Source of the DNA: a virus
Lineage: Duplodnaviria > Caudoviricetes
DNA: 64,000 nt
IMG/VR virus record: IMGVR_UViG_3300032167_000083
Location: 24,662 to 88,661 of that record
Strand: one strand, 5' to 3'
Shown: positions 1-64,000 of the stretch, one piece after another
How the letters are laid out: each line of letters opens with the position of its first letter
Numbering within the stretch: the stretch's first letter is position 1
Notes under the pieces: generated by a model
Seen by the model: the letters and a program-made list of their open reading frames with translations, nothing else
What the model was told of the DNA's origin: nothing
Databases searched by the model: none
Position numbers and translations under genes: made by a program

Positions 1-158
1 GAAATCTTTCAATTTCACAAGCTTGAAAAATTATATCTTCAAATTCCTCATTCGTCATCTTGTGGTCTGATTCTAATAGATATTCATGTGGTTCAGTATC
101 ACCAAATTCACCATTTAAGAGTGGTTCATAAATATTAACATAATTTTTGAATTCCATA

Positions 159-491
159 TCACTGTTCCTCCTTATATAAGTGTTTATTTATTTCTTCCAT
201 ATTGAATTTAAATTCAGGATATTGTACATATCCACTCCAATTTGTATTTCCTGTTGATGTTCCTAAATTATTATCAATAAGCCATTGGATTATATTAGGA
301 TTATTATTAACATCAATATAAGAATAATTTTCTTCACATTTAATTCCAATATTAACTGTTAAATCTCCAAATGGCTCTGGATAACCCTCACTTGTAGTTA
401 TCATACCTACATATAAATTATCATTTTCTATATAGTTATCAAGAATTAAATAAATATCGAATTCTTTACCATATGAATTTAGTTTCAACAT
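159..491 (-). CDS. DUF4313-like phage protein
   Basis: Motifs LTVNI...YIDVNNNP..IQWL..NNLG..TG...SGYVQYPEFKFN resemble DUF4313; AAAGGAG RBS. Confidence 0.7.
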   Translation of the reverse strand: MLKLNSYGKEFDIYLILDNYIENDNLYVGMITTSEGYPEPFGDLTVNIGIKCEENYSYIDVNNNPNIIQWLIDNNLGTSTGNTNWSGYVQYPEFKFNMEEINKHLYKEEQ

Positions 492-525
492 TTTTATTTT
501 CTCCTTTCAAAAACTGTCAAATACA

Positions 526-822
526 TTACTGTTCTTCACCATCATAAACATAATCATATTTTAACCCATATAAATTTTCGTTAATTATATTTCTATGATG
601 ATTTTTAAAGTCAAATTTAAAATTTTCAATTTGTTGATTTATCGAATATGCTCGATTACTTCCATAAAACACATATTCATTTCCTTCCTTTAATTTTTTA
701 ATGATGAATTGTTTTAATTTTGTAACACTTGTTGTTGCCATAATTACATGTAATGGTTGGTCTAATACATTACAACAATATACCATATAAATTTGTTTTT
801 TAGATTTGTTCATATTATTCAC
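526..822 (-). CDS. hypothetical protein
   Basis: 98 aa ORF overlapping the end of the upstream gene, GGAGG RBS. Confidence 0.65.
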   Translation of the reverse strand: MNNMNKSKKQIYMVYCCNVLDQPLHVIMATTSVTKLKQFIIKKLKEGNEYVFYGSNRAYSINQQIENFKFDFKNHHRNIINENLYGLKYDYVYDGEEQ

Positions 823-1441
823 CTCCCTTTAATAAATTTTCTAATGTTGAAATATATCCTGAAATAATTTCAATCAAATCAAGATTTCCTGTATTCTTAA
901 ATTCATTATTAGCATCAAATAACGATTCAAGAATATTTGTTATTGTTGTAGCTGAAAGCTTTGTTTGAAAACTTTCAAATGCTTCATTAAGTTTATTAAT
1001 TTCTTGTGTTGTTCTTTTAATATAATCTTCAAACATTTGAATTGTTTTCTTTTCAACTCTCTTTATGATTTCTTCTTCATTTATATTTTGAATAATTTTT
1101 GTTGTTACTGCAAAATATCTATAATCACTATCAGTAATATTTTTATCATTTAAAAATACATTTCGTGATATACCACTTGTTTTTAAATTCCAATCTGCAC
1201 CATTTCTATGATAATTTAAATATGCAAAATTATTTTTTTCATCTTTTATAGAAATATCATAGCTTGCTGCAGTGTCTGGAATTAATTTTGCAATTTCAGA
1301 ATAAGGTTTGAGAAGATTGTATAATGTGTTTAATTTCTTAATTACAATTTGTTTTCCTTGTTTAAGACTTGTCTCTTTTGTTCTTTTAAGCTCTTCTGTG
1401 ATTTTTGTCATTTCTTCAACTTTTAATAATAATTCTTTCAT
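815..1441 (-). CDS. hypothetical coiled-coil protein
   Basis: 208 aa ORF, AAGGAG RBS. Confidence 0.75.
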   Translation of the reverse strand: MKELLLKVEEMTKITEELKRTKETSLKQGKQIVIKKLNTLYNLLKPYSEIAKLIPDTAASYDISIKDEKNNFAYLNYHRNGADWNLKTSGISRNVFLNDKNITDSDYRYFAVTTKIIQNINEEEIIKRVEKKTIQMFEDYIKRTTQEINKLNEAFESFQTKLSATTITNILESLFDANNEFKNTGNLDLIEIISGYISTLENLLKGGE

Positions 1442-1495
1442 TTTAATTTCTCCTTTTCTTTTTAAAAAATATTTTTGAAAACTGTCAAATAATTC

Positions 1496-1524
1496 TTGAC
1501 ATTTTCTTTAAAGTGTGTTATAAT
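1496..1524 (+). promoter_or_regulatory. consensus sigmaA promoter, antisense to the surrounding genes
   Basis: TTGACA(1496)-17 nt-TATAAT(1519), with extended -10 TG. Confidence 0.8.
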
Positions 1525-1530
1525 AAAATT

Positions 1531-1690
1531 AAGATAAAGAGAGGATGTTGAGTCCTCTCGATATCTGTCAGAATTAATTATCTGCAAGCAGGAATAACTA
1601 ATTCTTTTTTATGCTCGTTGTGAGTCACCGATCCTGACTCAACAACTAATTTCCAGATGGTTTCGTTTTGGAAGCCATCTTTCTTTTTTA
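1531..1690 (+). ncRNA. putative ~160 nt small antisense RNA
   Basis: Follows a perfect promoter; hairpins GAGAGGA/TCCTCTC and GAGTCA/TGACTC; ends in the terminator AGATGGTTTC..GAAGCCATCT + T-run. Confidence 0.5.
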
Positions 1691-1700
1691 GATTAACCAT
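1578..1700 (-). CDS. putative 40-aa peptide (MVNLKKKDGFQNETIWKLVVESG...)
   Basis: Manual translation; AAAGGAAGTG RBS; below the ORF-track length cutoff. Confidence 0.4.
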   Translation of the reverse strand: MVNLKKKDGFQNETIWKLVVESGSVTHNEHKKELVIPACR

Positions 1701-1760
1701 AATATCACTTCCTTTCATGTAAATTATGCTTAACGTTATTCGTCACCCAACAAAATACAA

Positions 1761-1967
1761 TTAAATCATTTCAATATTTGATGAAAATCCAAGTCTTGCA
1801 TCATTACAAACCTCATTAATTATATCTTTTCCGATATTTTCCATGGTATCTTTCCCATACAAATTACAAAGATTTTTCCAAATCTCATAATTCAACATGC
1901 CTTTTGATAAATAATAGTTAATGCTATGTACTATCATTTCCTCTTTAATCATCACTTCTGTTTTCAT
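1761..1967 (-). CDS. hypothetical protein (true start probably MKTEV)
   Basis: AAAGGAG RBS upstream of ATG at 1967. Confidence 0.55.
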   Translation of the reverse strand: MKTEVMIKEEMIVHSINYYLSKGMLNYEIWKNLCNLYGKDTMENIGKDIINEVCNDARLGFSSNIEMI

Positions 1968-2094
1968 TTTTTTCTCCTTTCGATTTCTTAATTGTTTCTT
2001 CTGCTTCTGAATATGTGTCCTCAGAACCAATGAATTCACCATTAAAATAAATTTCATAATGTCCTCTATTGTTGATAATTTCATAGTTATCCAT
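1945..2094 (-). CDS. small hypothetical protein, 49 aa (MDNYEIINNRGHYEIYFNGEFIGSEDT...)
   Basis: Manual translation; GAGGTG RBS. Confidence 0.6.
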   Translation of the reverse strand: MDNYEIINNRGHYEIYFNGEFIGSEDTYSEAEETIKKSKGEKNENRSDD

Positions 2095-2127
2095 AATATC
2101 ACCTCTTTTTCATTATATTTATATAAA

Positions 2128-2592
2128 CTACTTCAAAACACCTCTTTCTATTAGGAGTTTATATGTAGTACCAATCAACATAGCTAATTTACTATTTCTC
2201 CTTGCTTGACCTGATGAATATAAGGACCAATCAAATGTCTTTAGCAAATGGTTAACACCTGCATATGATCCCTCTCTAATATCTCTTAGATATTCATATT
2301 CATCTCTTGACAAATAGCTGCAATTGAAATATACATCATGAGCATATTCAAATTGTAAATCTGCTAATTGACTTCCTGTTTGTTTAATATTGCATTTTGA
2401 TAAATAACAATCAGGTTTCTTATTTTGAGTTGATTTCACCAAATCTCTTGTGAAATCCCAAATCCATCCTTCTTTGAATAGATTATCTTCAATATTATAA
2501 CAAAGAACTTTCTTGTTTTGTTTGTTAACTTTTAAAATGGATATAATTACCCATTTTTTGTTTATTATTGAACCGATATCATATTTAATCAT
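2128..2592 (-). CDS. hypothetical protein
   Basis: 154 aa, AGGAGG RBS. Confidence 0.75.
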   Translation of the reverse strand: MIKYDIGSIINKKWVIISILKVNKQNKKVLCYNIEDNLFKEGWIWDFTRDLVKSTQNKKPDCYLSKCNIKQTGSQLADLQFEYAHDVYFNCSYLSRDEYEYLRDIREGSYAGVNHLLKTFDWSLYSSGQARRNSKLAMLIGTTYKLLIERGVLK

Positions 2593-2607
2593 TTGATATT
2601 CCTCCTT

Positions 2608-2943
2608 TTATTTTACACTTTTTATTATATAGTTTTTATCCCAATCTGTCAACTCATCAAAGATAACAGTTATCATTGTATCTTCTTCGAATTGTTCTGG
2701 ATTGTCTGTTGTGAAGCTATATAATTTGTCATTAGGATGTCTAATAATAATTGTATTACCTTCAATTGAATGTATTGCACATTCTCTTGTTCTGTTAGAT
2801 TTAACATACAAAGGTGTGATTAATAAAGCTAAAATAGAAATAAATACAATTACCCCAAGTATTCGCTTGTTTCTCCTTTCTCTCTTTTTTCTTTGAACTT
2901 CTCTGAGGAATCTTCTTCCCTCAAATGAATAGTTTTTCTCCAT
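2608..2943 (-). CDS. membrane-anchored protein, paralog of 8199..8594
   Basis: Basic N-terminus + one TM helix + HPN..YxF...EDT domain; RBS before ATG 2943. Confidence 0.7.
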   Translation of the reverse strand: MEKNYSFEGRRFLREVQRKKRERRNKRILGVIVFISILALLITPLYVKSNRTRECAIHSIEGNTIIIRHPNDKLYSFTTDNPEQFEEDTMITVIFDELTDWDKNYIIKSVK

Positions 2944-2968
2944 AACTATTCTCCTTTCGTAAAATATT

Positions 2969-3026
2969 AGAGTGTTGACCACTCAAGTAAAGCTTAATAA
3001 TATTAAACTTGACTTCAATAGTCAAC
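2969..3026 (-). repeat. G.G-mismatch stem-loop + ACTCT motif, copy 1
   Basis: Minus strand GTTGACTATT-G-AAGT...ACTT-G-AGTGGTCAAC-ACTCT. Confidence 0.6.
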
Positions 3027-3730
3027 TGCGGAAATCCAGAAATTTCGCCTATATAGAGTTTTATTTTTAAAAATATTCAGTTTGAAAATATTTTTCTATT
3101 TTTTAATCGCCCTATAACATTAAACCCTCTGGGATTTTCACAAAACCCATACAGTATTTCACAATAAACCATAGGCTGTCTGGGATAAAATGTTTTGTCT
3201 TTCTTTAAAACATTGCCAACATTACCTAACACACCGAGTCCTTCCTGTTCCACTGTACTTTTTCACCTCCTTATCTTATGTACAAGGTGGATTTCCCACA
3301 CCAAATAGTTCTTTGAAGGGTGAACATTTCAATTTCCCATGTAAACAAATTCAAATAATTAACACGCATAGCCTTCCACAACTATGCATATTAATTGTGT
3401 ATTTTTGAATTTGCTGAGATATTATATAATATCTCTTTAAACACATCAGAAATTATTTCTATATTTCTAATATGCTTAAAGAGACACTACATAAGTGCCT
3501 CTTGTTTTTTATTAGTCGAACTTTGTAGCCCAACCACTATCATCTCTTTCTGGATTGTACATTTAAATCACCTCCATATTCTCATCAGAGTATTTTAACT
3601 CTTTTGAGTAATATTCCTCTATTGATATCTTTCCATCAAGATAATCTTTATCTCTTTGAGAAAGTCCATCATAGTCTTTAAGTGATAAATAACAATATAA
3701 TGAATATGCATTCATTTTCAATACATCCTT

Positions 3731-4036
3731 TCATATAGTATAATATTCTTCATTCCAATCATCATTGCAAGCATAATGACTTCTACCTTGTTTCTCTAAA
3801 GAATAAGTACTAACCTTGATTTCTCCACAATGTCCTTCTGTTACAATCTCTGCAACAAAATCCATATATTCTGGATTATCATTATTATACTTATTTTTTA
3901 TAAGCATATGGATATATTTATTTTTGTAAGAAGAATCAACATAATAATAACGTTTTTTATAACCATTAGTTCTCAGCCAACTTTTGATTACTCCCTTTAA
4001 TTCTCTCTTCGTTCTTCTTTCTTCTCTTGTTTTCAT
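3731..4036 (-). CDS. hypothetical protein
   Basis: ORF; GAAAGGA RBS before MKTREE. Confidence 0.65.
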   Translation of the reverse strand: MKTREERRTKRELKGVIKSWLRTNGYKKRYYYVDSSYKNKYIHMLIKNKYNNDNPEYMDFVAEIVTEGHCGEIKVSTYSLEKQGRSHYACNDDWNEEYYTI

Positions 4037-4140
4037 AATATATTTCCTTTCCCCACCAAGCCAATGGTAAATCATTATTCACTTGCTTGTATCTTTTATT
4101 ATTTTTTGTTCGCAAATAATGACTGTTTATTATGAAGTAT

Positions 4141-4225
4141 AGAGTATTAAATACTCAATCGAGAACAAGATAATGTGTTGCTTGTGATGTTATATCTTAC
4201 TCTTGCTCTCTGTTCAGTATTTAAT
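4141..4225 (-). repeat. G.G-mismatch stem-loop + ACTCT motif, copy 2
   Basis: ATTAAATACT-G-AACAGAGAGCAAGA...TCTTGTTCTCGATT-G-AGTATTTAAT-ACTCT. Confidence 0.7.
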
Positions 4226-4406
4226 GATTAATTACACTCATAATACAATACGTTTTTCCATCGGATACTTTTACATAATATGGTCCTGCAAAACTATAAA
4301 ACACTTTTGCGTTCGGAAAAAGTTTTTTGACAGCCAGTTTTGGTGTTCTGGCTTCTACTTCAATAGTAGGACCTTTTTCGTTTTCTAATGTTAATGTAAA
4401 TTTCAT
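4221..4406 (-). CDS. small hypothetical protein (MKFTLTLENEKG...)
   Basis: AAAGGAG RBS before ATG 4406. Confidence 0.6.
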   Translation of the reverse strand: MKFTLTLENEKGPTIEVEARTPKLAVKKLFPNAKVFYSFAGPYYVKVSDGKTYCIMSVINH

Positions 4407-4484
4407 ATCAATTACTCCTTTCTTGACCCTTATACGTATAGGAAGATATGTATTGAAACCCATACAAGAGTTTATTTTTTCTTT

Positions 4485-4565
4485 AGAGTATTAAATACTC
4501 AAAAAGAGAGAGGAACATTTATTCCGCAATTCCGCATTGTTCCTCTCCTATTTTCAGTATTTAAT
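4485..4565 (-). repeat. G.G-mismatch stem-loop + ACTCT motif, copy 3
   Basis: ATTAAATACT-G-AAAATAGGAGAGGAACA...TGTTCCTCTCTCTTTTT-G-AGTATTTAAT-ACTCT. Confidence 0.7.
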
Positions 4566-5386
4566 TATTTAACTGACAATAATTCAAAAAGAGTATTGGC
4601 TTTTTCAAAATCATTACCTTTATATATTACTCCTTTATTTTCAAGCAATACCTCTACTTCTGAAATTTTTCCTTTTCCATCATCAGATATCGAAAAGATA
4701 TAGATTAATGCTATGTATTCATTTTCGTTTGTTTTACCAAACCTATCCATACTTGCGGCTTGTACGAACAAAGAATGTTCTTCATCTGTTATATAGTCTA
4801 TTGGATAGCATTTTCCTTCAATTACTCTGTATTCACCTTTGTACCCATCTGTCAACATGAACTCTTGATATAAACTACCATCTTCATCAACATGCCATTC
4901 AAATGGATCTGGAGAATACATATCTCGCATCATAGCTTCTTCATTGTCGTCTATACGTTTCTTTGAACGTATTCCGTTGCCACCATTATATAAGCGTTCC
5001 CAACGGATATCTCTTCCTGCTGTTTTGCTCTTGCCGTAATTGAGGTAATCTTTACCTCTTATGTTTCGAGATTTGTGAAAAATATTTGCTTTACGTGTTC
5101 TTCTTCTGGCTTCTTTATTTGGATTAACAAATAATTCATTATCCAGAAGGTTATCTTCTTCTTCAAACAGCATCATTATTTCATATGCTTTGAAATCATC
5201 ATACAAATCTCCGAAAAGACTCGCTTCATCGATGCCACTTAAATTTGTTTCTAATTCCTCAAGTCTTGAGGTTTTTTCTGTTTCTTTTTTGTTGTTTTCT
5301 ACAACAAGTTCCTCCACTGCTGCCTCAAATAAAGCTTTATCAAAAGCTTCTTCTGCTTTCAGCAATGCTTTTTCTAATGTTGTCAT
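4565..5386 (-). CDS. hypothetical early protein (acidic N-terminus, basic middle)
   Basis: 273 aa, GAAAGGA RBS. Confidence 0.8.
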   Translation of the reverse strand: MTTLEKALLKAEEAFDKALFEAAVEELVVENNKKETEKTSRLEELETNLSGIDEASLFGDLYDDFKAYEIMMLFEEEDNLLDNELFVNPNKEARRRTRKANIFHKSRNIRGKDYLNYGKSKTAGRDIRWERLYNGGNGIRSKKRIDDNEEAMMRDMYSPDPFEWHVDEDGSLYQEFMLTDGYKGEYRVIEGKCYPIDYITDEEHSLFVQAASMDRFGKTNENEYIALIYIFSISDDGKGKISEVEVLLENKGVIYKGNDFEKANTLFELLSVK

Positions 5387-5488
5387 ATTAAATCATTCCT
5401 TTCGTTTAACTTATGTACCCATCTCATAAGACTACACCTATGACACTGAGCTATGCTCAAAATGTAGTTTTGTAATTATATCAGGTAT

Positions 5489-5550
5489 AGAGTAATTTAA
5501 TACTCAAGCAAGCACACGATAAAGCTCGTATGCTTAATCAGTATTAAATT
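5489..5550 (-). repeat. G.G-mismatch stem-loop + ACTCT motif, copy 4
   Basis: AATTTAATACT-G-ATTAAGCA...TGCTTGCTT-G-AGTATTAAATT-ACTCT. Confidence 0.7.
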
Positions 5551-5725
5551 GTAATCAAGAATATCAAGTCGCTTTAGGTAAAAATGAGACAACTCAGCAA
5601 TATCTGAGGTGGTTGCTCCGTCTTTGCTAAAGATATTCTCTAAAGGAATATATCCTCTTTAAATCACACAATAAAACTCGTATGATTTAAGGAAGAGGGT
5701 TCAAGCTGAACCCATTCCTGTTTTA

Positions 5726-6631
5726 TTATCTTTTTAATAACCAATCTGAAATTGATAATACTTTTTTGTTGGTTGATTGACCTGAATTAACAGTTAACCA
5801 TCTCTGGTATTCTAATTCACCATAATGATTAACAATATAATCAACAGCAGCACCTAATGTGCTGAATCTCTCTGCCCAAAGAGTGTTACTGTCACTCTTT
5901 TCGAACCAATACAAATCAACTTTATCTGTGTTTGGATAACACAATATAACAGCAGGCTCTGTATTTGTCCACCCAAACCCTATCGCTTTAAAACATTTTG
6001 AGATATTGTATCTCATCATATTTAAACGATATTCCATTTCTTGTGCCTTTTCCAAGCTGTTAAATTTTTGTTCTTGAAGTACTGGAGCAAAAGGAACATT
6101 AAGTTTGTAACTCTTTTCAATAAGAGCATACATCTCTTCCTCATTGCCCAAATCATCATAGACAGTTGTTTTACCATCTAATTTAATTTCCTCTGTAATC
6201 GTATTAGAAATCTTATTGATGATAACAGGACGATTATCTGACTTCAATAACTCAGAGAGCTTTTTAGCAGCTTCTTCAGCTTCTTTGATAAGCTCATCTG
6301 TTGTCCATTTATGTCCATCAGAGGCATAATTGAATGTCATATAATCTCCATAATGAGCATAATCCCATCCAATCCATACTCCATCAGGATGATAATCTAA
6401 CTTACCATTAAAAGTAAGTCCACCATGTACATCTAATGGAATCTCATCATAATGAGTATTCTCATATTTAGTACCCTTAACATTGAGGTAAGTACATGGA
6501 TGTGTTCCAAGATTAAGAATAATCCATTCTACATCATCTGTAGTTCCTGTAGCTAAAGGTCCTACATATCTGGTTTCTCTGCTGTAGTTCATTTCTACAA
6601 TCTTGTGTGTTCTGTTCATGTTCTTTTTCAT
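5726..6631 (-). CDS. conserved-looking phage protein of unknown function (HPCxY...VHGGLTF...WIGWDYAH domain)
   Basis: His/Cys-rich N-terminal motif set; RBS before MKKNMN. Confidence 0.75.
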   Translation of the reverse strand: MKKNMNRTHKIVEMNYSRETRYVGPLATGTTDDVEWIILNLGTHPCTYLNVKGTKYENTHYDEIPLDVHGGLTFNGKLDYHPDGVWIGWDYAHYGDYMTFNYASDGHKWTTDELIKEAEEAAKKLSELLKSDNRPVIINKISNTITEEIKLDGKTTVYDDLGNEEEMYALIEKSYKLNVPFAPVLQEQKFNSLEKAQEMEYRLNMMRYNISKCFKAIGFGWTNTEPAVILCYPNTDKVDLYWFEKSDSNTLWAERFSTLGAAVDYIVNHYGELEYQRWLTVNSGQSTNKKVLSISDWLLKR

Positions 6632-6765
6632 AGCTTTAACCTTTCCCTCACCTATCCAATGAGTCAACTCTAACCATGCAGCTCTTTGAGCACTTGATAG
6701 TTTATAATATATTTACTCACCATCAGAGTCGTTTGCTATAAATGTCCGAAATTTGTTGCCAATGA

Positions 6766-6822
6766 TGTCTGTTTCGGCTCATGCCATCATCAGGTCCTGG
6801 ACTTTTACCAGAACGACAGACA
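6766..6822 (-). ncRNA. hammerhead ribozyme, type III
   Basis: UGUCUGUC^GUUCUGG-uaaaagu-CCAGGAC-CUGAUGA-u-GGC-auga-GCC-GAA-ACAGACA; all three stems and the core are present. Confidence 0.9.
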
Positions 6823-6850
6823 AGAGGAGTTGTTTCACTCCTCTTTTTGT

Positions 6851-7018
6851 TTAACTTATCATTGCTATGGCTGATAGTATCCATATTGATGCAAATGATA
6901 CTCCGACAAAAGAGAGTAATTCAAAAAATATTTTTATATTTTCTCTCTTTTCGGCTTTTCTTTTTTCTTGTCTTGCGACAAATTCTTCTCTTGTTGATGG
7001 TGTTGTTCTTTTTTTCAT
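6851..7018 (-). CDS. small membrane protein (basic N-terminus, C-terminal TM helix)
   Basis: GGAAGGA RBS; hydrophobic C-terminus. Confidence 0.6.
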   Translation of the reverse strand: MKKRTTPSTREEFVARQEKRKAEKRENIKIFFELLSFVGVSFASIWILSAIAMIS

Positions 7019-7319
7019 AATTATTCCTTCCTTTCCACACATCAGTAAAACCCAGAAAAAGTTCCTATATAGTAAAGATTTATATGAACTTTACACTTCT
7101 GAGTTTTACTACTTCTACCCATTTCGCCCCACAGTCTAAAACTTTTATAGGAGCTTAAGAAAAGCTCAAAAGATTACTAAGAAAGTAATCAATTTACTAC
7201 TAAAATAAGTAGTTATGTACTTAAGATAAGCACTACTTCTCTTAACCTATATTACACTAATATAGGATTTAATGAAGGTTTTTCGTTCAAGGGGATAACC
7301 TACAACCCCATTTTACCTC

Positions 7320-7691
7320 CTATTGAGGAGCAACTACCAAGCATCCTAATGATGCATAATAATTGGTATCAACATCAACTTCACCATCACAATAAATTAA
7401 TGGCTCAATTGTTGTGTATTCATCTTCATATGATGCTATTCTTGAACCATAACAACATACTACTTTTAGATGAATATTACTACCAATCATATTTGATAGC
7501 TCCTCAAGAGTATATTCCTCATCATCAAGAAGAATATATCCATCTTCTGTTCCATGACAAAACATAAGTAAGCCATGAGAAGATGAATTAACTACTGCAA
7601 AGTCAGCTTGATCAAGACCAACTCTACAAACGTCATTGAATTCTTCTTGATTTATAAAGATATACTCTTTGGTACTTACACTATTAATCAT
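7320..7691 (-). CDS. acidic protein with a possible His-Cys protease dyad
   Basis: LLMFCHG ... LKVVCCYG; GGGAGG RBS. Confidence 0.6.
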   Translation of the reverse strand: MINSVSTKEYIFINQEEFNDVCRVGLDQADFAVVNSSSHGLLMFCHGTEDGYILLDDEEYTLEELSNMIGSNIHLKVVCCYGSRIASYEDEYTTIEPLIYCDGEVDVDTNYYASLGCLVVAPQ

Positions 7692-7878
7692 AGTGAATAC
7701 CTCCCTTCTGTTGTCATATCCAAAGGTTCCGACTATAGCGACAACTACTATAACCTTGCTTATATGCTCAAGACATATAAGACTAAAGGAAATCTCTTTC
7801 CTTTTACTAAACTCTATATAAAATTAACTATATAAAGTTTAATAAAAGAAAAGAGACTCATTTCTGAGCCTCATTCCT

Positions 7879-8091
7879 TTAATAAATTTCATTCCTGATA
7901 ATATCATCAGGAGTGTATTTTTTTGTAAGGAGAGCAAATTTTATAACGAATATGAAATCTGGCTCTGTTTTCCCATTTTCATAGCTCGACAAAGTCGCTC
8001 TTGTGATACCTAAAGCATCGGCAAGTTCTTGTTGAGTAAAACCAATTTTCTTTCGGGCATTTTTTATTCCGTTTGCAATATCGTATGCCAT
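7879..8091 (-). CDS. XRE-family helix-turn-helix regulator
   Basis: IKNARKKIGFTQQELADALGITRATLSSYENGKTEP. Confidence 0.92.
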   Translation of the reverse strand: MAYDIANGIKNARKKIGFTQQELADALGITRATLSSYENGKTEPDFIFVIKFALLTKKYTPDDIIRNEIY

Positions 8092-8198
8092 ATTTTTTCC
8101 TCCTATAAGTATTTTTACCTGTAAAGCTTGTTTGTGTATCACCAATTACGATTAACTAACCCGATACACTTAGATTAGTTAAAAGTTGAACATCAATT

Positions 8199-8594
8199 TT
8201 ACTCGTTAATATCTTTGATACTTACAAGCTTAAGTTCCTGTTCTAATACAGGCTTTTCGACATCTTCTATAGAAACAAGATTTTGTTCTAATACAGGCTT
8301 TTCAACATCTTCTATAGATTTTAAAACTTCTTTTGGATTTCCTGAATTAACAGTATAATCCTCTTTGTTAAGCTTTAATTCATTAAAAGATACTTTTATT
8401 ATAGTATCTTCTTTGTATAGATTACTATCATAAGCAAAGAAATCATAGTATTCTCCATTTGGATGAAGTACTGTAACTACTTTATCAGCTTCTTGAATAA
8501 CTCTACAATTTCTAACTGTATGAGCTTTACTATAGGCTGTATAACCCAATGTCATTACTACTACTAACCCTGCAACCAATAAACCTTTTTTCAT
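8199..8594 (-). CDS. membrane-anchored/secreted protein, paralog of 2608..2943
   Basis: N-terminal hydrophobic helix, HPNG.YYDF..KEDT, duplicated SIEDVEKPVLEQ. Confidence 0.7.
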   Translation of the reverse strand: MKKGLLVAGLVVVMTLGYTAYSKAHTVRNCRVIQEADKVVTVLHPNGEYYDFFAYDSNLYKEDTIIKVSFNELKLNKEDYTVNSGNPKEVLKSIEDVEKPVLEQNLVSIEDVEKPVLEQELKLVSIKDINE

Positions 8595-8660
8595 AACTTT
8601 CTCCTCAGCTCTTGATACTATCTCCACTGACCTCATCTTGAGGATTTAAATATTTTTATT

Positions 8661-8729
8661 TTTCTCCACTCTGCATTTACAAGGGCTTGTGACCTTCTAT
8701 ACTCGTCAATATAGGCTGCATTAGAGAAA
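8661..8729 (-). ncRNA. twister ribozyme (type P1)
   Basis: UUUCUCU^AA-UGCA-GC-CUAUA..UAUAG-AAGG-UCACAAGC-CCUU-GUAAA-UGCA-GAG-UGGAGAAA matches the twister consensus architecture. Confidence 0.88.
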
Positions 8730-8749
8730 GGGAGTTTTAACTCCCTTTT

Positions 8750-9034
8750 TTATTCGAAAGATACACTTTCAAGGAATTTTTTATATTCCTCTTCTTGTAT
8801 TTTTTCCAGTTCTTCTTTTATGTTCGGTTCTTCTTCGAACATTTCATAGGTTATGTCTTTTGCCCAATTTTCAAGAACTTTCATTCTTGTTTCTTCGTCA
8901 GCTTTTAAAAAAGCTTCGAATATAAAATTAAACAACTCGGTATCCATTTCGAATACTTGATATTGTTCTGGGCTTTCTACAACTATGTTAGTTGTATTTT
9001 TAATCTTGTTGTCTGTGATTGTAAATTCTTTCAT
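8750..9034 (-). CDS. acidic hypothetical protein
   Basis: GAAAGGA RBS before MKEFTI. Confidence 0.65.
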   Translation of the reverse strand: MKEFTITDNKIKNTTNIVVESPEQYQVFEMDTELFNFIFEAFLKADEETRMKVLENWAKDITYEMFEEEPNIKEELEKIQEEEYKKFLESVSFE

Positions 9035-9529
9035 GATTTTTCCTTTCTTGCCTTTTCGGGCTGACAACTTTCACATTTAATTAGGATAAGATGTCAAGCT
9101 TACCTACCTCATCTTTTGTGAGGATTTAATTAATGAATACGTTAAAGTCGTTTCATTTATTCGACTTTACATATTCATTCATTTTTTTTATACATATCAT
9201 ATAATATCCAGTCTATTTCCAAAACTGAAAATTCTGAAAAAAATTTTTTTACCCACCAGAAACCCTACCTTTTCTCCCACTCCACAATTTTAAACAAAAA
9301 AAGAGAGATTGCAAAACACAACCCCTCCAAAAAGAAACATAGACAAATCATCTTTCAAACCTCTCTCACATTCAAATCTTAATCTTTTTCAAACAATCCA
9401 ACACCAAATCCTCACCAACTCCATCTATCCATCAACTTATATTATCAACTCCAAAAAATCGATTCTACGTCTCTATCATTCAAAAAACTCTAATAAACAA
9501 AAATGAGATGAATAAATCATCTCAAAAAA

Positions 9530-9560
9530 AAAGAGAGATTACCAAAGTAACCTCTCTTAA
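9530..9560. terminator. intrinsic terminator (probably of the minus-strand operon ending at 9629)
   Basis: AAGAGAGATTAC/GTAACCTCTCTT inverted repeat next to a long A-run. Confidence 0.55.
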
Positions 9561-9628
9561 TAAATTTATTTATATAATTTACGAATGAACTTACATTATT
9601 CACTTCGTTCACAGATGAACTCACATTA

Positions 9629-10135
9629 TCAATCTAAAGCTTCTAATGATAATAAAGGAATTATATTATTATCTTTACCATTAAGTTCTTTTTTCATATT
9701 TTCAACAAACACATTATAAGCCTTCACAACATCAACAATTTTAGTAATTATTATTCCATCTTCATTTTTAACACATTTAAGGTAAGGAATAGAAGACTCA
9801 TCTAAGCAAAAAGCATCATCAATCATATCCTTAAATCTACATAAAGATAAGACATCATATCCATATGCTAATAACTCTGGGTTAATATTTAAATCCCATT
9901 TTGCATTAGGATGTTGTAAAATTTTATCTACTGTTATAATAAATAATTCAGCAGATTCAAAATAGAATTCATTAAAATTTTCAGGATATTTTTTATATAT
10001 TGGACCTCCAAATACATCATTTTTATCGTTAATATAACAACTATAAATTACAAGTTTAACATCATTGTAATCATATTCATTTTTTCCAACTTTTAAAATA
10101 CATTTCATAATAATCGTCTCCTCAAAAAATTTCAA
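9629..10135 (-). CDS. hypothetical protein
   Basis: ORF in a tightly packed operon; start may be MKCILK. Confidence 0.7.
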   Translation of the reverse strand: MKFFEETIIMKCILKVGKNEYDYNDVKLVIYSCYINDKNDVFGGPIYKKYPENFNEFYFESAELFIITVDKILQHPNAKWDLNINPELLAYGYDVLSLCRFKDMIDDAFCLDESSIPYLKCVKNEDGIIITKIVDVVKAYNVFVENMKKELNGKDNNIIPLLSLEALD

Positions 10136-10329
10136 TTTTCACAACTCGACAAAAAATACAAACCTTCTATATCATCTTTCTGTTCTTTTTTAACTTCAAA
10201 TTCTTTAATACATGCATCAATAGAATCAATCAATTCAGGGTCAATATCATCAAACAGATATAATTTAGCTCTATGTCCTCTAATTATACTATTTTCTGGA
10301 GCTTTTATTGTTATAACATTATTTTCCAT
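10132..10329 (-). CDS. small hypothetical protein (MENNVITI...RGHRAKLYLFDD)
   Basis: Overlaps both neighbours; start chosen at MENNV. Confidence 0.5.
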   Translation of the reverse strand: MENNVITIKAPENSIIRGHRAKLYLFDDIDPELIDSIDACIKEFEVKKEQKDDIEGLYFLSSCEN

Positions 10330-10816
10330 TTTTTTCCACCTGAGTGTTTTTTGATGATTCAATAGTTCCAGTAGAAATTTCAACAACTCCAAAATTTATA
10401 AAATTACGAGGATCGAATTCACGTTCATAATGATAAGAAATAGCATCAACAGAATAAACATTTTTATCAAATGAATATAATTTTTCATTTATTAATCCTT
10501 CATTTGCTTGAATACCTGAAATGTTATCAACTGTTTGAATCAATTTAACACGATTACCATCATCTATAATTCCTGCAAATACCTGAATCTGGTCATAATA
10601 AGTATAGTAAGGTATTATTATTTTAAAATGCTGTTTGAAACTCATAGGGGATGCATGAAGATTATTAGTTACGCTTTTTGCCATAATAAAAGGTAAATCT
10701 TTAACAAGACCTTGGGAATCATGCAAAATATATAAATGATCAATCGAATATTTAAAATCATCTAAACTTATAGTATCAAAAGTTTCTTTTTTATTTTTAT
10801 TACAATTGCAAGACAT
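10319..10816 (-). CDS. hypothetical protein
   Basis: 165 aa, AAGGA RBS. Confidence 0.7.
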   Translation of the reverse strand: MSCNCNKNKKETFDTISLDDFKYSIDHLYILHDSQGLVKDLPFIMAKSVTNNLHASPMSFKQHFKIIIPYYTYYDQIQVFAGIIDDGNRVKLIQTVDNISGIQANEGLINEKLYSFDKNVYSVDAISYHYEREFDPRNFINFGVVEISTGTIESSKNTQVEKNGK

Positions 10817-10907
10817 AATTTAATTCCTTCTTTCTTAATTTTACTATACCCTATAAAGTATAGTTTATTTTTTATTTTCTCCTATTATACCTTATAGGGT
10901 ATAATTT

Positions 10908-11648
10908 TTAAAATTTATAATATTCGCCTTCCACATATGTTAATTCATTTTGTTCAATAAATTCTTCAACTTTATCAGTATCAACATAAATTATCAATTT
11001 TTCCATTGGTATACTTTTATCTTCATTTTCATCATTTAAAATGATATTTTCGGTATTGCAACGAAACATATCTAAAATTTTTTCTGATTCATTTTCTAAT
11101 TGAGTTTCTTGTTTTTCTTTCTCCAAAACTCTATCTAATTCTTCTCTAAGTTCTTCTCTATATCTTTCAGAAAAATAGAGTTTCAATCCTTCAATAGAAG
11201 CCTTTTTACCTTTTTCTTTCACACGTTGAGCAAGTGTTTTAATAGTATCTCCATCATATTGAAGAGTCCACTCAGAGAATTTTTTAAGAGCATCATCTAC
11301 ATTGAATTCAATCTTTTTTCTTTTACAATAGTTATAATATCGAATCAATGTTTTTAAATGATATCCAAGCATTTCTTCTTCATGAGAATCAGGATAAGAT
11401 TTAGAAGAAAGGTGAATAACATGTTTATTTTCTGCGTTATTATGATAAGCCATTCCAATAATATGAGCATAATAAGGAACAATATCTGATTCTTTTTCAA
11501 AATGAAGAAGTTTTTTATTATATGTACCATCAGGTTGTTTTTCATATATGTAAACTTTTGAATTTTTTATTAAATTATCAAGACCATCATGAATTTCTAT
11601 ATTATCAAACAGGTCACACTTGCCAGAAAAACGACTTATGATAATCAC
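10908..11648 (-). CDS. hypothetical protein (SRFSGKCDL motif)
   Basis: 246 aa ORF. Confidence 0.75.
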   Translation of the reverse strand: MIIISRFSGKCDLFDNIEIHDGLDNLIKNSKVYIYEKQPDGTYNKKLLHFEKESDIVPYYAHIIGMAYHNNAENKHVIHLSSKSYPDSHEEEMLGYHLKTLIRYYNYCKRKKIEFNVDDALKKFSEWTLQYDGDTIKTLAQRVKEKGKKASIEGLKLYFSERYREELREELDRVLEKEKQETQLENESEKILDMFRCNTENIILNDENEDKSIPMEKLIIYVDTDKVEEFIEQNELTYVEGEYYKF

Positions 11649-11670
11649 CTTCTTTCTTTAAAATCATCAA

Positions 11671-12363
11671 TTAAAACTCTTTCAAAACTTCTTTTTCTTC
11701 ATCTGATTTTTGTTTTAATTCTTTAATAATTTCATCCCCATCATTATCAAAATCTTTAATATCATGTGCTTGTAAAATTTCTGCATCAACTGTATTATTA
11801 ACTATTATGATAGGTTTTTTATAACTTCTTTTATTTTTCTTTTTATTTTTAGAATTATTAGATTTTGATGTTTTAGTATCTGATGAATCAGTTGAAGTAT
11901 GTTTTCTTTTTGCATCAAGTTCAACAAATTTTTCATAAACTTGAGAAACAGACATATTTGCAAATTGTGCGATATTTGTTAGACCAATATTATTAATATA
12001 TTTCAATTCTCCTCTAATGATAAACATATCGTTATATTTATCTTCATTATACCTAATAGCCATATAAAAGTTACAATATTCATCTACCAATAAATTAATT
12101 CCTTCATTCCAAAGTTTGCTTTTTAGAAAATAGAAGAAATAGTATTGATTATCATAACCTAAATCATAATTTGTAACATTTTTATTTTCTTTCATATATA
12201 ATAAATGATAAGGATAACAAGTAATCAATCCACCATCAGAAAAAACATTACTCTTTATCCAATTAAAAGTTTGTTCTTTAGCCCCATCATACCATAATTC
12301 ATTAAATTTTTCTTCATAGATTTTATATAAATCTTTTTTTGTCATTAATTCATCTCTAAGCAT
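11671..12363 (-). CDS. hypothetical protein
   Basis: 230 aa ORF. Confidence 0.7.
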   Translation of the reverse strand: MLRDELMTKKDLYKIYEEKFNELWYDGAKEQTFNWIKSNVFSDGGLITCYPYHLLYMKENKNVTNYDLGYDNQYYFFYFLKSKLWNEGINLLVDEYCNFYMAIRYNEDKYNDMFIIRGELKYINNIGLTNIAQFANMSVSQVYEKFVELDAKRKHTSTDSSDTKTSKSNNSKNKKKNKRSYKKPIIIVNNTVDAEILQAHDIKDFDNDGDEIIKELKQKSDEEKEVLKEF

Positions 12364-12397
12364 TTTAATACCTCTTTCTATTTTTTAATTATGTTAT

Positions 12398-12667
12398 TTA
12401 CTCATCATCACTAATCAATGCTCTAAATTTAGTAATAATTTTTGAATTTTTACCTTGTTGTTCTTTTAAATGATTTTCAGTTGCTTCTAATTTAGTTTTA
12501 GCTTCTTCAATTTCAAAAATAGTTTTATCAATTTCTTCATTTATATCAGATAGATTATTAATTGTATTTGTAACTAAATCTAAAGCTGATGATGATTTGT
12601 TTTGCAAAAATTCCAACTTTGCCTTTTTACTTTCAATAAAATCCTTTTCTTTTGTCTTAAAAAACAT
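12398..12667 (-). CDS. coiled-coil hypothetical protein
   Basis: 89 aa heptad-rich ORF with RBS. Confidence 0.7.
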   Translation of the reverse strand: MFFKTKEKDFIESKKAKLEFLQNKSSSALDLVTNTINNLSDINEEIDKTIFEIEEAKTKLEATENHLKEQQGKNSKIITKFRALISDDE

Positions 12668-12689
12668 AATAAATTCCTTCTTTCTTTTT

Positions 12690-13259
12690 TTAAATATTTT
12701 CTTTTAATTCTTTTAAAAAATTATTTTTTATTTTTTCATTATTGATAATAGTATCTCTAACTTTCATTAAAGTAAATCCTAATAAATTCAAACCCTTCCA
12801 ATTGGTAGGATTTTTTATTTTACCATTATCATTTTCTATACTTAATCCAATACCCCAAATTTTATCATAAGGAGAAGCTTCAACTAATATTCTATCTTTT
12901 GTTGAAATAATATAATTTCTTAAAATTTCATTTTGAGTGAACTTTGCAAGATTACCTGTAAATACAATATTTTCTTTATTTAAATCCCAAAGTGCCTGAT
13001 TAAAATTTTTTATTTTTCTGCCAAATGATTTAATTTCTTTTTGATTATCACTCAACATAATCTTTTTTAATATTTCATTATCTTGAAATAGTCGAGCTTT
13101 TTCAGCCATCATATATTGTTCTACACACCAATACGTTATATTGTCTATTGTGAATTCAATAGGATACCAGTTAGATAAATATGACCTGCTATGCCAAAAG
13201 AATAAAAAGTCAAAATTTTCTCCTTCATTATATCTTTTACATAATTCTTTTTTATCCAT
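12690..13259 (-). CDS. NADAR (YbiA/DUF1768) family hydrolase
   Basis: LSNWY...EQYMMAEKARLF.D...KFTQN...LVEASPYDKIWGIG...W.G.NLLG..LM.VR. Confidence 0.92.
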   Translation of the reverse strand: MDKKELCKRYNEGENFDFLFFWHSRSYLSNWYPIEFTIDNITYWCVEQYMMAEKARLFQDNEILKKIMLSDNQKEIKSFGRKIKNFNQALWDLNKENIVFTGNLAKFTQNEILRNYIISTKDRILVEASPYDKIWGIGLSIENDNGKIKNPTNWKGLNLLGFTLMKVRDTIINNEKIKNNFLKELKENI

Positions 13260-13261
13260 TT

Positions 13262-13975
13262 TTAAATCTCCTCATATAAATGTTTATTAAAATCATTATC
13301 CACTATTGTAAAATAGTCGAAAGCATAAGGATAAATAGTAGACTGTGCATTTTTATCTCCAGAAGGATTATCTTCTGCAAGTTGTAAATATTGTATATAA
13401 TATCCTTTCATTTCGTAAGGATCTTCAAATTCATCATAATAGTCAGTATCGCAAAAATGTCCATATTCAACTATTGCTATACCATAATCAGATTTTAAAA
13501 TATCATTAGTAAAAATAAATTCTAAAGTAATATTATCAATATATTTATTTTCATCAAACCTATCTTTTCTAACACTTTCAACTATTTCTGATTCAGTAAT
13601 AATAGCTTTAACAATACCAGTATCTTTGTCAATATGTACTTTAGATAATATATCAATATTATCTTGATTAGCAACATCAAATACATAATCTACTAATGGT
13701 ATTCGATTCATACCTTCATCTGGACCAGAGTAAATATCTTGAGAAATAACCCAACCTGTAAATTCACATAATGTATATGGAAGAATTTCAACTCCTGAAT
13801 TAATATTTTTACCAAGTGGAATTATGAATGAATGATTTTCTGATTCTGTATCCATACCAAAAAAATATCCCACAACCCAAGTATTAGGTTCGTATTGTAA
13901 ATTTTGATTTTCAAAGGTATCTTTAACTTTAGCTTTAAATAAAATAAGTTTTTTATTATTTATGTTATTATTCAT
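13262..13975 (-). CDS. YopX-like protein
   Basis: ILFKAK...WVVG...TLCEFTG...IF.NDI pattern. Confidence 0.55.
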   Translation of the reverse strand: MNNNINNKKLILFKAKVKDTFENQNLQYEPNTWVVGYFFGMDTESENHSFIIPLGKNINSGVEILPYTLCEFTGWVISQDIYSGPDEGMNRIPLVDYVFDVANQDNIDILSKVHIDKDTGIVKAIITESEIVESVRKDRFDENKYIDNITLEFIFTNDILKSDYGIAIVEYGHFCDTDYYDEFEDPYEMKGYYIQYLQLAEDNPSGDKNAQSTIYPYAFDYFTIVDNDFNKHLYEEI

Positions 13976-13976
13976 T

Positions 13977-14240
13977 TTATATAATTATCCTTCCTGTAGC
14001 TTGTGTTATTACATCATCAAAATCAACATATCCAAATAAAGCAGTATTTACTTCTTTATTAAAAATATTATTAATTTTCCATATTTCATCTTTTGTCAAA
14101 TCATCAATAACATAATTGCTATTACTTACTTTAATATAATAAGTATTGTTATTAATATCATTATCATTTTTTATATCCCAAAATAATTTAAAATCTTTAA
14201 TATCTGTATTGAAACCAAGACTCATAGAAAAAATTCTCAT
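13977..14240 (-). CDS. hypothetical protein
   Basis: Translationally coupled ORF. Confidence 0.6.
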   Translation of the reverse strand: MRIFSMSLGFNTDIKDFKLFWDIKNDNDINNNTYYIKVSNSNYVIDDLTKDEIWKINNIFNKEVNTALFGYVDFDDVITQATGRIII

Positions 14241-14524
14241 ATATAATCACCTTCTTCATTATTTAATTCAGCTATTGAAAAAACATCAACACCCATTTCA
14301 GCAAAATCAATTGGCTTATCGTTGTTTAAACAATTTAAAATATAATAATATATTTGTTTTTGAGAGTGATTATTTGATTCTAATGTTATTTTTAAGTTTT
14401 TCCAACTATATTCCTTTGTTTTAGGTTCATACCAAGGAATTTTTACAATTATTGAATATTCATTTAAAGGAAAATATAGACTTAATTCTGATAGTTTTTT
14501 ATTTACTTGTATTTTATCACTCAT
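14237..14524 (-). CDS. hypothetical protein
   Basis: GAGG RBS, coupled to the downstream gene. Confidence 0.6.
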   Translation of the reverse strand: MSDKIQVNKKLSELSLYFPLNEYSIIVKIPWYEPKTKEYSWKNLKITLESNNHSQKQIYYYILNCLNNDKPIDFAEMGVDVFSIAELNNEEGDYI

Positions 14525-14530
14525 AATTAT

Positions 14531-14692
14531 TTACCTCTTGTCAACTAATTCTTCAGCAATACCAAGTATTTCAGCAATTAAAATACCTGATGCTAATACA
14601 GTAATACTTTTTGTAAATATTGCAACTACTGATGAAATAATTCTAATTCCTGATTTAGCAATTGAAATAAATAAATGTCCTTTACTGTTCAT
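14531..14692 (-). CDS. small membrane protein, 53 aa (MNSKGHLFISIAKSGIRI...AEILGIAEELVDKR)
   Basis: Manual translation; fills the operon gap; the track's + strand ORF here is its shadow. Confidence 0.65.
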   Translation of the reverse strand: MNSKGHLFISIAKSGIRIISSVVAIFTKSITVLASGILIAEILGIAEELVDKR

Positions 14693-14696
14693 AATA

Positions 14697-15476
14697 TCAT
14701 CTCCCTTCCATCTCTTCCATCAACCATTCCCAAAAATGTTCTGATTCAATATGAGAAGTAAAGAAGGAATAATAATTAATATGATTTTCCATTAAAAAGT
14801 TCATTATTTCACTATGTAATTCTTCAGCTTGGTTCTCTGTTTGAAATCTTCCTTCTTGTTTATAATCATGATCTCTCATTAAACATATATTAAGATTATT
14901 AAATTGATTAAAATGATATAGTTCTAATTGTTTTAATAATTCTTTAGATTGTTCATCTTTTTCATAAAAATGAGGAAGAATTATAGGACTATCAGTAACA
15001 ATAATATCAACTTCATCAGACATTGAATGCATTTTATATAATTGTTTTCCAAATATATAAGGTTCACAAGTAAATACTTTTTCTGAATGTTCGTAAAGTT
15101 TTGATTTTGCGAATTCAGGTAAATATTCAACTTTAAATCCATTCTGTTTTAATTTAGCTGATAAATACCAGCTTGCCCATGATTTACCTGCTCCTGGTTC
15201 TCCAATAAAATTAATAATTAAGGGTCTGTTTATTTTCTTTATTGTTGTTTTAATTTTATTATTTTTAGAAATATTTGATTGTATTTGAATTTGTTTTTCA
15301 TATATTTCATCAATTATTTTTTTAAATTCTGATAAATCAATTTTGTAATCATTAGGGAAAGTATCTATTAGTTTTTTATATGTATAATTTGAGATAATTC
15401 CTTTATCTGCTTCGTCAAATAAAGAATCTAATAAATTATTTGTCATACTATAAATGTTTTCATTCATAAATATCAC
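14697..15476 (-). CDS. P-loop nucleotide kinase-like protein
   Basis: IINFIGEPGAGKS, EFAK, IVTDSP, GRFQ motifs. Confidence 0.8.
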   Translation of the reverse strand: MIFMNENIYSMTNNLLDSLFDEADKGIISNYTYKKLIDTFPNDYKIDLSEFKKIIDEIYEKQIQIQSNISKNNKIKTTIKKINRPLIINFIGEPGAGKSWASWYLSAKLKQNGFKVEYLPEFAKSKLYEHSEKVFTCEPYIFGKQLYKMHSMSDEVDIIVTDSPIILPHFYEKDEQSKELLKQLELYHFNQFNNLNICLMRDHDYKQEGRFQTENQAEELHSEIMNFLMENHINYYSFFTSHIESEHFWEWLMEEMEGR

Positions 15477-15499
15477 CTCTTTTATTTTTATTTTATCTT

Positions 15500-15528
15500 A
15501 GTATAACATATTTTTTAAAAAATGTCAA
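15500..15528 (-). promoter_or_regulatory. sigmaA promoter
   Basis: TTGACA-17-TATACT with TG. Confidence 0.75.
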
Positions 15529-15546
15529 TAGTAAAATAAAAAATTT

Positions 15547-16269
15547 TTAATTTTTTATGTAATACCAACCATTAAAATCAATTTTTTTAGAACTTACACT
15601 GTTTTTTAATAATTGTAAATTTTGAGAATTATTGTCACAATTCAAAGTTGTATAAACTTGCATATATTTTACAACTTTTTTATTAGTCGTATAATACATT
15701 TTATAATTATATAACAATCCTACATTATGTAAAACATCAAGCATCTTCATAAAAGTTTTTTTAGAAATTTTATTCATTTCCATAATTCTTTCATGATACC
15801 AATAACAATTAGGCACAGAATCAGAAAAATTCATAAAAGATTTTATTAACAAATATAATGAAACTAATTTATCAACATAAACACCATATTGTTTTTTACA
15901 ATTTTTTAATTTTAATAATTCTTCATCAGTTAAAATAACAAATTGTTTATTTTTTAACCAAGAATAATTATTTTTTGAATCTCTTTTAAATCGAATTGTT
16001 ATTTTTTCAGCATTTGCTAATTTACTTAAATCACAATCTGTTTCAATGAAATTTTCTTTTTGTAGAGAAATTAAACAATCTCTTAATGTATCAGGTATTT
16101 CACCTTTTTTATTTGTTCTTTGATATTCCCAATAATCAATAATATCATTAATTGAAAATTCAATATCTCCATTTCTTTTTTCAATCTGATATAAATATAA
16201 AAACACAAGAAGCATTTTTTTATATTCAGGATTTTCTATGTATTTTTTTGAAATACTTATATTATACAT
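15547..16269 (-). CDS. putative winged-helix DNA-binding protein
   Basis: Two wHTH-like segments; inference only. Confidence 0.55.
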   Translation of the reverse strand: MYNISISKKYIENPEYKKMLLVFLYLYQIEKRNGDIEFSINDIIDYWEYQRTNKKGEIPDTLRDCLISLQKENFIETDCDLSKLANAEKITIRFKRDSKNNYSWLKNKQFVILTDEELLKLKNCKKQYGVYVDKLVSLYLLIKSFMNFSDSVPNCYWYHERIMEMNKISKKTFMKMLDVLHNVGLLYNYKMYYTTNKKVVKYMQVYTTLNCDNNSQNLQLLKNSVSSKKIDFNGWYYIKN

Positions 16270-16314
16270 TTAAATCACTCCTTAAAAATATATTTTAAAA
16301 TTTTAGTAATTTAA

Positions 16315-16343
16315 ATTATAACATAGAATTTTATAAATGTCAA
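16315..16343 (-). promoter_or_regulatory. sigmaA promoter
   Basis: TTGACA-17-TATAAT with TG. Confidence 0.8.
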
Positions 16344-16779
16344 TAGTAAAATAAAAAATTTTTTTATGAGTCTCAAGAATAAGAATAATCAAAAAATGAA
16401 ATTTAAAAGAGTGGACTTTGGGATTCGAAGAATACCATTGTCCCTCTTTTTTTCATTTTGAAGATTTTCTTTTCTGAGGCTCTTTCTTTTATTATTCTTT
16501 TTTTATTTTCTTATTGTTCTCTTATTATATTATTATTCTGTGGGGAGAGTTCCTAAAAAGAGTATAGGAAAATTCCACTTTAAAATTTTATGGTTTCCAA
16601 TATGCTACATAGGGATTTTTCCACTTTGGGTATATTTCAGTTCCTATATGTTGTCATAGGATTGCTAACTTTAATTTTTGAGATAATAAGTGAATAAGAC
16701 ATACTTTATAGAAAATAGAAATAATAATAACAGATGTTTTTTAATTAACAAAAATTATAAAAATATTTAATAAAAACAC

Positions 16780-16808
16780 TTGACAATTTTTATAAAATAT
16801 GTTATACT
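16780..16808 (+). promoter_or_regulatory. sigmaA promoter (divergent)
   Basis: TTGACA-17-TATACT with TG. Confidence 0.75.
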
Positions 16809-16853
16809 AAGATTAAGTTATTTACAAGAATAACACAATCTAAAAGAAAAGAG

Positions 16854-17498
16854 GTGAGGGATATGGATTTCGCTACAGGATTAAATAAAAGAGATGTAAA
16901 TAAATTAACATTATATGTAGATATAGATGGAGTAGTATTAAGAACATCAGAAGCTTTTATAACTCATTATTGTAAAAAACATAATATTAATAAAACATTT
17001 TATAATTTAAAAGATTATAATTTTAAAAGTATTGATAGAAATATAGAACTTCAAGATTTCTTTAAATATGTTGAATCAAAAGACTTTGTGAATGAAGTTG
17101 AATTTTTTGAAGAATTTGTAGAGTATTATAAAAAGAGAAAAAATGATTTTAATTGGATATTTATTACAAAAGGAACGATTAATTTTTTTAATATAAAGCA
17201 AAAGATACTTGAAAAAAAATTGGGATATGATATAGAATTAATACATATAGGTCCTGGTCAAGAAAAAAATATTGTTGACATGAATAATGGAATACAGATT
17301 GATGATTTTTACTGTAATTTAAACACAAATGCGAAAACAAAGGTCCTTGTAAAGAATTTTATAGATACAGATTACAATTTTGTACCAGACATAAGGGAAG
17401 ATTTATACATAGTTAATGATTGGAAAGACATTGGAGAATGTCTTGATTGGTTTAAAAAAGAATGGGACTTAGAAAATAATTTTGAGGATTATGTGTAA
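16854..17498 (+). CDS. HAD-superfamily 5'(3')-deoxyribonucleotidase-like protein
   Basis: LYVDIDGV motif I; ITKG; IQIDD motif; start probably at MDFATG. Confidence 0.8.
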   Translation: MRDMDFATGLNKRDVNKLTLYVDIDGVVLRTSEAFITHYCKKHNINKTFYNLKDYNFKSIDRNIELQDFFKYVESKDFVNEVEFFEEFVEYYKKRKNDFNWIFITKGTINFFNIKQKILEKKLGYDIELIHIGPGQEKNIVDMNNGIQIDDFYCNLNTNAKTKVLVKNFIDTDYNFVPDIREDLYIVNDWKDIGECLDWFKKEWDLENNFEDYV

Positions 17499-17576
17499 TA
17501 TTAAACAAATAAAAGAAGAATTTTATTATATGTTTTGTGTATATTGAATAAAGATAAAAAAATGTATAAAAATCTA

Positions 17577-17605
17577 TTGACATTCATAAAATATTATGTT
17601 ACAAT
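17577..17605 (+). promoter_or_regulatory. sigmaA promoter
   Basis: TTGACA-17-TACAAT with TG. Confidence 0.7.
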
Positions 17606-17611
17606 AAATTC

Positions 17612-17830
17612 AAATTTAATCATGAGAGAGACGTAGAATACTCTTAAAAAACGCTCACTGCAGATGGGGTGAAAGGTTGCAGCGTGGGAGAACAATGAAA
17701 TTAAACGGTCAGACAAAAGGCTGAATTAACTCCTGAAAATCGTAGAACAATAGCAAATGGATGCGTTCACGTGGGATAATTACTATCCCTTCTAATTCCC
17801 CTTGATCCAGGTAATGCTGACGAAACAAAG
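17612..17830 (+). ncRNA. putative structured RNA / long leader
   Basis: GC-enriched non-coding tract with several stems, directly after a promoter. Confidence 0.4.
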
Positions 17831-17878
17831 ATAGAAGAAAAGTAATAATAAAATACATAATAAAGAAGGTGAATTTGA

Positions 17879-18265
17879 ATGAATAATTCACAACAAATGA
17901 GCCAATATGAACAAATTCTTGCTATTCGTAAAATGAATAGAAAAGATAAAAGAGCATTGGCTAAGAAATTAAAGATTAGTTATAATCAACTTCTTGAAAT
18001 GATAAATTTTGAGATTGCAGATGTAACTGTAGAACAATTACCTGAGGGAACTAAGGTTAAGCTCAAGACAGATAGAATTCTTGAAAGAAAAGAAGAACTT
18101 TCTGACAGGTATGTTGATTGGGTTGAAAAACATAAGGATGATATATTTACTTGTGAAAGAGACCCAGAGTTTCCAGATGATTCTAAAAGAGTTGTGTTTA
18201 AAGAAGATGAAAATGAAGTAAAATGGAGTTTTCATGTAACTGATTTAGAATTGGTTTTGGATTAA
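17879..18265 (+). CDS. hypothetical protein
   Basis: 128 aa, AAGGTG RBS. Confidence 0.75.
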   Translation: MNNSQQMSQYEQILAIRKMNRKDKRALAKKLKISYNQLLEMINFEIADVTVEQLPEGTKVKLKTDRILERKEELSDRYVDWVEKHKDDIFTCERDPEFPDDSKRVVFKEDENEVKWSFHVTDLELVLD

Positions 18266-18362
18266 TTTCGTAGTAAAAATTGTATAATTTTTTCTATAAG
18301 TATGTACATTTACAACTGAATATTGTAAAAATAAAACTACTAAAAGAAATGGAGGGTATTAT

Positions 18363-20377
18363 ATGCCCAATAGATTATTTTATACAGCTAAGTTAAAGAG
18401 TAGTTTTATTATTGAGAATCACTGTGATATACATAAAAATTTCTATGAACTACTTATGGCAAATAATATAATTTCATTAGCTGATTCTCAAATGTTGAGA
18501 ACTATTCGACAATTAACAAATCATGAAATTGATTTGGAAAAATTGGAAGATTGGTATCGGGAACGAGATATTATTAAAAGACGAAAAAATTCTAAAGAAA
18601 ACAAAGAACGAATAAGACAATTACAAAATAATATTTATAACATGATGTTTATACCCGAATATATCACTGTGGTGATAGAAAAAGAAAAAGATTATGATTT
18701 ATTCTTTAAAAGAGGATTTAAATTTAATGGTGATAAATATACGAGATTGTCTTGCTCTGCTTCTCAGGCAAGAGTAAATACTGTTGTTTTTATAAAAGAT
18801 GAACTTAAACAACAAATGCAGGATATTCTTAATAATGGACGAAAGATGGATAAGCCGATGGCTCCAAGTAAATTTAATGCTTATTTTGGGTTGTATTCAT
18901 CTGCTACAAAACAAGTAACATATCCAAGATTTTGTATTATTCCAGATTATTGTGAGATGGATAGAGTTAAGGTTGATTTTGTAACTACTACAGATGATTT
19001 CTCTGATGATATTCTTGATGAAAGAACTATTGATGTGGAGTTTAATCGTTTTGATGGAAATGGATTAATTAGTCCTCAAATGGCTGAACAATGGAGTATA
19101 GATATTGGTATTTATAATCCTAATGCAGAAAATGAAGATGATAAAGGATATATTGCTTGTCAATTTTGTATTAGACAAAGTTTTACAAAAGGCATGTTAT
19201 GTACTTTTGATTTTCTTAAATTTTGTAAGGAAAAGAATAATGAAAATTATATTATTAAAGATGTTTATGGACATAATGTTGATTTAAGAGAGATTGATGT
19301 TATTCTTACTGAAGGACAAGTTAAAATGTTCGATCATTTTGGATATGAAAAAGATGGTGAATGGATTCCATCTCAAGAAGTCTTTGAAAATAATATTAAG
19401 AAAAATAATTTATTTTGGGGTGTGACTCGTTTTACACCTGAACAAGATGATAGAGTTCTTATTACCAATTATCAATTTTTACAAACCTTAAAAATGACAG
19501 ATGAAGATATAGAAGAATTATGTCAAGATACTGTTAATTATTTTAAGGGTGTTTGTTCTGGAGATTATAATTATGCGTTATTGTTTATGCTTGGAGATAG
19601 TATGAATGAGAGAAAGATGCAGAATTATATGAAATCCAGTGATAATTATTGGTTAAAAAGTTTAATATGCAATCCTAATTTATTCAATGATAAATATACA
19701 AAGCAAAAGATTAAAGATTGTATTGAAAGAAGAATAGAACAGGCTTGTATAGGAAAAATTTTGGTTGAAGGAAATTTTCAGGTTCTTATTCCAGACAGTT
19801 ATGCTTTTATGGAGTGGTGTTGTTATAGAGATCCAATGAAAGTAAAAGGTTTATTAAAAGCAGGACAATGCTATAGTAAATTTTGGAAAGACAAAGATAA
19901 ACATAAAATTTTATCACAAAGGTCTCCATTAACTCATTTTAGTGAATGTCATTTAATGGATGTAGTTTGGAATGATGATATTGATGAATGGTTTAAATAT
20001 AGTTATACTGGATTTTATACAAATATACATGATGAAAGTGTTATGCTTTGGTCTGGTGCAGATTTTGACTATGATATTTGTGCGAGTACATCTAATCCAG
20101 TAATGATTAGATGTGTTTATAAAAACCAGAAACCAGTAACATATGATGTTCCTAAACCAAAGAAAATGTTATTTACAGAAACAGATTTATATAATTTTGA
20201 TAAAAAAAGTTTTGGTTCTTTAATAGGTCCTCTTACGAATCATGGAACAAGTATTATATCTTTAATTTCATATTATAGAGATAGATATAATAAATATCAT
20301 GATGAACTTGATTTAAGAAAGTTAAGATTATTAGAAGATAGATTAAAGATGGTATGTGCAGGTCAGTCAAGACAGAT
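18363..20377 (+). CDS. yonO: YonO-like single-subunit (two-barrel) RNA polymerase, exon 1
   Basis: SASQAR, K..AY.GL..S, FDGNGLI, QFCIR..FTKG, QRSP, GADFDYD, IGPLTN motifs; SPbeta-like position upstream of HU and terminase. Confidence 0.85.
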
Positions 20378-21698
20378 GAAATATTGTCTGCGTATATGGT
20401 AACATATATGAAAAATTAGTGGTGAACCTATAAATATAGGGTGTATAATTTACGGTAAGGAATCGTAGGAAATGACGATTAGAAATTATGCTAACAGGGG
20501 ATTCTAAGGATTTTTATTAATCTATGAAAATCCTGTGGTAAGCTATTTTTTGGTGGTTGTAAAAATTAAAAAGGAGGTGAAAAAGGGTAAAATGAAAGAA
20601 GGATATAGACCTCATAATTTTATTGATAGAACGAATATGAGATTTGGAAAATTAGTATGTCAAGAATATTTAGGACAAGGAAAATGGAAATGTTTGTGTG
20701 ATTGTGGAAACACACATATTGTAAAAGGTGATGATTTACCTGTGAATAGTAAAAAAAGAGGAGTTAAGTCTTGTGGGTGTGGGCATTTAAGTAAAACTTG
20801 TCCTGATATTAATTATTTTAAAAACATTAATACTTCTGAAAAAGCATACATACTTGGATTATTAGCATCTGATGGAAATATTTATAATTATAATAATAGT
20901 TATTATGCTACGATTAGATTAAAATATACAGATGTAGATATCTTAGAAAAAGTAAAAAAAACTATGAATATAACTTCAAAAATCACATATCAAGAAGAAA
21001 ATGTTGTTTTCCCACAAGGTAATCAAGGTATTGCTAAGATGTGTTGTTTAAGGATTTATGGAAAAGAAATTATTAATGATTTAATTTCGTATGGTTTAGT
21101 TCCAAATAAAACATTACATTTGAAAGTTGATTATAAAAAAATACCAAAAGAATTCGTAAGAGATTATTTAAGAGGATTATGGGATGGAGATGGAACTTTT
21201 GGTTTTTATGAACGACAAAATAATTCTCATACATATGAAGTTCATTATATTGGCTCTTCTGAAATAGTTAATGATATTAAAGATATTATCTTAGAAAATT
21301 TTCCACATTACAAAATTGATACTTGGCATGCTAAAGAATGTAATGAAAATATTTTTAGATTAGGGTTATCTCGTAGAGATGATTGTATAGAATTTTTAAA
21401 TTTTTTATACAAAGATGCTAATATATATTTAGATAGAAAATATCAGAAGTATATTGATTGTATAGATTTAGTTAAATCTATTCCTTTTAAAAAATCACCA
21501 TGTAGAAATTAGAAACTTAATCGACTATCCCAAATGGAGGTGGAATTCCTCAATAGGAGTAGGGGAGAGGTGAAAATCCTTTCTGGGTGAAACCCCCTTA
21601 AATCGAAGTGCCACAATCCTAATTATTTAGGATTAAGATATAGTCAAAACCGACTCATATGAGTGTTAAAGTACTATGAAAATAGCGGTATGTAAATG
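20378..21698 (+). mobile_element. group I self-splicing intron
   Basis: 5' exon ends in U, intron ends in G; core elements GCTAACAGGG..AATCCTGTGGTAAGC, CGACTAT and GATATAGTC (P7); splicing restores Q-I-D-K-T-K-I-G in frame. Confidence 0.88.
20592..21512 (+). CDS. intron-encoded LAGLIDADG homing endonuclease with a Cys-rich N-terminal module
   Basis: AYILGLLASDG and YLRGLWDGDG; N-terminal RFGKLV..WKCLCDCGN..KSCGC. Confidence 0.88.
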   Translation: MKEGYRPHNFIDRTNMRFGKLVCQEYLGQGKWKCLCDCGNTHIVKGDDLPVNSKKRGVKSCGCGHLSKTCPDINYFKNINTSEKAYILGLLASDGNIYNYNNSYYATIRLKYTDVDILEKVKKTMNITSKITYQEENVVFPQGNQGIAKMCCLRIYGKEIINDLISYGLVPNKTLHLKVDYKKIPKEFVRDYLRGLWDGDGTFGFYERQNNSHTYEVHYIGSSEIVNDIKDIILENFPHYKIDTWHAKECNENIFRLGLSRRDDCIEFLNFLYKDANIYLDRKYQKYIDCIDLVKSIPFKKSPCRN

Positions 21699-22572
21699 AG
21701 ATAAAACAAAAATTGGACAAGAAGTAAAAGCAATAGCTAAAATATGGAAAACATTTCGTCCAATAAAAGAGACTGACACAGAACAAGAAAGAGAAGAAAA
21801 AGAGTTTTATAATTCTATTCTTTCAGATAGAAAACCATACTTTTTTAAGTATTTATATAAAGATTGTAAAACAACCTATAATACAGCTTATAAAAGTTTT
21901 GATAAAGAGTCTCGTAGGAGATATGGAATAACATTAAAAGAATTAATGAATATAGAAAATATAACAGAGGAACAAGAGAAATTAATTAATCATTTTATTT
22001 CAGAAACAAGACTTATTATGTCTGACTGTGAAATGAATAGATTATGTAAACATATAGAAAATGCTAATTTTGAAATTAAATTAAATATAAGAGATGATTC
22101 TAAATTTGATTATATGTATTTTTTTGATGAAAATATTGAATGGAAACAAGAAACATATGAGAAAATTTTTGAATTAATGAAAATGTTTAGTTTAAGTAAA
22201 AAATCTAATAAACTTGCTAATTCTTTAAGAGAAAATCAGAAAATAGGAGTCAAATCTGATAACGAAGTAACTAATGGTAAGAAGCTTGAAATAGAAGTAA
22301 TGAGAAACAGATTGCTTGAAGAAGGGACTTCAGATAGTCGTGAGTTATGTAATTATCTTTTGAAGATTTTTTATGAAGATAAGAGAAGTTGGGATAAAGG
22401 ATTGTTGTGGAAATTAGTTGGAGATATTTTATATGAACGTTGTTTTAATAAAAGTAATGGAAATATAAGAGTTCCTGTTTTAGATAATGATGGAGATATT
22501 ATTTTTTATAATGATAAATTTAGTGTAAGAGATGTGAATATAAATAAAGATGAGGAAGTGAACCCATGCTAA
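21699..22572 (+). CDS. yonO: YonO-like RNA polymerase, exon 2 (spliced product 962 aa)
   Basis: Same frame as track ORF 21946..22572; (I)DKTKIG...RKPYFFKYLY. Confidence 0.85.
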
Positions 22573-23585
22573 GAATTTTTGATACTCCAAAATACATCGA
22601 AGATAATATAAAGTATGGGTTCAGAGACCCTAATACTTGGAGATCTGATGCTGCATTATTTGTAAGATGGAAACATGCGTTAGAGCCAGATCTTAAAAAA
22701 AGAGAAGTAAAAGAAATACTTATAAAGAAGTGTAAAAAGAGTGTACCAATGTATGTACATGATTTACAATATAACACAATCAATAGAATAATGGATAAGA
22801 ATTGGAATGAAGAGTTTGTTCCAATAAAAATAAAATCTATACAAATGACCCAAGGAGTTATAGATTGGTTTATTAATCAAAACTTAAAGAAAAATGAATT
22901 AAAGTTTTTATTTGCATTATATGTAGGTTATATTTTAAACAGATGTAGTAAACATGAATCTAAAATTAAATACATATATGATAATGGAACAGATAAGATG
23001 TTTTTAAGAAATAATACATCTATGCCAAAAAATTATTCAACATTTAGTATGTTTAATAGAATGGAAGAATTAGGGTATGTACAGATGTATAGAGAATGTT
23101 CGACATTATTATTTATTGCTGATCCTGAATTAAGTATTTTTTCAGAAATAAAAGATGATAAACCTAAAGAATACATATATAAGTTTTATTGTGGAAGTAG
23201 TAATCCTGAAGATATGAAATACACATTTACTACTGAAGATTTATATGATTTTGGAGATAAATTTTGGAAGATAACACAAGGTTTTATTACTTGCAAAAGA
23301 TGTGGGAAAGTTGTTGAAAAAGTGACTAATCGTAAATATTGTGAAGAATGTGCTAAAATTGAAAACGAACATTTTGTTCCAAAAGATAAACAAATAAAAA
23401 AAGTAATTTGTTGTGATTGTGGAAATGAATTTGAAACTTCTTCCAAAAATAATAAAAAGGAATACAGATGTCCAGATTGTTATAAAGTATATAGAAGAAA
23501 TAAAAAAACAGAAACCATGAGACAATTAAGAATTAAAGAAAAGCCTTTTGTGGTCAGCACTAATTCGGATTTTGAGAAAATGTAA
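22566..23585 (+). CDS. protein with C-terminal Cys4 zinc ribbons, possibly an RNAP-associated factor
   Basis: CKRC..CEEC..CCDC..CPDC; overlaps the RNAP stop codon. Confidence 0.7.
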   Translation: MLRIFDTPKYIEDNIKYGFRDPNTWRSDAALFVRWKHALEPDLKKREVKEILIKKCKKSVPMYVHDLQYNTINRIMDKNWNEEFVPIKIKSIQMTQGVIDWFINQNLKKNELKFLFALYVGYILNRCSKHESKIKYIYDNGTDKMFLRNNTSMPKNYSTFSMFNRMEELGYVQMYRECSTLLFIADPELSIFSEIKDDKPKEYIYKFYCGSSNPEDMKYTFTTEDLYDFGDKFWKITQGFITCKRCGKVVEKVTNRKYCEECAKIENEHFVPKDKQIKKVICCDCGNEFETSSKNNKKEYRCPDCYKVYRRNKKTETMRQLRIKEKPFVVSTNSDFEKM

Positions 23586-23794
23586 AATCACATTTTACCC
23601 AAGGATTATATAGGGAAAATCGATTTATGATTTATTTTTTAGGGAATTTATAAGTTATGAAAGGGAAAGAAAAGTATTTCTTTACTTATGTCGCATATGA
23701 GACATTAAACCATATGCATTGGAGAGGTGTCACTCCTATAAAACACGAAAAATATAATAAAAATTTTTAAAGGTTGAAAAGGAGACGAAAGATT

Positions 23795-24067
23795 ATGAAG
23801 AGAGATGAATTTGTATCTGCAGTAGCAGAAAGAGTTAAGTTTACAAAGAAGGATGTAGCCGAAGTACTTAGAGGTATTGAAGAAGAGGTTGAACATGTGG
23901 TAACAACTGAAGATTCATTTAAATTTAAGTTTGGTACAATTGGTGGTAAGACAAGAGAGGCAAGTGTTTGTAGAAATCCAAGAACAGGTGAAAAGATTGA
24001 TGTTCCTGAGAGACGTGGATATCCATATTTCAAACTTTCACAAACAATTAAGGATGCTTCAAAGTAA
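23795..24067 (+). CDS. hup: HU-family DNA-binding protein
   Basis: MKRDEFVSAVAE...FG...R.A...RNPRTGEKI.VP....P.FK. Confidence 0.92.
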   Translation: MKRDEFVSAVAERVKFTKKDVAEVLRGIEEEVEHVVTTEDSFKFKFGTIGGKTREASVCRNPRTGEKIDVPERRGYPYFKLSQTIKDASK

Positions 24068-24087
24068 TTAATGCATATTGAAAATTA

Positions 24088-24118
24088 GAGTGAGTCAGAG
24101 ATGGCTCACTCATTTTTT
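24088..24118 (+). terminator. intrinsic terminator
   Basis: GAGTGAGTCA-gaga-TGGCTCACTC + T-run. Confidence 0.8.
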
Positions 24119-24190
24119 AAATATATAAAACTCAGTTTTTATTAGGTAAAATGATATTAAAATTTCTTATGTATAAAATAAGAAAAATAG

Positions 24191-24219
24191 TTGATTTTTA
24201 ATAAAAAATATGTTATAAT
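24191..24219 (+). promoter_or_regulatory. sigmaA-like promoter
   Basis: TTGATT-17-TATAAT with TG. Confidence 0.6.
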
Positions 24220-24281
24220 AAGTGTAGTATAAAGTATTTTATACATAACAAATTTTAATAAATAAAAAAAGGATAAAAGGA

Positions 24282-25643
24282 TTGGTGAATAATATAATGA
24301 GTAATGATATGTTAAAAGATAAAAAAGAAAGTTTTTTAGAGTTTGCAAATAGAATTGTGACAGATGAAAACATTAAAGAATATGGTATTTTACATATATT
24401 TAAGAGTTTATTTGAGAATGATAATGTGTCATATGATAATGCTCAAAGACAACTATTAGGTATTAGAAAATTTTTAAATGAATATCGTAAAGATTTAATA
24501 GATAAAGAAATGGAACAATTAGATAAGTCTTTAGATTCAGTGAAAGATGTTGTTCAACAATTAGATATTTCAATTAATGCTGATGGTAGTCAGACGAGTA
24601 ATGCGTTATTACAATTAAGTGAAGAACAAATAAAAACTCCAAAATTGTTATTAGAAGCACATGGATATGATAATGATATGTGGGAATTAGTTAATTCTAA
24701 AAATTCCATGTGGCATCAAAATAGCAATAAAAATGGACTTAAAACATTATATTGCAGTAAAATTACAGTAAAACCACGAACGGAAATTTCTATAGAAAAA
24801 GTTCAGGAAATTTTTGAAAAAATGGATAGAGAATATCAAATTCCATTTTATGATAATGGTTTAGAATTTAGTAATAAAGATGAATGTATGGTTTTGAATT
24901 TCTTTGATGTCCATTTTTCTAAATTAGCTCATTCTTCAGAATCAGGGGAAAATTATGATTATAAAATAGCTAAAAAAAGAATTATGGATAGTATATATGA
25001 ATATAAGAATCGTTTTATAGGAAGGTCCTTTCATAATATTTATTTTGCTATAGGTCAAGATTATTTTAATTCAGAACCCACAGGAAATACTGTTGGAAAT
25101 ACAAAACAAGATAATGATAGTAGATATTCAGTAATGTTTGAGGAAGGTGTTAAAACATTAATTGATGTTATTGAAATTTTGAAAACAATGGGGATAAATA
25201 TAATAGTTCCATTAGTACAGGGAAATCATAGTACATATACTGAATACTACGCTGCACAATATTTAAAAGCATGGTATCGTAATGATACATATGTTACAAT
25301 TTGTGCAAGTCCATTACCAAGAAAATATTATACATTTGGAACGAATCTTTTTGGATTTACGCATAATAGTGAAGAAAAAAATAGAATATATACATTAATG
25401 CAAGTTGAAGCCGCTGAAGAGTGGGGGAAGACAGTAGAACATACTTGGTTTACAGGACATTTACATTGTGAGGATGTCAAAGAAGGTGGAGGTGTCTATA
25501 TTAGACAAGCTCCTACATTATGTGGGACAGATGCTTGGCATAAAAGATCTGGGTATGTTAATCCAATAAAAAGAACACAGGCTTTTGTTTATGATTATGA
25601 TTTAGGATTGGTAGAAAGCCATTATGTTCGAATAATAGAATGA
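24282..25643 (+). CDS. calcineurin-like metallophosphoesterase
   Basis: DVH, GQD, GNH, FTH, GHLH motifs. Confidence 0.85.
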   Translation: MVNNIMSNDMLKDKKESFLEFANRIVTDENIKEYGILHIFKSLFENDNVSYDNAQRQLLGIRKFLNEYRKDLIDKEMEQLDKSLDSVKDVVQQLDISINADGSQTSNALLQLSEEQIKTPKLLLEAHGYDNDMWELVNSKNSMWHQNSNKNGLKTLYCSKITVKPRTEISIEKVQEIFEKMDREYQIPFYDNGLEFSNKDECMVLNFFDVHFSKLAHSSESGENYDYKIAKKRIMDSIYEYKNRFIGRSFHNIYFAIGQDYFNSEPTGNTVGNTKQDNDSRYSVMFEEGVKTLIDVIEILKTMGINIIVPLVQGNHSTYTEYYAAQYLKAWYRNDTYVTICASPLPRKYYTFGTNLFGFTHNSEEKNRIYTLMQVEAAEEWGKTVEHTWFTGHLHCEDVKEGGGVYIRQAPTLCGTDAWHKRSGYVNPIKRTQAFVYDYDLGLVESHYVRIIE

Positions 25644-25644
25644 T

Positions 25645-25672
25645 AAAAGATGAGATTTCTCATCTTTTTCTT
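25645..25672 (+). terminator. intrinsic terminator
   Basis: AAAAGATGAG-attt-CTCATCTTTT + T-run. Confidence 0.65.
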
Positions 25673-25699
25673 TTTGTATAAAAAATAAGATAGAAAGGG

Positions 25700-26031
25700 A
25701 TGAGAATTGTGACAATATTAGAAAAAATATATTATATTCTCCAGAAAATATATTATGTGATTCGTATGATATAAAAATAGAAAAAGCAGATATTTTAAAA
25801 ATTCAAATATCAGGAGAAGGCTCTTGTGATATAAAAATTTATGGAAAGTTAAGTTCTCAGGGGACAGATGAGAAAATATGTGTAGTAAATGATGCAGATT
25901 ACAGTATAACGAATGAAATTACAAAATCAGGAATTTATACAATATCTTGTGAATGTTATTATTCGATAAAAATAGAAGTTATAAGTACAGATAATAATAT
26001 GTCTTGTCTTATAGTAAAGGGGGCATATTAA
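25700..26031 (+). pseudogene. frameshifted ~110-aa gene (break at A6 run 25722-25727)
   Basis: RBS and ATG/GTG start in one frame; ~100 open codons in the -1 frame ending in TAATG coupled to the next gene. Confidence 0.55.
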
Positions 26032-26372
26032 TGGTTGATTTTGTAGCAAGAGCATTAGCTCAACAAGCATTATCTGGGTCTGGAGAGTCTGGTAATTATG
26101 ATGATGTAAAATTAGAATTTGATGATAATAATAATTTGGTTGTCACTATAAATGGTAAAACTTTAAAATTTGCTTCAATTGAAGTAATAGACGAACCATA
26201 CTTGACAATAGATAACAATGGCACATATTTATCGATTGACAATAATAATACAAATTTAACTATTGAGGGAACTAAACAAGAAAATAAATCATATTTAACC
26301 ACAGATAATAATAATACATATTTAAGAACAGATAATGATAATACATATTTAATAGTTGAAGAAAATATATAA
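26031..26372 (+). CDS. hypothetical protein with YL(T/S)xDNNxT repeats
   Basis: Start MVDFVAR coupled via TAATG; internal ~9-aa repeats. Confidence 0.7.
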   Translation: MVDFVARALAQQALSGSGESGNYDDVKLEFDDNNNLVVTINGKTLKFASIEVIDEPYLTIDNNGTYLSIDNNNTNLTIEGTKQENKSYLTTDNNNTYLRTDNDNTYLIVEENI

Positions 26373-26389
26373 TTTTAGTAGGTGGTAAA

Positions 26390-26659
26390 ATGGCTAAAAA
26401 GAAAAAAGAAAAACAAAAGGGATTATTTAGTAAGTGTATTGTTGTGTTTTGTGTTATTGAAATGATGTTAATGCAAGCATGGGGAATGTGGATTGCTGAC
26501 AGCGATACATACAGTACTGATAGTTTAATAGTTGCTAATCACGCTGTTTTTGGAGGAGAATTATTAATGCTTTGTTTAAAAAGGCTATTAACAAAAGATG
26601 ACCCTAATAAAAATACTCAAGAAGAAGTTAAGAAAAATGATGAGATTATATATGGATGA
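26390..26659 (+). CDS. small membrane protein (lysis cassette?)
   Basis: Two hydrophobic segments; adjacent to the holin. Confidence 0.65.
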   Translation: MAKKKKEKQKGLFSKCIVVFCVIEMMLMQAWGMWIADSDTYSTDSLIVANHAVFGGELLMLCLKRLLTKDDPNKNTQEEVKKNDEIIYG

Positions 26660-26684
26660 TTTATAATAGAAAGGGTGAATTTTT

Positions 26685-27050
26685 ATGAATATAAATAAGG
26701 AAAAGATTATTGATGCAATAGTTGTGTTAGCTGTCTTAGTAAATACATTTTTGACAATGTTGGGGAAAAATCCAATTCCATATTCTGAAGAGGAAATATA
26801 TGTAGGGATTAGTTCAGTTGCTTCAGTTTTATCAACTCTCTACATATGGTGGAAGAATAATAAAGCACAAAATCAAGTAAAAGAGATTTCTGATGAAAAT
26901 AAACAGCTTTCATCAATAATAGCAAAGGATAAACAAATGATTGTAGAACAGTCTGAACAAATTGAAAAACTTGAACAATACGTTGAAAAATCTGACCTTC
27001 AAATTAAAAACCTTGAAAATAAAATTGTAGTTTTAGCGAAAGGCGAATAA
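26685..27050 (+). CDS. SPP1-family holin
   Basis: LVN..LTMLGKNPIP..EE.....WWKNN signature. Confidence 0.85.
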   Translation: MNINKEKIIDAIVVLAVLVNTFLTMLGKNPIPYSEEEIYVGISSVASVLSTLYIWWKNNKAQNQVKEISDENKQLSSIIAKDKQMIVEQSEQIEKLEQYVEKSDLQIKNLENKIVVLAKGE

Positions 27051-27053
27051 TCT

Positions 27054-28289
27054 ATGGCAACAAAACATAAAAATGATGTCAGAAAAGCAATAGGTCCTAC
27101 AACTCAGAAAATACAAGATTTGCATGCAAAAATTCGTGAAAATATAAAAGAAAATTTAATTTTTCCAACTGAAGAAGAGATACAGGCAAAAAAGACATGC
27201 AGTATGTGTAATAAATCTTTGCCAGATGAAGATTTTTGGAAAACTTATTCTTATGCACAATCAGGGAGGCTGTCTGAGTCTGGTAAAATTTTTTGTCCTG
27301 TATGTAGAAGTTGTGGACAAAAATTATTTGATTTTTATTATGAAGTAATTCATAAAAAAGATCTTATGAAAGCATTAGAACATACTTGCTGTGATTTAAA
27401 TATCTATTGGGATATTGAATTATTCAATGAATGCAAAAGAATATATGAAAACAATGAGAGAAAATTACATATATTATCCGAGTATATTGCTTCAGTAGGA
27501 AGAAAAGGATTTGCTTATATGGGAAAAACATATTGGGATAGTCCTAAAATTGTCAATAAAGGTAATGAAGGTTCAGATGGAGATTCTGAGGTTAAGACCG
27601 ACTATTATGGTTGGGATACTCCTATAGAATGGAGTAAAGAAGATGCTGAAAATAGAAGAAAGGTTTTGAGAGTCTATAGATACGATCCTTTTGAGGAAGA
27701 TGGAGATGATGATCGTAAGGCACTATATAGGGATTTAGTTGCTATGCTAGATGATGCCATGGAAGATGATTATGTAAAATCCAGAGGTGCATTAGAAGTT
27801 GTTAGAGGATTTAATAGACTTGAAAAATTAGGAAAACAGATTGCAGAATTAGAAAGAGATGACCCTGATAATATTGTTCAAATTCAAAAAATATCTGATA
27901 TAAAAACAAAAGAGCGTAATGCTATTAGTTCTTTTTGTAAAGATAATGGATTTGCTGCTTCTTATCAGATGAAAAAATCAAAAGGTGCAGGAACGTTATC
28001 AGGGGTACTTAATGAAATTAATGAAAAACAATATGAATCTGGTTTATTGAACATGTATGATGTTGAAACCAGTGAAAGTATTGGACAAGCTGCGAAAGCT
28101 TCCATGCAAGCAATATTTGATCAGTTGAATTTTGGTGCTAATGAATCTTATTTAGTAATTCAAAATCAACGTGATATGATAAGAAAATTAGATAATGATA
28201 ATAAAAGATTACAGGAAGAATTAAGAAAAGCCAATTGTAAGATTACAGAAATGAAACTCAAAAAAGAATCGAAAGAAGGTGCTTCTTAA
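27054..28289 (+). CDS. putative terminase small subunit-like protein with N-terminal Zn finger
   Basis: CSMC..CRSC; coupled directly upstream of the large terminase. Confidence 0.55.
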   Translation: MATKHKNDVRKAIGPTTQKIQDLHAKIRENIKENLIFPTEEEIQAKKTCSMCNKSLPDEDFWKTYSYAQSGRLSESGKIFCPVCRSCGQKLFDFYYEVIHKKDLMKALEHTCCDLNIYWDIELFNECKRIYENNERKLHILSEYIASVGRKGFAYMGKTYWDSPKIVNKGNEGSDGDSEVKTDYYGWDTPIEWSKEDAENRRKVLRVYRYDPFEEDGDDDRKALYRDLVAMLDDAMEDDYVKSRGALEVVRGFNRLEKLGKQIAELERDDPDNIVQIQKISDIKTKERNAISSFCKDNGFAASYQMKKSKGAGTLSGVLNEINEKQYESGLLNMYDVETSESIGQAAKASMQAIFDQLNFGANESYLVIQNQRDMIRKLDNDNKRLQEELRKANCKITEMKLKKESKEGAS

Positions 28290-30616
28290 TGATTAATGTA
28301 ATTTTTAATAAATCAGATTATGAAATTTCTCAAAGAAAGATGGAAATGTATGATAAATATCTTAAAGTTATTCAATGGGGTAGAAGACATCCTGTTCGCT
28401 TTATGGAGATGATATTTGGATTGCAATTTACAGATCATCAAAGATATGTATTGTTATCTACTTGGACAACAAGATATGCAGTTTGGCTAATGTCAAGAAA
28501 TAGTGGAAAAGCGACATGTTTAGATACTATTGTATATACTAATAATGGTGAAAAACAAATTGGTGATTTGAAAATTGGTGATTTGATTTATGATAATAAT
28601 AATGAATTAACTGAAGTAATACATTTAAATCCGATTATTTTTGAACAAGTTTATGAAGTTGAATTTGATGATGGAGAAATTATTAAATGTAATGCAGAGC
28701 ATTTATGGTGTGTTTGCAATTCCAAAGATTCATTATTTAATATAGTAGAAACTAGAGAATTATATGATTATTTAAATAATTCAATTGGTAATATAATAAC
28801 AATACCAGATTTAAATGGTACAAAAAATATTATAAAAATAAGAAAAACAAATGAGAAAAAAGCTATGAGATGTATAACTGTATCAAATGATACAGGTCTT
28901 TTTTTATGTGGAGAAAATAAAACTATAACTCATAATTCTTATTTATCAGCACCATATATGATGGCAAGAAGTATTTTAATACCAAATCATAAAAGTTATA
29001 TTTTATGTCCATCAGGTAATCAGGCACAACAGACTTTTTCTAAAATAGAAGACTTAGCAAAAGGCAAAGTTGCTTCTGTTAAAGGTTCTACAGGTGTCTT
29101 TTTAGCAGAATTAATGAGAGCGAATGCAGGAACAGACCCATTTGTACATGATAAACATTCACATCATTGTGAATTGTATAATGGTAGCAGTATTTGGACT
29201 GTTAATAGTGTTGCTAAAAATGCAGTGGGTATTCGTTCAAACCTTAATTTTTATGATGAGGCAGGTAAAGTTGAACGAGAATTTTTTGCTTTAACTGAAC
29301 CTTTCTGTACTCAGGATACAAACTTTGCAACTGGTGCAGATTTTAATATAAAATGTTATCCTCGTCAACTGCCGAATCAAATTATATATGCAAGTTCAGC
29401 AGAGACGATTGATAGTCAACTTTATGATGCATACAAAGATGGAGCAATGCGAATGATTGCAGGAGATCCAGAATATTTTGTGTGTGATATTACATGTGAA
29501 TTAAGTTTAAATCCATATATGGATGGAAAGCCTTATAGTGCGTTGTTATCTAGAGAAGTTATAGATGATGCAATGAGAAAAAATGAATATAAAGCTACAC
29601 GAGAATATTATAATAAATTTGATATTGCAGGTGGTCAAGATGCATTAGTTAAAAGAACAACACTTATTGCAAATAGTTATGCTTATGCTCCTATTTATCA
29701 GAATGAAAATGATTTAAAACAGTATATTATAGCATATGACCCTGCTACAAAATTAGATAATAGTATGATTGGTATTGGTGAAATATTTACACATCCAGAG
29801 AATGGATTAATGTTAAAAATTGTAGATATGATTAATCTTATAGAAAAAGGTGGCAATGGGGAAAAGAAAGTAATTCAAAAACCAGACCAGGTTGAGATTT
29901 TAAAAAAGATATTATTAAAATATAATGGAAGAGTTCCAGATTATGATAATCTTATTAGAGTTCTCATAGATGCAGGATCTGGTGGTGGTGGATTCGATAT
30001 TGCTCAATACTTGTTAAGAGATTGGATTGGTGTTGATGGAAGAAAACATCTTGGATTAATTGATTTACAAGATAAATATTTAAAAGAAGAAAAAGACAAG
30101 TTCCCAGGAGCTGTCGATAAATTAACTATGGTGAGCTTTACTAAATACAAGACCGAGATATATACTGAATGTCAGAATATGATCAATCAAGGGTTAGTAA
30201 TGTTCCCAAAATCGTTGAATTTAAAGGGAGAGATGGAATTTGAAGAAGAACAACCAGATGGAACAATTAAAATAATTACTGAAAGAATGAATTCAGATGA
30301 AATTAAAAGTTTAGTTGAAATAGATTTGCTTAAGGAAGAATTAGTAGCAATGCAGAAAACACAAAATGGTAGTACAATTAAATTTGATTTATTGCCAAGT
30401 AAAAAATTAGAGGGAATGCATGATGATAGAAGTGACGTATGTGCAATGATGTGTTGGCAATTAGCAAAAATGAGAAGTAAAGATTTGCTTCATGTTGAGA
30501 GAGGAAATAATCAATTTGATAAACTTTTTAAACATGGAGTTTCTTATAATTCTAATCCTTTAAGTAAAAATAAAAATCCATTTGCAAATTCTAAACCAAA
30601 TCCATTTTTAAGATAA
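28289..30616 (+). CDS. terminase large subunit (intein-containing)
   Basis: Walker A SRNSGK|S, Walker B FYDEAG, nuclease YDPA..D and HDDR motifs. Confidence 0.92.
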   Translation: MINVIFNKSDYEISQRKMEMYDKYLKVIQWGRRHPVRFMEMIFGLQFTDHQRYVLLSTWTTRYAVWLMSRNSGKATCLDTIVYTNNGEKQIGDLKIGDLIYDNNNELTEVIHLNPIIFEQVYEVEFDDGEIIKCNAEHLWCVCNSKDSLFNIVETRELYDYLNNSIGNIITIPDLNGTKNIIKIRKTNEKKAMRCITVSNDTGLFLCGENKTITHNSYLSAPYMMARSILIPNHKSYILCPSGNQAQQTFSKIEDLAKGKVASVKGSTGVFLAELMRANAGTDPFVHDKHSHHCELYNGSSIWTVNSVAKNAVGIRSNLNFYDEAGKVEREFFALTEPFCTQDTNFATGADFNIKCYPRQLPNQIIYASSAETIDSQLYDAYKDGAMRMIAGDPEYFVCDITCELSLNPYMDGKPYSALLSREVIDDAMRKNEYKATREYYNKFDIAGGQDALVKRTTLIANSYAYAPIYQNENDLKQYIIAYDPATKLDNSMIGIGEIFTHPENGLMLKIVDMINLIEKGGNGEKKVIQKPDQVEILKKILLKYNGRVPDYDNLIRVLIDAGSGGGGFDIAQYLLRDWIGVDGRKHLGLIDLQDKYLKEEKDKFPGAVDKLTMVSFTKYKTEIYTECQNMINQGLVMFPKSLNLKGEMEFEEEQPDGTIKIITERMNSDEIKSLVEIDLLKEELVAMQKTQNGSTIKFDLLPSKKLEGMHDDRSDVCAMMCWQLAKMRSKDLLHVERGNNQFDKLFKHGVSYNSNPLSKNKNPFANSKPNPFLR
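28511..28936 (+). mobile_element. class 3 mini-intein (142 aa) inserted in Walker A
   Basis: Starts Ala (ATCLDTIVYT), block B EHLW, block F RCITV, ends THN|S; no endonuclease domain. Confidence 0.88.
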
Positions 30617-30625
30617 GGTGTTATT

Positions 30626-30991
30626 ATGATTTATAAAATAAATGTAAATATAGAAAACATTATAGGTTTATTAGATAAGATTAGTAAAAAATATAATGTT
30701 TACTTTAAAAATAATATATTATATATATCTTCTATAGATTATAAAATTTTCACGATTAAAGATGTAAAAAAGCTATTTAATCAAGATAATATATATATAG
30801 AAGAAATTAATGAAACAAATTTAAAATATGAACCATCAGATGTTATTATCTGGTGTAGAGATTATTTTGTTCAAAGGGATTTAAAAAAGTATGAAGAGGA
30901 ACATCAAGATGATATTTCTAATTATATGAAGGTTTTAGATAAATTTGAACAAAATCTTGAACGAATATATAAAGAGAAAGTAGGTGAATAA
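30626..30991 (+). CDS. hypothetical protein
   Basis: 121 aa between terminase and portal. Confidence 0.7.
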   Translation: MIYKINVNIENIIGLLDKISKKYNVYFKNNILYISSIDYKIFTIKDVKKLFNQDNIYIEEINETNLKYEPSDVIIWCRDYFVQRDLKKYEEEHQDDISNYMKVLDKFEQNLERIYKEKVGE

Positions 30992-30996
30992 AATAA

Positions 30997-32838
30997 ATGG
31001 CAGAAGAAAAGAAAAAAGTAGGAAGACCAAAGAAAAAAGAACCTACTACAACTAATGAAAAAAAAGAACAAATTACTATGACACAAACTATGACAGTACA
31101 AGAACCATATACTAGAATAAGATCTATATTTACAAAATATGCAGATAAAGGATTGAATTCTAATGATTTTTTATCAGCAATGGGACAATCTTTTACGAAT
31201 AATCCATTTATACAGAATTCTCGATTAAAGAGAATTAATTCACCTATTAGTCCAAAAGAACAGGAGCAAGTTGATAAAGCATTGGAGAATCCTGCACATC
31301 ATGAATCTTTATTATGTGAAGAATCTCAAGCTTTATATTTTCAAAATTATGTATATAATAATTTATTAAAATTAAATAGAGAAGTTCCTCAGTATTTTAA
31401 TTATGTTGTACCAACAAATGTAACAAAAGAAGATTGTAATAGTGAGGAATTTAAGAGAGAAATGCATTTTGTTAATGAAATTATTGATAAAATGAATTTA
31501 AGAAAAGTAGGTAAAGATATTGCAATGGATGTCGCTATAGAGGGTAAGCGTTCTTATGTTTTTAGATCAAGTTATGATAGAAATAAAGGGACTGTAGATT
31601 ATGCATTGTTGCAAAAATTACCTTCTCCTTGGGTTAAATATACATCAATAGGAAGTAGTACAGATTATATTACTTCTTTTGATTTTATGATGTTTTTACA
31701 ACCTGGAGAATCAGTAGATTTTTATCCTCCGTTTTTTAGAGAAATTTGGGAAGATTTAATTGGTGAAAGAATTATTATTACTGATAAAAATGGAAATAAA
31801 CAATTTAATCCGACTGGATTAAAAAATTCAAGTCGTAAAAAAGATAGTTTTGAAATAAAAGATGGTAGATGGTTTTATTGGGTAGAGCTACCTCAAGGAG
31901 AGGTTTTTGAATTTGGTTCTGATAATAGTCATACACTTCAATTGCCTGATACTATCGGATTATTTAGTGATTTACGTGGATTGAATGATTATAAATGGCT
32001 GCAGAACCAATTATTATCGAAAGCAGTAAACAGTGTTTTAGTAGGTACAGTTCCTTTAATAAAAGATCATAATCTTGCAGGAGGAGACCAAACAGCAATT
32101 TCAATGGATACAATTATTGGTTTTAGTGATATGTTCTCACAGGCTGTAAGTAATAATATTATGCCATTTTTTGCACCATTTGAGGATTATGATTTATTAT
32201 CATTACCATTACCTCCTGATGCAAAAGAAATTAATAATACTGCTTTAAAAAATTTAATTAATACATCTGGTATGGGTGCATTAATTACAACAACAGATAA
32301 ACCAAGTATTATTTCAGTAAAGACATCACAACAATTAATTGAATCTAAGAGTGAATATTTAATGTTGCAAATTCAAAAAGCTGTAAACAATATTATAAAT
32401 AATAATTTAGGTTTAAAATATTCATACAAAGTCACCATATGGGGTGGTTTATTTACATATTTAGATCAAGCTAAATTTTTAAAAGAATTAGTTATGACAG
32501 GATATACATCATTATTACCAAGATTGTTAAGTGTATTTAATCAAAGTGTAGAAGATAGTGATTCTGTGATGAATTATTTAGATTCATTGGGTGTTTATGA
32601 GAAATTTATGCCTATGACTGTTGTTACTCAACAACATAATCAAAAAATAACTACAGAAGCTGAAAACGAACGAGCTAAAATATCTCAAAAAACTTCTACT
32701 CAATTAACGAAAGAACAAACAGAAGAAATAACTAAAACTACAACTATAGGAAGACCACCAGTTGGTGACAATATAGAAAATGATAATACTGCTATTTCTA
32801 TAGACCAAGGGAATAATGTTAGTGATATAAAAGATTAA
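30997..32838 (+). CDS. portal protein (putative)
   Basis: 613 aa, position after terminase, C-terminal GRP motif. Confidence 0.7.
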   Translation: MAEEKKKVGRPKKKEPTTTNEKKEQITMTQTMTVQEPYTRIRSIFTKYADKGLNSNDFLSAMGQSFTNNPFIQNSRLKRINSPISPKEQEQVDKALENPAHHESLLCEESQALYFQNYVYNNLLKLNREVPQYFNYVVPTNVTKEDCNSEEFKREMHFVNEIIDKMNLRKVGKDIAMDVAIEGKRSYVFRSSYDRNKGTVDYALLQKLPSPWVKYTSIGSSTDYITSFDFMMFLQPGESVDFYPPFFREIWEDLIGERIIITDKNGNKQFNPTGLKNSSRKKDSFEIKDGRWFYWVELPQGEVFEFGSDNSHTLQLPDTIGLFSDLRGLNDYKWLQNQLLSKAVNSVLVGTVPLIKDHNLAGGDQTAISMDTIIGFSDMFSQAVSNNIMPFFAPFEDYDLLSLPLPPDAKEINNTALKNLINTSGMGALITTTDKPSIISVKTSQQLIESKSEYLMLQIQKAVNNIINNNLGLKYSYKVTIWGGLFTYLDQAKFLKELVMTGYTSLLPRLLSVFNQSVEDSDSVMNYLDSLGVYEKFMPMTVVTQQHNQKITTEAENERAKISQKTSTQLTKEQTEEITKTTTIGRPPVGDNIENDNTAISIDQGNNVSDIKD

Positions 32839-32864
32839 AAGGTATTTGAAAGGTGGAAATACAT

Positions 32865-33023
32865 ATGGTGAAAACTGAGAATATTAATGAGAAAAAATGC
32901 AATCATGATTATAAGGATAATGAGAATACATTAAGAAAAATGTCAAAAGTTGAGATGGTATATCCTCCTACGGATACATATTTCTGTAAAGTATGTCATA
33001 AATACATAAAATTTCCTAAATAA
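32865..33023 (+). CDS. small Cys/His protein, 52 aa
   Basis: Manual translation CNHDY...FCKVCHK; AAGGTGG RBS. Confidence 0.55.
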   Translation: MVKTENINEKKCNHDYKDNENTLRKMSKVEMVYPPTDTYFCKVCHKYIKFPK

Positions 33024-33076
33024 TGAATGGTTTTTTCTCTAATATAAAAATATTAGGGAAAGGAGTGATTCAATAA

Positions 33077-33766
33077 ATGGATTATATTGCTGAATTAAAA
33101 CAAGTAGATTTTTGGACTTTATTGTTTTGGCTAGTTATAATTTTAAGTTCTTGGAAATTTTTATCTAGTCTATTTGATTGGTTTGTTAATAAATTTGGTA
33201 TTGAAACAAGAGTTACAATAGAGAAAAAAGAAAATAAAAAGATTTTAGATGAGACTGCTAAATTAGCACGAGAAACAGCTAAAAATTTAAAAGAGTTACA
33301 AGATAGACATCTACATGACGAAACAGAATTTAGAACAAACTTAAATAATTATATGAAAGAAAGTCGTGAAGATAGAAAATCATTACATGATGAAGTGGTT
33401 ACTTTTACTAACAACAGAACTAATGATAGAGCACAAAGTCTTGAAATCCAAAAACAATTAACAAATTCAATTGAGGCTATAGCAAGAAGACAAGATGATA
33501 GAGATGAGAAAATAAAAGAATTAACTTCTATTTTTGTTGAAAAGCAAATTTCAGATTATCGTTGGGAAATAATTAGCGTGGCTGATAAAATATCTGCAGG
33601 TAAAAAAGTAAGTAAAGAAGCAGCAAGACATGCAATTTCAACTCATAGAAAATATGAAAAAATTATTGAAGAGCGTGGTTTAACTAATGGTGAAGTTGAT
33701 ATTAGCATAGCAATAATTATGGAATTTTATTTAGAAAACTATGGAGTTTATAATGAAGACAAATAG
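33077..33766 (+). CDS. membrane-anchored coiled-coil protein
   Basis: N-terminal TM helix, coiled coil, C-terminal LTNGEVD. Confidence 0.7.
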   Translation: MDYIAELKQVDFWTLLFWLVIILSSWKFLSSLFDWFVNKFGIETRVTIEKKENKKILDETAKLARETAKNLKELQDRHLHDETEFRTNLNNYMKESREDRKSLHDEVVTFTNNRTNDRAQSLEIQKQLTNSIEAIARRQDDRDEKIKELTSIFVEKQISDYRWEIISVADKISAGKKVSKEAARHAISTHRKYEKIIEERGLTNGEVDISIAIIMEFYLENYGVYNEDK

Positions 33767-33776
33767 GTGACGATAA

Positions 33777-34091
33777 ATGATTTATTTTATTACGGATGTA
33801 ACCTATATAAAAATAGGTTATACAAAAAATGATGTACAAAAAAGATTAAAACAATTACAAACAAGTAATGCCAAAAAACTTTATTTGTTAGGTTGGATGG
33901 AAGGAACTATGGAAGACGAAAAAAGATTACATACTATTTTTGGAAAATATAAAGTTAGATATAATGGAGAATGGTTTAGACCAGATAAGTCTTTAATAGA
34001 TTTCATAAATAAGAATAATTTAAAAGAAAACTGTCGAGTTGAAAATATCGATGGACAAATAATGAGTTTTCTTTCAATTAAAACAATATAA
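33777..34091 (+). CDS. GIY-YIG-related (T5orf172/MUG113) nuclease
   Basis: IYFI...IKIGYT...RL.QLQT...E..LH..F...GEWF. Confidence 0.85.
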   Translation: MIYFITDVTYIKIGYTKNDVQKRLKQLQTSNAKKLYLLGWMEGTMEDEKRLHTIFGKYKVRYNGEWFRPDKSLIDFINKNNLKENCRVENIDGQIMSFLSIKTI

Positions 34092-34110
34092 TATAATTTT
34101 GTAGAAAGGG

Positions 34111-35829
34111 GTGACAAAGATGACGAAAAAAGTATTTCAATTTAATTTGGATTCTTCGTCTTTAAAGATAAAAGAAGTTTTAACTACTAAAGATTTTATT
34201 ATGATAGAATTATGGGGAATTTCAAATGAATATCCAACGAATAACAATAGTCATTTCCCTTTACATACAATGGAACAGAATGTTAAAAATAATACATTCT
34301 TTGGAAAACCAATTTTAGGCAAATTTAATAATGTTACTAATAATTATGAGGTACATAATTCTAAGGAGAAATATGACCCTGAGTTTGATATTGCTTATTA
34401 TGACTATGAAGATGGTGAAAGACCTTTAGGATATGTTCGAGAAGGTGTTAATACAGTTAGGATAGAAAAAGATGATAATGGATTGTCTTGGATTGTTTTT
34501 ACTGCTGTATTATGGGTTAAGTACAATTATCAAGGAATTAAAAAATTATTGAAAGCGAAAAGAAGTAAAGTTTCAGTAGAAGTTACTATTAATGAATCTC
34601 ATGAAGATGAAAATGGTGTAGAAATTTTTGATGATTGGGTCTTTGATGGAGCAACAATTTTAGGTTATCGTCCACATAGTAGAGTAGAAGCAAAAGAAGG
34701 TATTAATAATGCTCATATGACAATAGTTGAAAAGATGAAAAAGGAAACTTTTTCTCAAAGGATGAAAAAAATAACTTTTGCTTATGACAATATTGATGAA
34801 ACTGATATAAAAGAGATAAATTCTCGTTTATATATAGAAGATACATTGCAGAAGGAGGCGAAACCATTGACTGAGGATGTTAAAAAGAATGAAGAATTTG
34901 TTCAGGAAGAACAGGTAGAATCTAAAGAAGAATTTGTTGAAGATACTGAAAAAGTTGAAAATACAGAAAATTCTGATACTAAAAAAGAAGAGGAAGCTTG
35001 TAAAGAGAAAGAAAATGAAACAGTTGAAGAGTCAAAAGTAGAAGAGTCTTGTGAGGGAAAAGAAACTGAAACATGTGGTGATGAAGAAAAATGTTCAGAA
35101 GAAGAGTCTAAAGATGATAACTGTGGAACTTTTGAAAATCCTGAAGAAGAAAAAGTTGAAGAATCTAAGGAAGGGATTTGTGAAAATTTTGAAGAAGATG
35201 ATTCAGAAGATGGAAAAGATGATATAGATCATCCAGACGATCAAGATGGAGACAGTGATGATTCAAAAGAAGAAAATTCCGAAGATTCTGAAGAGAACTG
35301 TGGTAAGTTTGAGGAAGAAAAAGCTGAAGACGAAAAAGAAGTTAATACAGATGATGAAAATCAAGAAGATGTTAAGATGTCTGTAGAAATGTTTACTATT
35401 GATGGTGTAGAATATACAGGTCAGCAACTTTTTGAAAAATATCAAACAGATATAGCTAATTTTGAGGAAAAGTATAATACTTTAAATCAGAATTATATAA
35501 CAGCTAGTGACAGACTTGCACAATTTGAAAAAGCAGAAAAAGAAGCCTTTATAAAGAAACTTTGTGAAGATGTAAAATCTTTTGCATCTGAAAAGAAAAT
35601 TAATATAGGTTCAATGGATTCCATTTTAGATAAATGCGAAAAAGGAGTGTTTACTACTTTTGAGGAAGCTAAAAAGGAAGTTGTATATGAAGCTTATAAA
35701 GAAACAGAAGTTATTCCAACAAAGGCTGAGTTTTCAACAAAAGCAGATGACGTAAGAAAATATGTATCATCTGAAAATAAAAAAGTAAGTCCATTAGAAG
35801 GACTAAATAATTTTATTAATAATAAATAA
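34111..35829 (+). CDS. prohead protease/scaffold fusion (putative)
   Basis: Globular N-terminal domain (EVH, KVSVEV), highly acidic linker, coiled-coil C-terminus; lies upstream of capsid genes. Confidence 0.65.
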   Translation: MTKMTKKVFQFNLDSSSLKIKEVLTTKDFIMIELWGISNEYPTNNNSHFPLHTMEQNVKNNTFFGKPILGKFNNVTNNYEVHNSKEKYDPEFDIAYYDYEDGERPLGYVREGVNTVRIEKDDNGLSWIVFTAVLWVKYNYQGIKKLLKAKRSKVSVEVTINESHEDENGVEIFDDWVFDGATILGYRPHSRVEAKEGINNAHMTIVEKMKKETFSQRMKKITFAYDNIDETDIKEINSRLYIEDTLQKEAKPLTEDVKKNEEFVQEEQVESKEEFVEDTEKVENTENSDTKKEEEACKEKENETVEESKVEESCEGKETETCGDEEKCSEEESKDDNCGTFENPEEEKVEESKEGICENFEEDDSEDGKDDIDHPDDQDGDSDDSKEENSEDSEENCGKFEEEKAEDEKEVNTDDENQEDVKMSVEMFTIDGVEYTGQQLFEKYQTDIANFEEKYNTLNQNYITASDRLAQFEKAEKEAFIKKLCEDVKSFASEKKINIGSMDSILDKCEKGVFTTFEEAKKEVVYEAYKETEVIPTKAEFSTKADDVRKYVSSENKKVSPLEGLNNFINNK

Positions 35830-35843
35830 GGAGGAAATTAAAA

Positions 35844-36401
35844 ATGGCTAAGAAATTATTTTGGAAAAATTATATGGCATCAGAAGATGTTGGTTCTAAA
35901 TTAGTACATGGTAGATTTTATAACGATGCTGATGAAACAGCAGAAATTTTTGATGGAGCATTAGTTACTATTGGAGATTTAGAAGATCATGCATTCTATC
36001 CTGGTGTAAAAGATTTAAATGTAAGAAAGATTAAGTTTGCTACTGCTGATACAGACGAGGTGGCAATCGTAGATATCGTTGAGAGATCTCATGGCGATAT
36101 TATGGGTGTTAACTATCGTGAAGGTATTAAGACTGCAGGCATGACAGCTTTGGCAGGTATTCCTGTAAGAGTTAGAATCCTTGATAAGCTTGATAGTTTT
36201 AATATTGGTTCAGGAAACATTAATGGTGAGGCTGTTATAGGTGAATATTTAATTCCTGAAGCTGGCACTGGTCTTTGGGTTCCTTCAACAGAAAAAGTAG
36301 AAGGTAAGACAACTGTTAAAGTTGAAGGTACAAGTCCTTTAACTGAGGGTGTAGTTGATACAGATGTTAAATATTTGTGTACAATTGTATCATTGGCTTA
36401 A
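35844..36401 (+). CDS. head decoration/structural protein (putative)
   Basis: Between scaffold and capsid genes; strong RBS. Confidence 0.55.
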   Translation: MAKKLFWKNYMASEDVGSKLVHGRFYNDADETAEIFDGALVTIGDLEDHAFYPGVKDLNVRKIKFATADTDEVAIVDIVERSHGDIMGVNYREGIKTAGMTALAGIPVRVRILDKLDSFNIGSGNINGEAVIGEYLIPEAGTGLWVPSTEKVEGKTTVKVEGTSPLTEGVVDTDVKYLCTIVSLA

Positions 36402-36426
36402 TTATTATAAAAGGAGGTAGTTTGAA

Positions 36427-37536
36427 ATGAGTAAAGTTTATACATTTGCAAGTGCAGGACAGAATGAAGTTATGGATAACTTAGTTGCTGTTTTTAGTGA
36501 AATCGTAGATGAAAGAAAATCAAAGAATTTTGTAAATAATGATTCTTATAAAGAAAAGAATAAATCATTTAGTGAAGCTTTGTTAAAGTATTGTTTCGAA
36601 GAGTCAGGTAAAGAATATACTGGTCTTGATATGGTAAAGAACCCTATGAATGTTAATAGAACTTCATTCAAGGAAACTTTTGATACTGTTATCGCACAGG
36701 TAATTACACCTGTTATGCCCAAATTGACATCAGAAAGATATGCTTCTTTATTTGATGTTGATCAGGTAGGTTTTGGTGATAATGCAAAATATGAAGTAGA
36801 TTCAAATGAGTTGTTTATTATTAGTGAAGCTGCTGAGGGTATTGCTCGTGGTGGTATTCAGACACTTTATAACACAGAGTACACAGTAAGAGCAACAAAG
36901 AGAACTGTTACTGTTGGTCTTGATTGGTATCATGTTGCTGCAGGAGTTCAAGATTGGGGACTTTGGGGAATGAAACTTTCTAAGTCATTTGAAGCATATA
37001 TTATTGCTGCTGTTGTAAAAGCTCTTACTTCTGTTGTAAGTACTGCAGAAGGTAGAACTGCACAAGGTATTGGTGGTTATTTTGCTAATGGTATTGATGA
37101 TAAGAACTGGTTGCAGTTAAGACAGAATGTATCTTTAGCTAATGGTGGAGTTCCTGTTTATGCATTGGGTACTTCAATTGGTTTAGGAGATATTCTTCCT
37201 TCTTCAGAGATGGGATTCAGATTTGGTTCAGATGATCCTTATGTAACTGTTGGTCATCTTCCTATTTATAAGGATGTTCCATTAATTGAGGTTGATAATG
37301 CATTGATTCCTAATACAATTAATAATACACCTGCTTCATTGATTGATGACAATTATATCTATATGATCGCTATGGGTTCACATAGACCTGTTAAGGTTGT
37401 ATTCGAAGGTAATCAGGTAACTGTTGCTAACGATCCAATCCAGAGTAAAGATAATACATATGCTATGACAATTGATATGAGAATTGGTGTTGATGTAATT
37501 GCAGGTTCTAAGTTTGGTGTAATTATTAAAGAGTAA
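36427..37536 (+). CDS. major capsid protein (putative)
   Basis: 369 aa, AAGGAGG RBS, position, codon usage of a highly expressed gene. Confidence 0.7.
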   Translation: MSKVYTFASAGQNEVMDNLVAVFSEIVDERKSKNFVNNDSYKEKNKSFSEALLKYCFEESGKEYTGLDMVKNPMNVNRTSFKETFDTVIAQVITPVMPKLTSERYASLFDVDQVGFGDNAKYEVDSNELFIISEAAEGIARGGIQTLYNTEYTVRATKRTVTVGLDWYHVAAGVQDWGLWGMKLSKSFEAYIIAAVVKALTSVVSTAEGRTAQGIGGYFANGIDDKNWLQLRQNVSLANGGVPVYALGTSIGLGDILPSSEMGFRFGSDDPYVTVGHLPIYKDVPLIEVDNALIPNTINNTPASLIDDNYIYMIAMGSHRPVKVVFEGNQVTVANDPIQSKDNTYAMTIDMRIGVDVIAGSKFGVIIKE

Positions 37537-37593
37537 TTTTTTAATATAAAAAGATAAATAGATATTTTAAAGGTTTTAAAGGAGGATTTTTTT

Positions 37594-38400
37594 ATGGCAG
37601 GGAATAAAACAACTATAAAAAAGACAGAGACTAAAGAAGTACAATCATCTCCTGAAATGATAAAAATGATGGAGATGATGTCTTCTTTTCAGACACAACT
37701 AACAGAATTATCAAAAATGAATCAAAAATTGAAAGAAGAATTGGAAGATTCTAAAAATTCTAATAAAGAATTACAAAGTCAATTAGATGAGGTTAAAGCT
37801 CAGTCTAAAGAAACTGTAGTAACATTAGAACCAGTAGAATTAATTGGTGAGTCAGTTACTCCAGATTATTTGATGACAGATAATAATAGAGTTATTAGAG
37901 TTTATCATATGCAAGAAATGATTGGTGGTATGGCTACAGTTATTAATCTTACAAATACAAAAAGAAGATTGCAGAGAATGGGTGAGTTAGTTACTTTAAA
38001 AGTAAATGACTTTGAAGAACTTGTTGGAAAGTATCGTTCTTTCTTTGAAAGAGGAGTGTTAGCTGTTGATGCATCAGATATTGATTATGCACAGATGTAT
38101 GATTTGCCAATATATGATATAAGAATGAAAAAGAGCTACAATTCAACTGTATTAAAACAAGTTGTTAATTATAATTATGAACAGCTTCAAGAATTTTATA
38201 AGAATCTTTCAGAAAATAATAAAAGAGCATTTTTATCATTCTGGTTAGGTAAAGTTTATAATAAGGAAGAAGGTTATTATGACGAGGAAAAGATGCGTTG
38301 GTTGAATAATTTCTCTAATACAGAAACTTTTTCAGCTATTTTGTTTGAAATTGAACAAAATCGTACTCGTCAGAGAACTACAACAATGGAAGTGAGATAA
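37594..38400 (+). CDS. virion morphogenesis protein (hypothetical)
   Basis: Position; N-terminal coiled coil. Confidence 0.65.
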   Translation: MAGNKTTIKKTETKEVQSSPEMIKMMEMMSSFQTQLTELSKMNQKLKEELEDSKNSNKELQSQLDEVKAQSKETVVTLEPVELIGESVTPDYLMTDNNRVIRVYHMQEMIGGMATVINLTNTKRRLQRMGELVTLKVNDFEELVGKYRSFFERGVLAVDASDIDYAQMYDLPIYDIRMKKSYNSTVLKQVVNYNYEQLQEFYKNLSENNKRAFLSFWLGKVYNKEEGYYDEEKMRWLNNFSNTETFSAILFEIEQNRTRQRTTTMEVR

Positions 38401-38415
38401 TAAAAACAGAAAGGG

Positions 38416-39129
38416 GTGTTGGGCTTGATAAAATTTGATGAAATTTATCGACAGGCAATTGTTTTATTTGACGATCCAGAAATAACTAATGCCTATGATA
38501 ATAACAAAATACAATTTTGTAAATTAATGTACCCTTTTTTAAATGCATCAATTTCATTATTTACTAACCCCTCTATGATTGGTCCATTATTGACTGATTA
38601 TGATGCTCCAGATGGAAAAATGGAAGTCTTTGAATCAGATGGAAATACTAAAACATTTGAGTTGTCTCTTGAATATAGAGATGGTTCATTAGTAGAGTAC
38701 ATAAGTGATGGAAATATTATTAACGGAAAAATCATTCAAGATGATAAAACAGGAAAGACATATGTTGAGTTCTCTGAAATCCCAGAATCAGGAAAGAATT
38801 GCAGTGTGCAAATTTATTTTGTAGGCTGTTTGAATAATGACTTTAAGATTACTGGAAATATACAAAGAGATGCAGGAATTAGAGGACAAATTGTAAGTAT
38901 TTTAGCAAGATTACTTATTCGTTCTTGGTCTGAACATACTCGTAATTTTTTATTAGATATTCAAAATATATTAACGGATACTGATTTTAAATTACATCCT
39001 GCTTCAGCAGCTTTGAGAAGTAAAAATGAATGGTTAGCTTCTGTTATAGCTGAATTACACGATTTACAAACAAAATTATCTTTTAATATTAGATTCTCCT
39101 CCAGTAGTAATTGGGGAAGGAGGTTCTAA
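38416..39129 (+). CDS. head-tail adaptor-like protein (putative)
   Basis: Position; DFKLHP.S motif. Confidence 0.5.
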   Translation: MLGLIKFDEIYRQAIVLFDDPEITNAYDNNKIQFCKLMYPFLNASISLFTNPSMIGPLLTDYDAPDGKMEVFESDGNTKTFELSLEYRDGSLVEYISDGNIINGKIIQDDKTGKTYVEFSEIPESGKNCSVQIYFVGCLNNDFKITGNIQRDAGIRGQIVSILARLLIRSWSEHTRNFLLDIQNILTDTDFKLHPASAALRSKNEWLASVIAELHDLQTKLSFNIRFSSSSNWGRRF

Positions 39130-39132
39130 GAT

Positions 39133-39495
39133 ATGATAACTGAAAATAATATTGAACAAAATGATTTTGAATTAAATGTTGAATTAACACAAGAAGAAAG
39201 AGAATTTGTTTTGAAAGATATTAGAAAAAGGATTATAAGGACATTATATGTCTATGAACAGATGATGTTAAATAAGGAAGGATATAACTATAAAGTTTAC
39301 CTTAATAGCTTAATATTATTTGTTTTGAGTTCTAATTATTTATTTCATGGGAAATTAATAAGTATTGCTGTGAATTTAAATATTTTATTACAAAATGAAT
39401 TAGAAAAGAAAAAGATAAAGAGTATTTTGTTTGAATGTGTTAATAATATAGACTTTCTCTTGAAAGATGGTGATTCTAATGGGTCAAATAATTGA
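39133..39495 (+). CDS. hypothetical structural-module protein
   Basis: 120 aa in the operon. Confidence 0.6.
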   Translation: MITENNIEQNDFELNVELTQEEREFVLKDIRKRIIRTLYVYEQMMLNKEGYNYKVYLNSLILFVLSSNYLFHGKLISIAVNLNILLQNELEKKKIKSILFECVNNIDFLLKDGDSNGSNN

Positions 39496-40708
39496 TACAA
39501 CTAATATCATTGATAGTTCTATGAAAGTTAAAGCTCGTACTCCTAAAAATATGGTTATTGAGAATGAGTATTTGACTAAAATTCAACAAAAAATTAATTA
39601 TGAATGGAACTATCGGTACAATCACGTAGATATAGAGGAAGAGGATATTTTTGGGTCAGAAGAATATACTCCTATAGAAGTAGTTGTTCAATCAGTTTAT
39701 TCAGATACATTAAAAAAAGTAATGAGTGATGATTGGAAAAAATTAGTTTTTAGGAATATTAAACATCCTATTAAGTTAGGAAAAAGATATCGTTTTGAAA
39801 CATCTTATAATCCAGAAATTCCTATAGAACAAAAAAATATATGGATAACAGTTAATTATGATACTGTTAATCCTACTTGTGCAGTTGTTGTTAGAAAATG
39901 TGATAGTATTCTAACATTTGTAGAAAAAAATACAGGAGAAATACATTTTGAACCTGTAATATTAGAGAGTGAAACAAAAAATATTAATTTTTGGCGAGAT
40001 GAAACTATAGTTCTTGCACAAGGTGAAATTATTGCTATAATGCAATATAACGATTATACAAAAGGTATTAAAATTAATAATAGATTTTTTATTGGTGCTA
40101 CAGATATGAGAGATGAAGCAAATAATTGGATTTATAAAGTAAAAGCTGTAAGAAAATATCAAGGTGAAACCACATATGATGTCAATTCAGTTCCTTTAAT
40201 TACAGCAATTTTAGAAAAAGATGATTTAGGTGCTAAGGATGATAGATTAACAAGAGTCGCAGTTAATGCTCCTGTTTATTATAATGAGGATTTTAATAGT
40301 AATCAAAAAGAAGATCCAATTATTCCTCAACCTAACAATCCAGAAAATCCTGATAATTCTGAAGAACCAATAATTAAAAATAATTATCATATTGAAATAA
40401 TTGATAAAGATAGTAATCAACTGACTGATTATATACTTTTAAATGATACACAAGTATATTCTTGTTTTTTATATAATAATGATGAATTAATAACACAAGA
40501 TATAGAAATACAACACGATTTGTTATCCACTAATAATGATGTATACTATTATGATTTTGTAAAAATAGATGGGAATACATTTTCTATACATAATAAAAAA
40601 ATGTATTTGAAAGATCAATTACAAATTACTTGTAGTATAAATGATGAAAGATATCAAGACCAACCTATTGTAAAAGAATTTTTAATAAAGTTAGGTGGTG
40701 TTAGCTAA
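39467..40708 (+). CDS. head closure/neck protein (putative)
   Basis: Position; beta-rich; possible C-terminal Ig-like domain. Confidence 0.5.
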   Translation: MVILMGQIIDTTNIIDSSMKVKARTPKNMVIENEYLTKIQQKINYEWNYRYNHVDIEEEDIFGSEEYTPIEVVVQSVYSDTLKKVMSDDWKKLVFRNIKHPIKLGKRYRFETSYNPEIPIEQKNIWITVNYDTVNPTCAVVVRKCDSILTFVEKNTGEIHFEPVILESETKNINFWRDETIVLAQGEIIAIMQYNDYTKGIKINNRFFIGATDMRDEANNWIYKVKAVRKYQGETTYDVNSVPLITAILEKDDLGAKDDRLTRVAVNAPVYYNEDFNSNQKEDPIIPQPNNPENPDNSEEPIIKNNYHIEIIDKDSNQLTDYILLNDTQVYSCFLYNNDELITQDIEIQHDLLSTNNDVYYYDFVKIDGNTFSIHNKKMYLKDQLQITCSINDERYQDQPIVKEFLIKLGGVS

Positions 40709-41340
40709 TGTTAAATGAAACACGTTCTAAATTTAATAGATTTATTAATTTAGACAGTATAGAGGATAGAATAATTAATTATTTGATTTCAAGTAATACA
40801 GTTGAAGCAAATAGAATATGGAAAGTATTAAAATATTCGGATGTTGATGCACTTCTAAAGGCAGATTTAACTAAGGAAGAAAAATCATCATTGGTAGATA
40901 ATGGTTCTGCAGACCAATCAGAAAAAAGAGTCTTTAGATATCCTTATTTAGAAGATGCTTTTGTTGTAAAAAGTTCTATTTTAAGAATTTATATTGATAG
41001 TGTTGTTCCTGAGAACCATTTAGTTTCTAAGGTTAACATTGGTTTTGATTTGATATCAAATAATAAGATAAACAATTTATATAATGATGAAAATGATGAA
41101 TTTGAAAATCCTGACAAATATAAACCAAATGCTAATTCTGTGATGTTAAAATCACGAAATAGTGTTTTGTTAAGAAATTTATTATCAGAATTAAATGGTA
41201 AAGAAATTGAAGGTGTTGGAGTTTTACAATTCAATCAAGATTTATCAATGTTTTCTCAAGCACGTTTGGGATTTTTTAATAATCAGAATTATTCTGGTTA
41301 TAAAGTTTTAATGGCTTGTATGCAGTCTGGAGTTGATTAA
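40708..41340 (+). CDS. tail completion-like protein (putative)
   Basis: Position in the neck/tail operon. Confidence 0.45.
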   Translation: MLNETRSKFNRFINLDSIEDRIINYLISSNTVEANRIWKVLKYSDVDALLKADLTKEEKSSLVDNGSADQSEKRVFRYPYLEDAFVVKSSILRIYIDSVVPENHLVSKVNIGFDLISNNKINNLYNDENDEFENPDKYKPNANSVMLKSRNSVLLRNLLSELNGKEIEGVGVLQFNQDLSMFSQARLGFFNNQNYSGYKVLMACMQSGVD

Positions 41341-41342
41341 TT

Positions 41343-42296
41343 ATGGCACAATTAAAAAAAGCAGATAGACAAAATTTGATAAAATTTTATGAACAAATTT
41401 ATTTTACATATGATCAACCTGTTCCTTTTTTATCATTAAACGTATATCCAGTTCAAGTAAAGGATTATTATAAATTCTATGCTGCATTATATACTATAAA
41501 AATGGATAAAAATGAGGACATTGAGGGTATTTCAATGTCAAATTTAGGATATTTGTGTCATAAAATTGAAAATGATCAAAATGGTAAAGGGTTATATAAT
41601 CAACTTGTATCATTATTAGAGATTGTGTTTCATATTGAAAATGGATTAGTTTGTCCATTGTGTAAAGATAAAATTACTTTTGATGAAATAGAAAAAAAAA
41701 TGAAAACAATTGGCATGATTCAAAATCAAGAAGATCGGGAAAAAGCTTTAAGAACATATATTAAAGCTATTGATTGTTGTAAAAATTGTAGTACTGAAGA
41801 TAATGTTGTACAAAGAGAACAAATAATTCAAATTAGTAAAAAAAATGGAAAACCTATATTAACAGTAGATGGGGTAGATATTGATAAAAATAATTATGAT
41901 TTGTTAAGAGATATTATTTTGTATTATAATCTACCAGATCATGATGATGAATATATAGACCCAGAATTAAAAAAAGAATTAGAAGAAGTTGCAAGATTAA
42001 AAAATCCAAATGCAGTTCAACCTTCTTTGGAAAAACAAATGTCTTGTATTATTTCAGCAACAGGTTCTTATACTTATGAAAGTTTGCAACAAATTACAAT
42101 TAGAAAATTAGTTCTTTTATTAAGAACAATTGATGCAAGGTTACATTATTTTGCTTATCGTCAAGGTGAGATGAGTGGAATGGTCAAGTTTGAAAAAGAG
42201 CTTGATCATTGGATTTATAGTTCTGAAAAGAAAAATAAATATGAAGATATTATGTCTCTTGATACACTTAAGAATAAGCTTAAAGATGTGACATAA
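41343..42296 (+). CDS. tail-region protein with CxxC pairs
   Basis: 317 aa; CPLC and CKNC. Confidence 0.6.
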   Translation: MAQLKKADRQNLIKFYEQIYFTYDQPVPFLSLNVYPVQVKDYYKFYAALYTIKMDKNEDIEGISMSNLGYLCHKIENDQNGKGLYNQLVSLLEIVFHIENGLVCPLCKDKITFDEIEKKMKTIGMIQNQEDREKALRTYIKAIDCCKNCSTEDNVVQREQIIQISKKNGKPILTVDGVDIDKNNYDLLRDIILYYNLPDHDDEYIDPELKKELEEVARLKNPNAVQPSLEKQMSCIISATGSYTYESLQQITIRKLVLLLRTIDARLHYFAYRQGEMSGMVKFEKELDHWIYSSEKKNKYEDIMSLDTLKNKLKDVT

Positions 42297-42302
42297 TAAA
42301 AA

Positions 42303-43370
42303 ATGAGAGGGGTGATGTATTCAATGTATTTTTTAGCAGGTGTGGCAGATGCTGAAATTTTCAAAGGAACAGAATCTTTCGCTACAGCAAAAACATTAAT
42401 AGACAGTTCTATCACAATAGGAGTATCAGCAGAAGATATTCGTGCAGGTAAAGGTGCTAAGTTATACGGAAAATATTTTCACACTTCAACATTCGATCTT
42501 AAATTATCAGATGCTATGTTCAAGTTAGAATACATAGCTGCAAATGTTGGTGCAGAGCTTGAGTTAGGTGGAGACGTATTTAGAATGGAAGAGGTTAAAG
42601 TAACTGCTGATGATCGTGATGTTACATTAGCAGATGCTCCTGTAGCTTTGAATGCAGGTGGAGATATCTATGTTTACTACAAGAAGGATACAGAGGAATA
42701 CTTCAAGTCAGTAAAGCATGCAGCAGATACAAAAGAATTCAATGTTCCAGGAACAGACGAGGGAACATATTGTGTAAAATATTTATACACAAATGATTCA
42801 GCACGTAAGGTAGTAATTAATGCTAACTTTATTCCTGATACACTTTCAATTTATTTAACAGCTAATTTATACGCAGGTGATGCAAATAACATCAGCACAG
42901 GAACAAGAGTAGGAACAGTAACAATAAAAGTTCCAAGATTCTTACTTTCAGGTTCACAAGAGATAGCAATGTCAATGACAGGTGCAGCAAATACACCACT
43001 TGAGGGTTCAGCATTAGCAACAAAAGGTGAAGGTTGTGATGGTGAAGGTATCTATGCAGAGATCATTGAGGTAATTGAGGGCAGAACATGGAAAGATATG
43101 GAAACAATCATTATTGATGGTGCTGCTGAGGGTATTGAAGCTAACGTTGGTGAAGAAATTGAAATTAAAGTATATGGAAGATATGCTGATTCTGCTCCAA
43201 TGTTGTTAGATGCAGAAAAATACACTGTTACAGGTGATGGTACAGTTGTTACTGTTGCAGAAGGAGTTATTACTGCTGCTGAAGCAGGTGAAAATGGTAA
43301 AATTACTGTAACATTGAACAATGGAAAGAATGACGTTACTTCAGAAGCTGTAGTAACTGTAATTGCTTAA
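42303..43370 (+). CDS. major tail (tube) protein with C-terminal Ig-like domain (putative)
   Basis: Ala/Gly/Thr-rich, beta-rich; C-terminal VVTVAEGVITA..G..ITVT. Confidence 0.7.
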   Translation: MRGVMYSMYFLAGVADAEIFKGTESFATAKTLIDSSITIGVSAEDIRAGKGAKLYGKYFHTSTFDLKLSDAMFKLEYIAANVGAELELGGDVFRMEEVKVTADDRDVTLADAPVALNAGGDIYVYYKKDTEEYFKSVKHAADTKEFNVPGTDEGTYCVKYLYTNDSARKVVINANFIPDTLSIYLTANLYAGDANNISTGTRVGTVTIKVPRFLLSGSQEIAMSMTGAANTPLEGSALATKGEGCDGEGIYAEIIEVIEGRTWKDMETIIIDGAAEGIEANVGEEIEIKVYGRYADSAPMLLDAEKYTVTGDGTVVTVAEGVITAAEAGENGKITVTLNNGKNDVTSEAVVTVIA

Positions 43371-43381
43371 TTTAGATTAAA

Positions 43382-43810
43382 ATGAGTAAATTGCTATGCA
43401 ATTATGCAGAACGAACACAAGGGAAAGCGTTAAATTGTAAAATAAGTGGAACAGGGTGCAGATACATGTCGTACTGCACCCAAGACCATTTATATTGGTG
43501 TTCTAAAGATTATACAAAATGCGAAAGGAGGAAATTGGGAATGGTAGAGAATCAAAATTATAATGAGAATTATAAAAAATCAAAGAAGTACAATAAGTAC
43601 AACAAAGAACGTAATGTTGAGAAGACCAACACAGAAGTTGAAGTGGAAGTTGTTGAAAATGAAGTAACTGAAACAATTGCTGAAGTTAAGGAAGTTGAAA
43701 CAGCTCCTATAGTTGAAGCTACTCCTGTAGAAGTAGTTGTAGAACCGAAGAAAGTAGCTGTTCCGACTCCTAAAAAGACAGTAAGAAGAAAAGGTAGAAT
43801 AATTTATTAA
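43382..43810 (+). CDS. hypothetical protein (Cys-rich N-terminus, Glu/Val-rich linker)
   Basis: 142 aa ORF. Confidence 0.55.
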   Translation: MSKLLCNYAERTQGKALNCKISGTGCRYMSYCTQDHLYWCSKDYTKCERRKLGMVENQNYNENYKKSKKYNKYNKERNVEKTNTEVEVEVVENEVTETIAEVKEVETAPIVEATPVEVVVEPKKVAVPTPKKTVRRKGRIIY

Positions 43811-43822
43811 TCTACTAAGAAT

Positions 43823-43862
43823 TAAGGGTAGACTATACAAAAGTATAGTTTATCCTTTTTTT
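43823..43862 (+). terminator. intrinsic terminator
   Basis: AAGGGTAGACTATAC-aaaa-GTATAGTTTATCCTT + T-run. Confidence 0.75.
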
Positions 43863-43959
43863 ATATAGAATAAAATTTGGTTTTTATTAGGTGCTTTTTA
43901 AAACCCAAGGAATATAAGGGGTTTAAGGGTGCGATTTTTTGACGAATTGAGGGATTTTT

Positions 43960-45384
43960 GTGAGCAAGAAAAAAGATAAGATAAAAGTAAGCTTTTGTGG
44001 CAATAATGCTATGCAAGTCACTGGTTCTTGTACTCATATTGAGATGAATGATAAACAAATTTTACTTGAGTGTGGATTATCTCAAGGTAAAACTATTTTA
44101 GAAGATTATCGAAATAATATTAAAAAATTTGATTTTAATCCTGCTAAAATAGACTATGTGTTTATCGGACATGGACATATAGATCATACAGGTTTACTTC
44201 CAAGATTGGTTAAAGAAGGTTTTCAAGGAAAAATTATAGTTCCCAAGGGGAATAAAGAAATTATTTATGAGCTATGTAAAGATTGTGCTTTTATTATGTT
44301 CAAAGATTGTGAATCTTTGAGAAAAAAATATAAAGGAAAAAGTTTTGTTCTTGCTTATGAACAAGAACATGTTGAGCTTTTGAAAGATTATATATGTGAA
44401 TATGATTTTAATGAAAAAATTGAATTGGATGAAAATGTTTCTTTTTGTTTTCGTCAAAGTCAACATATTGTATGTTCTGCTCAATTAGAACTTTGGTTGT
44501 CTCAAAATAACCATACAAAGAAAATTGTATATACAAGTGATTTAGGCAATATTTCTATGCATAATAATTTTGTAAGACCAATAGAAAAAATACAAAAAGC
44601 AAATCTTTGGATTGGTGAAGCTACGTATGGAGAAAAAGCCAAACCATTAACTAAAAAAGTACGAGAAAAAGATTTGGAAAAAATTAGATGTGTTATAGAT
44701 CAATGTGTAGAAAACCATTCATCTTGTTTGATGCCAACTTTTTCATTACATAGAACACAAGAAATGATTACAGAATTATACAAAATGTATAAAAATGAAA
44801 AAGATTTAGCAATTGATTTTATTATTGCTTCTCCTTTAGCAAATAAGATGTGTGATATATTTTTAAATATATTAGAGGGAGAACAAAAAGAATTATTTAA
44901 GGAAGTTATGAATTGGAATAGATTGATAAGAATTAAAGAATATGATAAAGTTATTGAATATTTGCATGATAAACAACCACACGTTTGGTTGGCTTCATCA
45001 GGATTTATGACAGCAGGATATTCTCGTACAATTTGTTCTTATTTATTGGGTAATTCCAAAAATACAATAATTTTATCTGGATATGCTCCAGAAGGTAGTT
45101 TATCAGAAAAGATTAAATCAGGTAAACAAAAAACTATCACTATAGATGATAAAGTATGTAGAAATTTGGCTTCTGCTGTAGTTTTACGTAGTTATTCATC
45201 ACATATGCAATATACAGATTTATTAGATTATTATTCAGATACTTTTGTAGAAAAGATTTGTATAGTACATTCTGATAAAGATGATAAAGTTTCTTTTTGT
45301 AAAGAATTACAAGAAGAATTAACAAAAAAAAATAAAACTCAAAGAGTAATTTGTGTTACAAATGGCACAAACATTAATTTATAA
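43960..45384 (+). CDS. metallo-beta-lactamase/beta-CASP nuclease
   Basis: VTGSC, HGHIDHTG, SDLG, EATYG, RTQE, SSH motifs. Confidence 0.9.
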   Translation: MSKKKDKIKVSFCGNNAMQVTGSCTHIEMNDKQILLECGLSQGKTILEDYRNNIKKFDFNPAKIDYVFIGHGHIDHTGLLPRLVKEGFQGKIIVPKGNKEIIYELCKDCAFIMFKDCESLRKKYKGKSFVLAYEQEHVELLKDYICEYDFNEKIELDENVSFCFRQSQHIVCSAQLELWLSQNNHTKKIVYTSDLGNISMHNNFVRPIEKIQKANLWIGEATYGEKAKPLTKKVREKDLEKIRCVIDQCVENHSSCLMPTFSLHRTQEMITELYKMYKNEKDLAIDFIIASPLANKMCDIFLNILEGEQKELFKEVMNWNRLIRIKEYDKVIEYLHDKQPHVWLASSGFMTAGYSRTICSYLLGNSKNTIILSGYAPEGSLSEKIKSGKQKTITIDDKVCRNLASAVVLRSYSSHMQYTDLLDYYSDTFVEKICIVHSDKDDKVSFCKELQEELTKKNKTQRVICVTNGTNINL

Positions 45385-45414
45385 AATATTAAAGTTTTTA
45401 AGGAGATTAAAGCT

Positions 45415-46074
45415 ATGAAAAATAAAAGAGGATTTGAAGATTTTATGACAATAATGCTTCCTGATATGGAAGGCTTAGAAAATATGAAATTACCATCTAT
45501 TGAACTATATAACGATTGGTTGGATTTTATAGAGAGAAAAATATATCTTAATTTTGAAATTGGACCTATGTTAGAAAGTTTAGAAAAATACATTTTAAGA
45601 TGGAATAAAGAAGATGAAGATGATAAGGTTGAACAAGAAAATAGACAACCTATTAATATATATATAAATTCACCTGGAGGTAGTTTACAGGATTGTCTCA
45701 CTTTCATTGATATTTTAAAGATGTCAAAAACTCCAATTCGGTTAATATGTAGATCTTCTGCTTTGTCTGCAGGAGCACTTATTTTTATGTGTAAGGGAGA
45801 AAATATAACACGATTAATTCTTCCACATGGTACAGTTTTAATTCATCAAGGTAGCATTAATGCAGGAGATGCACAAACTCATGCTTTTTTGGATACTGCT
45901 GATAATGTAAAGAAAACTGAAGCAAAAGTAAAAGAATATGTTCTTGCAAATACGACAATATCTAAACAGTTATACTCACGTAATCTAAAAAAAGAATGGT
46001 GGATTGATGCAGAAGAAGCTGTTCAATTGGGGATTGCTGATAAAATTATAACTGATATTTCAGAATTGATGTGA
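45415..46074 (+). CDS. clpP: ClpP-family protease
   Basis: IYINSPGG, ALSAG, LIHQ, W.DAEEA..LGIADKI. Confidence 0.88.
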   Translation: MKNKRGFEDFMTIMLPDMEGLENMKLPSIELYNDWLDFIERKIYLNFEIGPMLESLEKYILRWNKEDEDDKVEQENRQPINIYINSPGGSLQDCLTFIDILKMSKTPIRLICRSSALSAGALIFMCKGENITRLILPHGTVLIHQGSINAGDAQTHAFLDTADNVKKTEAKVKEYVLANTTISKQLYSRNLKKEWWIDAEEAVQLGIADKIITDISELM

Positions 46075-46421
46075 GGTATGATATGAGATCAAATAATTAT
46101 CAAAAGAATTACAATACAGGTAATCAACATTTTAATAATAAGAAGAAAAATTTTAATAATAAAGATAAACAATTTGGTACAAATAATAAAACTTTTGATA
46201 AAAAAAAGAATTCTTTTAATAATTCGGGATTCAATAATATGTCAAAAGATGATGAAGAAAAAAAATTAGTTTCTCATAAAAGAGAACAAAAGAAAGAAAA
46301 TTCTTTATTTGAAACAACTGAATTTTTTGATAGAGTTCAAGAAAAAGAAAAAGCAAATCAACGTAGAAAAAATAAAGAAAGAGATCGGAAAAAAAACAAT
46401 CGTGATTGGGATTGGGATTAA
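46071..46421 (+). CDS. low-complexity N/K-rich protein
   Basis: 116 aa ORF. Confidence 0.55.
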   Translation: MRYDMRSNNYQKNYNTGNQHFNNKKKNFNNKDKQFGTNNKTFDKKKNSFNNSGFNNMSKDDEEKKLVSHKREQKKENSLFETTEFFDRVQEKEKANQRRKNKERDRKKNNRDWDWD

Positions 46422-46426
46422 TGATA

Positions 46427-46457
46427 AGAGGGGCTATTGTAGTCCCTCTATTGTTTT
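46427..46457 (+). terminator. intrinsic terminator
   Basis: AGAGGGGCTA-ttg-TAGTCCCTCT. Confidence 0.6.
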
Positions 46458-46521
46458 AAGTATATTTAGAAATAGATGTATTTAAAAGAATAATAAAAGG
46501 GAACGAAAGGAATGTAGGGAG

Positions 46522-47070
46522 ATGGCTAATAATTTAGGAAAAGTTTTTGAAAGAAACTTTGGAGATTCATCTAAGAAGGATGGGTTTTTTACATATAGAA
46601 TAAAGGATACAGATTTATCTTTTAATGGAAATTCTGTGTCTTCTTTTACTCATACGAATTTATGCGATTATTTTATTTTTGCTAATGTTATCAATGGTTT
46701 AGGTAATTTATTTTGTATAGAATGTAAAAGCACAAAATATTCTTCTATATCAATTGAAACAGAACCTGAAAAGAATGAAAATAAGATGATTAAGGCTCAT
46801 CAATTAGAGGGACTTATTGAAGTTTCTTTAAATGATGGTATGTATGGTGGTTTTGTATTGAATTTTAGAGATGAAGAAAAAAATACTGAAGAAACTTATT
46901 ATATGAGTGCAAAAGATATGAGTATTTTTTTAGATGAAACTCATAAGAAATCTATTAATAAATTAGATTGCAAGTTAAGAGGAATTAAAATTAATCAAAA
47001 ATTAAAAAGAAAATATTATGATTATGATGTAAAAACATTAATAGATGATATCGTGAAGAAAGGAGATTGA
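46522..47070 (+). CDS. recU: RecU-like Holliday junction resolvase
   Basis: N.GK.FE, CDY, IECKST, IK.HQ motifs. Confidence 0.8.
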   Translation: MANNLGKVFERNFGDSSKKDGFFTYRIKDTDLSFNGNSVSSFTHTNLCDYFIFANVINGLGNLFCIECKSTKYSSISIETEPEKNENKMIKAHQLEGLIEVSLNDGMYGGFVLNFRDEEKNTEETYYMSAKDMSIFLDETHKKSINKLDCKLRGIKINQKLKRKYYDYDVKTLIDDIVKKGD

Positions 47071-48122
47071 TTGGAGTGGCAAGAAAAACATATAGAAAAA
47101 AGATTACAGATCCAGAGGTGTTAGAACAAATAAATCCGAAAAATATTAAATTAATGAATTTATTTATAAAAGATAAAGATAGAAAATGTAGTGATGCTAC
47201 TATAAAGGTTTATAAATCTAATTTAAATATATTTTTTTGTTGGAATGTATTATATAATGATAATAAATATTATCCAGATATAAAAAAAGTTGAGTTAAGT
47301 GAATTTTTTGATTTTTTAGTAAATGATTTAAAAATACAAGGAAAAAGATTTTCTCATCATAGATCAACTTTGAGTGGTTTATCTGATATAGTTATAAAAT
47401 ATTATGATGAAGATTATCCTTCTTTTAGAAATTTTGTTAATACTATTATAGAGCCAATTCCAAAAGATGCAGTTAGAGAAAAAACAATTTTAAGTGATGA
47501 AGAAGTTGATTTAATTTTTGAAGTTTTACAACAACAAAATAAAATACAAGAGTTGTGTTGTTTTGCATTAGCTTTATATTCTGGAGCTAGAATTGCAGAA
47601 TTAGAACAATTTACAGTAGATATGATTGATAGGGAGAAGAGTTTATCTTTTGGTGGAGTTGCTTTGCAGACAACAAAAAAAATTAGAACTAAAGGTTTTG
47701 GAAAACAAGGAAAAGTCATGCACAAACATATTGTCAAAGATTTATTTCTTCCTTATTTTGATACGTGGGTAGCGGAAAGAAAAAAGATAATTGAAGATTT
47801 AGGTGTTGAAGATCATGGTTTTTTGTTTATAAAAAACAATGGAAAAAAAGCAACGCAAACTGTAATACGAAATTGGGCAGAAAAATGGAGTAAAATAGTT
47901 GACAAACCCATATATTTACATTGTCTAAGGCATAATTTGTGTAGTTATTTTACGAAATTAGGACTAGGAAGGGATTTTATAATTGCTTTCTTCGGTTGGA
48001 GCACAGCAGAGATGTATGATATCTACAATGATTGCGAAAATGAAGATTTAGAATGGAAAGATGCTGCAAAATTACAAAGTATAATAGATAATAAATTACA
48101 AGAAGATGATTATGATGATTAA
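47067..48122 (+). CDS. tyrosine recombinase/integrase family protein
   Basis: SGARIAEL, TKG, HCLRH, GWS...Y catalytic residues. Confidence 0.88.
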   Translation: MIGVARKTYRKKITDPEVLEQINPKNIKLMNLFIKDKDRKCSDATIKVYKSNLNIFFCWNVLYNDNKYYPDIKKVELSEFFDFLVNDLKIQGKRFSHHRSTLSGLSDIVIKYYDEDYPSFRNFVNTIIEPIPKDAVREKTILSDEEVDLIFEVLQQQNKIQELCCFALALYSGARIAELEQFTVDMIDREKSLSFGGVALQTTKKIRTKGFGKQGKVMHKHIVKDLFLPYFDTWVAERKKIIEDLGVEDHGFLFIKNNGKKATQTVIRNWAEKWSKIVDKPIYLHCLRHNLCSYFTKLGLGRDFIIAFFGWSTAEMYDIYNDCENEDLEWKDAAKLQSIIDNKLQEDDYDD

Positions 48123-48277
48123 AAAGGAGAATTAAAATATATTATAGATAATAGAGGTAAGAAAAAAGTTTATTATAAAACAAAGGATGATACAAAATGA
48201 ATATAATTAATAGTTTATTTGAATTAATTTTTAAGCGAATTAAAGTACATATATAAAAATTAAAAGAGGGGGACGTG

Positions 48278-48420
48278 AACAAATGGATAAAAAGAGAATA
48301 CATGATTTGGAGCTTTTATCAGATTTGTCGGAAATTACAGAGTCTGATTATTTAATTATAGATGATGAAAATGAAACAACTTCAAAGAAAATATCTGCTT
48401 TGATGTTAAAAGATGCATTA
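48278..48420 (+). repeat. direct repeat (shared 5' gene module), copy A
   Basis: Near-identical to 51671..51813 (MDKKRIHDLELLSDLSEITE...). Confidence 0.85.
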
Positions 48421-49317
48421 ACAAAACCTATTATTTCTCCTGAAGTTGCTCAAATTGGACAAACAATCGTTGTTAAAGAAATCGACACTAAGGGAAAACC
48501 TATAGTTTGGGAGGCTATAAATTTACCTGATAATAATATAAACTATATAGAAACAGACCCAACTGTTCCTGAATGGGCAAAGCAACCCTATAAGCCTGAA
48601 TACACAGCAGAGGAGGTCGGAGCATTGCCTGATGATACTGAGATACCGAGCCTCGAGGGGTTAGCAACGGAAAGATATGTTAACGATAAAATTTCAGAAA
48701 TAAAGATACCTGAAATAGATTTGAGCGGATATTCAACAGAGAAATATGTCGATGATGCTGTTGCTGACAAAATTACAATACCTACAAGTGCCGAAATCGG
48801 ACAAACCATTGTAGTATCTGAAGTTGATGAAAATGGAAAGCCAACAAAATGGGAGAGTGTGGATTTATCTAAGAATGACAATACAGAGTGGAAGTTATTG
48901 AAAGCGATTGAATTATCAGAGGATACGGCATCAATTTACTTTGATATTGATGACGAAGGAAACAGTTTTGAATGCAAAGAAATATTTTTCCGTGGTCGCA
49001 CCACGGCTGCAGACGGAACAACCACAACTTTAAATATTAAGTTTAACACTCAAAATGCAGGAGACCCGTTTTTCCACGGTAATAGTATTGTTAAAAATGA
49101 TGGTTCGGATTATGCTATTTACGCACAAATTTTAGGTGAAAAGGTTAGTTTTCTCCACGGAACATCGAATGCAGGTGTAACTAATGTAAACACTTTGATG
49201 ACATATGGACGAAATCATACAAAAATCACAATCGAAAAAATAACCTCCGTAGTTCTTGCTACAGGTTCTGGTGGAGGTTTTGCATCTGGTAGTACATTTT
49301 ATGTATATGGGAGGTAG
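48283..49317 (+). CDS. tail fibre/appendage-like protein
   Basis: ETDPTVPEWAK..KP.YTA.EVGALP, LATE.YV, internal repeat IGQTIVV..GKP..WE. Confidence 0.65.
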   Translation: MDKKRIHDLELLSDLSEITESDYLIIDDENETTSKKISALMLKDALTKPIISPEVAQIGQTIVVKEIDTKGKPIVWEAINLPDNNINYIETDPTVPEWAKQPYKPEYTAEEVGALPDDTEIPSLEGLATERYVNDKISEIKIPEIDLSGYSTEKYVDDAVADKITIPTSAEIGQTIVVSEVDENGKPTKWESVDLSKNDNTEWKLLKAIELSEDTASIYFDIDDEGNSFECKEIFFRGRTTAADGTTTTLNIKFNTQNAGDPFFHGNSIVKNDGSDYAIYAQILGEKVSFLHGTSNAGVTNVNTLMTYGRNHTKITIEKITSVVLATGSGGGFASGSTFYVYGR

Positions 49318-49322
49318 TTGTT

Positions 49323-49592
49323 ATGAGAGTTTATGAAAATGGAAAATATCGTGATATGACCGATGAAGAGATCGCTGAAATGCAAGAACAACAGGAAAAA
49401 TCAGAGCGTGAATATTGGAATAGTATTTCTTATGATGATGCTGTTAACAACGAGATACGTAAGAGATATAGTGAATCGCAGGAGTTTGCAATACTTAGAC
49501 AAAAAGATGAAAAACCTGAGGAATATGCAGAATACTATGAATATTGTGAACAATGCAAAAGTTATGTAAAAACATATCAATCAGGGGTTTAA
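49323..49592 (+). CDS. small fibre-associated protein (putative)
   Basis: 89 aa, GGGAGG RBS, follows the fibre gene. Confidence 0.6.
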   Translation: MRVYENGKYRDMTDEEIAEMQEQQEKSEREYWNSISYDDAVNNEIRKRYSESQEFAILRQKDEKPEEYAEYYEYCEQCKSYVKTYQSGV

Positions 49593-49658
49593 AATATTTT
49601 TTATACCTTGATTATACAATTTTAAAAATAATAAGAATATAGAAAGGGAGAGATACAT

Positions 49659-50426
49659 ATGGGAAAGAGAATAAATGAATTAACAAGTATAGAGGATGCT
49701 TCTAATTTAAGTATAAATGATTATTTTTTAGTAGATGATGGTGGAGAAGAGAATAGCAAAAAAATTTCTTTTGAAATGTTAAAGGATGTCATAACATCAG
49801 AAGTTTCAAAAAAAGTTGATGAAATGTCAACAAATATGGGGAATATTATGAATTATAAATACATATATTTAGAGGGGAATGGTACTGATTTCTTAGAAGT
49901 TTTACCTAATATGATGGTTCTTTGTTTTCCTACAGCTAAATGTGTAAATGTATGTAATGTGTCTGGAGCTTGTGTAGAAAATAAATTGAAAAATATAGGG
50001 ACATTAATTTTACAAACAGGGTGTGGGGATGATGGTTACAATCATGGTGCTGCATTCTGGTTATCTGAAACAGGTGTAGGAATGCCAGATAATAAAAGAT
50101 GTTTTTATTTAGGTGATCAAGCACATTACTTAAAATCGAGTGATACAGGTTCAATAAATGTAGTTTATCATGATCCTGAAGGAAAAGCTAAAAGATGTCA
50201 TTATATAGAAACTATAGATGCAACAGATGACAGAGTACATAGATTTGGAGCGAGTTATGATACTTATCCAGTTTGGAATGGTTCTGTTTTTAATTTTGAA
50301 GGAAGTGCTGTAGCTCAAGGATGTTATTATATGGAAGAAGGAGATTCTTTACATTATTATAAAACAGTAAATGAAGATGGTACAACAAATAATGGATTTA
50401 AATGCTATGGTATAGTACAAGAATAA
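49659..50426 (+). CDS. fibre-like protein with a diverged copy of the N-terminal module
   Basis: MGKRINEL...DYFLVDD....SKKIS..MLKD. Confidence 0.65.
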   Translation: MGKRINELTSIEDASNLSINDYFLVDDGGEENSKKISFEMLKDVITSEVSKKVDEMSTNMGNIMNYKYIYLEGNGTDFLEVLPNMMVLCFPTAKCVNVCNVSGACVENKLKNIGTLILQTGCGDDGYNHGAAFWLSETGVGMPDNKRCFYLGDQAHYLKSSDTGSINVVYHDPEGKAKRCHYIETIDATDDRVHRFGASYDTYPVWNGSVFNFEGSAVAQGCYYMEEGDSLHYYKTVNEDGTTNNGFKCYGIVQE

Positions 50427-50467
50427 TATGAATAAGAATAATAAAAAATAGAAGGAAGTGATTAAAA

Positions 50468-51628
50468 ATGACAGCCAATGAAAAGAGAGATCTTTTAGTT
50501 AGACAAGCACTTACAAGGCAGGGAAAAAATCAATATTCACAAGATAGTAAAAAAAGAATAAAAATAGAATCGGGATATGGAGATTGTTCAGGTACTGTTT
50601 GGTATTGGTATAATAAACTTTTTGGAATTAACATAGGTGGCAATACAGAAGCACAGATAAAATCAACAAATGGAGATAGAGTAAATCTTACAATTACAAA
50701 AGGTATTCCTGATGAGAGTAAAATGAAAAAAGGTGATTTACTTTATTTTAGAGGTACTGATAATTCAAGGACTGATGGTGTTGGTCATGTTGAAATGTAT
50801 ATTGGGAATGGTCAAATTTTTGGTCATGGTTCTGGAGTAGGGGGGACTGTAAAAAATATGGTATCTTATTGTAGAACACGATATAACACTTCCTCTACTT
50901 CGAAATTAAAAAATAAGGGATTAATTTGTGTAAAAAGATTTATTAAAGATGATGAGATAGTAAGTCCAACTAAAGCGATAGGGGTTGTAACCGATAATTT
51001 AAATATCAGAACTGAATATAGCACAAATGGTAGTATTTTAGATACAATTCCTGCAAATCATGCAATGTTAATAACTAATACATGCAGTAATGGATGGTAT
51101 AAAATTAAATATAATGGAATTGAAGGTTATGTTCATGGTGGTTATGTTAATGTATTTGATTATCATTGGGCTTCAGATGCATTAATTACATTGATTAATA
51201 ATGGAATAATTGAAAATCCTGAAATTTGGTCACAATATGAAGATGGTGCAACAAAAGCAGAATTTGCAAGTTTAATTAATAAAATTATAAAAGGACACTC
51301 AAACGCAATAAATAAATCAGGTTTTCATTGGAGTTATGATATTATGCAAGAACTGTATAAAAAAGGTTATATAAATGATTTAGATTATTGGTGTGATTAT
51401 CCTGATCAAAAGATTAATAATACCTCTGTTATGGGAGTATTATGTAATATAAAAGGTGGAATTCTTGATAAATATAAAAATAGAGAAGTAGACCATATTG
51501 GAAGAAATTATTTGGATTCATTATGTGATTATGAAGTTATAAGAACATGGCAATCATGGGTCGATTTTGATGCTGTATGCAGTAGAGGTAAAATAATTCA
51601 AATAGTTGTTAATGCATTTTTTAAATAA
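50468..51628 (+). CDS. NlpC/P60 cell-wall peptidase with SH3b domain (endolysin-like)
   Basis: GDCSG, GDLLYF, GHVEMYIG; LNIR...GWYKI.YNG.EGYV. Confidence 0.85.
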   Translation: MTANEKRDLLVRQALTRQGKNQYSQDSKKRIKIESGYGDCSGTVWYWYNKLFGINIGGNTEAQIKSTNGDRVNLTITKGIPDESKMKKGDLLYFRGTDNSRTDGVGHVEMYIGNGQIFGHGSGVGGTVKNMVSYCRTRYNTSSTSKLKNKGLICVKRFIKDDEIVSPTKAIGVVTDNLNIRTEYSTNGSILDTIPANHAMLITNTCSNGWYKIKYNGIEGYVHGGYVNVFDYHWASDALITLINNGIIENPEIWSQYEDGATKAEFASLINKIIKGHSNAINKSGFHWSYDIMQELYKKGYINDLDYWCDYPDQKINNTSVMGVLCNIKGGILDKYKNREVDHIGRNYLDSLCDYEVIRTWQSWVDFDAVCSRGKIIQIVVNAFFK

Positions 51629-51670
51629 TTTCTTATAAAAATAATATTTTATTTGAGAAAAGGAGTGTTA

Positions 51671-51813
51671 AATAAATGGATAAAAAGAGAATACATGATT
51701 TGGAGCTTTTATCGGATTTATCTGAAATTACAGAAACAGATTTTTTAATCATTGATGATGAAAATGAAACAAGTTCAAAAAAAATACCTGTATTGATGTT
51801 AAAAGATATATTA
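51671..51813 (+). repeat. direct repeat (shared 5' gene module), copy B
   Basis: Near-identical to 48278..48420. Confidence 0.85.
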
Positions 51814-51900
51814 ACAGAAGGTGTTGAATCATCAGTTAAAGAATATGTTGATACAAGTATACAAGCTGCCATTTTTGATAGTTGGGAGGCGAGTGTATAA
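51676..51900 (+). CDS. short protein made of the shared N-terminal module
   Basis: 74 aa, AAGGAG RBS. Confidence 0.65.
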   Translation: MDKKRIHDLELLSDLSEITETDFLIIDDENETSSKKIPVLMLKDILTEGVESSVKEYVDTSIQAAIFDSWEASV

Positions 51901-52664
51901 TGAGTGTACAACAGGAAAATTTTACAGCCATTGCAAACAAAATAAGAGAAAAAACTGGTCAAATAGAACTTATAAAACCAAATGAATTTGTAAATAAAAT
52001 TGATGATGTTTATTCTGCAGGTAAAAAATCTGAATATGATACTTTTTGGGATGAGTACCAAAATAATGGTGAGAGAACTGATTATACTCAGGCTTTTGCT
52101 AGAGATGGATGGACTGATACAACTTTTAATCCAAAATATAAAATAACCCCAACAATATTATATTATACTTTTGCAAATAGTAAAATTGCTGATGCTTATG
52201 ATATTTTTAGAGAAAAATTGGATACATCACAGTGTACAGATGTACGTGGGGCTTTTAGAAATGCAAAATTTTCAACATTGCCAAGCCTGAACTTTTGTAA
52301 TGTTAATACCGAATTAAGAGACGTGTTTTATGGCAATCCTGATTTATATTCTATAGATGAAATCAAATGTCCCGATCTAATACTTAGTTTTACAAATGCT
52401 TTTGTTGGTTGTACTAAATTAAAAGAAATTCGATTTACTGGAATATTAGGTAAAACTTTAGACTTTAGGGATTGTCCGTTATCTGTAGATAGTATGAAAA
52501 ATATAATTTCTCATCTATTGAGTTATCGTATGGAATCTGATGCATTTACTCAATCTTTGATATTTTCAAGTGATTGTTGGGCATTGTTAAATGAGAGTGA
52601 TCCTATTGATGGATATGAGTCATGGCAAGAGTATATACATTATGCTTATGCGTGGAATGTTTAA
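51900..52664 (+). CDS. BspA/DUF285-like repeat surface or fibre protein (putative)
   Basis: AIANKIREKTG N-terminus; LDTSQCT..AF / AF.GCTKL repeats; TAATG coupling. Confidence 0.55.
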   Translation: MSVQQENFTAIANKIREKTGQIELIKPNEFVNKIDDVYSAGKKSEYDTFWDEYQNNGERTDYTQAFARDGWTDTTFNPKYKITPTILYYTFANSKIADAYDIFREKLDTSQCTDVRGAFRNAKFSTLPSLNFCNVNTELRDVFYGNPDLYSIDEIKCPDLILSFTNAFVGCTKLKEIRFTGILGKTLDFRDCPLSVDSMKNIISHLLSYRMESDAFTQSLIFSSDCWALLNESDPIDGYESWQEYIHYAYAWNV

Positions 52665-52681
52665 AAAGGAGAGAATAAAAT

Positions 52682-52984
52682 ATGAAAAATATAATTTATG
52701 AAGACATAAAACCATCTTTCATTGAGAACACTATAACTCAAAAAATTTTTTTAGATGGTATTCATGAAACTTATGCTATACTCCCTTGTGAAGATTATGT
52801 GTTGCATGATAAATTATTAGATTTTGAGATATTGGACCCTATTACATATGAACCAACAGGGGATGTTGTTTTAGGATTCTATCAAAACATGATTACTGTA
52901 AAGAATGATTATGATTTTACTGAAAATCCAAGGGAGTTTTATGCAGTATTAAAAAGTGAAGTTAATGAAGGTAAGTGTTTTTAA
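52682..52984 (+). CDS. hypothetical protein
   Basis: 100 aa, RBS. Confidence 0.65.
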   Translation: MKNIIYEDIKPSFIENTITQKIFLDGIHETYAILPCEDYVLHDKLLDFEILDPITYEPTGDVVLGFYQNMITVKNDYDFTENPREFYAVLKSEVNEGKCF

Positions 52985-53055
52985 TTAAAAATATAATAAA
53001 AAGTAAATACAAGAAAATATTATAAAATAAAAAAAGTTTTTAAGGAGAAAAGATT

Positions 53056-53667
53056 ATGGAAAATAAAATTATATCATTGAATGAAGTTTTAGAAATAGGA
53101 AACAGATATAAAAATGGAGATATGACGTATGATGAATTAAAGGCATGGGGCGACACTATTCTAATAAGAACATATATGCCGATAAGGGAAAAAATTGAAC
53201 GTATAACTAAAATTTTATTTGATGAAACATATAGTGAAGATATAATAGAAAGATTTCTTGAATTAGAGATGAATAAATTCTGGTTTTTATTACTTGGATA
53301 TACAGATATTCAAATTGATGAAGAGACGGATTTATTGACTGAAGATAATTATAATTTAGCGTTTGGGCTTCTTGGTGATTGGCTTTTGAATTTTGTAAAG
53401 CTTGATTATGATAGAAGTATGGAATTATTTGATAGTATTTATAATTATTTAAATGTAGAAGATTTAAGACAAAGTTTTAATAATTTAGCAGGTACTGATT
53501 TTAGTAAAATGATGGAATCAAATCAATCATTATTAGAATTTTTCTCTCAAGATAGAGAGGGCATGGATAAATTATTAAAATTGGCAACTTTAAATCAATC
53601 GAGAGATCTTGAAATATGGAACAAGTTAGAAAGCATTTTAAAAGATGCTCAATCAAATAATAAGTAA
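53056..53667 (+). CDS. hypothetical protein (tail assembly chaperone position)
   Basis: 203 aa, AAGGAG RBS. Confidence 0.65.
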   Translation: MENKIISLNEVLEIGNRYKNGDMTYDELKAWGDTILIRTYMPIREKIERITKILFDETYSEDIIERFLELEMNKFWFLLLGYTDIQIDEETDLLTEDNYNLAFGLLGDWLLNFVKLDYDRSMELFDSIYNYLNVEDLRQSFNNLAGTDFSKMMESNQSLLEFFSQDREGMDKLLKLATLNQSRDLEIWNKLESILKDAQSNNK

Positions 53668-53687
53668 GCCGATATTATTTAAAATAT

Positions 53688-53737
53688 TTGGTGATGAGAC
53701 GATATACGTTTTTGTATATCGTCTTTTTTTTCACCAA
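53688..53737 (+). terminator. intrinsic terminator
   Basis: AGACGATATAC..GTATATCGTCT + T-run. Confidence 0.7.
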
Positions 53738-53777
53738 AAGAAAATTGGAAAATTTATAGAAAGGATGATGGTAGATT

Positions 53778-54284
53778 ATGCTTAATGGTTTACAATTATG
53801 GGATAGTACACGATTGAAATTAAGTAAAATGACAAAAAACTTACCTATTAAGGAAAGGTCACAGATAAATGATTCAGTATTTAAAAAAGGACAAGCAATA
53901 ATGAAAAGTAAAGCATTAAGTTTAGTCTATGATAAATATGGAAATCAAATATATGAAAAGACATCTGATTTGACAAATGTATTTAATTTAAAAAAATCAG
54001 GTACTGATACTATAATAACTAAAGATGATAAAAAATTGATTGAAACACAATCAAAAGATGATAAAAATAATTCAGATTTTATTCCTTATGGTTCTATTGA
54101 GGGGGTTGAAAGGGATAATGTAAAATATGATGCATTTACAGAGAGTCATTTTAAACCTCAAAATGAATATTTATTTGTTGAGCAAGAACGAAAACAATTA
54201 AAAGAAGATGTTTTTAATGAAGGAATAAATGAATTAAATGATTATGTAAATACCGAAGTAGTGAAACTATATTCGTTAAAATAG
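53778..54284 (+). CDS. hypothetical protein
   Basis: 168 aa, RBS. Confidence 0.65.
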   Translation: MLNGLQLWDSTRLKLSKMTKNLPIKERSQINDSVFKKGQAIMKSKALSLVYDKYGNQIYEKTSDLTNVFNLKKSGTDTIITKDDKKLIETQSKDDKNNSDFIPYGSIEGVERDNVKYDAFTESHFKPQNEYLFVEQERKQLKEDVFNEGINELNDYVNTEVVKLYSLK

Positions 54285-54326
54285 ATATTAAAATTGAGAT
54301 TTTATTAGAAAGGAATGTGAATATAT

Positions 54327-57300
54327 ATGGCTAAAAATAAAAATCAAAGAATAGATTTTGGATGGGAAAATAATTTTGGTGTAAAAACATCAGAAGATAT
54401 AAAAGATTTACAAGAAGTTCTTCAATCATTAAATGTTGCGAAAGAAGAATACGATCAATATTCATTAAGTAAGATTAAAGATGCTTCACAAGTTGATAAA
54501 CTATATACACATATATTAACAAAAATGAATAAAGATGGAGAAATTGAGAAAAAAATAGGACTAGAAATAAAAAGAAAAAATGATCAAATTCAAAATATTC
54601 AAAAAAAAACAATGGAAGTTAGAAAAGTTATTAATGATGTAACTGATGGGTTAATTCAAGATAAAGAGATAATATCTCGAAACTTTTTAGATAATCAAGG
54701 AAAAGTAGTTGATGAAAAGTTTTTTACTACTAAAGGTCTTTCTATTAGAAGTAATAAAAATGAAGCAGATCCTCTTAAAGTGTTAGAAGAAAAGAAGAGA
54801 ATTTTAGAAAATTCTTTACATGAAAGATATAAGTATAGTGCTTCAAGGGGAACAGTAGGTGTAGAGGAACAAATAGAATATTTTGAAGGATTTGATGAAC
54901 TTTATCAAGATCAGTATGATGAATGGGGTAAAACTATTGATTATATTGATACTGTAATTCAAAAGATAAATTCAAGTAATAGGTCTGATGAAAAAAAGAA
55001 TAAAGAGATTAAGAGATGGAGAGATATACAAGATCGTGCGAGAAAAACATATCAAAAATCTGCACATAAAAATAATGGAACACTTTCTTCTGTGGCTTTA
55101 AATTGGGCAGATATTAAGGATGGGAGTGCTAAAATTTCTGATTTTGATCCATATTATAATTTACAAACAGCAGTTGAGACTATGACCGAAGAATTAAATG
55201 AAAAATATAGTACATTGAAGGGACAAATTATAGCAGATTCTAAAAAAGATTATTCTGATAAAATTAAGAAATTTGCTAATGGAAGATTTACATTAGGTAA
55301 AAAATCAACAAAAGTTGAAAAAAAACTTTCAAAAGATACTCATTTAGAACATATACAAAAAACACAGAATTTAGATGCTGATGCACTTAAAGAACTTGAT
55401 CATATATTTGAAAAAGGAGTTAGTGTTATTGGTAGAGCCAAAGAATATTATGATGCTAAATATAAGGATACAGAAACTCCTGAAATAGATTTAGATGTAG
55501 CTCGAAAAATAAGAACTGCTTTTGAAAATGTGGAAAAACCAATTAAAGAAGTAGAAACTCGAAAAAACACAAGATATAGTGGACAAGGAGTTTCTATATC
55601 AAATAGAATGAAAGAATTAATGAATTCTACTGGTGTAAAAACTGTAATGGATTTGCCAAAAAAATTGGCTTATTTTGATTTTGAAACAATTGGAGAAGAT
55701 AAGTTTGCAACACAGTTTTCAATAAGATATGGAGACCAAAGTATTACTAAATTTTTTAAATTAACTGAAGAAAAGGCAAAATATATAAATGATACTTTAG
55801 GCAAATTGCAATCCTCTAAAGATGGGGATGATAATTTATCTAGGCAGGAAAAAATGGATTTATATCAAATGGCAGATTATTCAATGGTAACTTCTCCAGA
55901 TAAAACAAAAAGGATTGTTGCAAAGCATGGAGATTATGATTTATCAAAAGCAATTCCAAAACATATGATTCAACGTATAAAAGATGGTATTGAAATAATG
56001 ACAAAAGGAGAAGGTATCGTTAATCTTTTAGAATACAATGATACAGAATTAGGAGTTAGAAATTTCTTAAATACTACTTTAAAATCTGTTGTAGAAGAAG
56101 GGTATGCTACAACTGGTCATAATATTAGAACTTTTGATAATTCAGTATTTAAAAATATTGGAGTTGATGAAAAGTTATATTCTAATTTTATAGATAGTTT
56201 TGAAGTTGTAAAAGAATTTTATCAACATGGTTCACAACGTCAAGGAAAAGATGGCAAAATAAAAACATTAACAGGACATACATTATCAGATCTTGCTGAC
56301 TTCTTTGAAATAGATATGGAAAAAGAATTAAAAAAACAAGAGAATAAAAATATTACACAGCATACAGCAGATTATGATACATTGTTGCAAAAAAAAATCT
56401 TCGAAAAGATTATAAAACATTCTAATCGAATTAAGAATTTAAATACAGATAAAATCACACAAGACAAAAAGGCATTTATTAGACAAGGTAATGTGATGGT
56501 TGCTGCTCGTAATATTATTCGTCAAGGCTCTAATTCTTTTAAAATTGATGAAGATGGTAATGTAGACACAAGTTCTTATGGAAAATTACTTATGGAAAGA
56601 GGAGGAGCTTACGAATTTTTAGGAGCAAATAATGATGTTATCGATAAGATTGTGAGTTCTTGGAGGAATGTAGACACAGGAGAATTAGTTTATACTGAAC
56701 ATTCAGATATGGGAGATTTAGCAAATTTTATTTCTCGTGTTGGAGATGGTATTGCATTTAATGTTAATGATTTAGAGCAAAAAAAGAAAAAAAAAGATCG
56801 AAATAATATAGAAAATCCAATTAATTTAAAAGATCGTGCTTTTTCTCGTATTTTTAATGGAAAGCATAATAAATTAAATGGATATCAATTATTAGAATCT
56901 TTTTATGAACAATTCAATAGTGAACAAACTAATGCAACTTCTGGTCAAAAACAATTGTTTAAAAATTTAGATAAAGATAAAGATTTTAAAGATGTTATAT
57001 TTAAACTATATGAACAGTTGAATGATGAAAATCTTACAAACAAAGAAAAAGATTTTATTTTAAAAAAAGCAGGTTCAGAATTTATTACTTATGGAGAAGC
57101 TTTTACAGAAGCAACTATAGGACATCTTGCAAAGACAAAAGCAGAAGATACTGTTTCTTCTTATAGAGCAGCATATGCAGAAATTTTACAAGAATGGAGA
57201 AATTATCTACCAGAAAATGTATATCAGACAGCATTAGAAACGTTAAAAAGTTGGAATAAAATGTCTGATTCTGAAATTGCTGAAAAGAATGGATTTCATT

Positions 57301-60300
57301 GGCTAAATAAAATGATTCTTGATAATTTAAATCAAGAAGAATTTATGAAGCATAATAATAAATTAGGTTTTTTAAATATACATAGAAATCAATTAAAGAA
57401 CGGAAAAGGAAAAGAAAAAAAAACTATAGATTCTTTTGTAAATGATTATGTTGATAATTTTAAAAAAGTATTTCCAAAAAATAAAGGAAAAACAATGGCT
57501 GTTGATAGTTTGTTAGAAAATGGTAAGAAGTTATGGGGGCAAGAATTTGAAGATGCTCTTACAGGAAAATTTAAAAAAACTAGATTAGATAAAACAAAGA
57601 AGTTTGGAAGAAATTCGAAAGAATGGGAAGAGTATGAGAGAGCATATGATGAAGCTACAAACAATCAAAGAGGGATAAAAGGTAATTCTGCAAGTATTTT
57701 AGGGCAATTAAAAAAATTAGAGAACTTTTTTATGTCTTCTGAGAGTGGTAGAGGATATGGCATGACATTATTACCTTCTATGGATGGTAAGTCAATTAGA
57801 CTTGGATTATACTCTAATAGAAAAATGGAAGATTATATGACAGATGGAGAGTTAGATATTGAAAAGATGGCTAGTGCTGTAATTCCATTGGATTTTGGAG
57901 ATGGAAATATAAAAAAAGGATATCAAGATATTGTTAATGTTTTTTCTGCAAGAAATGATGGAACAAGAGAAATGTTAACAACTCTTAATGAAGATGCATT
58001 TTATTCATTAATTCAAAAAATAATGATGCCTGAAAGTTATATTTTGAGAAGTTTAGATGATGATAAAATAGGATTGGCTTCTTGGGCTATGAGAAAAGCC
58101 ATTAATGATAAATTGGTAGCTCCATCCGCAGGAACATATCAAAGAGGTAGTGATTTTGTAGATTCTTACGATGCTACTGGAGCAACTAAAGAACAATTGT
58201 TTGCAAAAAGAACAAAAATGGGTTTAAATGGATTAGTGACAAGAGCTTTAAAATCAATTGGATTTAAGTCAGACTCAGATATAGAAAAATATAGACAAGA
58301 TGCAATACAATATATGTACCTTTTGAATGCAGGATTAACAAAAGATGCAGAAGGTAGTTTGGATGTTTTTTTAAGAGATGCTTTAAAATTACCTGAAAAT
58401 AAAAATGTAGGAATAGATGCAATAAAAAAAAGATTTGAAACACATGTAGGTAGATTAGTAAACCCACATCTTTTTAATTTTAATTTATCTGCTGATAAAG
58501 AAGAAGCAGCACAAGAAGGTCTTGCAAGTATGTTAAGTGCAAGAGATTTAGACCCATCTGGTATTTTACATCCAGAAGCTAATAGAGGTATAGATCAATC
58601 AACTAATAATTTGTTATTAAAAATAATGAAAGGATTTTATTCTTATGATTTTAAAAATAAAACAAATGAAAATGTATTAAAGAAATATGGTGTGTATAAA
58701 AATTCATTTACTACAGATATTGGAAATATAAATTCTGACATTATTAATTACGATGCATTAACTCATGGTAAATTTGAAACAATACAAATGGAAGAAGATG
58801 GGTTAAGAATAGTTTATGAAGAGGGTGCTAAGAGATTACAAGAGGATATAGATAATGAATTAAAAAAAACAACACCAGATGTAGAAAAAGTTAATGAGTG
58901 GAAAAAACAAATTTCACATTATCAAACAGCTTTAAAAAATGGTTTATATCCATCTGTTAAAAATGATAGTTTGATAATTGATAAAGAATTTGCAGAAATG
59001 TTAAGTTTAGAATCTAGATCACATAGTTTAAAATTTAAAGATGCAGAAGAGGCTATTAGAGTTTTAAGAAAATTTAATTTTGATGATGGTGATAAAGATT
59101 TACAAGATCCTATAAGAAGCTTAGGTGTTGGAGAAATTTTAAAGATAAAAGATGGAGAAGATAGAAGATTTAAAAATGTTTCTTTTTCACATAATTGGAA
59201 AGAAATGGAACTTAATTCTAACCATATGTTTGATAAATTAGAAAAAAGAGCAGATGGTACATATTTAATGACTTATACAGAAAATAAAAAATTTGATACA
59301 GGAACAAAAGCATTGTTTAATAATCGTGGTACATTTATGTACTTAGATCATTATCTTGCTAATATTGCTAGAGAATTGTTTGGTGGAGGATTTCAAACAG
59401 ACGAGAATGGTAATATATTAAGAGACACAGAAGGTAATAAATTATTAAAAAGTTCAGCTTCTTTATTTATTCCAAAGCGTAAGAAATCAAAGATGAGAGA
59501 ACAAGATTTGATGTTATATGAAGCAGGAGACCTTTATAATGTATTACAATATGCTAAACGTTATGCAGAAGAAAAAGGTATTATAGATCCTAATGATGAA
59601 ACAAGTGTAGAAAATTTTAAAAATGTTTTATCTAATGTTTTATCAAAGAATACTAATCTTATGAAAAATTGGATACAGCCTATAAGAAAAGGTACAGATA
59701 TTCTTTTTAATTCAGGAAGTTATGAACAAGATGGTGTAGCTATAGATAATTTCGGAAACCATTTATATGGGAATGATATTTATGATGAAAATGGAAAGAT
59801 ATATCAAGGAGATGATGCTACTGTTGAAAATAAATGGAGATTAATGTGGCAAAAGGGATATACATTAAATGGTATTAGAGACGATAGAACAAGATTAGAA
59901 GAAGGTTTAGATGAGATGTTCCATAAAGAGTATGGTCTAGCTAAAAATTCTTTTAAAAATAGAATACCTGAAAATTCTATACTGATGAATTTTAGACCTG
60001 CAAATGATCCTCATTATTTTAAGCCAACTGGTACTGTTAGTCAAGAAGATGCAGAAAAATATAGTAGATACAAAGTTTCAAAAAATGCGAGAGATTCTTT
60101 AAAAAGAAAAGTTGGTTTATATTCTCAATATTTAACTCCTGAAGAAAAAACAGCACTTGAGGAATTTTATGAACCTTTTACTTCAGAAAAATCAGTTGAT
60201 GAAGTAGCTGAAAAACTTCAAGCCGAATATGGAGGTATGTTAACTCGTAATTTAGATTTTATGAGTGGTAATGGGAATAAAATTGTTGAAGAATTTGCAA

Positions 60301-63300
60301 ATGGTGAAAATGTAATACGATTAGTGAGAAGAGAAGATTCTAATACGGATGTATCAGGTAATGAAATAGATTTAGCTGATAAGAAAATCAATGGTTTGAA
60401 TAAACCAACAAGAATAAATGGTGCATTTTCTGAATATGATTGGAATACTACTCCTGTAGGTTCTATATTGAAAAAAGCAAGAGAAGAAGGAAAGACTGGA
60501 CCTGTTAGAGTAGTTCTTTCTTTAAACACAAAAGAACATCCATCAAAATTTGATGCAGTTAGTGGAGAAACTTTTAAAGATTTACAACATTTAGTTCTTG
60601 TTGTTGATGATCCAGAAATGCTTAGTAATGGTAGTGTAAGTCCTTCTCAAATGGATGATTTAGCGAATAAAGTAATTAGGGCATATTATGATGGTTCTAA
60701 AGATTTAGGAAAGATTTATGAAAATTATCTAAAAGAAGCTTTTTCACAGGTTAAAAATAAAAATAGTGAATTATGGAAAAGAAATACATCAAAAAGACTT
60801 GGTAATGCTTCTGCTATGAAACTTACAGGTATGAACTATGAGGCATTTATAGGTAAAAAAGGTCTTGATTTATCTACATTAGGAAATACTATATTTTTAA
60901 ATAAAAAACATATGAAGGAAATGATGACTACAAGAGATAGATCAGAAAATCCTGAAATTTTAGCAAGAAATATTGAAAATCTTCAATTCATCTATGAAGA
61001 AATGTTTAAATCAGAAATTGCTAATCAAACTGTTGATACTTTTGATACATTAAAAAATCAAAAAATGGATAGGAAAGGTAACGTAAAACTTAATGAGTTA
61101 GAAGATTTATTGATAAAAAGAATAACTGATGCTGCAGATGTTGATAAAGGTGGAACAAAATCTTTGTCTGGATTATTGTCAAGATATCCTTACACAAGTG
61201 GGTTAGATATATCTCATTCAAGAGTTCAATTAACATCAGATGAAAGTGCTGTTGCTTATGGACACGCTGCAATAAACCCAGGACTTGCAAGAATTTTCAA
61301 TGGTGACTTTGACGGAGATACTTCTTATATTCATTTACCTTGGTTAAGTCAAGAAATTGATATAGATAAAATGAAAAAAGCATGGAGTTCTTACAATACT
61401 ATGTTACAACAAGATGATTTAGTTTCACAAATGGTAGGACAAGAAGTATTGAATGAATATTTATCAGAAAAGGGACAATCAAAAGAAGATCCTCAAGCTG
61501 TTGAAGATGCGTGGAAATTTATAGCCAAAGAACAGACAACAAATAGATTAAACGATAAAATTGCTGCAATAATTGCAAAGTTTAACTTTGGTAAAGTAGG
61601 TGGATTTTCTAATATTGCATCAGGTGTTAGAGAAGCTTTAAGAATAGATAAAAGAGATGAAATGTCGGATGGAATATCTTTAGCAGAAAAACAAGATGCA
61701 TTGACAGTTAGAGCATTTTTTGAAATGATTGAACAAGATGCTATTAGTGCAAAACATGTAAAAAAACGTTTGACTGATAAACATAAAGGTGATGATGGAG
61801 CTGCGACACTATTTCATGAACTCAGTAATTTTTATACTTTATTAACTAAAGGACATATGCTTGGAGAAGAAGATACTGTTGCATTAAAAGGTGATGCTTG
61901 GAGAAAAAAAATTGCCAGTTATGGACAAAATATTGGTATTTTTGGTTCTGATGATGACTTTTTAGATGGTAGACAGGGACAAATTGCTATGGCTAGAATG
62001 TGGGCATCTGCAAATCCAAATACTAAAGAAGGATTAGCTTTTCGTCAAAAATTGATTAATGATGGAGTAGTTAAATTTGATGATATTACAGATGAGAATA
62101 ATGTAAAAAAAGATAAATTCGATCATGTTGGCAAGATTTCAAAAGAATCATTTATTGATGCATTAAGTAGAGTAGACCCAAATAACGATCTTATTTTTAG
62201 ACATTATAAGGCACGTAATTCTATGGGAAAAATAAGTGAAGATTATGCTTTCGATAATTTTGTAAACAGAGGAATGAAAAATAGGGGTATTGGAAAACCA
62301 AATCCAGATGAAGAAGATGGTGGTACTGATACTTCTGGATATGATCAAAGAACTGAAGCTATTAATCGAGAGGCAAAAGCTGAAGCTGATAAGATTAGAA
62401 TATCTAAAGGATTAGAGGCTCAATGGAACAATGAAAGTAAAGCTGCAGGAAATGTTAAAGGTATTATAGCAAGAGATGGTGCATTAAGATCTTTGAGAGC
62501 AAGTTTAGAAGATATTTCTGCATTAGGAAAAGTTACGGCAGAATTCAAGGGATTGCAACATCTGTATAGAGCACATGATGGAAAAAATGAAATTACCAGT
62601 GATCAGTCAAATGCTGCGACTGTAACTCAAATAGCAGATGCTTTATTTGGTGAAAGTTATGAAAAAAATAGTGAATTTTCTGCTATGTATAATGCAATGA
62701 ATCATTTGATTGTAGAGGGTAGTATTCCTGATACATTTAAGCGTTATGATGAAAATGGTAAAGAAATGAGTTTTAAATATAATGAAGATGAACATGATTT
62801 GTTTGAAAAATTTGCTAATTTCACTAATATGAATGTTAAAGATAAAAATAATATGAAAAATCTCATGACATCTACATTAGTTGGAAATATGACACATGAA
62901 ATGATGCAAGTTTTAAGAGAAAATAAAATTTCTGATATTGGAATCTTAACAGACGAAAAAGTAGCTGAAAAAGCAGGAATGAAAAATGTGTATGAGAAAT
63001 GGCAGAAAAAATACACCGATGTTTATAAGCTACAAGCTGATAGATTAGGAGTTGAATTAAGTTCACAACCTGCAGAATATTTAACAAGATTATCTGATTT
63101 AGGATTTGCTGATGGAGGACTTGCTGAAAAATCATTAGCAATACAATTTGGAAAAGAAGGAAACGAACATTATTTGTTTGGTACTTTAGATGCTTATGTT
63201 AATGATTTATTGATTGATTATAAAACTACTGGACATATTGATAAAAGAAAAATGGGATATCAATTAACTGCATTAAGAGAATTAATGGCAGCACATGGGC

Positions 63301-64000
63301 AAGAACTTGTTGATGAGAGTTTAAAATTTGGTGATGGAAAATTTGCAAAAGCAAATGCTGATCAAGATGGTATATTTAGTATAGATCAGTTTATGAATAA
63401 TTTTAGAGGTGTTATTGCTCATACTTTAGATAAAGAAAATAAAGCAGTTTTATATCAGATGGATCTTATGTCTAAAGAAGAATTTTTAGATTATACGAGT
63501 TTATATTATGGAAATGCATATGAACCTGGAAAAGTACAATGGGATCCGATGGACCCTCGAATTATTCAGAGTGCATTTATGTCAGATTATAATAATAAAC
63601 TTCCATTATCTAAACTTATTGATCAAGACTTAAAGAAAGATATGGATTTATTAGAGAAGTTCATACCAATAAAAAATAAAAGAGATTTAGAGTTTAAAAA
63701 TCAGAAGAAAATCTTTTTAGAAGATGATGATAAAGTCAAAAAACTTATTGAACAGTCAAAAGAGGTAAAGGAAAAAAATGCTCCAATTCTGGAAAGAAAT
63801 TTAAAAAGAGATGCTTTAGATAGAGATATTGCAAAATATTCATCTATTATTAATGATGTTAATAATGGTAATTATACAGATGCAGAAAAGGAACGTAAGA
63901 GAGAAAAAGCGAATAGTATTTTAAGAAGATATAGTACTGAAGATAATGAAATTACTAATATTGAACAATTAAGAGTTTTAAGAGCATCTATGGGAGAAAA
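54327..64000 (+). CDS. giant multidomain protein (>3,220 aa, 3' truncated): DEDDh exonuclease + two-barrel RNA polymerase + PD-(D/E)XK nuclease; tape-measure locus
   Basis: AAAGGA RBS + ATG 54327; the track lists no + strand ORF past 54284, consistent with a frame open to the window end; spot translations in this frame give YFDFET/GHNI..FD/HTADYD, SRYP..NGDFDGD and GTLD..IDYKT..YQL. Confidence 0.88.
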   Translation, partial: MAKNKNQRIDFGWENNFGVKTSEDIKDLQEVLQSLNVAKEEYDQYSLSKIKDASQVDKLYTHILTKMNKDGEIEKKIGLEIKRKNDQIQNIQKKTMEVRKVINDVTDGLIQDKEIISRNFLDNQGKVVDEKFFTTKGLSIRSNKNEADPLKVLEEKKRILENSLHERYKYSASRGTVGVEEQIEYFEGFDELYQDQYDEWGKTIDYIDTVIQKINSSNRSDEKKNKEIKRWRDIQDRARKTYQKSAHKNNGTLSSVALNWADIKDGSAKISDFDPYYNLQTAVETMTEELNEKYSTLKGQIIADSKKDYSDKIKKFANGRFTLGKKSTKVEKKLSKDTHLEHIQKTQNLDADALKELDHIFEKGVSVIGRAKEYYDAKYKDTETPEIDLDVARKIRTAFENVEKPIKEVETRKNTRYSGQGVSISNRMKELMNSTGVKTVMDLPKKLAYFDFETIGEDKFATQFSIRYGDQSITKFFKLTEEKAKYINDTLGKLQSSKDGDDNLSRQEKMDLYQMADYSMVTSPDKTKRIVAKHGDYDLSKAIPKHMIQRIKDGIEIMTKGEGIVNLLEYNDTELGVRNFLNTTLKSVVEEGYATTGHNIRTFDNSVFKNIGVDEKLYSNFIDSFEVVKEFYQHGSQRQGKDGKIKTLTGHTLSDLADFFEIDMEKELKKQENKNITQHTADYDTLLQKKIFEKIIKHSNRIKNLNTDKITQDKKAFIRQGNVMVAARNIIRQGSNSFKIDEDGNVDTSSYGKLLMERGGAYEFLGANNDVIDKIVSSWRNVDTGELVYTEHSDMGDLANFISRVGDGIAFNVNDLEQKKKKKDRNNIENPINLKDRAFSRIFNGKHNKLNGYQLLESFYEQFNSEQTNATSGQKQLFKNLDKDKDFKDVIFKLYEQLNDENLTNKEKDFILKKAGSEFITYGEAFTEATIGHLAKTKAEDTVSSYRAAYAEILQEWRNYLPENVYQTALETLKSWNKMSDSEIAEKNGFHWLNKMILDNLNQEEFMKHNNKLGFLNIHRNQLKNGKGKEKKTIDSFVNDYVDNFKKVFPKNKGKTMAVDSLLENGKKLWGQEFEDALTGKFKKTRLDKTKKFGRNSKEWEEYERAYDEATNNQRGIKGNSASILGQLKKLENFFMSSESGRGYGMTLLPSMDGKSIRLGLYSNRKMEDYMTDGELDIEKMASAVIPLDFGDGNIKKGYQDIVNVFSARNDGTREMLTTLNEDAFYSLIQKIMMPESYILRSLDDDKIGLASWAMRKAINDKLVAPSAGTYQRGSDFVDSYDATGATKEQLFAKRTKMGLNGLVTRALKSIGFKSDSDIEKYRQDAIQYMYLLNAGLTKDAEGSLDVFLRDALKLPENKNVGIDAIKKRFETHVGRLVNPHLFNFNLSADKEEAAQEGLASMLSARDLDPSGILHPEANRGIDQSTNNLLLKIMKGFYSYDFKNKTNENVLKKYGVYKNSFTTDIGNINSDIINYDALTHGKFETIQMEEDGLRIVYEEGAKRLQEDIDNELKKTTPDVEKVNEWKKQISHYQTALKNGLYPSVKNDSLIIDKEFAEMLSLESRSHSLKFKDAEEAIRVLRKFNFDDGDKDLQDPIRSLGVGEILKIKDGEDRRFKNVSFSHNWKEMELNSNHMFDKLEKRADGTYLMTYTENKKFDTGTKALFNNRGTFMYLDHYLANIARELFGGGFQTDENGNILRDTEGNKLLKSSASLFIPKRKKSKMREQDLMLYEAGDLYNVLQYAKRYAEEKGIIDPNDETSVENFKNVLSNVLSKNTNLMKNWIQPIRKGTDILFNSGSYEQDGVAIDNFGNHLYGNDIYDENGKIYQGDDATVENKWRLMWQKGYTLNGIRDDRTRLEEGLDEMFHKEYGLAKNSFKNRIPENSILMNFRPANDPHYFKPTGTVSQEDAEKYSRYKVSKNARDSLKRKVGLYSQYLTPEEKTALEEFYEPFTSEKSVDEVAEKLQAEYGGMLTRNLDFMSGNGNKIVEEFANGENVIRLVRREDSNTDVSGNEIDLADKKINGLNKPTRINGAFSEYDWNTTPVGSILKKAREEGKTGPVRVVLSLNTKEHPSKFDAVSGETFKDLQHLVLVVDDPEMLSNGSVSPSQMDDLANKVIRAYYDGSKDLGKIYENYLKEAFSQVKNKNSELWKRNTSKRLGNASAMKLTGMNYEAFIGKKGLDLSTLGNTIFLNKKHMKEMMTTRDRSENPEILARNIENLQFIYEEMFKSEIANQTVDTFDTLKNQKMDRKGNVKLNELEDLLIKRITDAADVDKGGTKSLSGLLSRYPYTSGLDISHSRVQLTSDESAVAYGHAAINPGLARIFNGDFDGDTSYIHLPWLSQEIDIDKMKKAWSSYNTMLQQDDLVSQMVGQEVLNEYLSEKGQSKEDPQAVEDAWKFIAKEQTTNRLNDKIAAIIAKFNFGKVGGFSNIASGVREALRIDKRDEMSDGISLAEKQDALTVRAFFEMIEQDAISAKHVKKRLTDKHKGDDGAATLFHELSNFYTLLTKGHMLGEEDTVALKGDAWRKKIASYGQNIGIFGSDDDFLDGRQGQIAMARMWASANPNTKEGLAFRQKLINDGVVKFDDITDENNVKKDKFDHVGKISKESFIDALSRVDPNNDLIFRHYKARNSMGKISEDYAFDNFVNRGMKNRGIGKPNPDEEDGGTDTSGYDQRTEAINREAKAEADKIRISKGLEAQWNNESKAAGNVKGIIARDGALRSLRASLEDISALGKVTAEFKGLQHLYRAHDGKNEITSDQSNAATVTQIADALFGESYEKNSEFSAMYNAMNHLIVEGSIPDTFKRYDENGKEMSFKYNEDEHDLFEKFANFTNMNVKDKNNMKNLMTSTLVGNMTHEMMQVLRENKISDIGILTDEKVAEKAGMKNVYEKWQKKYTDVYKLQADRLGVELSSQPAEYLTRLSDLGFADGGLAEKSLAIQFGKEGNEHYLFGTLDAYVNDLLIDYKTTGHIDKRKMGYQLTALRELMAAHGQELVDESLKFGDGKFAKANADQDGIFSIDQFMNNFRGVIAHTLDKENKAVLYQMDLMSKEEFLDYTSLYYGNAYEPGKVQWDPMDPRIIQSAFMSDYNNKLPLSKLIDQDLKKDMDLLEKFIPIKNKRDLEFKNQKKIFLEDDDKVKKLIEQSKEVKEKNAPILERNLKRDALDRDIAKYSSIINDVNNGNYTDAEKERKREKANSILRRYSTEDNEITNIEQLRVLRASMGE

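Follow-up and report, generated by a model that had tools for sequence, protein, structure and literature searches.

Long intercistronic hairpins of an uncultured gut phage lie in slots also used by self-cleaving ribozymes and are candidate RNA processing sites

Introduction

The R0.3-R1.3 sites of phage T7 are RNase III processing signals in early polycistronic mRNAs. RNase III also cleaves phage SP82 RNA in Bacillus (Panganiban and Whiteley 1983, as cited in PMC4838370), where the enzyme is described in the same source as one of narrow specificity. Self-cleaving ribozymes near phage genes have likewise been proposed to process polycistronic transcripts, and the review that sets out this proposal describes the role of these numerous ribozymes as still open (PMC6765202). 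In T4-type phages, promoter-early stem-loop (PeSL) elements are repeated intergenic motifs in a hyperplastic block of ORFan genes (PMC2839356, PMC4122927).

Here we describe four hairpins that an initial annotation had proposed as a candidate new RNA motif. They lie in a window of 64,000 nucleotides (positions 24,662 to 88,661 of IMG/VR record IMGVR_UViG_3300032167_000083) from an uncultured gut phage whose host is probably a Firmicute and may not be Bacillus. Like the T7 and SP82 signals, they are several irregular hairpins of about two helical turns between early cistrons, with conserved bases around an internal irregularity and a 3' arm that would stay on the downstream message. The structural hallmark of those signals, an irregular hairpin of some 20 or more pairs between cistrons, is present here, and the cistrons are presumably co-transcribed. 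Unlike the T7 and SP82 signals, the elements have an unrelated sequence and no Rfam model, their cleavage is presumed, a second hairpin can form from their 3' arm and a conserved tail, and their slots are alternatively occupied by self-cleaving ribozymes.

The likeness to PeSL elements includes the setting, a hyperplastic ORFan block, and extends to position and to exchange. PeSL motifs start at the upstream stop codon and finish at the next Shine-Dalgarno sequence (PMC2839356), much as the present motifs do, and motifs of both kinds bound indels and gene replacements between relatives (here, a strain joint at 4136/5485 and replaced flanking ORFs). However, PeSL elements are described as a strong sigma-70 promoter joined to a terminating stem-loop (PMC2839356); the present copies share no promoter register, four of five full copies lack a U tract and the hairpins are much longer. 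Like the ribozymes found between phage and prophage genes (PMC6765202), they occupy the same operon slots and are interchangeable with them ahead of homologous genes in two phages. Unlike twister, pistol and hammerhead ribozymes, they match no ribozyme model and are plain hairpins, and any cutting would probably depend on a protein. Integron attC sites, too, are imperfect hairpins with a conserved base, an unpaired base and a variable top after each ORF cassette, and have their recombination joint at the hairpin 3' foot. Unlike attC sites, the present elements lack R''/R' cores, no integron-type integrase was found in the phage, and a strain deletion also lies beside a lone twister.

Results

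All four hairpins are present on the minus strand where they had been reported (Table 1), and each has the architecture ascribed to it: a basal stem of 10-11 bp and a single G.G mismatch (context YU-G-A ... U-G-AGU), with the stem followed by ACTCTA. The TTGAGT...ACTCTA 3' end is common to the four copies, and about 17 nt around the internal mismatch and the 3' tail are conserved; the upper stems (9-11 bp) are non-homologous. The minimum free energy folds contain 22-28 pairs and, besides the G.G mismatch, another irregularity 1-4 bp higher up. In copy 1 the basal stem is followed by the G.G mismatch, 4 bp, a C.U mismatch, a 9-bp upper stem and the tail ACUCUA, and the ATG of the downstream gene is at 2943. 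Copy 2 has the mismatch, a 10-bp upper stem, a 30-nt loop and the tail ACUCUAUAC. Copy 4 has the mismatch, an 11-bp upper stem and the same tail, ACUCUAUAC, followed by an extended -10-like sequence, TGATATAAT.

Table 1. Positions of the hairpins, their alternative short forms and neighbouring elements in the window.
Feature	Position	Strand	Structure or context	dG	z	Score
Copy 1	2969..3026	minus	basal stem GUUGACUAUU/AGUGGUCAAC, including 2 G.U pairs	-24.8	-6.47	65.4 bits
Copy 1, short hairpin	2970..2984	minus	GAGUG-GUCAA-CACUC; re-uses 3' arm of long hairpin	-6.8 kcal/mol		
Intercistronic duplex, same architecture, other sequence	3416..3501	minus	about 32 bp	-40.4	-8.49	
Copy 2	4141..4225	minus	basal stem AUUAAAUACU/AGUAUUUAAU	-23.9	-4.94	80.1 bits
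Copy 2, short hairpin	4142..4156	minus	GAGUAU-UUA-AUACUC	-4.4 kcal/mol		
Copy 3	4485..4565	minus	basal stem identical to copy 2; 11-bp upper stem	-30.8	-7.02	81.2 bits
Copy 3, short hairpin	4486..4500	minus	GAGUAU-UUA-AUACUC	-4.4 kcal/mol		
Copy 4	5489..5550	minus	11-bp basal stem AAUUUAAUACU/AGUAUUAAAUU	-25.4	-6.84	63.0 bits
Copy 4, short hairpin	5490..5505	minus	GAGUA-UUAAAU-UACUC	-5.0 kcal/mol		
Hammerhead	6766-6822	minus	type III core readable by eye			Hammerhead_3, only 20.6 bits, E 3.1
Long intercistronic hairpin	7770..7878	minus	about 28-32 bp; ahead of gene 7320-7691	-44.8	-7.57	
Twister-P1 ribozyme	8663-8727	minus	ahead of gene 8199-8594			67.0 bits, 0.2 below Rfam gathering score, E 1.4e-13

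Every copy lies between ORFs, as had been claimed. The next start codon is 25 to about 104 nt away and the upstream stop codon 0 to 175 nt away. In three of five copies, counting one in a related phage record (G001), the element overlaps or begins at the upstream stop codon: the 5' arm of copy 2 contains the stop codon of ORF 4221-4463, and the copy 3 stem opens with the final nucleotide of the ORF 4565-5386 stop codon. The G001 copy is the orthologue of copy 3.

Each copy folds as a single long hairpin (RNAfold, z -4.94 to -7.02), and none of 200 dinucleotide shuffles of any copy folded as well. We searched the 88.7-kb genome with a descriptor comprising a stem with 8 or more pairs, the order 5' arm + GA ... 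TG + 3' arm, and an ACTCT tail. It gave four matches, against a mean of 0.02 (maximum 1) in 100 first-order Markov simulations. Without the tail it gave six against a simulated mean of 3.6, so the two extra matches are at chance level. A genome-wide sliding RNAfold scan for hairpins of at least 20 pairs returned 99 and 106 matches on the two strands of this A+T-rich genome and does not discriminate.

The covariation claimed for the basal stem is borne out across the five copies: 98.2% of cells are paired, both sides change in three of 11 pairs, and pairing falls to 31-43% when the partner is slid by 1-3 columns. Between copy 3 and its G001 orthologue the upper stem carries two compensatory changes (C-G to U-A and A-U to G-C), and the apical loops differ in length. 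The minus strand is the better folder in all five copies, by 1.3-13.3 kcal/mol, with 1-3 G.U pairs per copy. Strain variants fall within copy 4 at positions 5541, where C-G becomes U-G, and 5525. Selection for folding of one strand in particular is shown by the compensatory upper-stem changes and by the G.U pairs, whose opposite-strand counterparts would be A.C. Recent duplication or gene conversion, and not selection, could account for much of the identity among the copies.

The initial annotation had also pointed to a mutually exclusive hairpin, formed by pairing of the 3' ACUC with the GAGU of the stem. It is present in every copy and is longer than proposed (5-6 bp, GAG...CUC). The loop is 3 nt in two of the five copies, which have the 6-bp stem, and 5-6 nt in the others. 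Covariation in this short hairpin comes down to a single event, A-U to G-C in copy 1; in addition, G001 has one 3-nt insertion, which leaves the hairpin intact. An RNA switch was among the functions proposed. The mutually exclusive structure stands, but an equilibrium switch does not: the short form is weaker by about 20 kcal/mol and can therefore form only once the 5' arm has been removed or occupied.

The motif is narrow, an example and not a widespread new RNA family. No Rfam 15 family matched the elements at gathering level in the 64-kb window, and a permissive-filter search returned just microRNA-precursor noise (21-25 bits against cut-offs of 87-103). Ribozyme models gave no match to the elements at E up to 5, in a search that detected Twister-P1 and Hammerhead_3 nearby. 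One further full copy, in G001, brings the total to five in two phage records, and one run holds a partial trace. A covariance model trained on the five copies (R1) found only these in the 207 kb of the two records, the best unrelated match scoring 16.6 bits (E 3.2). Against five GenBank relatives it gave nothing at E <=0.5 (best E 0.575, Bacillus phage BUCT082). An exact 19-mer of the 3' end had three chance matches in viral_contigs, all without the upstream stem, and a two-gap motif pattern had one chance match in metagenome_contigs (a G+C-rich insertion-sequence contig) and none in genome_contigs. Megablast and blastn of the region found no match among GenBank phages, and searches of viral_contigs with the 273-aa protein and the NADAR protein found no relatives. 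G001 is the only related phage record found: an alignment search with gene 8199-8594 returned it alone from viral_contigs and nothing from genome_contigs, and a leader-hairpin pattern search found only G001.

Comparison with this one relative places hairpins and ribozymes in equivalent slots. Two ribozymes had been claimed in the same block; the twister is well supported and the hammerhead is a weak model match with a recognizable core (Table 1). Gene 8199-8594 has the twister upstream here and the hairpin motif upstream of its 68%-identical G001 homologue, the homology beginning at the ATG. Gene 7320-7691 has a long hairpin upstream here and a pistol ribozyme (59.6 bits) upstream of its 31%-identical G001 homologue. 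The twister is the sole one from Rfam scans of the two records.

Cassette junctions fall at the tails of these elements. The tail of copy 2 contains TACTCTATAC (4137..4146, minus strand), and the identical 10-mer is found at copy 4 (5485-5494). In a run X10 contig, 4136 is followed directly by 5485, the joint falling within this shared sequence; 1348 bases, comprising two gene modules, are lost. A second strain contig skips 8192-8663, a deletion that begins at the 3' edge of the twister. Each joint is seen in one low-depth contig (depths 4.1 and 2.7). Neither of the ORFs flanking copy 3 has a G001 homologue, yet the hairpin is conserved there, as is the leader behind it. In a run X8 contig, a motif-like 3' end is followed by the copy 2 leader and a homologue of gene 8199-8594. 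Conserved stem bases and tails are repeated between ORFs that are unrelated, and would therefore act as points of homologous exchange; since a deletion also starts at the lone twister, repeats are not required. These arrangements indicate that the elements most likely mark junctions where gene cassettes are swapped, a role absent from the initial annotation.

Discussion

Because the hairpins fill slots used elsewhere by self-cutting ribozymes, they most likely mark points of message cutting or capping and of cassette swapping. Our best explanation, which we put forward tentatively, is that they are intercistronic processing or stability hairpins that would be cut by an enzyme of RNase III type and double as PeSL-like recombination junctions. 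A processing site is the best fit among the three functions originally suggested; the shared slots, the strand specificity and the lack of terminator tails and of a common promoter register agree with it.

The block would be read as a leftward, probably early, multi-gene transcript running through the four hairpins, which would serve as its intercistronic punctuation. On the sense (minus) strand each element would form an irregular duplex with some 22-28 pairs. An endonuclease specific for double strands, host RNase III being the simplest candidate, would cut close to the G.G mismatch or to the internal loop that lies directly above, leaving a hairpin at the end of the upstream message. The freed 3' arm and the ACUC tail could then refold into the short GAG...CUC hairpin, capping the new 5' end of the downstream message. 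With the help of a host enzyme, the hairpins would match what ribozymes in neighbouring slots (twister, hammerhead and pistol) achieve unaided, and single-gene cassettes would be gained, lost and swapped at them, as at the PeSL elements of T4-type phages. No gene for RNase III or a double-stranded RNA-binding protein was found in the phage record (estimated 58% complete). The tiny size of the family (four copies here, one full copy in G001 and one partial trace) counts against this explanation, as do the low stability of the short hairpin (-4.4 to -6.8 kcal/mol) and the narrow specificity described for the Bacillus enzyme.

The same structure and strand evidence would be expected if the hairpins were never cut by RNase III. 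They might be passive insulators or stabilizers, whether exonuclease-blocking 3' hairpins or structures that uncouple translation of adjacent genes. Alternatively they might be sites where a phage RNA-binding protein or dedicated endonuclease recognizes the conserved UGA/UGAG mismatch together with the GAG...CUC hairpin. The position of three of five copies at or across the upstream stop codon suits this reading; the conserved YUGA, UUGAGU and ACUCUA are more than a dsRNA-specific enzyme needs, and a protein of this kind could be encoded among the nearby genes, most of them ORFans. We nevertheless regard it as unlikely. Equivalence with three self-cutting RNA classes points to cutting rather than mere folding, no candidate protein was identified, and the variable distances to the next start and upstream stop leave no fixed translational geometry.

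Somewhat less probable is that the repeated palindromes act chiefly as DNA and have no RNA role, being recombination sites or selfish insertions of PeSL, MITE or attC type that shuffle ORF cassettes. The X10 joint falls exactly within the TACTCTATAC common to copies 2 and 4, ORFs are precisely replaced between conserved linkers, a tyrosine recombinase gene is present at 47067-48122, and conserved stem bases with variable tops recall attC. Against this, the compensatory upper-stem changes and the G.U pairs show selection on a single folded strand, and one strain deletion begins at the 3' edge of a lone twister. The recombinase, the sole one of tyrosine type, falls well short of all curated cut-offs, with 47 bits against 220 for the integron-type model. 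The copies have different cores and show no target-site duplication, which also disposes of a MITE identity. The stem feet (ATTAAATACT/AGTATTTAAT or GTTGACTATT/AGTGGTCAAC) contain no R''/R' core as the attC consensus is generally given.

Promoters of the N4 virion polymerase are hairpins with a stem of 5-7 bp and a 3-nt loop, a form that two of the five short hairpins approach (6-bp stem, 3-nt loop). The short GAG...CUC hairpin with ACTCTA could be a start signal for a phage-directed polymerase, whether this is the YonO-like enzyme, is injected or is guided by a phage sigma factor; the long hairpin would stop upstream transcription, making the element a promoter-terminator cassette. Three strong terminators at 9558-9302 (minus strand) lie upstream of the block, so expression of the genes between about 9000 and 2600 requires read-through or new starts; copy 1 overlaps a 10/12 sigma-70-like site, and TGATATAAT follows copy 4. 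The promoter of YonO itself is described as unknown in PMC5467207. We consider this reading improbable nonetheless. The copies have no common -35/-10 register, the short-hairpin loop ranges from 3 to 6 nt, and a U tract is missing from four of five long hairpins. No copy of the motif occurs in the plus-strand block holding the YonO-like and virion genes, and in SPbeta it is the late genes that YonO transcribes (PMC5467207). The YonO-like enzyme, encoded on that other strand, is the sole recognizable phage polymerase. Ribozymes in the equivalent slots function only within read-through transcripts. The original suggestion of a signal for a virion RNA polymerase is not supported: no such enzyme was found, and the giant open-ended ORF (3224 aa) matches no Pfam or PHROG family and shows no polymerase domain.

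A long shot is that the element is a self-acting or phage-enzyme-specific cutting module, a new tiny RNA class interchangeable with twister, pistol and hammerhead and yielding hairpin-capped single-gene messages. That it is simply a new self-cleaving RNA is the least credible reading: the slots otherwise used by twister, pistol and hammerhead, the conserved bases around the mismatch and tail, and the lack of an Rfam match would suit it, but self-cleavage by a plain hairpin with no evident junction, pseudoknot or large conserved internal loop seems unlikely, the conserved bases are mainly Watson-Crick paired, and the family is very small and its copies closely related.

Several simpler identities were discarded. 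In a consensus scan for intrinsic terminators all four long hairpins went unflagged, and the sole hit among these elements was the short alternative form of copy 1; the tails after the stems are ACUCUAUAC, ACUCUAAAG and ACUCUAAUA. A shared sigma-70 promoter is contradicted by the spacing from TTGAGT to the -10-like hexamer, different in every copy, with copy 1 alone overlapping the 10/12 site. The register shift required for a kink-turn breaks the basal stem, the half-site spacing (15-18 bp) is too variable for the palindromic operator of a dimeric repressor, and ACUCU as an anti-Shine-Dalgarno sequence fits just two of the four downstream ribosome sites.

In two related phages, the equivalent slots preceding homologous genes hold plain long hairpins and three ribozyme classes. 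This equivalence suggests a testable idea, that hairpins and ribozymes both punctuate a long early transcript into separately stabilized messages. As probable markers of single-ORF exchange joints, the elements would also extend the PeSL idea of mobile regulatory cassettes beyond T4-type coliphages, here to a gut phage that is uncultured and encodes a YonO-like polymerase. A long hairpin that overlaps or abuts a short GAG...CUC hairpin is also seen, in different sequences, at 3416-3501 in the window and at three further sites in G001; at the former, the 3' end can alternatively form GAGAUAUUAUAUAAUAUCUC (3416-3435).

Structure of a repeated hairpin

The initial annotation had described four stem-loops between early genes, and inspection of positions 2800-5800 places all four exactly where it did, on the minus strand (Table). 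Each copy folds into a single long hairpin (RNAfold), and for every copy 0 of 200 dinucleotide shuffles folded equally well. The four share one architecture: a basal stem of 10-11 bp, a G.G mismatch held between U-A and A-U, a variable upper stem of 9-11 bp whose sequence is unrelated between copies, and ACTCTA immediately 3' of the stem. Above the mismatch, all four have a short helix of 1-4 bp and then a second irregularity; loops range from 3 to 30 nt. A descriptor that combines stem, GA...TG context and ACTCT tail is satisfied at four places in the 88,661-base genome, whereas 100 first-order Markov simulations give a mean of 0.02 and a maximum of 1. Dropping the tail raises the number to six, with 3.6 expected, so that the two extra matches are ascribed to chance.

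Table. Hairpins and split polymerase region. G001 is the one related phage record reached and L004 a stretch of it; dG in kcal/mol.
Feature	Position	Strand	dG	z	Short hairpin or stem	Remark
Copy 1	2969-3026	-	-24.8	-6.47	GAGUG-GUCAA-CACUC	fifth pair A-U to G-C
Copy 2	4141-4225	-	-23.9	-4.94	GAGUAU-UUA-AUACUC	
Copy 3	4485-4565	-	-30.8	-7.02	GAGUAU-UUA-AUACUC	
Copy 4	5489-5550	-	-25.4	-6.84	GAGUA-UUAAAU-UACUC	
G001 copy					GAGUAU-UUAAUU-AUACUC	6-bp stem kept despite 3-nt insertion
Further long hairpins	3416-3501 and 7770-7878					in long gaps
Second leader hairpin	5410-5434	-			CUUAUG/CAUAAG	
Second leader hairpin	7759-7785	-			CUUAUAUG/CAUAUAAG	
Second leader hairpin, G001	L004 about 5976-6000	-			CUUACG/CGUAAG	
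Split polymerase/HNH region	18363-20402, 20535-21512, 21946-22572	+				window

A fifth copy, the only one in its record, lies in G001, a 117-kb virus record with 75% polymerase identity that is the only relative reached. Across the five-copy alignment, 98.2% of basal-stem cells are paired, with both-side changes in 3 of 11 pairs, compared with 31-43% pairing in slid-partner controls. The G001 copy is the orthologue of copy 3, with arms and tail nearly identical. Its apical loop is reduced to GAAA, and between the two the upper stem shows two compensatory pair changes (C-G to U-A, A-U to G-C). Because the minus strand is the better folder in all five copies (by 1.3 to 13.3 kcal/mol over plus), each copy has 1-3 G.U pairs, and a strain variant at 5541 turns a C-G pair into U-G, we conclude that selection acts on the sense-strand form of the long hairpin, consistent with a function as RNA.

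No Rfam family fits the four hairpins. A covariance model, suggested by the initial annotation and built here from the four window copies and the G001 copy, recovers those five and none beyond in 207 kb of the two phages, where the best unrelated match scores 16.6 bits (E 3.2). In five of five GenBank relatives, searched whole, no match reached E 0.5, and pattern scans of viral, metagenome and genome collections gave chance matches or none. A motif-like 3' end terminates one contig of X8, a DNA sequencing run of another sample. On this distribution, the family is real but narrow.

A short hairpin within the long one

All copies can also form the alternative 3' hairpin that had been noticed earlier, in a version drawn too short (Table). 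At -4.4 to -6.8 kcal/mol, against -23 to -30 for the long hairpin, it cannot outcompete the latter; on these calculated energies it would form only with the 5' arm removed or held. The combination of a long hairpin whose 3' end overlaps or abuts a short GAG...CUC hairpin recurs, in other sequences, at 3416-3501 and, in G001, at three more sites. The 3' G of the G.G mismatch is the first base of the short hairpin, and in the G001 copy the 5' G lies within UGA, the real stop codon of the upstream ORF. The mismatch may reflect two constraints, the upstream stop UGA and the opening G of the short hairpin.

Hairpins and ribozymes in equivalent gaps

Small minus-strand genes, nearly all ORFans, run leftward for ~35 kb from a promoter at 16343. 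The block is mostly tight, with long gaps only at ~2600 to 9600, and these contain the four hairpins, two further long hairpins, a twister-P1 ribozyme and a weak hammerhead. Of the two ribozymes recognized at the outset, the twister-P1 (8663-8727) stands, scoring 67.0 bits (E 1.4e-13; cut-off 67.2). The other, a type III hammerhead candidate at 6766-6822 (-), scores weakly in Rfam (20.6 bits, E 3.1); its core is readable by eye, with GUCUGUC (cleavage after C), a 7-bp stem I, a 3-bp stem II, GAAAC, and CUGAUGA with one extra U. It sits directly behind a G+C-rich hairpin that follows the stop of ORF 6851-7018. G001 has a pistol ribozyme between two small early genes (L004 3911-3972 (-), equal to 527-588 of a second stretch, L007; 59.6 bits, cut-off 34.5).

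Comparison with G001 reveals different elements ahead of homologous genes. Gene 8199-8594 is preceded by the twister here and by the hairpin motif and its leader before the 68%-identical G001 homologue, nucleotide homology starting at the ATG. Upstream of gene 7320-7691 is long hairpin 7770-7878; the 31%-identical G001 homologue has the pistol ribozyme. The copy 3 hairpin is kept in G001 together with the leader that follows it, although neither ORF beside it (273 aa and 61 aa) has a homologue in any part of that record. Three DNA contigs from other samples, each single and of low depth, depart from the window. In one, from run X10, position 4136 is fused to 5485 within the 10-mer TACTCTATAC, which the copy 2 and copy 4 tails have in common, so that two complete gene modules are deleted; a second X10 contig lacks 8192-8663, the gap beginning at the twister 3' edge; and in an X8 contig a motif-like 3' end and the copy 2 leader come ahead of a gene 8199-8594 homologue.

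Another leader hairpin is repeated as well: it starts UAGUCUUA, has a covarying stem and lies 20-60 nt ahead of the ribosome sites of unrelated genes; a pattern search for it elsewhere matched only G001.

Candidate function

The repeat is real, structured, strand-specific and absent from Rfam. Judged from sequence, it is a narrow, new form among known kinds of phage intercistronic elements, with a candidate function: we propose that the hairpins serve as punctuation between cistrons. An endonuclease specific for dsRNA, in the simplest case the host's RNase III, would cut close to the mismatch, leaving the message upstream with a hairpin at its end; the freed 3' arm and ACUC tail would refold, so that the message downstream begins with a hairpin of its own. 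The ribozymes of adjacent slots would give the same outcome without protein, and the arms and tails conserved between unrelated ORFs would supply short homologies for cassette exchange. The window is bases 24662-88661 of a single 88.7-kb virus record, ~58% complete by CheckV estimate, and in this incomplete record no phage gene for an RNase III or a dsRNA-binding domain turned up.

In working principle, the nearest parallels to the proposed cleavage are RNase III sites, those in T7 early mRNA and those known from Bacillus phage SP82 (reference cited in PMC4838370). In evolutionary behaviour the PeSL cassettes that T4-type phages carry come nearest (PMC2839356, PMC4122927), but the copies here share no promoter of the kind that is a PeSL feature. 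That ribozymes near phage genes process polycistronic transcripts has been published as a suggestion (PMC6765202).

Other roles fare worse than punctuation. As sigma-70 promoters the copies share no common register: a 10-of-12 promoter-like site overlaps copy 1 only, and TGATATAAT follows copy 4. The virion RNA polymerase signal entertained in the initial annotation is not supported, the 3224-aa open-ended ORF having no Pfam or PHROG match and the plus-strand gene block no motif. Intrinsic termination is rejected (0 long hairpins flagged, U tract missing in 4 of 5), as is an attC-like site, with core sites absent and the sole tyrosine recombinase generic (47 bits, cut-off 220).

Genomic setting

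The phage encodes a YonO-like single-subunit RNA polymerase (18363-20402; Pfam RdRP E 1.6e-12), with tblastn identities of 42% to Bacillus phage BUCT082, ~31% to Enterocloster phages and ~26% to SPbeta-like phages. The promoter of YonO is described as unknown (PMC5467207). The polymerase gene of this phage is split into 679-aa and 208-aa ORFs, each assigned to PHROG 8308 and separated by an HNH endonuclease ORF; G001 has a single unbroken 969-aa ORF (L004 9992-12901). The split could be due to an intron or to insertion of a free-standing homing endonuclease; in an Rfam scan neither group I nor group II introns gave a gathering-level match. Perfect TTGACA-17-TATAAT promoters and strong AGGAG ribosome sites are present and, for that reason, the sequence points to a Firmicute host.

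Three consecutive strong intrinsic terminators (9302-9558, -) lie within the leftward block, and past them a G001-conserved stretch has TTGACA without a canonical -10; genes downstream must depend on read-through or an unrecognised promoter. A perfect plus-strand TTGACA-17-TGnTATAAT promoter (1496-1559), followed by a hairpin, possibly makes antisense RNA in the minus-strand block. Gene 2608-2943 (-), behind copy 1, is a paralogue of the twister-led gene 8199-8594 (-) (29% identity by alignment), and both resemble single-pass membrane proteins. Among the early genes is a NADAR-domain protein (12690-13259, -; Pfam E 7e-50). Contig depth in sequencing runs X7 and X9 rises 5-30 times above the surroundings at 3059-3094 and 6923-6974, with many loose ends, and these stretches seem common to many other genomes in those samples.

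Follow-up and report, generated by a model that had tools for sequence, protein, structure and literature searches.

To our knowledge, a two-polymerase layout in which one RNA polymerase (RNAP) belongs to a tail protein has so far been described only in Thermus phage P23-45. As presented by Chaban et al. (2024, PMC10770324), gp96 of that phage is a virion RNAP fused to the tape measure, atypical in being flat and without a clamp, and gp64 is a non-virion RNAP. Among YonO-like proteins, DNA-dependent RNA polymerase activity has been demonstrated only for YonO of phage SPbeta, which, according to Forrest et al. (2017, PMC5467207), transcribes the late structural and lysis genes.

Here, we analysed the right-hand 64 kb (the window) of an 88.7-kb DNA fragment from a tailed, uncultivated phage whose G+C content is 27%. 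Two different RNAP-like enzymes are encoded on this one contig, as the initial annotation had proposed: a gene of Pfam family PF05183 and a beta-prime-type module within a giant protein. The concept is not new, since P23-45 already has a tape-measure-fused virion RNAP alongside a second, non-virion one. Our preferred explanation, held with moderate confidence, is a phage with two sequence-unrelated RNAPs, namely an intron-split YonO-type enzyme that would act outside the virion and a beta-prime-type module that would be ejected as part of a tape-measure fusion.

Both phages have long-tailed (siphovirus-type) gene sets, a giant protein of tape-measure type (putatively so in our phage) whose DFDGD motif is missed by standard domain searches, and a second single-chain RNAP that is encoded separately. 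Beyond the motif, there is no sequence homology to gp96 (hhalign: 29 columns, probability 0.8%, E=0.07). The alignment covers the motif only, and the giant module is therefore an analogue or, at most, a very distant relative of gp96, not a member of its family. The module lies 1,100–2,300 residues from the N-terminus, whereas it is N-terminal in gp96, where residue 779 marks DFDGD. As its second polymerase, our phage has a member of the YonO/RdRP family. Its two enzymes show no relationship at the profile level, whereas gp96 and gp64 are reported to cluster as ancient duplicates (PMC10770324). Finally, activity and virion location, which are predictions for our phage, have been demonstrated for P23-45.

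Other phages offer partial parallels. In crAss-like phages (phi14:2 gp66) and N4-like phages, a polymerase sits inside a very large, virion-delivered protein, but these are podoviruses and their polymerase has no tape-measure fusion, unlike the relatives of the giant protein described below. The N4 virion RNAP is T7-like, not barrel-based. The initial annotation had also described an SPbeta-like architecture. This held locally, the order of YonO-like gene, intervening gene and HU-like gene (the last two genes downstream of the first) being that of Spbetavirus BUCT082, but not more widely: the portal gene had one weak match, to an unclassified faecal phage, and tblastn with each half of the giant protein found no match among 50,697 phage records, SPbeta-like phages included. 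DNA near-identical to the contig came from animal gut and faecal metagenomes. A scan of genome contigs for related loci returned only two, both in metagenome-assembled bins, and therefore no host can be named.

A split YonO-like polymerase gene

The first polymerase gene is interrupted, and its parts are as follows.

18363–20377, + strand: YonO-like RNAP exon 1, 671 codons and the first 2 nt of an Ile codon
20378–21698, + strand: intervening sequence of 1,321 nt that splits the YonO-like gene
20535–21512, + strand: LAGLIDADG homing-endonuclease ORF inside the insert (Pfam LAGLIDADG_3, E=1.6e-9)
21699–22572, + strand: YonO-like RNAP exon 2, which completes the Ile codon with its final base and continues for 290 codons plus the stop

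As an uninterrupted reading frame, the upstream part runs from 18363 to 20402 (679 aa) and matches Pfam RdRP PF05183 over residues 110–602 (47.3 bits against a cut-off of 23.8, E=1.6e-12). Judged by these matches, the ORF is a member of the YonO/RdRP family. A six-frame PF05183 search (37.3 bits) found exactly one YonO-like gene on the contig. The metal-binding motif, DFDYD, is at aa 567–571 (nt 20061–20075), and the YonO-like protein of Bacillus phage BUCT082 has the identical letters. With tblastn, the product was 42.5% identical to that uninterrupted 924-aa protein; annotated yonO genes of SPbeta-like phages were only about 25% identical (25–26%). Like SPbeta YonO and the BUCT082 homologue, our protein falls into this Pfam family and the corresponding PHROG, has a DxDxD motif and is of similar length (962 versus 924 aa); the low identity to annotated yonO genes and the endonuclease-bearing insert set our gene apart. 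Searches of the PDB with the single sequence gave chance matches only, and those with the family profile gave just weak matches to eukaryotic RdRPs (E=0.2–1).

A full-length collinear YonO-like protein was obtained only once 20378–21698 had been removed. The two exons match phrog_8308 collinearly (exon 1, positions 62–625 of 847, E=9.6e-119; exon 2, positions 647–820, E=4.5e-12), and exon 2 matches BUCT082 residues 647–924 with tblastn. The junction is fixed to the base because intron-less orthologues align across it. Exon 1 ends in CAGAT at 20377 and exon 2 begins at 21699 (CAGAT / G...ATG / AGATAAA), which restores an Ile codon, ATA; the L018 orthologue (966 aa, 75% identity) has a single ATA codon between the counterparts of the two exons. 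The spliced protein is predicted to have 671+1+290=962 aa, the length given in the initial annotation, and is collinear with the BUCT082 and L018 proteins.

The insert is most likely a group I intron, judging by its sequence features. It is preceded by U at the 5′ splice site, ends in G, lets the exons join precisely in frame, and contains a J8/7-P7-like AAGATATAGTC near 21632–21645. The Rfam group I model RF00028 gave a 5′-truncated match at 21505–21667 (19.5 bits, E=0.0042, below the gathering score of 50); it recognised the 3′ half of the insert only, and RF00028 was not matched when Rfam was searched with the entire window, the entire insert or the insert's 5′ half. An intein was rejected, given stop codons after 20400 and a change of frame between the exons. 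The endonuclease ORF inside the insert also matches phrog_4645 ('endonuclease', E=3e-47). Its listed start is GTG 20535, and ATG 20592, which follows GGAGGTG, is the more likely start.

The insertion point lies inside the conserved SRQ-I-DKxKIG motif of the YonO-like protein. This site is empty in BUCT082 and in four relatives (L018, L019, L020 and L021), and two others (L022 and L023) have a different insert of ~1.2 kb at the identical position. Position in the host gene's most conserved motif, a free-standing LAGLIDADG ORF, U/G boundaries and presence/absence polymorphism among relatives are all shared with the endonuclease-bearing group I introns of essential phage genes; unlike recognised phage group I introns, this insert scores below the Rfam gathering threshold and is recognised in its 3′ half only. 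We suggest that a mobile group I intron carrying a LAGLIDADG endonuclease interrupts the gene and that splicing in vivo would restore the intact 962-aa protein. The insert is present in DNA runs X1 and X7. In two runs of metatranscriptome libraries, contigs covered the exons at 90–96% identity and left 20478–21605 almost uncovered. Such libraries may contain DNA, and a gap in them proves nothing; no contig in these two runs joined the exons across 20377/21699. The probable intron in the catalytic region of a YonO-type enzyme, found in some relatives only, would add a further example of homing elements that target conserved sites.

An RNAP-like module in a giant protein

The second polymerase-like region lies far downstream, in an ORF that the contig end truncates.

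54327–63998, + strand: giant ORF (P0001), >3,224 aa, open to the contig end
60576–62006, + strand: conserved RNAP-like module, P0001 aa about 2084–2560, defined by phmmer matches P0002–P0010 and alignments A1 and A2

An RNAP domain had been placed in this part of the giant protein by the initial annotation, and the motif NGDFDGD is found there, at aa 2327–2331 (nt 61305–61319), where the range given in that annotation ends. The family is rare, with nine phmmer matches among 1.84 billion representatives. Its signature consists of R-x-P, NGDFDGD and a downstream EQDAISxK helix; alignment A2 shows no variation in R-x-P, DxDGD or EQDxISxK, even though the sequences share just 18–30% identity with the window's copy. 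The motif, for which degeneration in relatives had been considered, is not degenerate: DxDGD is kept in 46 of 46 related loci, which were gathered by the pattern EQD[AS]IS[AS]K and tblastn, not by DxDGD itself.

Profile and structure comparisons point to the RNAP largest subunit. All six PDB matches of the A2 profile were RNAP largest subunits aligned on the catalytic barrel (best, vaccinia rpo147, E=5e-6), and one relative had a weak match to LEF-9 (E=6.6e-4, below the cut-off). An AlphaFold model of the module, built from 13 sequences, was of moderate quality (pLDDT 64.1, pTM 0.54). With Foldseek, its best 50 PDB matches were all RNAP beta-prime chains, and at least 257 such matches had E<=0.001; as no more than about 350 columns align, their TM-scores relative to the query were low (0.12–0.19). 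In BFVD, 13 matches had E<=0.001: a piece of an unnamed giant protein and a 'minor tail protein' ranked highest, ahead of RNAP subunits from phages and giant viruses. BFVD matches to a Podoviridae sp. 'RNA dependent RNA polymerase' and to a protein piece of uncultured phage cr118_1 were weak (E about 2e-3, probability 0.77–0.89). Together, these results support a beta-prime-type catalytic double-psi beta-barrel (DPBB) in the giant protein. At the profile level it is unrelated to the YonO family (hhalign probability 0.24%, 14 columns).

The giant RNAP had initially been called 'two-barrel'. The beta-prime-type barrel bears out half of this description; the other half was not found. In the search for a second, beta-like barrel (DPBB-B), which would complete the active site, a sub-model of aa 1915–2160 (pLDDT 70.2) had no PDB match at E<=0.001, and the A4 profile of that region had no meaningful match in the PDB. 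ESM Atlas gave a best score of 0.87, without a family, for aa 1850–2160. Pfam and PHROG searches with all parts of the window's giant protein, and a word-indexed homologue search with residues 1900–2800 among proteins of 1,773–5,642 aa, returned no match. Two further candidate sites in the giant protein, a DEDD-type exonuclease near aa 455–690 and a PD-(D/E)xK-like site near aa 2960, were unsupported by phmmer against the PDB or by Pfam at E<=1.

With a second barrel undetected in both model and profile, the module might be a one-barrel relic that serves some other purpose, or an active enzyme that is not promoter-specific, for example one whose RNA pulls or anchors the entering DNA or one that acts on another nucleic-acid substrate. 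Its location far within a protein of >3,000 aa that has long lineage-specific stretches would fit, and gp96 itself is described as flat and clamp-less (PMC10770324). We nevertheless consider such a role unlikely. R-x-P, DxDGD and the downstream helix remain strictly conserved at 18–30% identity, the roughly 350 columns that align structurally to beta-prime exceed the barrel alone, and single-chain phage RNAP pieces in BFVD align over >600 columns, at probabilities of only 0.77–0.89. In addition, the model has a 38-residue helix followed by a strand-rich region, an order that corresponds to the duplex-binding helix and DPBB-B described for P23-45 (PMC10770324).

Promoter-like sites and the order of transcription

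Three sigma-70-like sites bear on how transcription might be divided.

2624–2652, − strand: perfect consensus TTGACA-17-TATAAT, 32 nt upstream of ORF 2592–2128
16780–16808, + strand: TTGACA, 17 nt, TATACT with a TG extension, heading the unit that leads to the YonO-like gene
17577–17605, + strand: second site with a TG extension upstream of the YonO-like gene

The initial annotation had placed a sigmaA promoter region upstream of the YonO-like gene, and the two sites found there each have 11 of 12 consensus letters; they are consensus matches only. A related 44-nt promoter-like copy is found at 24179–24222 (family D13). Sigma-70-like sites in 1–19000 numbered 146, compared with 138.1 +/- 11.7 in shuffled sequences. 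As they are no commoner than in shuffles, their presence or absence is uninformative at 27% G+C.

A three-tier programme had been suggested for this phage, in which the minus-strand block at 1–9 kb falls to the virion RNAP, the middle genes (among them that of the YonO-like enzyme) to host sigmaA and the structural genes to the YonO-like enzyme itself. The two TG-extended sites that precede the YonO-like unit, a similar one at 24190, the position of the structural genes downstream on the same + strand and the late role ascribed to SPbeta YonO (PMC5467207) are in its favour. As a whole we regard it as rather improbable. The initial annotation saw no clear minus-strand sigmaA promoter in 1–9 kb, a claim contradicted by the perfect consensus at 2652–2624 within the very block assigned to the virion RNAP, and the count of promoter-like sites is at shuffle level. 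The minus-strand block runs on for ~19 kb upstream of the window, and nothing distinguishes 1–9 kb; of the 12 minus-strand ORFs searched, only three matched a PHROG, one of these with a named function. The order described for P23-45 is also different: there the virion RNAP produces the non-virion one, and the late genes are left to the host enzyme (PMC10770324). A search of the contig for sigma-factor region 2 found none, and no tRNA was found in the 64-kb window.

In the two-polymerase explanation that we prefer, the YonO-like enzyme would be the non-virion polymerase for a later class of genes, by analogy with SPbeta YonO. Which genes each polymerase would serve is, in any scheme, something we infer.

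Tape-measure domains and gene pairing in relatives

In four relatives, the RNAP-bearing ORF also contains the tape-measure core PF10145 (G002, E=2.2e-25; L015, 4e-32; L017, 1.9e-22; P0003, 4.8e-9). The closest relative is G002, whose YonO-like protein is 75% identical to the window's. Its giant ORF encodes 7,175 aa, with PF10145 at aa 3416–3634 and a VgrG3-like C-terminal domain, and the window's giant protein is collinear with it at 25–28% identity. The distance from YonO-like gene to giant gene is also similar (36.0 kb in the window versus 37.1 kb in G002). No tape-measure domain was found in the window's giant ORF, which the contig end cuts first. The proposal that the giant RNAP is delivered with the virion is thus backed by the relatives' ORFs and by the P23-45 precedent (PMC10770324), from which we infer a virion location and a tape-measure part for the window's own copy, a putative tape-measure-type protein with an RNAP-like module. 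Against this, what directly precedes the giant gene is not a classical tail module but an NlpC/P60-SH3 hydrolase gene, an integrase-like gene and a resolvase gene.

That the giant protein of our phage is neither tape measure nor virion component, so that the relatives' fusion does not apply to it, we judge very unlikely: its ORF does reach the contig end before any PF10145 domain, and in L011, read with table 11, the RNAP-bearing ORF (2,210 aa) is separate from the PF10145 ORF (1,371 aa), but the closest relative, with equal gene spacing, joins both in one collinear ORF, and the downstream L011 ORF enters the PF10145 profile at position 54, suggesting that one gene has been interrupted.

By analogy with P23-45 gp96, the giant protein would leave the virion together with the DNA and transcribe the earliest phage genes without need of the host's own polymerase. 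A survey for co-occurrence, as the initial annotation had advised, found that a YonO-like gene accompanies the giant module in nine of 15 related viral records, and in all six of those at least 90% complete.

Significance

If the giant module is active and ejected, the P23-45 strategy would be recurrent in long-tailed phages and not a thermophile oddity, and low-G+C gut phages would deliver their own transcriptase using unrelated polymerase families. More tentatively, and somewhat short of what we would call probable, the fusion of transcriptase and tape measure may have arisen independently at least twice, the giant module of this animal-gut phage clade representing a previously unnamed RNAP family with a catalytic barrel nearer in sequence to the beta-prime subunits of multisubunit RNAPs than to the YonO/QDE-1 clade and obligately paired with a YonO-type enzyme of separate origin. 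If so, the extra 1,100–2,300 N-terminal residues would be further cargo ejected through the tail.

The pair would offer a natural system in which to ask how a phage's gene programme is shared between two single-chain enzymes. The giant family, rare and with neither a Pfam nor a PHROG model, is a candidate for annotation pipelines, and is linked to some very large phage proteins, as in the relative with 7,175 aa. Elsewhere in the window, a triple repeat at 26222–26352 is a peptide-coding repeat rather than a set of iterons.

The split gene of the YonO-like RNA polymerase

The source record is linear, 88,661 bp long and has an estimated completeness of 58%; the window (bases 24662–88661) has a G+C content of 22–34% throughout. 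The sign of the GC skew flips at ~16 kb, where a minus-strand block (1–16.3 kb) gives way to one on the plus strand (from 16.8 kb onwards), and upstream of the window the minus-strand block of small ORFs extends ~19 kb further. DNA near-identical to the window occurs in metagenome runs of faecal, gut and bovine-gut origin (13 studies), and the best-matching run may be the source sample of the phage. Genes identified by PHROG matches include the following.

Plus-strand genes with PHROG matches
24282 (+): repair exonuclease
28289 (+): terminase-like ATPase
30997 (+): portal
45415 (+): head protease
46522 (+): resolvase
47067 (+): integrase-like gene
50468 (+): NlpC/P60-SH3 hydrolase

The ORF at 18363–20402 (679 aa) matches the Pfam RdRP family PF05183 (47.3 bits, cut-off 23.8; E = 1.6e-12), carries DFDYD at aa 567–571 and is the single PF05183-type gene on the contig. 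By tblastn it matched 40 phage records, led by Spbetavirus Bacillus phage BUCT082 (42.5% identity) and followed by Enterocloster phages and Clostridium phage c-st (~31%); SPbeta-like phages with an annotated yonO reached ~25–26%. The PF05183 match ends at profile position 472 of 582, the tail of the ORF consists of unrelated residues, and the rest of the gene lies in another frame at 21700–22572. Both parts align to an uninterrupted 924-aa BUCT082 protein and are collinear in phrog_8308 (profile positions 62–625 and 647–820). In the orthologue from the related record G002 (L018; 75% identical, 966 aa), one ATA codon stands exactly between exon 1 residues 1–671 and exon 2 residue 1, and in the window this codon is split as AT | A. 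The boundaries below were placed from the BUCT082 alignment, the single ATA codon of L018 and the AT | A split, and bear out the 962-aa spliced product proposed in the initial annotation.

The YonO-like gene and its downstream neighbours
18363–20377 (+): exon 1 of the YonO-like gene
20378–21698 (+): insert of 1,321 nt
21699–22572 (+): exon 2 of the YonO-like gene
22566–24067: 339-aa protein with a Cys-rich C-terminus, then an HU-like DNA-binding protein

The 339-aa protein has a weak HNH-like match (E = 2.7e-4) and the HU-like protein matches phrog_379 (E = 1e-18). BUCT082 has the same gene order, with a YonO-like gene, one further gene and then an HU-like gene.

A putative group I intron

The ORF of the insert encodes a LAGLIDADG_3 domain (E = 1.6e-9) and matches phrog_4645 'endonuclease' (E = 3e-47). 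An intein was rejected, as stops occur from 20400 on and exon 2 is read in another frame. At the boundaries, the last base of the exon is U and that of the insert G. When the 3′ part was searched alone, Rfam RF00028 gave a 5′-truncated match at 21505–21667 that takes in a AAGAUAUAGUC element (19.5 bits, E = 0.0042, below the gathering score of 50). Searches of the whole window, the whole insert and the 5′ half gave no RF00028 match, which is to some extent expected because of the ~1 kb ORF inside the insert. The site is empty in four relatives (L018, L019, L020 and L021) and in BUCT082, and two others (L022 and L023) carry a different insert of ~1.2 kb at the same CAGAT|A position; this presence and absence is the pattern that a homing element gives. 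We read the insert as a probable group I intron, short of proof; the spliced junction was not seen in read data.

The YonO-like gene is interrupted further in relatives (L024 in record G014 and L026 in G013), with a 311-nt gap between residues 569 and 570, within DFDYD, and a ~960-nt gap just ahead of the motif. Together with the different insert in L022 and L023, these gaps mark the gene as an apparent hotspot of intervening sequences.

The RNAP-like module of the giant protein

The giant ORF (54327–63998) is open for 3,224 codons, runs off the contig and encodes NGDFDGD at aa 2327–2331. Its product had no Pfam or PHROG match, neither half matched any of 50,697 phage records by tblastn, and a word-indexed search returned no similarly long relative. 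Searched exhaustively by phmmer against 1.84 billion representatives, aa 1701–2900 retrieved nine proteins at E ≤ 0.001, four of them at E ≤ 1e-10, and N-[AG]-D-x-D-G-D is kept in every one long enough to reach the motif. Pattern scans added 15 IMG/VR, 2 genome-bin and 29 metagenome loci, which were gathered through a downstream EQD[AS]IS[AS]K motif and tblastn, independently of the aspartates. DxDGD is present at every one of the 46 loci (45 matched by pattern; L037 reads DSDGD), so that degeneration of the domain in relatives, which the initial annotation had named as counting against its reading, is not observed. The family alignment A2 comprises 13 sequences, 18–30% identical to the window copy, in which R437, P439, D478, D480, G481, D482, G576, S579, R586, E620, Q621, D622, I624, S625, K627 and R632 are invariant.

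Searched against the PDB at E ≤ 10, the A2 profile matched six distinct sequences, all six RNAP largest subunits aligned at the catalytic barrel.

PDB matches of the A2 profile
Vaccinia rpo147: E = 5e-6
phiKZ gp55: E = 0.098
Two AR9 beta-prime chains: E = 0.13–0.14
Two archaeal Rpo1N chains: E = 1.8

One relative also has a sub-threshold match to LEF-9 (E = 6.6e-4). An AlphaFold2 model of aa 1850–2700 (mean pLDDT 64.1, pTM 0.54; core pLDDT 70–94) gave at least 257 PDB matches at E ≤ 0.001, and in the best 50 every match is to a beta-prime chain from a bacterial or AR9 RNAP; alignments span ~340–400 columns (up to ~810 in a few rows), at query-normalised TM-scores of just 0.12–0.19. Among 13 BFVD matches at E ≤ 0.001, the best are to an unnamed piece of a giant protein (E = 3.6e-13 over 946 columns) and to a Siphoviridae sp. 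'minor tail protein' (E = 2.2e-11), with phage and giant-virus RNAP subunits lower. In the alignment, the stretch NKNSELWKRNTSKRLGNASAMKL...NTIFLNKKHMKEMM resembles the beta-prime segment GKxGRFRxNLLGKRVDYSGRSVI...GLPxxMAxxLF, which makes up the first half of the same barrel.

The module had been described as a two-barrel enzyme. The profile and model matches support its beta-prime-type barrel; the second was not found and rests on analogy. For a two-barrel enzyme, a beta-like barrel would have to lie upstream. In the aa 1850–2700 model, a strand-rich region comes after a helix of 38 residues, a predicted order compatible with the published one of a duplex-binding helix and then a beta-like barrel (DPBB-B; PMC10770324). 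A separate model of aa 1915–2160 (17 sequences, pLDDT 70.2) had no PDB match at E ≤ 0.001 (best, an ATPase gamma subunit, E = 0.19), the profile of this region matched nothing relevant in the PDB, and the ESM Atlas was uninformative on aa 1850–2160. Before its structure was solved, gp96, the tape-measure-fused virion RNAP of Thermus phage P23-45, was likewise recognisable solely by DFDGD (PMC10770324).

The first 1,900 residues of the giant protein, at its N-terminus, had no family match. Relatives of this region (window 54327–60000) occur solely in records G001 and G002 (aa 444–1557) and partly in L055. Motif-level resemblances to a DEDD exonuclease (aa ~455–690) and, beyond this region, to a PD-(D/E)xK site (aa ~2960) gained no support from searches.

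Fusion to a tape measure in relatives

In relatives, the tape-measure core PF10145 lies in the same ORF as the RNAP-like module.

Giant-family ORFs carrying PF10145
G002 giant: 7,175 aa; DxDGD at 2032; PF10145 at 3416–3634, E = 2.2e-25
L015: 3,703 aa; DxDGD at 1149; PF10145 at 2174–2391, E = 4e-32
L017: 4,328 aa with TAG read through; DxDGD at 1488; PF10145 at ~2401–2605, E = 1.9e-22
P0003: 2,607-aa fragment; DxDGD at ~1553; PF10145 at the C-terminal end, E = 4.8e-9

No tape-measure domain is visible in the window's copy because it ends too early. The closest relative is G002, with a 75% identical YonO-like protein; the giant proteins of G002 and the window are collinear over aa 444–1557 and 1883–2657, at just 25–28% identity, and the YonO-like and giant genes lie 37.1 kb apart in G002 and 36.0 kb apart in the window. 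Homology and synteny make a tape-measure fusion the most likely reading of the window's giant protein too, and this protein may be similar in size to that of G002.

The single G002 ORF (C1:83324–104848; L033/L034) of 7,175 codons joins the RNAP-like module and the tape-measure core to a C-terminal domain of VgrG3 type (E = 1.2e-33), an exceptionally large product for a phage. In L011, from a complete 124-kb relative with terminal repeats, a 2,210-aa RNAP-bearing ORF is followed after 344 nt (13774–14118) by an ORF beginning at PF10145 profile position 54; the break may come from an intron or a frameshift, or the gene may be genuinely split.

TAG is apparently a sense codon in many relatives: the giant ORFs of L005–L010, L012, L013, L016, L017 and many of L038–L065 contain 5–39 in-frame TAGs and are open solely with TAG readthrough, and the YonO-like genes of L019–L021 contain 1–3. 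The window and G002 use the standard code, so the code change varies within the phage clade.

Pairing of two apparently unrelated RNAP-like enzymes

The presence of two different RNAP-like enzymes, as first observed, is confirmed, and a survey of related genomes found them paired: the YonO-like gene occurs in 9 of 15 viral records with the giant-module family, including all six whose estimated completeness is 90% or more; the six records lacking it are 12–84% complete. Comparison of the giant and YonO family alignments by hhalign revealed no detectable kinship (probability 0.24%, 14 columns). The sole PDB matches of the YonO profile are weak and to eukaryotic RdRPs, whereas those of the giant module are beta-prime-type subunits. 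Nor did hhalign find the giant module significantly similar to gp96, with which it aligned over 29 columns around the motif (probability 0.8%).

In P23-45, Chaban et al. 2024 (PMC10770324) showed gp96 to be a 5,002-aa tape measure holding an active RNAP, which is present in virions. This RNAP reads the pre-early genes, including that of the non-virion RNAP gp64, and transcription of the middle and late genes falls to the host enzyme; many viral genomes are stated there to encode two RNAPs. In SPbeta, YonO reads the late operon (Forrest et al. 2017, PMC5467207). We lean towards a P23-45-like two-RNAP layout that is here built from unrelated families: a YonO-type RNAP from an intron-split gene would be the non-virion polymerase, and a beta-prime-like RNAP embedded in the tape measure would probably be ejected.

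The general idea of a fused virion RNAP with a second RNAP is already known. What appears new is the distinct, rare family of the fused enzyme, the position of its module deep inside a giant protein, the conserved association with a separately derived YonO-type enzyme, and the occurrence in low-G+C gut phages. Full-text searches found no other paper on a tape-measure-fused RNAP or its YonO-like pairing, which does not prove absence; the supplements of PMC10770324 may list the family.

Promoter-like sites and the proposed transcription programme

Sigma-70-like elements in the window
16780 and 17577 (+): consensus with TG extension, ahead of the YonO-like gene
16343 and 15528 (−): sites by consensus match
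24190: similar element

Given the plus- and minus-strand sites at 15528–17577, a divergent promoter region is plausible. The consensus sites at 16780 and 17577 agree with the proposed sigmaA promoter region upstream of the YonO-like gene. The number of sigma-70-like sites in 1–19000 shows no excess (146 observed against 138.1 ± 11.7 in shuffles). An excess over shuffles was seen for terminator-like sites (17 against 4.0 ± 2.3). The initial annotation had assigned the 1–9 kb block to the virion RNAP and reported no clear minus-strand sigmaA promoter there; a perfect consensus site inside that block, at 2652–2624 (−), contradicts this. It had further given the middle genes to host sigmaA and the structural genes to the YonO-like enzyme, an order of polymerase use unlike that of P23-45. 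In outline the initial interpretation has partial support; its assignment of genes to polymerases has none from these results.

Repeats in the window

A ~36-nt motif occurs three times at 26222–26352 within a small ORF. The repeat is coding (peptide repeat YL-T/S-x-DNNNT-x-L), and an iteron reading was rejected. A 176-nt repeat (48251–48426 and 51644–51819; 82% identity) encodes the same ~47-aa N-terminal domain (MDKKRIHDLELLSDLSEITE...) at the head of the ORF at 48283–49317 and of a short ORF from 51676, which stops after 74 codons, ahead of the ORF at 51882–52664. The domain may be an anchor common to two tail or receptor-binding proteins, one perhaps frameshifted.

Follow-up and report, generated by a model that had tools for sequence, protein, structure and literature searches.

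A predicted RecB-like PD-(D/E)XK nuclease domain directly behind a putative two-barrel RNA polymerase module in a giant, cysteine-free phage protein

How phages transcribe their first genes is understood for few systems (N4, crAss-like phages and P23-45), and polymerases of the QDE-1 type have been linked to single-stranded DNA arising from DNA damage. In Thermus phage P23-45 (also in P74-26, G20c and TSP4), gp96 is described as a tape-measure-fused virion RNA polymerase, and the Discussion of that paper includes a model of a polymerase tethered at the pore (Chaban et al., Nat Commun 2024, PMC10770324). The terms 'single-stranded', 'ssDNA' and 'nuclease' each have zero occurrences in the paper, which therefore provides no precedent for end processing being needed. 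Phages and conjugative elements also have polyvalent proteins, giant chains with many enzyme domains, virion RNA polymerase modules included, that presumably pass into the host together with the DNA (Iyer et al., J Bacteriol 2017, PMC5512222). The polymerase modules described there are N4-like (T7-type), the DNases are ParB-like and reportedly occur without further DNase domains, and 'tape measure', 'REase' and 'RecB' have zero occurrences. Finally, two-barrel polymerases of the QDE-1 type are described as acting on single-stranded DNA (PMC9508822).

Here we describe a giant ORF (P0001) in a 64,000-nucleotide stretch of DNA from an uncultured gut phage (hereafter the window; Caudoviricetes, IMG/VR record IMGVR_UViG_3300032167_000083, positions 24,662 to 88,661), the end of which is also the end of the 88,661-nt viral contig, so that the ORF is cut there. 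P0001 is a single frame, open at its 3' end, with 0 Cys in 3224 aa, compared with 101 Cys in 5852 aa (1.73%) in 12 other proteins of the window. Its features are as follows (A3 is an alignment of 11 nuclease domains).

54327..63998, + strand: giant ORF P0001, first 3224 aa (ORF translation), running off the contig end; no Cys
55671..56378, + strand: DEDDh-type 3'-5' exonuclease motifs only (YFDFET at aa 449, TGHNIRTFD at aa 596 and HTADYD at aa 679)
60579..62612, + strand: putative two-barrel (beta-prime-like) RNA polymerase module (RYPYTSG at aa 2286, NGDFDGD at aa 2325-2331 and EQDAISAK at aa 2469)
62589..63536, + strand: predicted RecB-like PD-(D/E)XK nuclease domain, aa 2755-3070 (from motifs, alignment, profiles and leave-out tests)
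62895..62897, + strand: His2857 (GNMTHEMM), invariant in A3 and present in 21/21 sequences
63126..63128, + strand: Glu2934 (LAEKSL), invariant; on the predicted first core strand (181-187 of a low-confidence model)
63189..63224, + strand: Asp2955 (GTLD), then Asp2964-Tyr-Lys2966 (IDYK), the candidate D...(D/E)xK catalytic core, which aligns to GRIDAV...VLDWKT of AdnB
63261..63263, + strand: Gln2979 (GYQLTAL), the Q of QxxxY, with Leu at position +4 (from alignments of relatives)
63537..63998, + strand: charged, helix-prone stretch behind the nuclease domain, to the contig end (from the sequence); in relatives it leads into the tape measure domain

The original prediction, made from the DNA letters, had placed five nuclease motifs behind an RNA polymerase in one polypeptide, and all five were recovered as it had positioned them (VGNMTHEMM from aa 2852, nt 62880; AEKSL from aa 2933, nt 63123; GTLDAY from aa 2952, nt 63180; IDYKTT from aa 2963, nt 63213; MGYQLTA from aa 2976, nt 63252), in the same frame as the upstream polymerase motif DFDGD (aa 2327). 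Here and in every relative examined, this motif set is a conserved RecB-like PD-(D/E)XK signature, C-terminal to a DxDGD (beta-prime-like) polymerase module in one polypeptide. The sole invariant columns of A3 (11 sequences, 13-31% identity to the window) are H2857, E2934, D2955, D2964 and K2966, and these five residues are identical in all 21 sequences that reach the region (approximately 11 lineages; aligned to the A3 profile, which itself includes 11 of the 21, and with L017, a fragment that ends before the nuclease region, left out of the count). An upstream His and a QxxxY motif after the Lys are the accessory motifs of the RecB type: the His is among the invariant residues, and a Gln follows the Lys within approximately 10-22 residues in every lineage (assigned by eye, as the aligner misplaces that column), with the Tyr of QxxxY retained in six lineages but replaced by Leu in the window, P0002 and L002 and by Glu in P0003 and L018. 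An insert of approximately 90 residues separates the first helix of the domain from its His motif. We conclude, on these patterns and the profile evidence below, that aa 2755-3070 very probably constitute a RecB-like PD-(D/E)XK metal-dependent nuclease domain, with the H-E-D-DxK-Q set intact and no Fe-S cluster, directly behind a two-barrel-type polymerase module.

Nucleases of the Cas4/AddB type are defined by four conserved Cys that bind a 4Fe-4S cluster. The window's domain has the D...DxK...Q core in common with them, but Cys is absent from each of the 11 aligned nuclease domains and from the whole 3224-aa ORF; no Fe-S cluster is therefore possible, and a Cas4/AddB-type nuclease was ruled out. 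The original description of the domain as 'AddB/RecB/Cas4-like' is thus retained for its RecB-like part, whereas the Cas4/AddB part falls, both with the lack of Cys and with the Leu in place of the QxxxY Tyr in the window's clade.

Family libraries did not recognize the domain in the window itself: there was no match in Pfam, PHROGs or NCBIfam, none to PDDEXK_1 even at E ≤ 10, and none to PF12705, PF10926 or PF00929 when the contig was translated and searched in all six frames. A PDDEXK_1 search had been proposed as a check of the original prediction, and its outcome was split, being negative on the window's own sequence and positive only on relatives. Four of the 11 A3 members matched Pfam PDDEXK_1 (PF12705; gathering cut-off, 22 bits), two of them above the cut-off (L015, E = 6.3e-8, 33.3 bits; L005, E = 2.5e-5, 24.8 bits) and two below it (L004, 20.6 bits; P0004, 17.0 bits), and the window's domain is homologous to these PDDEXK_1-positive relatives. 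The best PDB match of the A3 profile was to residues 983-1037 of AdnB (E = 0.008), where the E, D, DxK and Q..Y motifs line up; MGME1 was a weak match (E = 0.47-0.95). The order and spacing of H, E, D, DxK and Q are those of RecB-family domains (PDDEXK_1, PF12705; the C-terminal nuclease of AdnB, 7sjr_B and 6ppu_B; MGME1, 5zyv_A and others), from which the window's domain differs in falling below every HMM threshold, in its replaced Tyr and in its insert, and also in setting, being embedded in a giant, presumably ejected protein and not joined to a helicase. In addition, ESM Atlas features of aa 2761-3224 of the window's protein were nearest to PD-(D/E)XK and DUF2800 clusters (0.90-0.91, recognition 2366).

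Leave-out tests also linked the window's domain to these relatives. A profile of nine other relatives scored the window's domain at 24.7 bits, compared with at most 7.4 bits for 25 decoy pairs that had been shuffled and given the same treatment as the real pair. Profiles that never included the window's clade scored it at 15.9, 15.9, 19.0 and 10.2 bits (shuffle maxima for three of these, over 2000 shuffles, were 10.0, 8.4 and 10.0 bits). The fair form of this test uses domain-sized targets; against full-length giant proteins, the same clade-free profiles gave no significant whole-protein score. Direct clade-to-clade scores were weak: the A5 profile, built from the window's clade alone, scored five of the seven other-clade members at 2.3 bits or less and found no nuclease in the PDB, the 6.3 bits that the A4 profile gave P0001 lay among the highest shuffle scores, and hhalign of A1 against A4 gave E = 0.015 and a probability of 3%. 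Searching PDB sequences with A1, A2, A5 or the polymerase region gave no relevant match, and word-indexed protein searches (region 2750-3224, A1 and A3) returned nothing, as did scans for related loci that used the C-terminal protein or A1. A degenerate DNA pattern encoding FGTLDA...DYKTT had 0 matches in viral contigs and 0 in metagenome contigs, and none of three tblastn queries matched a GenBank phage.

Structure prediction was of low confidence and did not confirm the restriction-endonuclease-like fold. AlphaFold2 models reached a pLDDT of 41.5 with 2 sequences and 50.5 with 11, and values in the core stayed below 50; in the low-confidence model, the elements run strand (E), strand (D), strand (DxK) and helix (Q), an order that fits the restriction-endonuclease-like core. 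No Foldseek match in the PDB reached E ≤ 0.001 (the best row, at E = 0.035, is meaningless), and the best VIA score (Z = 5.5) fell on the helical part only. Dna2 (5ean_A) appeared as a VIA match at Z = 5.2, tied with unrelated chains, and was set aside.

Upstream of the nuclease, the region encoded at 60579-62612 is a putative beta-prime-like two-barrel RNA polymerase module. Relatives found by phmmer match the polymerase region of P0001, and its motifs are conserved in alignment A2, with NGDFDGD at aa 2325 kept in relatives. Family-level matches were a weak one of Pfam RNA_pol_Rpb1_2 to the window's polymerase region (E = 0.13), one of LEF-9 to the relative L012 (E = 6.6e-4) and, as a lead only, viral RNA_pol_Rpb1_2 clusters as the top named ESM Atlas clusters for the region (score 0.78). 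The polymerase and nuclease occur as a pair in all lineages, the nuclease always directly C-terminal to the polymerase. Further upstream, P0001 carries YFDFET, TGHNIRTFD and HTADYD, which we take to be DEDDh-type 3'-5' exonuclease motifs; such motifs occur in four of the eight giant proteins checked (P0001, P0002, P0004 and L002), were not found in the other four (L012, L013, L014 and L019), and have no accompanying Pfam exonuclease match in P0001. The original prediction had spoken of a three-enzyme polyprotein, of which the polymerase-nuclease pair is supported, the exonuclease being visible as motifs only.

The relatives also point to what kind of protein this is. In L002, L012 and P0004, the ORF continues downstream into a PF10145 tape measure domain (E = 2.9e-25, 4e-32 and 4.8e-9, respectively), and in L014 and L019 the adjacent downstream ORF carries this domain; P0002 (7296 aa) has, by eye, tape-measure-like sequence and a CHAP-like motif. 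In the window's own 88.7-kb contig, in which the giant ORF is cut by the contig end, PF10145 had no match anywhere. P0001 most likely represents the N-terminal portion of a tape measure protein, a point that the original prediction had missed. The relatives continue into the tape measure domain, and the protein would therefore be a variant of the P23-45-type tape-measure-fused virion RNA polymerase; by analogy with gp96, the whole chain is probably the front of a Cys-free tail tape measure protein that is ejected into the host.

Comparison with P23-45, as described in PMC10770324, reveals a giant protein encoded after the head and tail genes in both cases, a DFDGD polymerase motif and a tape measure in one chain (here, in relatives), and a second, non-virion polymerase in the phage (in the window at 18363-20402, with a Pfam RdRP match at E = 1.6e-12). 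Neither protein contains Cys (gp96, 0/5002; P0001, 0/3224). However, the polymerase is near the N-terminus in gp96 (DFDGD at aa 779) and approximately 2300 aa into P0001. In the family described here, DEDDh motifs come before the polymerase in some lineages and the PD-(D/E)XK domain comes after it in all of them; no sequence similarity to gp96 was detected. What is new relative to P23-45, as judged from sequence, is a tape-measure-fused polymerase with a conserved RecB-like nuclease directly behind it, of which gp96 has no detectable copy (best A3 profile score, 2.8 bits).

From these patterns we infer nuclease activity, its substrate, delivery into the host and coupling to transcription, and we propose, tentatively, that the domain works at the entry pore, where it would process the end of the arriving genome. 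The original prediction had suggested that the nuclease could resect or open incoming phage DNA, or degrade host DNA. Once ejected, the tape-measure part would form or line the pore, with the polymerase-nuclease pair at its cytoplasmic mouth, where the first end of the linear genome would appear. The nuclease would engage and trim that DNA end, as do its nearest relatives AdnB and MGME1, which are end-processing enzymes, and trimming would expose single-stranded DNA or a defined terminus on which the fused polymerase could begin pre-early transcription; it may also help the genome ends to anneal. One pre-early product would be the second, non-virion polymerase. Such a mechanism has the drawback that the phage puts its own genome at risk from the nuclease. 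Taken as a whole (identity, context and mechanism together), this is our best explanation, and we rate its chances at somewhat short of even. In a stronger form, which we consider unlikely, the polymerase and nuclease would be one obligate machine tethered at the DNA entry pore, in which resection or nicking of the first-entering end by the nuclease would let the polymerase initiate pre-early transcription at the single strand or 3' end so exposed, with no classical promoter ('resection-coupled', compare the use of single-stranded DNA by QDE-1-type enzymes), and the total lack of Cys in chains of 3,000-7,000 residues would be an adaptation to unfolded travel through the tail and envelope. As in the QDE-1-type system, the polymerase would be two-barrelled and its template could, by analogy, be single-stranded DNA from end processing; that system is eukaryotic and its enzymes are separate proteins, whereas here they would lie in one phage chain.

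A rather unlikely alternative is that the nuclease is an injected weapon, cutting host, plasmid or rival-phage DNA (for shut-off or exclusion) independently of the polymerase and possibly after proteolytic release: the giant, multidomain injected polyvalent proteins of phages include enzymes directed at the host, and PMC5512222 discusses DNase functions of such proteins against the DNA of hosts or rivals. The intact active-site residues (21/21 sequences) and a head maturation protease encoded at 45415-46074 (PHROGs), which the original prediction had named as a candidate for processing the chain, are consistent with such a role. However, the best-matching solved relatives, AdnB and MGME1, need DNA ends, and host chromosomes are circular; a tape measure protein is expected at few copies per virion, and no processing sites were identified in the giant chain. 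The nuclease also always adjoins the polymerase while other enzyme modules come and go, and this constancy beside variable modules suggests coupling.

The same constant fusion would suit a nuclease that acts on RNA, making primers for the fused polymerase or trimming nascent pre-early transcripts, by analogy with influenza (PA) and bunyaviruses (L protein), whose polymerases come with a joined PD-(D/E)XK endonuclease. We regard this as improbable: the PDDEXK_1, AdnB and MGME1 matches point to DNA enzymes, and the literature searched yielded no bacterial or phage precedent. Similarly improbable is a domain that keeps its fold and binds the genome end without cutting, as a pilot or as protection from host RecBCD/AddAB, for which its position between polymerase and tape measure and the loss of the QxxxY Tyr in the window's clade would speak; five catalytic-type residues that are invariant over 13-31% identity would be unusual once catalysis was lost. 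A chance motif in a helical linker of a giant protein, with no nuclease domain at all, is very unlikely, since the absence of an HMM match for the window's own sequence and of a confident fold (AlphaFold2, Foldseek and VIA) is set against residues invariant in 21/21 sequences, relatives that match PDDEXK_1 (two above the cut-off), AdnB as the best PDB match of the family profile, leave-out profiles that beat shuffles and ESM Atlas features that point to PD-(D/E)XK clusters.

Returning to the tape-measure-fused polymerase with its nuclease, these results suggest a family in which a conserved nuclease of the DNA-end type lies behind a tape-measure-fused polymerase in approximately 11 lineages, from gut and other metagenomes and with no cultured member. 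They also indicate that an enzyme domain overlooked by every family library when the query alone is searched can still be found through the conservation of its active site in remote relatives. If the modules work together, the family would represent a new way of initiating transcription while the DNA is still on its way into the cell, and would be a source of compact, Cys-free polymerase and nuclease modules that refold after translocation.

The predicted nuclease domain occupies residues 2755–3070 of the window's giant ORF (P0001). The motif strings on which the original prediction had based a PD-(D/E)XK nuclease all fell, by script placement, where it had put them and within this single ORF:

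54327..63998, + strand, giant ORF P0001, 3224 codons, stop-free up to the window end
62880 (aa 2852), + strand, VGNMTHEMM
63123 (aa 2933), + strand, AEKSL
63180 (aa 2952), + strand, GTLDAY
63213 (aa 2963), + strand, IDYKTT
63252 (aa 2976), + strand, MGYQLTA
aa 2327, + strand, polymerase-type motif DFDGD, in frame with the nuclease motifs

The window is the final 64 kb of a linear 88,661-nt viral contig (CheckV completeness 58%), and because the contig ends within the giant gene, that gene is incomplete. The window's G+C content is 27.9%, so an open frame of 9.7 kb is no accident.

Residues 2025–3224, searched with phmmer against 1.84 billion representatives, matched 10 proteins at E ≤ 0.001, of which P0002 (7296 aa; E 3.4e-76; 32% identity) was the only one aligning across the nuclease region, where it retains all five motifs. 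The matches to P0003 (1375 aa) and P0004 (2607 aa) were confined to the polymerase part, and inspection located an H, E, D, DxK and Q set downstream of the match in both; all three proteins are unnamed singleton clusters. Scans with an alignment of the polymerase core added 15 confirmed loci from IMG/VR (26 pattern-matching stretches) and three from a species-genome collection (19 pattern-matching stretches), designated L002–L019. None of three protein queries matched GenBank phages, so the polymerase–nuclease family is known from metagenomes only. One locus, L017 (JAGBBT010000051.1; 1661 nt), is a polymerase-region fragment, 100% identical, in a Treponema metagenome-assembled genome from a deer rectum sample, which is a weak hint of habitat or host and possibly a binning artefact.

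In every relative reaching that far, the nuclease motif set lies 400–600 residues past the polymerase motif EQDAISAK, and the polymerase–nuclease pair is present in all lineages. A MAFFT alignment of 11 nuclease domains (A3; members 13–31% identical to the window domain) contained exactly five invariant columns, H2857, E2934, D2955, D2964 and K2966, and these residues were present in 21 of the 21 sequences aligned to the A3 profile (P0001–P0004, L002–L016, L018 and L019, with 11 of them already within the profile and many near-duplicate, giving about 11 lineages; L017, which ends before the nuclease region, was excluded). Visual inspection placed a Gln after the Lys in each lineage. At the Tyr position of QxxxY, six lineages have Tyr, and members of the window's clade have Leu or Glu. 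As judged from these alignments, the RecB-type active-site set is intact and strongly conserved, and the predicted nuclease constantly adjoins the polymerase. A motif arising by chance is very improbable.

Assignment of the domain to a named family came through its relatives. Neither full-length P0001 nor the excised domain matched a nuclease family in Pfam, PHROGs or NCBIfam, even at E ≤ 10, and six-frame searches of the contig for PF12705 (PDDEXK_1) and PF10926 (DUF2800) returned no match. The sole early positive was proximity in the ESM Atlas, where features of residues 2761–3224 were nearest to PD-(D/E)XK endonuclease-like or DUF2800 clusters (scores 0.90–0.91; recognition 2366), a lead rather than proof. 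The PDDEXK_1 model that had been proposed as a check thus failed on the window's own sequence but matched 4 of the 11 A3 members when these were scanned singly; in a rescan of 8 of the 11, L015 (E 6.3e-8; 33.3 bits) and L005 (E 2.5e-5; 24.8 bits) exceeded the 22-bit cut-off, with L004 (20.6 bits) and P0004 (17.0 bits) below it. Among 177,635 PDB sequences, the best match of the A3 profile was mycobacterial AdnB (7sjr_B and 6ppu_B, residues 983–1037; E 0.008), in whose C-terminal RecB-like nuclease region the E, D, DxK and Q..Y positions align in register with A3; MGME1 followed (E 0.47–0.95).

We then assessed how firmly the window domain is tied to these lineages. A profile of the nine other sequences, taken from a co-alignment, gave 24.7 bits for P0001 and 32.3 bits for P0002, with 25 shuffled decoy pairs given the same treatment reaching ≤7.4 bits. 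When the nine were aligned alone, the P0001 domain scored 15.9, 15.9, 19.0 and 10.2 bits in four MAFFT modes (maxima of 2000 shuffles for three of these modes: 10.0, 8.4 and 10.0 bits); against full-length giant chains, the whole-protein score of the nine-sequence profiles was not significant. Comparing the window-side alignment with that of the Pfam-positive clade, hhalign gave E 0.015 but a probability of 3%. The Pfam-positive profile scored P0001 at just 6.3 bits and P0002 at 11.0 bits, the latter exceeding every shuffle, and a profile of the window's clade alone scored L012 at 17.1 bits, L015 at 10.1 bits and five others at ≤2.3 bits, with no nuclease among its PDB matches. These comparisons point to a link with the PD-(D/E)XK family that is real but transitive, via intermediate lineages, and that is strengthened because the domain sits at the same place in each of the homologous giant chains.

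Structure prediction was only suggestive. AlphaFold2 models had a mean pLDDT of 41.5 with 2 sequences and 50.5 with 11, and in the latter, where the core (segment residues 159–316) fell below 50, strands 181–187 (on E2934), 194–204 (D2955) and 207–213 (D2964/K2966) preceded helix 222–235 (Q2979), a predicted order that matches expectation for the PD-(D/E)XK fold. Foldseek with the predicted domain found no match at E ≤ 0.001, and the best VIA-align hit among 48,161 chains (Z 5.5) covered the helical part only. Cysteine is absent from each of the 11 aligned domains, which excludes the Fe–S-cluster families Cas4 and AddB to which the original prediction had likened the domain; its closest named relatives are RecB-type end-processing nucleases lacking an Fe–S cluster. 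The window domain is very probably a RecB-like PD-(D/E)XK nuclease.

Relatives show a tape-measure fusion. In L002 (E 2.9e-25), L012 (4e-32) and P0004 (4.8e-9), the ORF that encodes the nuclease also has a PhageMin_Tail (PF10145) match further downstream; in P0002, inspection by eye picked out a tape-measure-like motif around aa 3760 and, around aa 5850–5915, a CHAP-like Cys/His pair. In L014 and L019, PF10145 opens the next ORF, 266–300 nt downstream, with no Rfam intron match there. Directly past the apparent end of the L013 giant ORF are two Rfam group I introns (13852–14120, 83.8 bits; 14179–14515, 54.4 bits), and this gene is probably spliced. Seven giant genes (L004, L006, L007, L009, L010, L015 and L016) contain 3 to 12 in-frame TAG codons per 1,000–1,500 codons examined and appear to decode TAG as Gln; one TAG in L004 sits at the position of the conserved Gln in LLQANIY of P0004. 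Group I introns and sense TAG can both account for giant genes that look split. PF10145 had no match in the window's own contig, and the giant gene follows portal, head-protease and tail-type genes, consistent with a tape measure that continues past the contig end; the window's giant protein is probably the front of one. Other features of the window are:

18363–20402, second polymerase, 679 aa, with ADFDYD (Pfam RdRP, E 1.6e-12)
20535–21512, LAGLIDADG homing-endonuclease ORF, after the second polymerase
21946–22572, 208-aa ORF, matching the C-terminal part of phrog_8308, a PHROG that the second polymerase also matches
45415–46074, head maturation protease, 'ClpP' in the original prediction (PHROGs families, best E 2.2e-26)

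The second polymerase is probably a two-barrel, non-virion RNA polymerase, and its gene looks as if interrupted by a mobile element.

P0001 has no cysteine in 3224 residues, versus 101 in 5852 (1.73%) across 12 other window proteins. Counts were similarly 0/2607 in P0004, 2/7296 in P0002, 0/5545 and 0/3703 in the remaining two giant relatives considered (L002 and L012) and 0/5002 in Thermus phage P23-45 gp96; such near-absence would fit unfolded passage through tail and envelope. The 'three-enzyme' description of the polyprotein held for part of the family: DEDDh-type exonuclease motifs (YFDFET, HNIRTFD and HTADYD; window 55671–56378) occur in four of eight giant proteins checked (P0001, P0002, P0004 and L002) but not in L012, L013, L014 or L019, and are without HMM support.

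In P23-45, gp96 combines tape measure and virion RNA polymerase in one protein, and the polymerase is proposed to be held at the tape-measure pore and to transcribe pre-early genes during DNA entry (PMC10770324). Like P23-45, the window's phage encodes a second polymerase; unlike the window's protein, gp96 gave nothing with the A3 nuclease profile (best 2.8 bits), and the P23-45 paper has 0 occurrences of 'nuclease' (PMC10770324). In a 2017 survey of injected 'polyvalent proteins', polymerase modules are N4-type and DNases ParB-like, with no other DNase domains alongside (PMC5512222).

We tentatively propose that, after ejection, the polymerase–nuclease pair would be located where the entry channel opens into the cell, and the nuclease would work there on the first emerging DNA end; AdnB and MGME1, the solved proteins nearest to it, work on DNA ends. 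Such end processing may supply the fused polymerase with a template or terminus, and may perhaps also serve end joining. It is unlikely that the injected nuclease is instead a weapon aimed at host or rival DNA; an RNA-side or primer-making role, by analogy with influenza PA and bunyavirus L, is improbable, as is a non-cutting domain that would merely hold the end. A virion polymerase fused to a tape measure, or a polyvalent injected protein, is already known. In the literature searched, PD-(D/E)XK domains were not described within tape measures or beside virion polymerases; what distinguishes the present protein is a conserved, predicted Fe–S-free RecB-like nuclease immediately after the polymerase.
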